Shown here piece by piece: positions 1-64,000 of a stretch of DNA of 64,000 bases. Source of the DNA: Octopus bimaculoides (Eukaryota); assembly GCF_001194135.2 (NCBI RefSeq), contig NC_069003.1, positions 1,446,135-1,510,134 on the forward strand, in the 5' to 3' direction. Both the position numbers and the translations under genes were made by a program. Below the pieces are notes generated by a model. The model made no database searches, was not told the DNA's origin, and saw nothing but the letters and a program-made list of their open reading frames with translations. Each line of letters starts with the position of its first letter. Position 1 is the stretch's first letter.

Positions 1-26201: not shown

Positions 26202-26314
26202 AACAACAAACAAGATAAGGACATTTCTTCGTCAGATGTAAATAATGTATCTATATTGTTGCATTGAGTGAAGTGCGGGAGATAAACTACTGTCTAGCGT
26301 ATACACACACACAA

Positions 26315-26355
<41 letters not shown>

Positions 26356-26591
26356 NNNNNNNNNNNNNNNNNNNNNNNNNNNNNNNNNNNNNNNNNNNNN
26401 NNNNNNNNNNNNNNNNNNNNNNNNNNNNNNNNNNNNNNNNNNNNNNNNNNNNNNNNNNNNNNNNNNNNNNNNNNNNNNNNNNNNNNNNNNNNNNNNNNNN
26501 NNNNNNNNNNNNNNNNNNNNNNNNNNNNNNNNNNNNNNNNNNNNNNNNNNNNNNNNNNNNNNNNNNNNNNNNNNNNNNNNNNNNNNNNNNN

Positions 26592-26625
<34 letters not shown>

Positions 26626-26726
26626 TGTTGAGACCTGGAGTCAAGTTGTACAAATACAAAGCAAAATTCAAACATATAATAAGAAGAAGAGGAAGAAGAA
26701 GAAGAATATTAATAATAATTTATAAT

Positions 26727-26902
26727 CTTGTAAGCGATCACTCTGCAATAACTAAAGAAAATAGTCTAATAATGGGGCATACGAGCCCTCGACGGCTTCC
26801 TACGCGTCGGAGGGCGGTGAAACATACTTTTTTCCGTCGAGGGTTCGTATGCCCCATTATTGGACTATTTTCTTTAGTCATTGCACGGTGATCGCTTATA
26901 AG
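26727..26902. mobile_element. 176 bp foldback/MITE: 69 bp inverted arms, 38 nt spacer
   Basis: 26727-26795 versus the reverse complement of 26834-26902 match at 63/69 by manual alignment. The ends read cttgtaag and cttataag. Confidence 0.85.
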
Positions 26903-27539
26903 CTCCAACCTTATAACATACTATTATGATTATTTACAGAATTGCAAAAGTTGACGCAGTAAAACCATATATAGTCTACAATAATTAGCCTAATCTGTCA
27001 AAGTGTAGCAGAAATAAACTTAAATAACAATAAATAAATAAATAGATGATTAAATAATAACAAGAATAAAATAAACAACAATCGCCTAGAAAGAAATTAC
27101 TTTAAACTAAATAGAAAAACCAAATTATAAACATTTCAATTCTCAAGTGAGTTTAGTTGATACACGACCTTAAGTGTTTCGTACGGCAGTCAAAACATAA
27201 ACGGAGCTATTTCGATGTAATTTTATGAATACGTATTTCAAACCGTGCTGTTTCCGAAAATGGTAAAAGCAGTACTTATATATTACCCATGCACTGCTAC
27301 ACCTCACGCACAACACACAGAGAAATACAAACACCGACATACTTATATACAATAATATGAATGAAACGATATACACACGCGTTCATATATTCTCATTTAT
27401 ATACATATACTCATAAATAGTTTTCACAATTAAAAAAAAAATTCTATAAACAACAGAACGAACCGCAACAAGAATTTAGCTGCAAAACAATAACAAAGAA
27501 ATAATCCTGGACAACAATTATGATGATGGTGATGACAAT

Positions 27540-27850
27540 GATGCTGAAGAAGAGGAGGACGGAGAAAAATAGAAGACGAAGAAGTGGGAGGCGAAGGGGA
27601 TGAAGGCGAAGGGGATGAAGGCGAAGGGGAGAAGGGGATGAAGTGGATGTAGAAGAGGAAGAAGTGATACGAAGTGAGTGCAGAAGAGGTAGAAGTAGAA
27701 GACGAATTGCATGTAGAAGGGGATGAGGTGGGAGACGAAGAGGATGTAGAAGATGAAGTGGAGACAGACGAAGAGGATGTAGAAGATGAAGAGGGTAGAA
27801 CAGGAAGAAGTGGAAGGCGAAGAGGATGTACAAGAGGGGGTAGAAGATAA
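27540..27850. repeat. Purine-rich degenerate minisatellite (gaaggggatgaaggc / gaagaggatgtagaagatgaag units)
   Basis: Seen directly. It explains the 'LHPLRL' repeat ORF. Confidence 0.8.
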
Positions 27851-28792
27851 ATTTAATGTACATCAAGAAAAAAGATCAAAATCTCCAATGACGTTTATAG
27901 TGATTGCGAGGACGAAAATGATAATTGTAAAAATAAAGGCAAAAAAAAATAAAAATAAATAAAAGGACGGGAAAGAGCAATAATTTCTTTTCATGCGAAT
28001 TATAGTAGTACCAACACTACTGCTATTACTGCTACCGTTGATTCTTGCAGCTGACACTAATGACGATGATGATATCAATTTAAGAAGCATAATGAATATA
28101 CATATGCGATTGTATTCCATTAGTCGTTTTACAAAATGTGTGACCAGTACCACCACCGCTGCTATAACTTTTGCTACTACAGCTACCATCAAGCTTGACT
28201 TCACACTCTGCCTTCACAACAACCACAATTACTAAAACACCGCTACCACCACTCATCACTGCCACTACCGCTACTACAATCAACACCATCTCGAATACCA
28301 CTTACGCTACCACGATCATTGCATATTACAAGCCTGTCACTAGTACCACCAGAGACCGAACACGGATATCTAATCTGCTACAAGTCAACCAGGTTGTGTC
28401 GCCGCAATCTCTGCCTGTTCTACCACCAATGAAACCATCGACAGAAATAATGAAGACGTCAACAACAACAACATCTAAAAAATGTAGCAACTTTATTGAT
28501 TACGGAGAGAGAGAGAGAATTATTTAACCGTACGGAATCGAGTGACGACATCGATGTTGCAATAACAATAATTACAATTATGATGGCACCACCAGCAGCA
28601 GCAGCACTTACAAGATCATGGACAACTTCAACAACAACAACAACAACAACAACAGCGCCCGATTTCTAGAAAGATAAAAATTCGACAAGTCGAAACACAT
28701 AGGATATATACATATAAATGTGTATGTGTGTGTATGTAATTTATATATATATATATATATATATTTGTTACATAATATCNNNNNNNNNNCCT

Positions 28793-28839
<47 letters not shown>

Positions 28840-29789
28840 TCATATGAGTGGTACAACAAGGTACCGATATTTACTATATATATATAGGTGTGTGTGTGTT
28901 TGTTTGTGTGTACAAGCATTTCAAAAAATTGTCAATCAAGGCCCACAACAAAAAAGAAACAAATAAAAACCTAACAAAAAGTACAAACGGCAACAGAATC
29001 GAAAAGAAAAATCAAGAAATGCAACAGCAGCAGCAGCAGCAGAGAACTACGAGAACAATGTCATCGATTAAAACAATGACAAAAATAACGAAATCAATAA
29101 CAACAACATCGGAAACAAAAACAACAGCAACAAACACATGCGCAACAAGAATAACTGTGACGGCGGTAATAATGGCAAAAAGATGGGAAACAATGACACA
29201 TCAATATCGAATATCATTGAAGAGTTGACAGTGTGATATTCCTGGAAGGAATATACCATTCTTACAGAACATTCGTCAATCCATATTCAATGGAATCGAT
29301 TCCCGGTTCTGACGATGGAATTATCTGTGTTAAATGGGACGGAATACAATAATAACAGCCATGGTGGTGGCGGTGGTGTTTGCGATGTGGGGGTGGTGGT
29401 TTGGCGATGGTATGGTGGTGCTGGTGGGGCAGAGGTATGTTTTATGGCAATGATATTGGTGACTTTTGAAGTGATGATACGAGTAGGAATGTTAAGTGGG
29501 GTGATGNNNNNNNNNNNNNNNNNNNNNNNNNNNNNNNNNNNNNNNNNNNNNNNNNNNNNNNNNNNNGTGTTGGTCGTGGAGATGGTGTCGGTGCTGGTTT
29601 GTGTGATTGAATTGGTGGGTATATTGATGCTGGTGCTGTTGGCGGCGGCAAGATTACTAGCGACGGTTTTGCTATTGGTGGGGGGTTTGATGTTTTTTTA
29701 TTAGTCACCATGGACGCTGTGTCGGTGATGGAGATGTGTTGCAGTGTTGCTGGTGATGGTAGATGTAGTAGGGATTTTGGTGAAGAAGA

Positions 29790-30022
29790 ATATTTTTTTA
29801 TTGCCCACAGGGGCTAAACATAGAGAGGACAAACAAGGACAGACAAAAGGGATTAAGTCGATTACATCGACTCCAGTGTGTAAATGATACTCATTTAATC
29901 GACCCCGAAATGATGAAAGGCAAAATCGACCACGGCGAGAATTGAACTCGGAACGTAGCTGCAGACGAAATACCGCTAAGCATTTCGCCCGGCGTGGTAA
30001 CGCTTTTGCCAGCTCGGCGCCT
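29790..30022 (-). mobile_element. tRNA-derived CORE-type SINE
   Basis: The minus strand runs aggcgccgagctggcaaaagcgttacc... gagttcaattc (B-box-like) ...gcctttcatcatttcggggtcgattaaatgagta (CORE-like block). It shares atttaatcgaccccgaaa with 31343. Confidence 0.8.
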
Positions 30023-31334
30023 TGGTGAAGAGAAATTTTGAAGGATTTATGATGGCCCGAATAAATGGTTGAGGCTGGTGTTACTAGTTACTACTTAATT
30101 TCAACTGGAATCAGATCACTGGAATTTATAACCAAAGTCTTTACAGGCATGGCCCTGCAAAATTCTTCCTGTGAGCAGCGACCACATTTCCAACGTCTCT
30201 TCATTAAAAGACAGAATAGTGTGCCTCATGAGAAGAGATTTCTGCTTTTATCTTTAGTGGCGGTGGTGGTGGTCGTGATACTCATAGTCGCTTTCAGTGT
30301 GGTGATGTTGATAATCGAACGGTGGTGGCGACAGCAGTGTTGTTACTGACTTTACCATGGTGGAATAATGATGTTGTTGTCGTTGTTGTTGTTGTTGGTG
30401 GTTGAAATGATGTCGCTAGAGTTGACAATGATGGTGGATAATGATGGCGATGTTCAAAAAGGTGATGAGGAGGATGGAAGTTACGATGATCCTGATGGAG
30501 AAGATAAATAAATTGAAGCTGATGCTGAGCATGTGCACGATAATAAAATAATATTTATTACAATAATTCTATTTTTCCTCCAACTTCTTTTCCTTGACGT
30601 TATTCCCATCGATTTTTTATCTCTATATAACTCATAGTTGAAGAACTACGTTGATATTTTTTTCTTGAAGCAAGATTCAGGTAAATCATGGGAAACGTCG
30701 ATATAAATGTTCGAAATTAAGAACATTGATGGTTAAGGAATATTTTCAATCTCCACCAAAGCATTTATGGTTAATAAGCATGTTCGACGTTTCAAGGAAA
30801 AGTAGAATACAAGTGTTTAACTCGTATGTTCGTTGCGGTTGCAGAGAACGTTTAGCGTTCGTAAAATAGTTCAAAGTTGATCATTAATGTGTAACGTTCC
30901 ACCATTGTTACCCACACAAACACGAAGATCATTAATGGCAACTCTACCCCTCCCCGCCACCACCGACTACAATACTATCAGTATCAACCTTTCTACAGCC
31001 ATTCTCAAGGCCAAAATCACAACCACTACAACCAGTTTCATCTCTGCGCCACCCTCATCACCAACATCATCACTGCCACCACTAACGAAAATAAGTTCCT
31101 CACCATCATCACCAGCATCACCACAGCCATCACCATTATTACTATTACTACCACCGCCGCCTTTATCCTCAACGCTGCTGCCACAATCATCGCCACCACG
31201 TTACCTCCGTCAAGATCTCGTGAACCAACGCCGTAATCATCGCTCAGACACTCTCGTGACCACCACCAAATAATTATTTCTAATATAATCACAAGGCCTA
31301 GCGTTTTCTGGTGAGGGCGGGGAGGTACTTGATT

Positions 31335-31472
31335 GTTGTTTATTTAATCGACCCCGAAAGCGCAAAAAGTAAAGTTCACGACGATAAAATGTGAAATAAG
31401 AACGTAAAGACGGAAGAAATACTACTAACCTTTTTGTCCGGTATTCTAAGAGTTCTACAAATCCGCTACCTT
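31335..31472 (-). mobile_element. Diverged partial copy of the same CORE-type SINE
   Basis: atttaatcgaccccgaaa...gaacgta...ga.gaaatac is collinear with 29893-29975. Confidence 0.65.
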
Positions 31473-31649
31473 CATCACCACCAAATCATATTTACCGATA
31501 ATTGTTCTGCAATTTTTTAGAATGTTAACTTAGTCTCACATTATACCTGTTACGTCAATTTCCTTACAGGAATGGGTGAATGTCACTAGGGTTAATTATC
31601 TATGCGATATACATTTTAAAACTTCTGTTGTATTTTGAGCTAAAAATCC

Positions 31650-32400
31650 AATTCGGTCTCCTTGTTTAGCACATTTCTGCATAGTGCTGTAGTCATTATG
31701 TTACTTATTGTCAGTAACAATTAGCCTATTGTTAATTATTAGAACGTGAATAATATATTCAGCATATTCTTGTAACCTTGTTTCTAAATTGAAGTTCTAT
31801 AGTATTTTCATTTTTTCATTTTCTAAGATGGGAAATGTTCGTCTGAAATTTGGTGATTCGGTGTATGCAAAACGGATTTGCTACATTAATGCATCTCCAA
31901 GCATATATTTTTTAGAGTACACATTAGCCCTCACTAAATAATTGGTCTATTGTCTCCCAAGTGATCTATATGCGTGGCATTGTTTATCTACAATCTAGAA
32001 GTCGGAAATATGCCTCGCACTCCATCAATTGGCAATGACCAGTTACTGAATAATGAAAGGTTGTTGGTGCTGCAGGCTTTGTGTTTCAAAGCCACAGGTA
32101 TTTTATTTTTGATTTGTATCTGGATCGTCCATTTCACTAATGTACGGGCTTTGCGAAGGCGTGCCTTTATGAATATTCAATATGGATGTTCAACTGTTAT
32201 TAATATCGTCATTTGTGATGCTGCTATTAATTTTTTTTCCTTTAGGCTTGGGCAGGTTGGATCGTAAACCAATATCGAAAGAAAATTATTCTGTTTTGTT
32301 TTGCTACGGATATAATCGACTTGGTATGATCATAAAAAGCGACATTTTACAGATTTGATTTTGCGTTTGAATGGTAGAGGGTAATCCTAATTAATGTTTA
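31650..32400 (-). mobile_element. Possible ancient RTE-like LINE remnant (end of AP endonuclease and linker)
   Basis: The minus strand gives FKRK...L*SY-QVDYI (32309-32340; cf. FQKR.GKLWTY..QIDYI, with TGG->TGA), then EHPY*IFIKARLRK (cf. SDHR....KIRLSLR) and QEYAEYI (cf. KEQTEYI). It is heavily decayed and was compared by eye. Confidence 0.42.
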
Positions 32401-33467
32401 TATTGCTCATCCAGGTTCGGCTGACGCCTTTACTCAGACGTTTACGAATGTCTAATCATGTGGTCTCTATAATATTCTGTTTCTACTGTGCTAATATTTT
32501 TTAAAAATTTGGTTCCTCGTTTTGCAGTTACGAGTATTTTCTTTTACCTGAATCTATTTCAGTATCAAAAGTCATCGTACTCAATAGCTGGCATTGCGAC
32601 ATATTCATTTGCAAAATTTTATTCTTACTACTGAGATGATTTTAACAAATCTAGTGATTATGAAAATATTTGTCTCTCTTCATTTTAATCCGGTTGCTTT
32701 GTATTGAGTTATACTGTCATCTATACGTAAGTGTTTGTGGATTGCACCTCCCCATTCGTGAGCATGCGTGCATGACAGAGATAACATGTTGTTATTGAGA
32801 GAGAGAAAGAGGGAGACAGAGAGAGACCGTTTTCATCATAGTAATTAACGACCCCTTAATTATATAACAAATAACTATCAAAAGAAGGTACATGTTTAGC
32901 AAATATTTTTACCAGATCAAGACCTAGTCTGTTATTAAATATATCGGCTACACTTTTTGACGCTTTTATCGGCTCATATTTCTCGAGTTACTTTGTGTTA
33001 CACTGTTATAATTGTCAACTGTTCAAACCCTGCCGATATCAGTTGTAAGATTTCACGATTTTGAATCCAGCACATCTTGCAATCTGTTGTTACACCGAAG
33101 TCACTGATATTCGACGACACAAGCACATGTAGCAGTGAATATGGTCATATGTATGTATGTATACATGTGTGTACGTATATATGTATTCATCAGCATACAC
33201 ATATGTCTATCAGTGCAAATATGAGTGCAATTTCGTGTGAATTGTTCATACCATACATGGTAAAAAAAAACCAAAAAAAACTGACCTTCTGGAAAGTGAA
33301 ATCAACCAGTTAAGCACACTCACAACATTGATAATAAAGAAAGGAAACGATAAAAATATGAGATATTTTGCTGAAGTTAAACAGGAGACGTTTTCACCTT
33401 GTTTAGGCACCAGTTCCACTCTTCCAAGTCAGTTCGTTGAAAATAAAATGAAACATACACACACATG

Positions 33468-33516
<49 letters not shown>

Positions 33517-33550
33517 NNNNNNNNNNNNNNNNNNNNNNNNNNNNNNNNNN

Positions 33551-33621
<71 letters not shown>

Positions 33622-34179
33622 ACACACACGCGCGTGTATGTGTACACACAAACACACGTACGTATATATTATATTTTTGTATGTATTTATGTTTGTGTAA
33701 ATGTATGTATAAAAACGCTACAAGTTTAATGGACGCCAGCACAATTATTGCTAGACTCAATGACGGAGTGACAAGTTAAATATACAGAGACAGCAAATCA
33801 TATAGCAAGCATTAAATTAGGCATTTCGTCTTAAAACGCTAAGGATAAATAATATTAAAAAAGGGCATCATGCACTTACATATATTTATACTAAACGTCA
33901 AATATGTGAGTGCATACGCACGTTTGTGTATTCGCTTGTATGTATATGGCTTCCAATGCTGTTATTTGTATGTTTGTCTAGAAGCGAGGAGACAGCGTGT
34001 TGATGGGGGAGATGTCGAGTATGCTGAAGAATTATGTGTGTATACATTCTCCCTAATAGGAAGATAGATTCAAGTGAATCTCTTCTTAATTTTCTTATTC
34101 ATTCGGTTATTGAAACGAAATGTGTGCATCTGTGTGCGCAGATAATTTTGTTAAGGAGCACGCAAGCATATTCACACAC

Positions 34180-34218
<39 letters not shown>

Positions 34219-34483
34219 NNNNNNNNNNNNNNNNNNNNNNNNNNNNNNNNNNNNNNNNNNNNNNNNNNNNNNNNNNNNNNNNNNNNNNNNNNNNNNNNNN
34301 NNNNNNNNNNNNNNNNNNNNNNNNNNNNNNNNNNNNNNNNNNNNNNNNNNNNNNNNNNNNNNNNNNNNNNNNNNNNNNNNNNNNNNNNNNNNNNNNNNNN
34401 NNNNNNNNNNNNNNNNNNNNNNNNNNNNNNNNNNNNNNNNNNNNNNNNNNNNNNNNNNNNNNNNNNNNNNNNNNNNNNNNNNN

Positions 34484-34713
34484 AATATAAAGATATCTAC
34501 ATAAATATATATATCCATAAAATATAAAGATATCTACATAAATATATATATCCATAAAATATAAAGATATCTACATAAATATATATATCTATAAAATATA
34601 AAGATATCAACATAAATATATATATCTATAAAATATAAAGATATCAACATAAATATATATATCCATAAAATATAAACATATCAACATAAATAAATATATA
34701 TCCATAAAATATA

Positions 34714-34715
<2 letters not shown>
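34484..34715. repeat. 37 bp AT-rich minisatellite, about 6 copies, abutting an N gap
   Basis: The unit aatataaagatatctacataaatatatatatccataa occurs at 34484, 34521 and 34558 and then in progressively varied copies. Confidence 0.92.
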
Positions 34716-34784
<69 letters not shown>

Positions 34785-35558
34785 ATACAAACGCACACAG
34801 GCACACAAAGTTAGTCTCATTCATACATACACACGAGTCCCTTTTCATACAAATATACACTCGTAAATTCATATGTATTTATGTATACGGATATATGTTC
34901 ATAAATACATATGTACAAATCTAAATATATTTATGTATACACGCATATATATATATATATGTGTGCGTGTGTGTTGTTTGCGTGTGTTATGCGTGTGTAT
35001 GTGTGCATGACAGGTTATGTTATGTGTATTGCCTCTAATGAATTTTATATTATAAGGTAGACAGATTAAATTCTCGGCATCTATGCTACTTAATGTCTGC
35101 AATAAATAGAGAGATTTAACGCGGGGACAGCTCCAAGAAAATAATGTGTGCAAGCACATTATATATACTTACTTATATACATACATACATAAATATATAC
35201 ACGTGCACACACACACTTTAACAAATACAGAAGCCATTCAGTTTGTATATATTAATAACTGTCATATAGATTGAAACTAAACACTATCAATTCTATATGT
35301 CCAAAGACGTTTTTCGAAAATTGGCAGATCCAATTATATCCAGCTAATATAGCCATATGATCATTTGCTTGCAATATAAGCGCTGTATTTATCACGTAAA
35401 TGATAAAGACGTCACACACTGCCGTGTGGGCGCGCTAAAGAAGCCTGCACGGGTGCACTCCCTTGCCCACACATTGACTGTTAATATCGGAAGAATTGTA
35501 CAAGCAAGACAACTAGGTGCAATCACACACAGCCAGACTTCTTCATGTGTGGTTTTTA

Positions 35559-35627
<69 letters not shown>

Positions 35628-35929
35628 TGTTTGTGTGTGCGTAACTGTGTACGTGTGTGTGTGTGTGTGTGTGTGTGTGCATGCCTGTCTGTGTATTATT
35701 TTATTTTATATATAAATCTAAAAATAACAATCCATATATTTATACTAGTATAGATATATACATGCATACATATATATACACATATATATACATATACTTG
35801 TTTGTATTTGTATATAACTCGAACTGGACTCTGGCGATCACGAATGACCATGGGTGCACCTAAGAAGTTCACCTCCAGTGTACAAGTCGGACGGAAACTC
35901 GCCTCACCGGCGCGACGCACAACGTAGAA

Positions 35930-36105
35930 TTGTTTTTATGGAAGACCTGCAGTCGCCCATGCATACAAGCTTCCCCTCTCCACGCCGACGATGTTATCCG
36001 AAGGAAAGGCAAAGGGGCCGATGCAGCTTAGCACCAGCGACATCGAATCTCATTTCTACAGGTGAGTGAACTGGAGCAACGTGGTGTCGTGTTATTGCAT
36101 GAAGG
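35930..36105 (-). mobile_element. Fragment of another SINE-like interspersed repeat
   Basis: GC-richer island (agacctgcagtcgcccatgcat...gagtgaactggagcaacgtg) resembling the body of an octopus SINE as I recall it. There is no second copy in the window and no head. Confidence 0.45.
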
Positions 36106-36617
36106 ACAATAAGAGAAAAAAATTTCAATAAAATACAATGCGTGATGGTTTCGATCTCTCAACGTTTGATTTTAAATCAGATCTTGGCACGTACATCCGA
36201 AAACTTACCTCTCTTTTTGATACTGTTCAACGAAGCATAGGCATCTCTACTCTACCCCAAATTGTGATATCGTATCTCCATATTGATGTACAATAAAATA
36301 CACAATGAGGAAACTCTAATGAAGAGTATTCCATTGAATTCTACTTCACCGTGTTTTTTTTACAAATTTTAATTTTTATTCAGATAAATACTTAAAGATT
36401 TTCATTATGGCATTACCAGATATTATATCAATACTGCTTTCATTATTTCGTATTGGATACATTTTATTTCATGCTTTAACGCTTCATCAGTTTTTTTAAA
36501 AAAATATTATCGCTTCTGTTATCTTATTCCTGTCGCATCATATTCATTCCCCGCATGGATGATAGAATCTAGTCTTTCATCACTCTTTCTCCCTCCAATA
36601 AATAAATAAATATATAT

Positions 36618-36775
36618 ATAAAGTGAAGTATATTTGCCACTTAAATGTGGCTGACCCCTAAGAGTGGATGTTACTGTTGCTTTTAGCCCCAGGAGAACAT
36701 CTGGGGCTAAAAGCAACAGTAACGTCCACCCTTAGGTGTCAACCCCATTTAAGTGGCAAATATACTTCACTTTAT
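36618..36775. repeat. 158 bp near-perfect palindrome: 75 bp arms, 8 nt loop
   Basis: 36618-36692 versus the reverse complement of 36701-36775 match at 70/75. The loop is gagaacat. Confidence 0.95.
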
Positions 36776-37390
36776 CGTGCAGTTACTGTTAATACCTCGT
36801 TCAGTGATTTAACATTAAATATATATATATATATATATATATATANNNNNNNNNNNNNNNNNNNNNNNNNNNNNNNNNNNNNNNNNNNNNNNNNNNNNNN
36901 NNNNNNNNNNNNNNNNNNNNNNNNNNNNNNNNNNNNNNNNNNNNNNNNNNNNNNNNNNNNNNNNNNNNNNNNNNNNNNNNNNNNNNNNNNNNNNNNNNNN
37001 NNNNNNNNNNNNNNNNNNNNNNNNNNNNNNNNNNNNNNNNNNNNNNNNNNNNNNNNNNNNNNNNNNNNNNNNNNNNNNNNNNNNNNNNNNNNNNNNNNNN
37101 NNNNNNNNNNNNNNNNNNNNNNNNNNNNNNNNNNNNNNNNNNNNNNNNNNNNNNNNNNNNNNNNNNNNNNNNNNNNNNNNNNNNNNNNNNNNNNNNNNNN
37201 NNNNNNNNNNNNNNNNNNNNNNNNNNNNNNNNNNNNNNNNNNNNNNNNNNNNNNNNNNNNNNNNNNNNNNNNNNNNNNNNNNNNNNNNNNNNNNNNNNNN
37301 NNNNNNNNNNNNNNNNNNNNNNNNNNNNNNNNNNNNNNNNNNNNNNNNNNNNNNNNNNNNNNNATATATATATATATATACACATATATA

Positions 37391-37551
37391 CGACGGGCTT
37401 CTTTCAGTTTCCGTCTACCAAATCCACTCACAAGGCTTTGGTCGGCCCGAGGCTATAGTAGAAGACACTTGCCCAAAGTGCCACGCAGTGGGACTGAACC
37501 CGCAACCATGTGGTTGGTAATCAAGCTACTTACCACACAGCCACTCCCGCG
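37391..37551 (-). mobile_element. 5' half of a tRNA-derived SINE (family B), well preserved
   Basis: The minus strand reads gcgggagtggctgtgtggtaagtagc...gggttcagtcccactgcgtggcactttgggcaagtgtcttctactatagcc, with an A-box TGGCTGTGTGG and a B-box GGTTCAGTCC. It is homologous to 10390-10530. Confidence 0.88.
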
Positions 37552-37831
37552 CGTATGTTTTTTTTTATCTCGCCTACAGCCCTAATATATTATGGTATCA
37601 TCTTTGCTCTGCGGATGAAATTTTTACCACAACTAAATCATCTATTTTCTCTCTTTTCTGAAGTCATTACGCTGATTTGCCAAAGAATATTCCCTCCAAT
37701 ATTAGACAACATTCAGGTTTTATTAAACACGTGACCACTAATTATTTCGCTGTCTTCATTTTTGTCGTCAAATACATAGTTAAAGTTTTACCAACGTAGC
37801 CTAAACGGACTAATCTTAGTTACCAGATTTC

Positions 37832-40800
37832 TTTCGTACGTACGTACGTTCGTCCCCTCGTTCTTTCCTTCATTCGTTCTTTTTTTTTGTTTGTTCGATC
37901 GTTCGTTCATAGGTCCGTTCGTACGTATGTACGTACGTACGTTCGTTCGTTCTTTCGTTCGTTCGTTGGATCTTTCTTTCATTCGTACGTACGAAAGTTC
38001 GTTCGTTCGTACGTACGTATGTACGTACGTTCGTTCGCTTCTTCGTTCATTCTTTCGTACATACGTACGTACGTATATACGTTCGTTCGTTTGTACGTAC
38101 GAGAGTACGTACGTACGAGCATGCGTACGTACGTTCCTTCGATCGTTCGTTCGTTCTTTCGTGTATTCTTACGTTCGTTCGATCGGGTGTACGTACTTAA
38201 GTACGTACATAGTACATACGTTCTATCGTTCATTCGTTCTTTCTGTCGTTCATACAAACCTAGGTATGTACGCACGTACGTTTGTTTTTTCGTTCGAACG
38301 TACGTTCGTTCTTTCGTTCGTAAGAACGTACGTTCCTACGTTCGTTCTCGTGTTCGTTCGTTCGTTCGATCTTACATACGTAACAACGTAGGTACGTTCT
38401 TTCGTTCGATCGTACGTACATACGTATGTTCATTCGTTAGTTCGTTCGTGCCTTCGTAATCGAAAGAACGGAAGAACGAACGAAAGAATAAACGAACGTA
38501 CGAGCGAATGATCGAAAGTACAAACATACGTTCGTTCGAACGAACGAATGAACTTACGAACGAATGACCGAACTAACAAACGAATGAACGAAAGAACGAA
38601 CGTACATACGTACGTACCTATGTATGTACGTACGAACGAACGATCGAACAAACATACGAACGTACGAAAGAAAAAAAGAACGAACGTATGAACGAACAAA
38701 AGAATGAAAGAACGTACGTACGTACGTACAAACGAACGATTGAAAGAAAGAACAAACGAACGTACTTACGTACCAACGAACGAACGTACGTATATAGCTA
38801 GGTATGTACGAACGAACGAACGAACGTAGGAACGTACGTACGTACGAATACACGAACGAACGATCGAAGGAACGTACGCACGTACCTAAGTACGTACGTA
38901 TGAACGAACAAAAGAACGCATGTACGTAAATACGTACGTCCAAAAGAGCGAACTACTTTCGTACGTACGAACTAAACAACGAACGTACGTTCGTACGAAC
39001 AAACGTACGTACGTAAGTACGTACGAACGGACCTATGAACGAACGAAGGAAGGAACGAACGAGCGTAAGTATGTACGTAGGTAAGAACGAACGTACATAA
39101 GTACGTACGTACGAAAGAACGAACGTAGGTACGGACGCTCGAATAATCGAACGAAAGCATCTACATATCTCTGTACGTACGAGCGAATGAACGTACGTAC
39201 GTATGTACGAACGAGTGTACGTACGTACGAAAGATTGTACGTACGAACGAACGAACTAAATGAAGGAAGGAAGGAACAAACGAACGATAGTACGTACGAA
39301 CGAACGAGCGATCCAACGAACGAACGAACAAACGATCGAACGCGCGTACAAACGAACGAACGTATATACGTAAGTACGTACGTATATACGAACGAAAGAA
39401 CGAACGTACGTGCGAACGAACGTACGAACGAACGAACGTACGTACGTACTTACGAACGAACGTACTTAAGAACGAATGTAGGTACGTACATAGGTACGTA
39501 CGAATGAACGAGCGTACATATATATGTACGTACGTTACTACGTACGTACGAACGAACTTACGTACGTACGAACGAATCAACGTACGTACATACAAACGAA
39601 CGAACGTATGTACGTACGTTCGATGAACGAACGAACGTACGTACGAACGAACGAACGTACTTACGAACGAACGAAGGTAATAACGAACGTACGTACGTAC
39701 ATAGGTACGTATGTAAGAAGGAATGAACGAACGTACATAAATATGTACGTACGTAACGAATGAGCGTACGTACATACGAACGAACTATCGAACGTACGTA
39801 TGTACGTACGAACGAACGAACGAAGGAACGTACGTATCATCGCACGAACGAACGGATGAACGATTGAACGAACGAACGTACGTACATACATAGGTATATA
39901 CGAACGAATGAAACACCGAAAGAGCGTACGTACGTACAAACGAACGAACAGACGTAGGAATGTACGTTCGAACGAATGAACAATTTAACGGAAGAACATA
40001 CGAACGTACGTGGTTACGAAGGTACGAACGAACGAACTAACGAACGAACGACAGTACGTACATACGAACGAACGAACGAAATGAAGGAAGGAACGAACGA
40101 ATGAACGTACGTACGTACGTACGAACGAACTAACGAATGAAATTACGTATATACGTTGGTTCGTTTGTACGTGCGTTCGATCTATAGCTCGTTGTTTTGT
40201 GCATTCATACGTATATACGTTCGTTCATTCGTCCGTTCGTACGTACGTACTATCGTGCGTTCGTACATACGTACGTACGTTCATTCACTTGTTCGTTCGT
40301 ACGTACGTACGTTCATTCTTTCGTTCGTTCATTTGTTCGTACAAACGTATGTACGTACGTACGTACGTATATACGTTTGTTGATTTGTACGTGCGTTCGA
40401 TTTTTTGTGCGTTCGTACGTGCATACGTTCGTTCGTTAGTTCCTTCGTTCGTAGGTACGTACGTGCGTTCCTACGTTCGTTCTTGTGTTCGTTCGTACGT
40501 TCGTTCTTTCGATCGTACGTACGTACGTTCGTTCGTTCGTACGATCGTTCCTTCGTTCGTTCGTACGTACGTACTATCGTGCGTTCGTACGTCCCTTCAT
40601 TTCGTTCGTTCGTACGTAGTACTATCTTGCGTTCGTACACACGTACTTTCATTCGATCGTTTGTTCCTTCTTTTTTGCATTCGTACGTACATACGTTCGT
40701 TCGTACGTCCGTAGGTACGTACGTACGTTCCTACGTTCGTTCGTTCGTTCGTCCGTCCGTACGTTCCTAATTCCGTTCTTGCATTCCTTCGTTCGATCGC

Positions 40801-43800
40801 TCGTTCGTTCGTATGTACTTTCGTTCGTTCGTTCGTTCCTTCATTTCGTACGTACGTTCATTCGCTCGTTCGTTCGTACGTACGTTCGTTCTTTCGTTCA
40901 TCGTACGTACGTTCGTACAAACGTACGTATGTACGTATGTACGTATATACGTTCGTTCGTTTGTACGTGCGTTCGATCTACAGTTCGTTATTTTGTGCAT
41001 TCGTACGTATATACGTTCGTTCGTTAGTTCGTTCGTTCGTAGGTATATACGTGCGTTCTTACGTTCGTTCGATCGTCCGTACGTACGTACGATCGTTCCT
41101 TCGTTATTTCGTTCGTACGTCCGTTCGTTCGTTCATACGAACGTGCTTTCGATCGTTTGTTCGTTCTTTTGTGCATTCGTACGTACATACGTTCGTTCGT
41201 TAGTTCTTACGTTCGTATGTCCGTAGGTACACACGTACGTTCCTACATTCGTACGTTCCTTCATCGTACGTACGTTCGTTCATCGTACGTACGTTCGTTT
41301 TTTCGTTCGTTCATCGTACGTACGTTCGTTTTTTCGTTCGTTTATTCGTTAGTACAAACGTACGTACTTACGTATATACGTTCGTTCGTTCGTTTGTACG
41401 TGCGTTCGATCGTTTGGTCGTTCTTTTGTGCCTTCGTACGTACATACGTTCGTTCGTTAGTTCGTTCATTCGTAGGAACGTACGTACGTACGTTAATACG
41501 TTCGTTCTTGCGTTCGTTCGTGCGTTCGTTCGTTCGTGCTTACGTTCGTACGTTCGTTCGTTCGTTTTTCCGTACGTTCCTAATTCCGTTCTTGCATTCC
41601 TTCGTTCGATCGCTCGTTTGTTCGTACGTACTATCGTTCGTTCGTTCGTTCCTCCATTTCGTTTGTTCGTTCGTTCGTACAATCGTTCGTTCGTACGTAC
41701 GTACGTACGTACGTTCATTCGCTCACTCGTTCTTACGTACGTTCGTTCGTACGTACGTTCGTTCGTTCGTTCTTTCGTTCATCGTACGTACGTTCGTACT
41801 TTCGTTCGTTCATTCGTTCGTACAAAGGTCCGTTCGTACGTTAATACGAACGTACGTAAGTCCGTTCGTTCGTTCGTACGTACGTTCGTTCGTACGTACG
41901 TTCGTTCGTCCTTCCGTCCGTTCTAACGTATGTACGTACGTTCGTCCTTTATATCATTCGTACGAACGTACGATCCTAAGTTCGTTCGTTCGATCGCTCG
42001 TTCGTTCGTTCCTTCATTTTGTTCGTTCGTTCGTTCCTTCCTTCATTTCGTTTGTTACTTCTTTTCGTTCTTTCGTCCGTTCGTACGTACGTACTATCGT
42101 GCGTTCGTACATACGTACGTACGTTCATTCGCTTGTTCGTTCGTACATACATACGTTCGTTCGTTAGTTCGTTCGTTCGTACGTACGTACGTAGGTACGT
42201 ACGTACGTTCCTACGTTCGTTCTTGCGTTCGTTCGTGCTTACGTTCGTACTTTCGTTCGTGCGTTCGTTCGTCCGTACGTTCCTAATTCCGTTCTTGCAA
42301 TCCTTCGTTCGATTGCTCGTTCGTTCGTATGTACTATCGTTCGTTCGTTCGTTCCTTCATTTCGTACGTACGTTCATTCGCTCGCTCGTTCGTTCGTACG
42401 TACGTACGTTCCTAATTTCGTTCGTACGTACGTTCGTACGAATGTACGTACGTACGTACGTACGTTCGTTAGTTCGTTCGTTCGTTCATCGTACGTACGT
42501 TCATTCTTTCGTTCGTTCATTTGTTCGTACAAACGTACGTACGTACGTACGTACGTATATACGTTTGTTGATGTGTACGTGCGTTCGATCTTTCGTGCAT
42601 TCATACGTGCATACGTTCGTTCGTTAGTTCCTTCGTTCGGAGGTACGTACGTGCGTTCGTACTTTCGTTCGTACAAACGGACGTATGTACGTATATACGT
42701 TCGTACGTTCGATCTATAGTTCGTTATTTTGTGCATTCGTACGTATATACGTTCGTTCGTTAGTTCGTTCGTTCGTAGGTACATACGTGCGTTTTTACGT
42801 TCGTTCGTTCGTTCGTTCATACGAACGTGCGTTCGATCGTTTGTTCGTTCTTTTGTGCATTCGTACGTACATAAGTTCGTTCGTTAGTTCGTACGTCCGT
42901 AGGTACACACGGACGTTCCTACATTCGTACGTTCGTTCATCGTACGTACGTTCGTTTTTTCGTTCGTTCGTTCATCGTACGTACGTTCGTTTATTCGTTC
43001 GTTTATTCGTTAGTACAAACGTACGTACGTACGTATATACGTTCGTTCGTTCGTCCGTACGTTCGTTCGTACTATCGTTCGTTCGTCCTTCCGTCCGTTC
43101 TGACGTATGTACGTACGTTCGTCCGTTATTTCATTCGTACGATCGCTCGGTCGTTCGTTCCTTCATTTTGTTCTTTCGTTCCTTCCTTCCTTCATTTCGT
43201 TTGTTCCTTCTTTTCGCTCTTTCGTCCGCTCGTACGTACGTACTATCGTGCGTTCGTACATATGTACGTACGTTCATTCGCTTGTTCGTTCGTACGTACA
43301 TACGTTCGTTCGTTAGTTCGTTCGTTCGTACGTCCGTATGTACGTACGTACGTTCCTGCGTTCGTTCTTGCGTTCGATTGCTCGTCCGTTCGTAAGTACT
43401 ATCGTTCGTTCGTTCGTTCGTTCCTTCATTTCGTACGTACGTTCATTCGCTAGTTCGTTCGTACGTACGTACGTATCTACGTTTGTTGATTTGTACGTGC
43501 TTTCGATATGTTGTGCATTCGTACGTGCATACGTTCGTTCGTTAGTTCCTTCGTTCGTAGGTACCTACGTGCGTTCCTACGTTCGTTCTTCTGTTCGTTC
43601 GTACGTTCGTTCTTTCGATCTTACGTACGTACGTTCGTTCGTTCGTTCGTACGATCGTTCCTTCGTTAGTTCGTACGTACGTACTATCGTGCGTTCGTAC
43701 GTCCCTTCATTTCGTTCGTTCGTACGTACGTACTATCGTGCGTTCGTACATACTTACGTTTATTCGCTCGTTCGTTCGTACGTACGTTCGTTCTTTCTTT

Positions 43801-46800
43801 CATCGTACGTTCGTACTTTCGTTCGTACAAATGTACGTATATACGTTCGTGCGTTCGATCGTTTGTTCGTTCTTTTGTGCATTCGTACGTACATATGTTC
43901 GTTCGTTAGTTCTTACGTTCGTACGTCCCTAGGTACACACGTACGTTCCTACATTCGTACGTTCTTTCATCGTACGTACGTTCGTTTTTTCGTTCGTTTA
44001 TTCGTTAGTACAAACGTACGTACGTACGTATATACGTTCGTTCGTTCGTTTATAGGTGCGTTCGATCGTTTGTTCGTTCTTTTGTGCCTTCGTGCATACA
44101 TACGTTCGTTCGTTAGTTCGTTCGTTCGTAGGTACGTAAGTACGTTCCTACGTTCGTTCTTGCGTTCGTTCGTGCGTTCGGTCGTGCTTACGATCGTACG
44201 TACGTACGTTCGTTAGTTCGTTCGTTCGTTCATCGTACGTACGTTCATCGTACGTACGTTCATCGTACGTACGTTCATTCTTTCGTTCGTGCATTTGTTC
44301 GTACAAACGTACGTACGTGCGTGTATACGTTTGTTGATTTGTACGTGCGTTCGATCTTTTGTGCATTCGTACGTGCATACGTTCGTTCGTTAGTTCCTTC
44401 ATTCGTAGGTACGTACGTGCGTTCGTACGTTCGTTCTTGTGTTCGTTCGTACGTTCGTTCTTTCGATCGTACGTACGTACGTTCGTTCGGTCGTACGATC
44501 GTTCATTCGCTCGTTCGTTCGTACGTACGTTCGTTCATTCGCTCGTTCGTTCGTACGTACGTTCGTTCTTTCGTTCATCCTATGTACGTTCGTACTTTCG
44601 TTCGTACAAACGTACGTATGTACGTATATACGTTCGTCCGTTTGTACGTGCGTTCGATCTATAGTTCGTTCTTTTGTGCCTTCGTACGTACATACGTTCG
44701 TTCGTTAGTTCGTTCGTTCGTAGGTACGTACGTACGTTCCTAAGTTCGTTCTTGCGTTCGTTCGTGCTTACGTTCGTTCGTTTGTCCGTACGTTCCTAAT
44801 TCCGTTCTTGCATTCCTTCGTTCGATCGCTTGNNNNNNNNNNNNNNNNNNNNNNNNNNNNNNNNNNNNNNNNNNNNNNNNNNNNNNNNNNNNNNNNNNNN
44901 NNNNNNNNNNNNNNNNNNNNNNNNNNNNNNNCTTTCATTCTTTCGTACAAAGGCCCGTTCGTGCGTTAATACGTACGTACGTAAGTCCATTCGTACATTC
45001 GTTCGTTCGTACGTACGTTCGTTCGTACTATCGTTCGTTCGTCCTTCCGTCCGTTCTGACGTATGTACGTACGTTCGTCCGTTATTTCATTCGTACGAAC
45101 GTACGATCCTAAGTTCGTTCTTGCGTTCGTTCGTTCGATCGCTCGTTCGTTCCTTCCTTCATTTTGTTCGTTCGTTCGTTCCTTCATTTCGTTCGTTCCT
45201 TCTTTTCGTTCTTTCGTCCGTTCGTACGTACGTACTATCGTGCGTTCGTACATACGTACGTACGTTCATTCGCTTGTTCGTACATACGTACGTACGTTCA
45301 TTCGCTTGTTCGTTCGTAGGTACGTACGTACGTTCGTTCGTTCATCGTACGTACGTTCGTTTATTCGTTCGTTCATCGTACGTACGTTCATTCGCTCGTT
45401 CGTTCATACGTACGTACGTTCGTAATTTCGTTCGTACGTACGTTCGTACGAATGTACGTACGTACGTTCGTTAGTTCGTTCGTTCGTTCATCGCACGTAC
45501 GTTCATTCTTTCGTTCGTTCATTTGTTCGTACAAACGTACGTACGTACGTGTATACGTTTGTTGATTTGTACGTGCGTTCGATGTTTTGTGCATTCGTAC
45601 GTGCGTTCGATCTATAGTTCATTATTTTGTGCGTTCGTTCGTTAGTTCGTTCGTTCGTAGGTACATACGTGCGTTCTTACGTTCGTTCGTTCGATCGTCC
45701 GTACGTACGTACTATAGTTCGTTCGTTATTTCGTTCGTACGTTCGTTCGTTCCTTCATACGAACGTGCGTTCGATTGATTGTTCGTTCTTTTGTGCATTC
45801 GTACGTACATACGTTCGTTCGTTAGTTCTTACGTTCTTACGTCCGTAGGTACACACGTACGTTCGTACGTTCGTTCATCGTACGTACGTTCGTTTTTTCG
45901 TTCGTTCATCGTACGTACGTTCGTTTTTTCGTTCGTTCATCGTACGTACGTTCGTTTTTTCGTTCGTTCATCGTACGTACGTTCGTTTTTTCGTTCGTTN
46001 NNNNNNNNNNNNNNNNNNNNNNNNNNNNNNNNNNNNNNNNNNNNNNNNNNNNNNNNNNNNNNNNNNNNNNNNNNNNNNNNNNNNNNNNNGTTCGTACGTT
46101 CGTTCATCGTACGTACGTTCGTTTTTTCGTTCGTTCATCGTACGTACGTTCGTTTTTTCGTTCGTTCATCGTACGTACGTTCGTTCATTCGTTAGTACAA
46201 ACGTACGTACGTACGTATATACGTTCGTTCGTTCGTTTGTCCGTACGTTCCTAATTCCGTTCTTGCATTCCTTCCTTCGATCGCTCGTTCGTTCGTACGT
46301 ACTAGCGTTCGTTCGTTCGTTCCTTCATTTCGTTTGTACGTTCGTTCGTACTATCGTTCGTTCGTACTATCGTTCGTTCGTACATACGTACGTACGTACG
46401 TTCATTCGCTCGCTCGTTCGTACGTACGTTCGTTCGTTCGTTCTTTCGTTCATCGTACGTACGTTCGTACTTTCGTTCGTTCATTCGTTCGTACAAAGGT
46501 CCGTTCGTACGTTAATACGTACGTACGTAAGTTCATTCGTTATTTCGTTCATACTTTCGTTCGTACGTTCGTTCGTTCGTGCGTACGTTCGTTCGTACTA
46601 TCGTTCGTTCGTCCTTCCTTCCGTTCTGACGTATGTACGTACGTTCGTCCGTTATTTCATTCGTACGAACGTACGATCCTAAGTTCGTTCTTGCGCTCGT
46701 TCGTTCGATCGCTCGTTCGTTCGTTTCTTCATTTTGTTCGTTCGTTCCTTCCTTCCTTCATTTCGTTCGTTCATCGTACGTACGTTCGTTTATTCGTTCG

Positions 46801-49800
46801 TTCATCGTACGTACGTTTGTTTTTTCGTTCGTTTATTCGTTAGTACAAAAGTACGTACGTACGTATATAGGTTCGTTCGTTCGTTTGTACGTGCGTTCGA
46901 TCGTTTGTTCCTTCTTTTGTGCATTCGTACGTACATACGTTCGTTCGTTAGTTCGTTCGTTCGTACGTCCGTAGGTACGTACGTACGTTCCTACGTTCGT
47001 TCTTGCGTTCGTTCGTGCTTACGTTCTTGCGTTCGTTCGTTCGTTCGTTCGTCCGTACGTTCCTAATTCCGTTCTTGCATTCCTTCGTTCGATCGCTCGT
47101 TCGTTCGTATGTACTATCGTTCGTTCCTTCGTTTCGTACGTACGTTCATTCGCTCATTCGTTTGGACGTACGTACGTTCCTAATTTCGTTCGTACGTACG
47201 TTCGTACCAATGTACGTACGTTCGTACGAATGTACGTACGTTCGTACGAATGTACGTACGTACGTTCGTTAGTTCGTTCGTTCATTCATCGTACATACGT
47301 TCATTCTTTCGTTCGTTCATTTGTTCGTACAAACGTACGTACGTACGTGTATACGTTTGTTGATTTGAACGTGCGTTCGATCTTTTGTGCATTCGTACGT
47401 GCATACGTTCGTTCGTTAGTTCCTTCGTTCGTAGGTACGTACGTGCGTTCCTTCGTTCGATCGCTCGTTCGTTCTTACGTACTAGCGTTCGTTCGTTCGT
47501 TCCTTCATTTCGTTTGTACGTTCGTTCGTACGTACGTTCGTACGTACGTTGGTTCGTTCGTTCTTTCGTTCNNNNNNNNNNNNNNNNNNNNNNNNNNNNN
47601 NNNNNNNNNNNNNNNNNNNNNNNNNNNNNNNNNNNNNNNNNNNNNNNNNNNNNNNNNNNNNNNNNNNNNNNNNNNNNNNNNNNNNNNNNNNNNNNNNNNN
47701 NNNNNNNNNNNNNNNNNNNNNNNNNNNNNNNNNNNNNNNNNNNNNNNNNNNNNNNNNNNNNNNNNNNNNNNNNNNNNNNNNNNNNNNNNNNNNNNNNNNN
47801 NNNNNNNNNNNNNNNNNNNNNNNNNNNNNNNNNNNNNNNNNNNNNNNNNNNNNNNNNNNNNNNNNNNNNNNNNNNNNNNNNNNNNNNNNNNNNNNNNNNN
47901 NNNNNNNNNNNNNNNNNNNNNNNNNNNNNNNNNNNNNNNNNNNNNNNNNNNNNNNNNNNNNNNNNNNNNNNNNNNNNNNNNNNNNNNNNNNNNNNNNNNN
48001 NNNNNNNNNNNNNNNNNNNNNNNNNNNNNNNNNNNNNNNNNNNNNNNNNNNNNNNNNNNNNNNNNNNNNNNNNNNNNNNNNNNNNNNNNNNNNNNNNNNN
48101 NNNNNNNNNNNNNNNNNNNNNNNNNNNNNNNNNNNNNNNNNNNNNNNNNNNNNNNNNNNNNNNNNNNNNNNNNNNNNNNNNNNNNNNNNNNNNNNNNNNN
48201 NNNNNNNNNNNNNNNNNNNNNNNNNNNNNNNNNNNNNNNNNNNNNNNNNNNNNNNNNNNNNNNNNNNNNNNNNNNNNNNNTCGTTCCTTCATTACGTACG
48301 TACGTTCATTCGCTCGTTCATTCATACGTACGTACGTTCGTAATTTCGTTCGTACATACGTTCGTACGAATGTACGTACGTACGTTCGTTAGTTCGTTCG
48401 TTCGTTCATCGTACGTACGTTCATTCTTTCGTTCGTTCATTTGTTCGTACAAACGTACGTACCTTACGTACGTGTATACGTTTGTTGATTTGTACGTGCG
48501 TTCGATCTTTTGTGCATTCGTACGTGCATACGTTCGTTCGTTAGTTCCTTCGTTCGTAGGTACGTACGTGCGTTCCTACGTTCGTTCTTGTGTTCGTTCG
48601 TACGTTCGTACTTTCGATCGTACGTACGTACGTTCGTACGTTCGTTCGTTCGTACAATCGTTCCTTCGTTCGTTCGTACAATCGTTCGTTCGTACGATCG
48701 TTCCTTCGTTCGTTCGTACGTACGTACTATCGTGCGTTCGTACGTCCTTTCATTTCGTTTGTTCGTACGTACGAACTATCGTGCGTTCGTACATACGTTC
48801 GTTCATTCGCTCGTTCGTTCGTACATACGTTCGTTCATTCGCTCGTTCGTTCGGACGTTCGNNNNNNNNNNNNNNNNNNNNNNNNNNNNNNNNNNNNNNN
48901 NNNNNNNNNNNNNNNNNNNNNNNNNNNNNNNNNNNNNNNNNNNNNNNNNNNNNNNNNNNNNNNNNNNNNNNNNNNNNNNNNNNNNNNNNNNNNNNNNNNN
49001 NNNNNNNNNNNNNNNNNNNNNNNNNNNNNNNNNNNNNNNNNNNNNNNNNNNNNNNNNNNNNNNNNNNNNNNNNNNNNNNNNNNNNNNNNNNNNNNNNNNN
49101 NNNNNNNNNNNNNNNNNNNNNNNNNNNNNNNNNNNNNNNNNNNNNNNNNNNNNNNNNNNNNNNNNNNNNNNNNNNNNNNNNNNNNNNNNNNNNNNNNNNN
49201 NNNNNNNNNNNNNNNNNNNNNNNNNNNNNNNNNNNNNNNNNNNNNNNNNNNNNNNNNNNNNNNNNNNNNNNNNNNNNNNNNNNNNNNNNNNNNNNNNNNN
49301 NNNNNNNNNNNNNNNNNNNNNNNNNNNNNNNNNNNNNNNNNNNNNNNNNNNNNNNNNNNNNNNNNNNNNNNNNNNNNNNNNNNNNNNNNNNNNNNNNNNN
49401 NNNNNNNNNNNNNNNNNNNNNNNNNNNNNNNNNNNNNNNNNNNNNNNNNNNNNNNNNNNNNNNNNNNNNNNNNNNNNNNNNNNNNNNNNNNNNNNNNNNN
49501 NNNNNNNNNNNNNNNNNNNNNNNNNNNNNNNNNNNNNNNNNNNNNNNNNNNNNNNNNNNNNNNNNNNNNNNNNNNNNNNNNNNNNNNNNNNNNNNNNNNN
49601 NNNNNNNNNNNNNNNNNNNNNNNNNNNNNNNNNNNNNATCGTTCGTTCGTACGATCGTTCCTTCGTTCGTTCGTACGTACGTACTATCGTGCGTTCGTAC
49701 GTCCCTTCATTTCGTATATACGTCCCTTCATTTCGTATATACGTTCGTTCGTTCGTTTGTCCGTACGTACGTGTATACGTTTGTTGATTTGTACGTGCGT

Positions 49801-52800
49801 TCGATCTTTTGTGCATTCGTACGTGCATACGTTCGTTTGTTAGTTCCTTCGTTCGTAGGTACGTACGTGCGTTCCTACGTTCGTTCTTGTGTTCGTTCGT
49901 ACGTTCGTTCTTTCGATCGTACGTATGTACGTTCGTACGTTCGTTCGGTCGTACGATCATTCCTTCCTTCGTTCGTACGTACGTACATACGTTCTAACGT
50001 TCGTACGTCCGTAGGTACACACGTTCGTTCCTACATTCGTACGTTCGTTCATCGTACGTACGTTTGTTTTTTCGTTCGATCATCGTACGTACGTTCGTTT
50101 TCTCGTTCGTTTATTCGTTAGTACAAACGTACGTACGTACGTTTATACGTTCGTTCGTTCGTTTGTACGTGCGTTCGATCGTTTGTTCGTTCTTTTGTGC
50201 CTTCGTACGTACATACGTTCGTTCGTTAGTTCGTTCGTTCGTAGGTACGAACGTACGTTCCTACGTTCGTTCTTGCGTTCGTTCGTGCTTACGTTCGTTC
50301 GTTCGTTTGTCCGTACGTTCCTAATTCCGTTCTTGCATTCCTTCGTTCGATCGCTCGTTCGTTCTTACGTACTAGCGTTCGTTCGTTCGTTCCTTCATTT
50401 CGTTTGTACGTACGTTCGTACTATCGTTCGTTCGTACATAGTACGTACGTACGTTCATTCGCTCGCTCGTTCGTACGTACGTTCGTTCGTACGTACGTAC
50501 GTTGGTTCGTTCGTTCTTTCGTTCATCGTACGTACGTTCGTAATTTCGTTCGTTCATTCGTTCGTACAAAGGTCCGTTCGTGCGTTAATACGTAAGTTCA
50601 TTCGTTATTTCGTTCATACGTTTGTTCGTACGTTCGTTCGTTCGTACGTTCGTTCGTTCGTACGTACGTTCGCTCGTACTATCGTTCGTTCGTCCTTCCG
50701 TCCGTTCTAACGTATGTACGTACGTTCGTCCATTATTTCATTCGTACGAACGTACGATCCTAAGTTCGTTCTTGCGTACGTTCGTTCGATCGCTCGTTCG
50801 TGCGTTCGTTCGTGCTTACGTTCGTACGTTCGTTCGTTCGTTCGTCCGTACGTTCCTAATTGCGTTCTTGCATTCCTTCGTTCGATCGCTCGTTCGTTCG
50901 TATGTACTATCGTTCGTTCGTTCGTTCCTTCATTACGTACGTACGTTCATTCGCTCGTTCGTTCATACGTACGTACGTTCGTAATTTCTTTCGTACATAC
51001 GTTCGTACGAATGTACGTACGTACGTTCGTCTGTTCGTTCGTTCGTTCATCGTACGTACGTTCATTCTTTTGTTCGTACAAACGTACGTACGTACGTACG
51101 TGTATACGTTTGTTGATTTGTACGTGCGTTCGATCTTTTGTGCATTCGTACGTGCATACGTTCGTTCGTTAGTTCCTTCGTTCGTAGGTACGTACGTGCG
51201 TTCCTACGTTCGTTCTTGTGTTCGTTCGTACGTTCGTACTTTCGATCGTACGTTCGTACGTTCGTTCGTTCTTACAATCGTTCCTTCGTTCGTTCGTTCG
51301 ATCGTTCCTTCGTTCGTTCGTACGTACGTACTATCGTGCGTTCGTACGNNNNNNNNNNNNNNNNNNNNNNNNNNNNNNNNNNNNNNNNNNNNNNNNNNNN
51401 NNNNNNNNNNNNNNNNNNNNNNNNNNNNNNNNNNNNNNNNNNNNNNNNTTTCGTTTGTTCGTACGTACGAACTATCGTGCGTTCGTACATACGTTCGTAC
51501 ATACGTTCGTTCATTCGCTCGTACGTTCGTTCATTCGCCCGTTCGTTCGTACGTACGTTCGTTCTTTCGTTCATCCTATGTACGTTCGTACTTTCGTTCG
51601 TACAAACGTACGTATATACGTTCATTCGTTTGTACGTGCGTTCGATCTATAGTTCGTTATTTTGTGCATTCGTACGTATATACGTTCCTTCGTTGGAGGT
51701 ACGTACGTGCGTTCCTACGTTCGTTCTTCTGTTCGTTCGTAGTTCGTTCTTTCGATCGTACGTACGTCCGTTCGTACGTTCGTTCGTTCGTACGATCGTT
51801 CCTTCGTTAGTTCGTACGTACGTACTATCGTGCGTTCGTACGTCCTTTCATTTCGTTCGTTCGTACGTACGTACTATCGTGCGTTCGTACATACTTACGT
51901 TCATTCACTCGTTCGTTCGTACGTACGTTCATTCTTTCGTTCATCGTACGTACGTTCGTNNNNNNNNNNNNNNNNNNNNNNNNNNNNNNNNNNNNNNNNN
52001 NNNNNNNNNNNNNNNNNNNNNNNNNNNNNNNNNNNNNNNNNNNNNNNNNNNNNNNNNNNNNNNNNNNNNNNNNNNNNNNNNNNNNNNNNNNNNNNNNNNN
52101 NNNNNNNNNNNNNNNNNNNNNNNNNNNNNNNNNNNNNNNNNNNNNNNNNNNNNNNNNNNNNNNNNNNNNNNNNNNNNNNNNNNNNNNNNNNNNNNNNNNN
52201 NNNNNNNNNNNNNNNNNNNNNNNNNNNNNNNNNNNNNNNNNNNNNNNNNNNNNNNNNNNNNNNNNNNNNNNNNNNNNNNNNNNNNNNNNNNNNNNNNNNN
52301 NNNNNNNNNNNNNNNNNNNNNNNNNNNNNNNNNNNNNNNNNNNNNNNNNNNNNNNNNNNNNNNNNNNNNNNNNNNNNNNNNNNNNNNNNNNNNNNNNNNN
52401 NNNNNNNNNNNNNNNNNNNNNNNNNNNNNNNNNNNNNNNNNNNNNNNNNNNNNNNNNNNNNNNNNNNNNNNNNNNNNNNNNNNNNNNNNNNNNNNNNNNN
52501 NNNNNNNNNNNNNNNNNNNNNNNNNNNNNNNNNNNNNNNNNNNNNNNNNNNNNNNNNNNNNNNNNNNNNNNNNNNNNNNNNNNNNNNNNNNNNNNNNNNN
52601 NNNNNNNNNNNNNNNNNNNNNNNNNNNNNNNNNNNNNNNNNNNNNNNNNNNNNNNNNNNNNNNNNNNNNNNNNNNNNNNNNNNNNNNNNNNNNNNNNNNN
52701 NNNNNNNNNNNNNNNNNNNNNNNNNNNNNNNNNNNNNNNNNNNNNNNNNNNNNNNNNNNNNNNNNNNNNNNNNCGTACGTACTATCGTGCGTTCGTACAT

Positions 52801-55800
52801 CCTTACGTTCATTCGCTCGTTCATCGTACATACGTTCATTCTTTCGTTCATCGTACGTACGTTCGTACTTTCGTTCGTTCATTCGTTCGTACAAAGGTCC
52901 GTTCGTACGTTAATACGTACGTACGTAAGTCCATTCGTTAGTTCGTTCGTTCGTCCTTCCGTCCGTTCTGACGTATGTACTTACGTTCGTCCATTCTTGC
53001 ATTCCTTCGTTCGATTGCTCGTTCGTTCGTATGTACTATCGTTCGTTCGTTCGTTCCTTCATTTCGTACGTACGTTGATTCGCTGGTTCGTTCGTACGTA
53101 CGTACGTTCCTAATTTCGTTCGTTCGTTCGTTCGTGCGTACGTACTATCGTGCGTTCGTACATCCTTACGTTCATTCGCTCGTTCATCGTACATACGTTC
53201 ATTCTTTCGTTCGTTCATTTGTTCGTACAAACGTACGTACGTACGTACGTACGTATATACGTTTGTTGATTTGTACGTGCGTTCGATCTTTTGTGCATTC
53301 GTACGTGCATACGTTCGTTCGTTAGTTCCTTCGTTCGGAGGTACGTACGTGCGTTCCTACGTCCATTCTTCTGTTCGTTCGTACGTTCGTTCTTTCGATC
53401 GTACGTACGTACGTTNNNNNNNNNNNNNNNNNNNNNNNNNNNNNNNNNNNNNNNNNNNNNNNNNNNNNNNNNNNNNNNNNNNNNNNNNNNNNNNNNNNNN
53501 NNNNNNNNNNNNNNNTCGTTCGTTCCTTCATTTCGTTTGTTCGTTCGTTCGTACTATCGTTCGTTTGTACATACGTACGTACGTACGTTCATTCGCTCAC
53601 TCGTTCGTACGTACGTTTGTTCGTACGTACGTTCGTTCGTTCTTTCGTTCATCGTACGTACGTTCGTACTTTCGTTCGTTCATTCGTTCGCACAAAGGTC
53701 CGTTCGTACGATAATACGTACGTACGTAAGTCCATTCGTTAGTTCGTTCGTACGTTCGTTCGTTCGTTCGTTCGTTCGTACGTACATTCGTTCGTACTAT
53801 CGTTCGTTCGTCCTTCCGTCCGTTCGTTAGTTCCTTCGTTCGGAGGTACGTACGTGCGTTCCTACGTTCGTTCTTCTGTTCGTTCGTACGTTCGTTCTTT
53901 CGATCGTACGTACGTACGTACGTTCGTTCGTTCGTACGATCGTTCCTTCGTTAGTTCGTACGTACGTACTATCGTGCGTTCGTACGTCCCTTCATTTCGT
54001 TCGTTCGTACGTACGTACTATCGTGCGTTCGTACATACTTACGTTCATTGGATCGTTCGTTCGTACGTACGTACGTTCGTTCTTTCGTTCATCGTACGTA
54101 CGTTCATACTTTCGTTCGTACAAACGTACGTATGTACGTATATACGTTCGTGCGTTCGATCTATAGTTCGTTATTTTGTGCATTCGTACGTATATACGTT
54201 CGTTCGTTAGTTCGTTCGTTCGTAGGTACATGCGTGCGTTCTTACGTTCGTTCGTTCGATCGTCCGTACGTACGTACTATCGTTCTTTCGTTATTTCGTT
54301 CGTACGTTCGTTCGTTCGTCCATACGAACGTGCGTTCGATCGTGTGTACGTTCTTTTGTGCATTCGTACGTACATACGTTCGTTCGTTAGTTCTTACGTT
54401 CGTACGTCCGTAGGTACACACGTACGTTACTACATTCGTACGTTCGTTCAACGTACGTACGTTCGTTGTTTCGTTCGTTCGTTCATCGTACGTACGTTCG
54501 TTTTTTTCGTTCGTTTATTCGTTAGTACAAACGTACGTACGTACGTATATACGTTCGTTCGTTCGTTTGTACGTGCGTTCTATCGTTTGTTCGTTCTTTT
54601 GTGCCTTCGTTCCTACATACGTTCGTTCGTTAGTTCGTTCGTTCGAAGGTACGTACGTACGTTCCTACGTTCGTTCTTGCATTCCGTTCTTGCATTCCTT
54701 CGTTCGATCGCTCGTTCGATCGTATGTACTAGCGTTCGTTCGTTCCTTCATTTCGTTCGTTCGTACATACGTACGTACGTACGTTCATTCGCTCGCTCGT
54801 ACGTTCGTTCGTTCGTTCGTACGTACATTCGTTCGTTCGTTCTTTCGTTCATCGTATGTACGTTCGTACTTACGTTCGTACAAACGTACGTATGTACGTA
54901 TATACGTTCGTTCGTTTGTACGTGCGTTTGATCTATACTTCGTTATTTTGTGCATGCGATGTATATACGTTCGTTCGTTCGTAGGTACATACGTGCGTTC
55001 TTACGTTCGTTCGTTCGATCGTCCGTACGTACGTACTATCGTTCGTTCGTTATTTCGTTCGTACGTTCGTTCGTTCCTTCATACGAACGTGCGTTCGATC
55101 GTTTGTTCGTTCTTTTGTGCATTCGTACGTACATACGTTCGTTCGTTAGTTCTTACGTTCGTACGTCCGTAGGTACACACGTACGTTCCTACATTCGTAC
55201 GTTCGTTCAACGTACGTACGTTCAACGTACGTACGTTCGTTGTTTCGTTCGTTCGTTCATCGTACGTACGTTCGTTTTTTTCGTTCGTTTATTCGTTAGT
55301 ACAAACGTACGTACGTACGTATATACGTTCGTTCGTTCGTTTGTACGTGCGTTCGATCGTTTGTTCGTGCGTTCGATCGTTTGTTCGTTCTTTTGTGCCT
55401 TCGTTCCTACACACGTTCGTTCGTTAGTTCGTTCGTTCGTAGGTACGTACGTACGTTCCTACGTTCGTTCTTGCGTTCGTTCGTGCGTTCGTTCATGCTT
55501 ACGTCCGTACGTTCGTTCATTCGTTTGTCCGTACGTTCCTAATTCCGTTCTTGCATTCCTTCGTTCGATCGCTCGTTCGTTCGTTCGTTCCTTCATTTCG
55601 TTTGTTCGTTCGTTCGTACTATCGTTCCTTCCTTCCTTCATTTCGCTTGTTCCTTCTTTTCGTTCTTTCGTCCGTTCGTACGTACGTACTATCGTGCGTT
55701 CGTACATACGTACGTACGTTCATTCGCTTGTTCGTTCGTACGTACATACGTTCGTTCGTTAGCTCGTTCGTTCGTACGTCCGTAGGTACGTACGTACGTT

Positions 55801-58800
55801 CCTGCGTTCGTTCTTGCGTTCGTTCGTGCTTACGTTCGTACGTTTGTTCGTTCGTTCGTTCGTACGTTCCTAATTCCGTTCTTGCATTCCTTCGTTCGAT
55901 TGCTCGCTCGTTCGTATGTACTATCGTTCGTTCGTTCGTTTCTTCATTTCGTACGTACGTTCATTCGTACGTACGTACGTTCCTAAATTCGTTCGTACGT
56001 ACGTTCGTACGAATGTACGTACGTACGTTCGTTAGTTCGTTCGTTCGTTCATCGTACGTACGTTCGTTCTTTCGTTCGTTCATTTGTTCGTACAAACGTA
56101 CGTACGTACGTACATATATACGTTTGTTGATTTGTACGTGCGTTCGATCTTTTGTGCATTCGTACGTGCATACGTTCGTTCTTCTGTTCGTTCGTATGTT
56201 CGTTCTTTCGATCGTACGTACGTACGTCCGTTCGTTCGTACGATCGTTCCTTCGTTAGTTCGTACTATCGTGCGTTCGTACGTCCCTTCATTTCGTTCGT
56301 TCGTACGTACGTACTATCGTGCGTTCGTACATACTTACGTTCATTCGCTCGTTAGTTCGTACGTACGTTCATTCTTTCGTTCATCGTACGTACGTTCGTA
56401 CTTTCGTTCGTACAAACGTACGTATGTACGTATATACGTTCGTGCCTTCGATCTATAGTTCGTTATTTTGTGCAATCGTACGTATATACGTTCGTTCGTT
56501 AGTTCGTTCGTTCGTAGGTACATACGTGCGTTCTTACGTTCGTTCGTTCGATCGTCCGTTCGTTCGTACGTTCGTTCGTTCCTTCATACGAACGTGCGTT
56601 CGATCGTTTGTTCGTTCTTTTGTGCATTCGTACGTACATACGTTCGTTCGTTAATTCTTACGTTCGTACGTCCGTAGGTACACACGTACGTTCCTACATT
56701 CGTACGTTCGTTCGTTCGTTCGTTTGTCCGTACGTTCCTAATTCCGTTCTTGCATTCCTTCGCTCGTTCGTTCGTACGTACGTACTATTGTGCGTTCGTA
56801 CATACGTAGGTTCATTCGCTCGTTCGTTCGTACGTACGTTCGTTCTTTCGTTCATCGTATGTACGTTCGTACTTTCATTCGTACAAACGTACGTATGTAC
56901 GTATATACGTTCGTTCGTTTGTACGTGCGTTTGATCTATAGTTCGTTATCTTGTGCATTCGTACTTATATACGTTCGTTCGTTCGTAGGTACATACGTGC
57001 GTTCTTACGTTCGTTCGTTCGATCGTCCGTACGTACGTACTATCGTTCGTTCGTTATTTCGTTCGTACGTTCGTTCGTTCCTTCATACGAACGTGCGTTC
57101 GATCGTTTGTTCGTTCTTTTGTGCATTCGTACGTACATACGTTCGTCCGTTATTTCATTGGTACGAACGTACGGTCCTAAGTTTGTTCTTGGGTTCGTTC
57201 GTTCGATCGCTCGTTCGTTCGTTCCTCCATTTTGTTCGTTCGTTCTTTCGTTCCTTCATTTCGTTCGTTCCTTCTTTTCGTTCTTTCGTCCGTTCGTACG
57301 TACGTACAATCGTGCGTTCGTACACACGTAGTACGTTCATTCGCTTGTTCGTTCGTACGTACATACGTTCGTTCGTTAGTTCGTTCGATCGTACGTCCGT
57401 AGGTACGTACGTACGTTCCTGCGTTCGTTCTTGCGTTCGTTCGTGCTTACGTTCGTTCGTTCGTTCGTCCGTACGTTCCTAATTCCGTTCTTGCATTCCT
57501 TCGTTCGAATGCTCGTTCGTTCGTATGTACTATCGTTCGTTCGTTCGTTCCTTCATTTCGTACGCACGTTCATTCGCTCGTTCGTTCGTACGTACGTTCG
57601 TTCTTTCGTTCATCGTACGTACGTTCGTACTTTCGTTCGTACAAACTTACGTATGTACGTATATACGTTCGTGCGTTCGATCTATAGTTCGTTATTTTGT
57701 GCATTCGTACGTATATACGTTCGTTCGTAGATACATACGTGCGTTCTTACGTTCGTTCGTTCGATTGTCCGTACGTACGTACTATCGTTCTTTCGTTACT
57801 TCGTTCGTACGTTCGTTCGTTCGTTCATACGAACGTGCGTTCGATCGTTTGTTCGTTCTTTTGTGCATTCGTACGTACATACGTTCGTTCGTTAGTTCTT
57901 ACGTCCGTAGGTACACACGTACGTTCCTACATTCGTACGTTCGTTCATCGTACGTACGTTCGTTGTTTCGTTCGTTCGTTCATCGTACGTACGTTCGTTT
58001 TTTTCGTTCGTTTATTCGTTAGTACAAACGTACATACGTACGTATATACTTTCATTCGTTCGTTTGTACGTGCGTTCGATCGTTTGTTCGTTCTTTTGTG
58101 CCTTCGTTCCTACATACGTTCGTTCGTTAGTTCGTTCATTCGTAGGTACGTACGTACGTTCCTACGTTCGTTCTTGCGTTCGTTCGTGCGTTCGTTCATG
58201 CTTACGTCCGTGCGTTCGTTCGTTCGTTTGTCCGTACGTTTCTAATTCCGTTCTTGCATTCCTTCGTTCGATCGCTCGTTCGTTCGTACGTTCTAGCGTT
58301 CGTTCGTTCGTTCGTTCCTTCATTTCGTTTGTTCGTTCGTTCGTACTATCGTTCGTTCTTACATACGTACGTACGTACGTTCATTCGCTCGCTCGTTCGT
58401 ACTAATTCGTTCGTTCGTTCATCGTACGTACGTTCATTTGTTCGTACAAACATACGTACGTACGTACGTGTATACGTTTGTTGATTTGTACGTGCGTTCG
58501 ATCTTTTGTGCATTCGTACGTACATACGTTCGTTCGTTCGTTAGTTCCTTCGTTCGTAGGTACGTACGTGCATTCCTTCGATCATTCTTCTGTTCGTTCG
58601 TATGTTCGTTCTTTCGATTGTACGTTCGTTCGTTCGTACGATCGTAATATCGTGCGTTCGTACGTACGTACTATCGTGCGTTCGTACGTCCTTTCATTTC
58701 GTTCGTTCGTACGTACGTACTATCGTGCGTTCGTACATACTTACGTTCATTCGCTCGTTCGTTCGTACGTACGTTCGTTCTCTCGTTCATCGTATGTACG

Positions 58801-61800
58801 TTCGTACTTTCGTTCGTACAAACGTACGTATGTTCGTATATACGTTCGTTCGTTTGTACGTGCGTTCGATCTATAGTTCGTTATTTTGTGCATTCGTACG
58901 TATATACGTTCGTTCGTTAGTTCGTTCGTTCGTAGGTACATACGTGCATTCGTTCGTTCGATCGTCCGTACGTACGTACTATCGTTCGTTCGCTATTTCG
59001 TTCGTACGTTCGTTCGTTCCTTCATACGAACGTGCGTTCGATCGTTTGTTCGTTCTTTTGTGCATTCGTACGTACATACGTTCGTTCGTTAGTTCTTACG
59101 TTCGTACGTCCGTAGGTACACGCGTACGTTCGTTCATCGTACGTACGTTCGTGCTTACGTTCGAACGTTCGTTCGTTCGTTTGTCCGTACGTTCCTAATT
59201 CCGTTCTTGCATTCCTTCGTTCGATCGCTCGTTCGTTCGATCGCTCGTTCGTTCGTACGTACTAGCGTTCGTTCGTTCGTTCCTTCATTTCGTTTGTTCG
59301 TTCGTTCGTACTATCGTTCGTTCGTACATACGTACGTACGTACATTCATTCGCTCGCTCGTTCGTACGTACGTTCGTTCGTACGTAAATTCGTTCGTTCG
59401 TTCTTTCGTTCATCGTACGTACGTTCGTACTTTCGTTCGTTCATTCGTTCGTACAAAGGTCCGTTCGTACGTTAATACGTACGTACGTAAGTTTATTCGT
59501 TAGTTCGTTCGTTCGTCCTTCGGTCCGTTCGTCCTTCGGTCCGTTCTGACGTATGTACGTACGTTCGTCCGTTATTTCATTCGTACGAACGTACGATCCT
59601 AAGTTCGTTCTTGGGTTCGTTCGTTCGATCGCTCGTTCGTTCGTTCGTTCCTTCATTTCGTTCGTTCCTTCTTTTCGTTCGTTCCTACGTCCGTAGGTAC
59701 GTACGTACGTTCCTGCGTTCGTTCGTGCTTACGTTCGCACGTTCGTTCGTTCGTTCGTCCGTACGTTCCTAATTCCGTTCTCGCATTCCTTCGTTCGATT
59801 GCTCGTTCGTTCGTATGTACTATCGTTCGTTCGTTCGTTCCTTCATTTCGTACGAACGTTCATTCGCTCGTTCGTTCGTACGTACGTTCATTCTTTCGCT
59901 CATCGTACGTACGTTCGTACAAACGTACGTATGTACGTATATACGTTCGTTCGTTAGTTCGTAGGTACATACGTGCGTTCTTTCGATCGTCCGTACGTAC
60001 GTACTATCGTTCGTTCCTTCATTTCGTACGTACGTTCATTCGCTCGTTCGTTCGTACATACGTACGTTCACTCGCTCGTTCGTTCGTACATCGTATGTAC
60101 GTTCGTACTTTCGTTCGTACAAACGTACGTATGTACGTACGTTCGTTCGTTTGTACGTGCGTTCGATCTATAGTTCGTTATTTAGTGCATTCGTACGTTT
60201 ATACGTTCGTTCGTTAGTTCGTTCGTTCGTAGGTACATACGTGCGTTCTTACGTTCGTTCGTTCGATCGTCCGTACGTATGTACTATCGTTCTTTCATTA
60301 TTTCGTTGGTACGTTCGTTCGTTCCTTCATACGAACGTGTGTTCGATCGTTTGTTCGTTCTTTTGTGCATTCGTACGTACATACGTTCGTTCGTTAATTC
60401 TTACGTTCGTACGTCCGTATGTACACACGTACGTTCCTACGTTCGTTCATCGTACGTACGTTCGTTTATTCGTTCGTTCGTACTATTGTGCGTTCGTACA
60501 TACGTACGAATAACGATCGAACGACCGAACGTACGTACGAACGAACGTTCGAACGAACTAAGAAATGAACTTATGTACGTACGTATTAACGTACGAGCGG
60601 ACGAAATATCGTACGTACGTACGTTTGTACGAACGAATGAACGAAAGTACGAACGAACGTACGTATGAACGAACGAACGAACGAACGAACGAACGATAGT
60701 ACGTACGAACAAAAAAACGATCGATAGCATGTTCAAACGAACGATCGTATATATGTACGTACGTACGTATGTAGGAACGAATGAACAAACGAACGAACGA
60801 ACGTACGTACGTACGACCGAACGTACGAACGTACGTACGTACTAACGAACGTACGATCGAACTAACGAAATATTGTACGTACGTAATACGTATATACGAT
60901 CAAACGAACGAGCGATCAAATGAACGAACGCAAGAACGAATTTAGGAAAGTAATTTCGTAGGAATGAAATAATGAACGAACGTACGTACATACGTCCGAA
61001 CTGACAGACGAAATGACAGACGAACGAACGTACGTTCGAATGAAAGTACGTACGAACGAAAGAAAGAACGTACTTACGTAAGCAAAAAGGAAGGCACGAA
61101 CGAACGCAACAACGAAAGTAGGAATGTACGTATGACGAACGAACGAACGAAAGAACGAACGTACGAACGATCGGAAGAACGAACGAACGTACGTATGTAC
61201 GAACGAACGTACGTACGTACGAACGAACGTACGTACGTACGAACGATCGAAAGAACGAACGTACGAACGAGCGCAAGAACGATCGTAGGAACGCACGTAC
61301 GTACCTACGAACGGACGAACTAACTAACCAACGTATGTACGTACGAATGCACCAAAGATCGAACGAACGTACAAACGAACGAACGTACGTAGGTACGTAC
61401 GTTTGTACGAACAAATGAACGAACGAAAGAATGAACGTATGAACGAACGAACGTACGTACGTACGAACGAAGGAACGTACGTACGTTCGTACGAACGTAC
61501 GTACGTACGAACGAACGAGCGAATGCAAGAACGAAATTAGGAACGTACGGACGAACGAACGCACGAACGAACGCAAGAACGAACGTAGGAACGTACGTAC
61601 GTTTGTACGAACGAATGAACGAACGAAAATACGAACGTACGTACGATGAACGAACGATAAAACGAACGTACGTACGATGAACGAACGAACGAACGAACGA
61701 ACGTACGTACGTACGAACAAGCGAATGAACGTACGTACGTATGTACGCACGCACGATAGTACGTACGTAGGAACGGACGGACGAACGAAATGCAGTAAAT

Positions 61801-64000
61801 GAAGAAACGAACGAACGAGCGATCGAACGAACGAACACAAGAACGAACTTAGGATCGTACGTTCGTACGAATGAAATCACGTACGAACGTACGTACATAC
61901 GTCCAAACGGACGGAAGGACGAACGAATGAACGTACGAAATAACGAAAGGACGATAGTACAAACTATCGAACGGACGAACGTACGTACGAACGAACGAAC
62001 GTATGTACGAACGAAAGAACGATCGTACGTACATATGCAAGAAACAACTCAGGAACGAACGCACGAACGAACGTAGGAACGTGTGTACGTACCTACGAAC
62101 GAAAGAACTAACGAACGATCGTATGTACGTACGAATGCACGAAAGAACGAACAAACGATCGAACGCACGTTCGTACGAACGAACGAACGAACGAAATAAC
62201 GAACGAACGATAGTACTACGTACGAACGAACGAACGTACGTACGAACGAACGATCGTACGTAAGAACGAACGAACTAACGAATGAACTTACGTAGTACTA
62301 TGTACGTACGAACGGACGAAATATCGTACGTAGGTAATTACGTATGTACGATCGAATGGACGAACGAACGTACGTACGTAAGTGCGTACGAACGAACTAT
62401 CGATCGAATGGACGAACGCAAGAACGAACTTAGGAAAGTACGTTCGTAGGAATGAAATAACGAAGGAACGTACGTATAACGTCCAAACGGAGGGACGGAC
62501 GAACGAACGTAAGAACGTACGTCCGTACGATCGAACGAACGATCGTAAGAACGAACGAACGTACGTACGTACGATCGAATGAACGAACGAACGTACGTAC
62601 GATCGAATGAACGAACGAACGTACGTACGTACGATCGAATGAACGAACGTACGAACTAACGAACGAACGTATGTACGTACGAATTCACAAAAGATCGAAC
62701 GCACGTACAAACGAACGAACGTATATACGTACGTACGTTTGTACGAACAAATGAACGAACGAAAGAATGAACGTACGTACGATGAACGAAGGAACGTACG
62801 TACGTTCGTACGAACGTACGTACGTACGAACGAACGAGCGAATGAACGTACGTATGTATGTATGTACGAAAGCACGATAATACGCACGTACGAACGAAAT
62901 GAAGGAACGAACGAACGAACGATAGTACGTACGAACGAACGAGTGATCGAACGAAAGAATGCAAGAACGAAATTAGGAACGTACGGACGAACGTGCGAAG
63001 GTAAGCACGAACGAACGCACGAACGAACGCAAGAACGAACGTAGGAAGGTACGTATTTACCTACGAACGAACGAACTATGTACGTACGAACGAACAAGCG
63101 AATGAACGTACGTATGTACGAACGATAGTACGTACGGACGAACGAACGAAAGGAAGGAACGAACGAAATGAGGGAACGAACGAACGAGCGAATGAACGCA
63201 AGAATAAACTTAGGATCGTACGTTCGTACGAACTGACGGAAGGACGAACGAATGAACGTACGAAATAACGAACGAACGATAGTACGCACGTACGAACGAT
63301 CGAACGAACGTACGAACGAACTAACGAATGAACCTACGTACGTACGTATTAACGTACGAACGGACGAAATATCGTACGTACGTAATTACGTATGTACGAT
63401 CGAATGAACGAACGAACGTACGTACATACGTCCGAACGAACGAACTTGCGTACGTACGAACGTAATTACGAAGGAAAGAACGTGCGTACGAACGAAAGAA
63501 CGAACGTACGTACGTACGTAAGCACGAACGAACGCACGAATGAACGCAAGAACGAATGTAGGACCGTACGTACGTACCTACGAACGAACGAACTAACGTA
63601 TGTACGTACGAATGCACAAAAGAACGAACAAACGATCGAACGCACGTTCAAACGAACGAACGTATATACATACTTACGTATGTACGAACGAATGAACGAA
63701 CGTACGTACGTACGTACGAACGAACGTACGTGCGAACGTACGAACGTACGAATGAACGTACGCAAGTACGTACGAACGAACAAACGAACGAATGTACAAT
63801 TGAACGAAAGAACAACGAACGTACGTACGTACAAACGAAGGAACGAACGTACCTTATTACGAAGGTTCGAACGAACGTACGACCGAACTAACGGATGAAC
63901 CTACGTACGTACGATCGAACGAAAGGACGTGCCTACGTTATTACGTATGTACGACCGAACGAACGAACGAACGATCGAAATAACGAACACAAGGACGATC
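37832..64000. repeat. Complex TACG/TTCG tetranucleotide-derived satellite, >26 kb, running off the window edge
   Basis: Seen directly as interleaved (TACG)n and (TTCG)n with recurring longer words. It is TTCG-oriented at ~37832-38458 and ~40150-60505, and CGAA-oriented at ~38461-40145 and ~60506-64000. Confidence 0.98.

What the first reader, a model, noticed from the sequence alone, without database searches (positions are those of the whole stretch)
37832..64000. A >26 kb satellite saturated with CpG in an otherwise AT-rich, CpG-poor window
Both building blocks (TACG, TTCG) put a CpG about every 4 bp. Common variants (TATG, TACA, TTTG, TTCA) are those expected from methyl-CpG deamination, suggesting the array is or was methylated in the germ line. 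(TACG)n is both self-complementary and strictly alternating pyrimidine-purine, so it favours hairpins, cruciforms and Z-DNA, whereas the TTCG runs give strand asymmetry. I know no description of such a satellite in cephalopods. It is a candidate centromeric or heterochromatic domain, or a sink for methyl-CpG- and ACGT-binding proteins (inference).
Basis: partly seen in the sequence, partly recalled or inferred. Interest (0 to 1): 0.72.

Follow-up and report, generated by a model that had tools for sequence, protein, structure and literature searches.

The report
CpG-dense tetranucleotide satellite in an octopod

Summary
From 37833 to the window end there are 23,481 read bases plus seven N gaps of degenerate TTCG/TACG repeats. 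CpG makes up 16.6% of dinucleotides (observed/expected 3.3), and no CpG-free stretch exceeds 29 bp.

It is more than a microsatellite. Modules of 0.3-1 kb recur at 85-93% identity in a loose 1.1-2.9 kb order, which shuffled controls never reproduce. The array also has three strand switches.

Several parts of the interpretation fail:
- **Flank:** it is not CpG-depleted (observed/expected 0.96).
- **Deamination:** private changes scored against module consensuses give CpG transitions only 1.29 times as frequent as non-CpG C/G transitions (p = 0.45). Transitions and transversions at CpG sites number 85 and 71. TpG and CpA are under-represented.
- **Non-B DNA:** pure (TACG)n runs reach only 5 units. 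The flanking (TA)n and (CA)n tracts have far more Z-DNA and cruciform potential.

Centromeric or heterochromatic location cannot be tested here.

The best reading is a neutral or selfish satellite. It grew from a compound AACG/ACGT microsatellite by slippage and unequal exchange, and it kept its CpGs because octopus repeat DNA is mostly unmethylated. Array length and internal order are uncertain between 44.8 and 53.5 kb.

The parts
37833..38455 (+). Array block 1: TTCG/TACG units with the TTCG strand on +. It abuts unique DNA on its left inside one contig.
   Evidence: Counts are TTCG 43, CGAA 2 and TACG 37; CpG is 15.1 per 100 bp. The sequence was read directly.
38456..40150 (-). Array block 2: the same units inverted (CGAA/CGTA on +). 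It has a weak 32-bp period.
   Evidence: Counts are CGAA 127 and TTCG 6. TRF gives period 4 and period 32. The strand switch lies near 38455, at TTCGTAATCGAA.
40151..60507 (+). Array block 3, the main body, with the TTCG strand on +. It has 17,669 read bases and contains all seven gaps. Its recurrent 0.3-1 kb modules follow a loose 1.1-2.9 kb order.
   Evidence: Counts are TTCG 1,422 and CGAA 31. Self-BLAST gives 98 HSPs of at least 250 bp at 85% or more, against 0 in 10 shuffles. The switch near 40150 lies at the 12-bp palindrome ACGTATATACGT.
60508..64000 (-). Array block 4: inverted again, and cut off by the end of the window.
   Evidence: Counts are CGAA 281 and TTCG 10. It matches block 3 in inverted orientation at 81-85% over 350-512 bp. 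The switch lies at TTCGTACATACGTACGAA.
45870..46180 (+). Local 31-bp tandem sub-array (unit TTCGTTCATCGTACGTACGTTCGTTTTTTCG) with perfect copies, broken by gap 46000-46089.
   Evidence: There are 4 perfect copies left of the gap and 3 right of it. Marker spacing across the gap is 136 bp (4x31+12), so the written N length is not exact.
44833..44931 (.). Assembly gap (99 N).
   Evidence: Orientation is the same on both sides, the 4-bp phase is shifted, and paralogues imply 88 to over 600 bp missing.
46000..46089 (.). Assembly gap (90 N) inside the 31-bp sub-array.
   Evidence: The ends are similar edge to edge over about 140 bp, and some paralogue projections are negative (overlap).
47572..48280 (.). 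Assembly gap (709 N).
   Evidence: Orientation is the same on both sides, and paralogues imply 460-1,750 bp.
48862..49637 (.). Assembly gap (776 N).
   Evidence: Orientation is the same on both sides, and no uninterrupted paralogue spans both flanks.
51349..51448 (.). Assembly gap (100 N).
   Evidence: Orientation is the same on both sides, and paralogue projections run from -117 to over 1,100 bp.
51960..52773 (.). Assembly gap (814 N).
   Evidence: The ends are similar edge to edge over about 93 bp.
53416..53515 (.). Assembly gap (100 N) that is not in the program's list.
37385..37545 (-). SINE-like element with a tRNA-like head on the minus strand, about 290 bp left of the array. It serves as the taxonomic marker.
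   Evidence: Its translated + frame hits a hypothetical protein of Argonauta hians at 79% identity over 67% of the query, E 4.7e-11. ARAGORN and Rfam find nothing. The tRNA-like reading rests on my own inspection.
37546..37832 (.). Unique AT-rich DNA between the SINE-like element and the array. The left boundary of the array is abrupt.
   Evidence: Sequence was read directly. The contig 37364-44832 spans the SINE-like element, the unique DNA and 7 kb of array without any N.

Best explanation
This is a non-coding satellite that grew out of a compound tetranucleotide microsatellite, most likely with no sequence-specific cellular function.

**Proposed steps**
1. A (TTCG)n tract (AACG class) acquired TACG units. 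TACG differs from TTCG only by T to A at position 2 and is self-complementary. The two unit types keep interconverting. The A-to-T change at unit position 2 is the fastest private change. It probably arises by slippage or short-patch conversion between neighbouring units rather than by point mutation (inferred).
2. The degenerate tract was then amplified at a larger scale, by unequal exchange or segmental duplication of 0.3-1 kb modules. This produced a loose higher-order order of about 1.1-2.9 kb, and one very recent 31-bp sub-array (module structure shown; mechanism inferred).
3. Three strand switches occurred at short ACGT-type palindromes (switches shown; mechanism inferred).
4. CpG survives at about one per 6 bp because this DNA is not, or only weakly, methylated in the germ line, as is usual for intergenic and repeat DNA in octopus. 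CpGs therefore mutate no faster than other C/G positions (equal rates shown; methylation state inferred).
5. Turnover is fast enough, or the expansion recent enough, that no transposon has settled in 23.5 kb of a transposon-rich genome (absence shown; cause inferred).
For: - Period 4 dominates. TRF gives 64-69% matches, and base autocorrelation is 0.67 at lag 4 against 0.23 at lags that are not multiples of 4.
- Modules are real. There are 562 self-HSPs, of which 98 are at least 250 bp at 85% or more, and the longest is 1,008 bp. Five token shuffles and five first-order Markov shuffles gave 0 in that class.
- Eighteen-base markers recur in fixed local orders (IPJCQ, NGHFED, GCK). The IPJCQ anchor recurs every 1.1-2.9 kb.
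- Private-change spectrum per 1,000 sites: A>T 40, T>A 15, CpG transitions 21, non-CpG C/G transitions 16, A>G 13, T>C 10.
- CpG versus non-CpG C/G transitions give an odds ratio of 1.29, p = 0.45. G:C to A:T transitions run about twice A:T to G:C transitions (p = 5e-5), the ordinary AT bias.
- Array TpG o/e is 0.36 and CpA o/e 0.54. Flank CpG o/e is 0.96.
- No CpG-free interval exceeds 29 bp.
- Shorter compound TTCG/TACG microsatellites of 0.3-0.5 kb exist in unrelated environmental contigs (L007, L011, L021), so this unit pair arises naturally.
[quoted passage not shown] Methylation sits in gene bodies and is low in intergenic DNA and transposons (PMC9476566).
- The long ORFs in the array (up to 336 aa) are a by-product. 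No concatenation of TACG and TTCG contains a stop codon in any of the six frames, as the sequence shows directly. The ORF used as a database query found only generic (TTCA/TTCG)n-type low-complexity translations.
Against: - The methylation state was not measured. The same octopus study reports relatively higher methylation in repeats annotated as satellites, and this array might belong to that class.
- Private changes may include assembly errors, and alignments within low-complexity sequence can be misplaced.
- The non-CpG C/G control is small (993 sites, 16 events), so a CpG excess of up to about 2-fold cannot be excluded.
- Homogenisation could erase older decay.
- 'No function' is a default rather than a finding. 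Copy number and chromosomal location are unknown.
- The array is scaffolded from short contigs between 44.8 and 53.5 kb.
Confidence: 0.62

Rival explanations
1. One reading: a germ-line-methylated heterochromatic or centromeric satellite. On this view the CpGs are (or were) methylated, decay by deamination, and recruit methyl-CpG-binding or ACGT-binding proteins.
For: - Several traits are typical of pericentromeric satellites: a large uninterrupted array with higher-order modules and strand switches, and no transposon insertions.
- Octopus repeats annotated as satellites are relatively more methylated than other repeats (PMC9476566).
- TTCA and TACA are the two commonest variant tetramers.
Against: - CpG transitions are not significantly more frequent than non-CpG C/G transitions (1.29x, p = 0.45).
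- The transition:transversion ratio at CpG sites is about 1.1-1.2.
- TpG and CpA are depleted, with o/e 0.36 and 0.54, and CpG o/e is 3.3.
- The neighbouring DNA is not CpG-depleted (o/e 0.96).
- There is no period of nucleosome size.
- RepeatMasker would most likely label this array a simple repeat, not a satellite (my inference).
Confidence: 0.15
2. A non-B-DNA element. On this view the array works through Z-DNA, cruciforms or hairpins formed by (TACG)n, for example as a fragile site, a replication barrier or a Z-alpha-binding site.
For: - (TACG)n is self-complementary and alternates pyrimidine and purine, as the sequence shows directly.
- Single strands of two 300-nt samples fold better than dinucleotide shuffles (z = -4.4 and -4.35, with 0 of 200 shuffles as good).
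- The three strand switches sit at short palindromes.
Against: - TACG runs are short: 202 of 2 units, 86 of 3, 10 of 4 and 4 of 5.
- The longest alternating pyrimidine-purine tract is 32 bp.
- Palindromes with arms of 8 or more occur at 2.5 per kb (maximum arm 16). The flank has 17 per kb (maximum arm 38) and alternating tracts up to 135 bp.
- Any such property would therefore be stronger in the ordinary (TA)n and (CA)n tracts next door.
- No extended inverted symmetry surrounds the switch points. Arms there are 70-78% complementary, which is the background level.
Confidence: 0.05
3. Largely an assembly artefact. On this view a much shorter or differently ordered repeat was inflated or mis-scaffolded by a short-read assembler, and the strand switches may be false joins.
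For: - There are seven gaps in 9 kb (44.8-53.5 kb).
- Contig ends resemble one another (48281-48744 matches 50922-51348 at 90.5%, and 48281-48634 matches 53051-53415 at 89.9%).
- Two gaps have ends that are similar edge to edge.
- Paralogue projections of gap size are inconsistent and sometimes negative.
Against: - Two long stretches have no N at all: 37364-44832, which includes unique flank and the SINE-like element, and 53516-64000.
- Copies differ by 7-15%, enough for an assembler to tell them apart.
- The palindromes at the switch points (12-18 bp) are, as far as I know, well below the k-mer lengths assemblers normally use, so strand-switch errors are not expected (inference).
- The modules have a consistent local order.
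Confidence: 0.08

Closest known systems
Human HSat2/HSat3 (pericentromeric satellites derived from the pentamer CATTC/GGAAT)
   Same: Both have a very short unit that has degenerated. Both were re-amplified as larger, irregular higher-order blocks. Both form multi-kb arrays with strand inversions and strand-asymmetric base composition. This comparison rests on my own knowledge and was not tested here.
   Different: The unit here is 4 bp (TTCG/TACG) with a CpG in nearly every unit. The chromosomal location is unknown, and there is no sequence homology.
AACG-class and ACGT-class microsatellites, labelled simple repeats (AACG)n and (ACGT)n by RepeatMasker
   Same: The units are identical. Environmental contigs L007, L011 and L021 carry the same TTCG/TACG mixture.
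   Different: Those arrays are 0.3-0.5 kb. This one is at least 23.5 kb, only 56% of its units are canonical, and it has 0.3-1 kb modules at 85-93% identity.
Drosophila dodeca satellite and other CpG-containing, strand-asymmetric simple satellites
   Same: Both are short-unit, CpG-containing satellites with strand asymmetry and local hairpin potential, in a genome with little or no DNA methylation (my own knowledge).
   Different: The unit and the organism differ. Dodeca is known to be pericentromeric, and nothing is known about location here.
Vertebrate CpG islands and CpG-rich macrosatellites (for example D4Z4)
   Same: CpG observed/expected is far above the genome background (3.3).
   Different: GC is 44.9%, below the 50% criterion. 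The unit is 4 bp rather than kilobases. There are no genes or promoters, and the host genome is sparsely methylated.

Membership tests
Satellite DNA | Head-to-tail tandem repetition of a unit | tested here: met
   TRF gives period 4 with 64-69% matches across the region. 65% of CpG spacings are exactly 4 bp. Autocorrelation is 0.67 at lag 4.
Satellite DNA | Long array (tens of kb) without foreign insertions | tested here: met
   There are 23,481 read bases, the largest CpG-free interval is 29 bp, and the array runs off the window end. Caveat: seven assembly gaps.
Satellite DNA | Higher-order or homogenised blocks beyond the basic unit | tested here: met
   There are 98 self-HSPs of at least 250 bp at 85% or more, against 0 in 10 shuffles. 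Marker order recurs.
Satellite DNA | High genomic copy number and heterochromatic location | not testable with these tools
   No reads or whole genome of the source species are available. A specific 24-mer is absent from the metagenome, prokaryote-genome and viral collections.
Microsatellite (simple sequence repeat) | Unit of 1-6 bp | tested here: met
   The unit is 4 bp.
Microsatellite (simple sequence repeat) | Short array (typically under 1 kb) evolving by slippage alone | tested here: not met
   The array is at least 23.5 kb and contains duplicated modules of 0.3-1 kb.
Centromeric satellite | Association with CENP-A; one major array per chromosome | not testable with these tools
   This needs CUT&RUN, FISH or a chromosome-scale assembly.
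Centromeric satellite | Monomer of roughly nucleosome size (frequent but not universal) | tested here: not met
   No period between 100 and 400 bp stands out in TRF or in the autocorrelation. Module spacing is irregular.
Germ-line-methylated, CpG-decaying repeat | CpG transitions far more frequent than other C/G transitions | tested here: not met
   85/4,102 versus 16/993 sites, odds ratio 1.29, p = 0.45. CpG transitions versus transversions are 85:71.
Germ-line-methylated, CpG-decaying repeat | Excess of TpG and CpA, deficit of CpG | tested here: not met
   In the array, TpG o/e is 0.36, CpA o/e 0.54 and CpG o/e 3.3.
Germ-line-methylated, CpG-decaying repeat | 5-methylcytosine actually present | not testable with these tools
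   This needs bisulfite or nanopore reads. The literature gives only class-level data.
CpG island (Gardiner-Garden and Frommer criteria) | GC above 50% and CpG o/e above 0.6 over at least 200 bp | tested here: not met
   CpG o/e of 3.3 meets the criterion, but GC of 44.9% does not.
Z-DNA or cruciform-forming tract | Long uninterrupted alternating purine-pyrimidine tract or long perfect palindrome | tested here: not met
   The longest alternating tract is 32 bp and the longest palindrome arm is 16. Both are shorter and rarer than in the flank. Local hairpin potential is real but modest (z about -4.4).

The most novel reading that the evidence does not exclude
The array could belong to the unusually methylated 'satellite' class reported in Octopus bimaculoides. 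It would then be a CpG-saturated heterochromatin or centromere-associated domain. Its CpGs would be kept despite methylation, either by rapid homogenisation or because it is methylated only in somatic tissue. That would make it a natural reporter of how a mosaic-methylated invertebrate targets DNA methylation to repeats.
Probability: 0.12. Interest if true: 0.6.

Novelty: new member of a known kind. Interest (0 to 1): 0.3.

Why it matters
- **Present value.** The array is mainly of descriptive value: a large, CpG-dense, transposon-free satellite in an octopod genome, with a clear route from compound microsatellite to modular satellite.
- **Methylation.** Its spectrum gives an internal, sequence-only indication that CpGs here mutate like any other C/G. 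This fits the sparse, gene-body-centred methylation of cephalopods.
- **Genome assembly.** It marks a locus where short-read scaffolds are unreliable. It also supplies specific k-mers for checking long-read assemblies.
- **If methylated or centromeric.** It would become a useful handle on repeat-directed methylation or on centromere identity in cephalopods. I found nothing on either in the papers I searched.

Tried and rejected
1. **Coding potential.** The array has 80 ORFs of at least 90 aa on both strands. I rejected them because TACG/TTCG concatenations cannot form stop codons in any frame. A 336-aa ORF used as a query found only generic (TTCA/TTCG)n translations such as FIHSFVRS.
2. **Structured RNA or tRNA.** Rfam and ARAGORN found none in the window.
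3. **Related arrays elsewhere.** The specific 24-mer TTCGTTCATCGTACGTACGTTCGT is absent from the metagenome, prokaryote-genome and viral contig collections. A generic compound pattern found 24 metagenome contigs and no prokaryote genome, and only short microsatellites among them.
4. **Single higher-order period.** I found none. K-mer distances scatter (759, 774, 1299, 1329, 1505 and so on), and base autocorrelation decays smoothly.
5. **Fold-back palindromes at the strand switches.** Arms there are only 70-78% complementary, which is the background level.
6. **Gap sizes from paralogous copies.** The estimates are inconsistent.
7. **Genes in the flank.** There are no convincing ORFs. Two decayed fragments score below Pfam thresholds (HTH_11 at 20 bits against a cut-off of 25, and GIY-YIG at 19.4 against 22.6).
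8. **Literature.** Eight searches and four papers opened gave no description of this array or of cephalopod centromeric satellites. One id look-up failed.
9. **Third protein-database search.** I did not run it. The SINE-like query returned a single cephalopod protein, which suggests the database holds little non-coding cephalopod DNA.


Full report
**What is there.** It holds 23,481 read bases and 2,688 N in seven gaps. One gap, 53416-53515, is missing from the program's list.

The array contains 3,893 CpGs, or 16.6 per 100 bp. CpG observed/expected is 3.2-3.4 in every 2-kb bin. 65% of CpG-to-CpG distances are exactly 4 bp, and most of the rest are 8, 12 or 16. The longest CpG-free interval is 29 bp, so nothing foreign is inserted anywhere in the read sequence.

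Eight consecutive T[AT]CG units occur 30 times, against none in 100 shuffles. Among tetramers read in phase between two canonical units, TTCG is 31%, TACG 25%, and the remaining 44% are variants. The array is therefore quite degenerate. TRF gives 64-69% matches at period 4.

**Surroundings and source.**
- The flank (1-37832) has 34.6% GC and is full of (TA)n and (CA)n tracts, which border most of its assembly gaps.
- The flank is not CpG-depleted. Its CpG observed/expected is 0.96. The phrase 'CpG-poor window' is true only for absolute density.
- I found no convincing gene in the flank, only two decayed fragments scoring below Pfam thresholds.
- A SINE-like element at 37385-37545, when translated, matches a hypothetical protein of the octopod Argonauta hians at 79% identity, E 4.7e-11. 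This supports a cephalopod, probably octopod, origin.
- The contig 37364-44832 joins this element, 290 bp of unique DNA and 7 kb of array without any N. The array is therefore anchored in the host genome.

**Gaps, tested first.**
- All seven gaps have the TTCG strand on + on both sides.
- The 4-bp phase is not preserved across them. It also slips often inside contigs (7-bp and 13-bp spacings), so phase is uninformative. Reading frame is meaningless in non-coding DNA.
- Gap 46000-46089 sits inside a perfect 31-bp tandem repeat, with four copies on the left and three on the right. The two sides are out of register with the 90 N written. This is a typical short-read break in identical repeats.
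- Gaps 46000-46089 and 51960-52773 have ends that are similar edge to edge.
- Projecting gap flanks onto uninterrupted paralogous copies gives inconsistent missing lengths, some of them negative.
- Length and order between 44.8 and 53.5 kb are therefore uncertain. The stretches 37364-44832 and 53516-64000 are continuous.

**Architecture.** The array has four blocks of alternating orientation:

| Block | Coordinates | TTCG strand |
|---|---|---|
| 1 | 37833-38455 | + |
| 2 | 38456-40150 | - |
| 3 | 40151-60507 | + |
| 4 | 60508-64000 | - |

The switches fall at short ACGT-type palindromes, such as ACGTATATACGT near 40150 and TTCGTACATACGTACGAA near 60500. There is no extended inverted symmetry around them.

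Beyond the 4-bp unit there is real larger-scale structure:
- Self-BLAST gives 562 HSPs, 98 of them at least 250 bp at 85% or more, with the longest 1,008 bp at 88.7%.
- Five token shuffles and five first-order Markov shuffles of the same tokens gave none in that class.
- Distinctive 18-mers recur 9-39 times in fixed local orders (IPJCQ, NGHFED, GCK, BB). The IPJCQ anchor recurs every 1.1-2.9 kb.
- No single period dominates.
- Inverted blocks match the main block at only 81-85%, so the inversions are not recent.

**The deamination claim.** I tested it in three ways.
1. *In-phase tetramers.* CpG-site transitions (TTCA, TACA, TTTG, TATG) total 172, and CpG-site transversions total 159.
2. *Differences between paralogous modules.* At CpG sites there are 0.037 transitions and 0.033 transversions per site. 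At non-CpG sites there are 0.016 transitions per site.
3. *Private changes against module consensuses.* This is the most direct test, because it counts events rather than inherited copies and has an internal control. I used 16 module alignments and counted each genomic position once. CpG transitions were 85 in 4,102 sites, and transitions at non-CpG C or G were 16 in 993 sites. The odds ratio is 1.29, p = 0.45.

G:C to A:T transitions run about twice A:T to G:C transitions (p = 5e-5). That is the ordinary AT bias of an AT-rich genome. TpG and CpA are under-represented in the array, with observed/expected 0.36 and 0.54.

To my knowledge methylated CpGs mutate several-fold to more than ten-fold faster than other cytosines, and nothing here resembles that. 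The control is small, so an excess of up to about two-fold cannot be excluded.

The fastest private change is A to T at unit position 2 (40 per 1,000 sites; T to A is 15). This is the switch between unit types, and it points to slippage or short-patch conversion between neighbouring units (the mechanism is inferred).

**The structural claim.** Pure (TACG)n is self-complementary and alternates pyrimidine and purine, but long runs do not occur here.
- There are 202 runs of 2 units, 86 of 3, 10 of 4 and 4 of 5.
- The longest alternating tract is 32 bp in the array, against 135 bp in the flank.
- Palindromes with arms of 8 or more occur at 2.5 per kb in the array (maximum arm 16) and 17 per kb in the flank (maximum arm 38).
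- Two 300-nt samples folded as single-stranded DNA are more stable than dinucleotide shuffles (z = -4.4 and -4.35), through short local hairpins.

The property exists but is modest, and it is weaker than in the ordinary microsatellites next door.

**Related sequences and literature.**
- A specific 24-mer from the array is absent from the metagenome, prokaryote-genome and viral contig collections.
- A generic compound pattern found 24 metagenome contigs. The best of them (L007, L011, L021) carry 0.3-0.5 kb TTCG/TACG compound microsatellites. The unit pair therefore arises elsewhere, but only at microsatellite scale.
[quoted passage not shown] Methylation sits in gene bodies and is low in intergenic DNA and transposons. 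Repeats annotated as satellites are relatively more methylated (PMC9476566).
- I found no paper describing this array or cephalopod centromeric satellites. That is a statement about the held library, not about the whole literature.

**Explanation.** The best-supported reading is a neutral or selfish satellite.
1. It grew from a compound AACG/ACGT microsatellite by slippage.
2. It was then amplified by unequal exchange of 0.3-1 kb modules.
3. It underwent three old inversions and at least one very recent 31-bp amplification.
4. It keeps its CpGs because the DNA is not appreciably methylated in the germ line.

I hold this at about 0.62. The rivals are:
- a methylated heterochromatic or centromeric satellite, 0.15. 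The architecture fits and the spectrum does not, and location is untested.
- mainly an assembly artefact, 0.08. The gapped middle is unreliable, but two long continuous stretches and the anchored left junction argue for a real array.
- a non-B-DNA element, 0.05.

**Comparison and novelty.** The array behaves like other satellites derived from very short units, such as human HSat2/3 or Drosophila simple satellites (my own knowledge). Its units are those of AACG- and ACGT-class microsatellites. It meets the tested criteria of a satellite: tandem structure, long uninterrupted array and higher-order blocks. It fails those of a plain microsatellite (length, modules), of a CpG island (GC 44.9%) and of a methylation-decayed repeat.

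It is a new member of a known kind. Interest is low to moderate, and it would rise if direct data showed methylation or a centromeric location.

Noticed in passing
window 37385-37545: A SINE-like element with a tRNA-like head on the minus strand lies next to a (TA)n-bordered gap. Translated, it matches a hypothetical protein of Argonauta hians (79% identity, E 4.7e-11). That annotated protein may therefore itself be a translated repeat.
   Followed up: partly
window 53416-53515: A seventh assembly gap (100 N) lies inside the array and is not in the list added by the scan's program.
   Followed up: yes
window 45870-46180: A perfect 31-bp tandem sub-array (TTCGTTCATCGTACGTACGTTCGTTTTTTCG) lies inside the satellite and is split by gap 46000-46089. 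It looks like a very recent local amplification, and its copy number is unknown.
   Followed up: yes
window 4675-4761: A 42-bp unit is repeated 2.1 times at 100% identity and contains telomere-like CCCTAA motifs (AATTTCCTAACGCAAACCCTAACCCTAACCCAAACCCTTCAA).
   Followed up: no
window 34484-34772: An AT-rich 37-bp minisatellite with 7.8 copies at 92% matches starts directly after gap 34219-34483.
   Followed up: no
window 27570-27835: A purine-rich tandem repeat with 15- and 33-bp periods (GAAGAGGAG-type) lies in a region of positive AT and GC skew (26-30 kb). It gives long low-complexity ORFs on both strands.
   Followed up: no
window 544-1466, 8234-8443, 19509-19963, 22654-23100, 24571-24872, 26356-26591, 34219-34483, 36846-37363: Most assembly gaps in the flank are bordered by (TA)n or (CA)n-type microsatellites, and translations at the gap edges read IYIYIY. 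The assembly therefore breaks at simple repeats throughout the window.
   Followed up: partly
window 2347-2583 (-) and 2709-2897 (+): Two short ORF fragments give sub-threshold Pfam hits: HTH_11 (20 bits against a cut-off of 25) and GIY-YIG (19.4 against 22.6). They may be decayed transposase-like and Penelope-like remnants, but this is not established.
   Followed up: partly
L007 1-400; L011 566-975; L021 223-764: Environmental metagenome contigs of unknown, probably eukaryotic, origin carry 0.3-0.5 kb compound TTCG/TACG microsatellites. CpG reaches 15-21 per 100 bp in them.
   Followed up: partly
window 37833-64000, all frames: The array yields ORFs of up to 336 aa on both strands, because TACG and TTCG units cannot form stop codons in any frame. 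Gene callers could mistake such arrays for proteins rich in FVRS and YVRT.
   Followed up: yes
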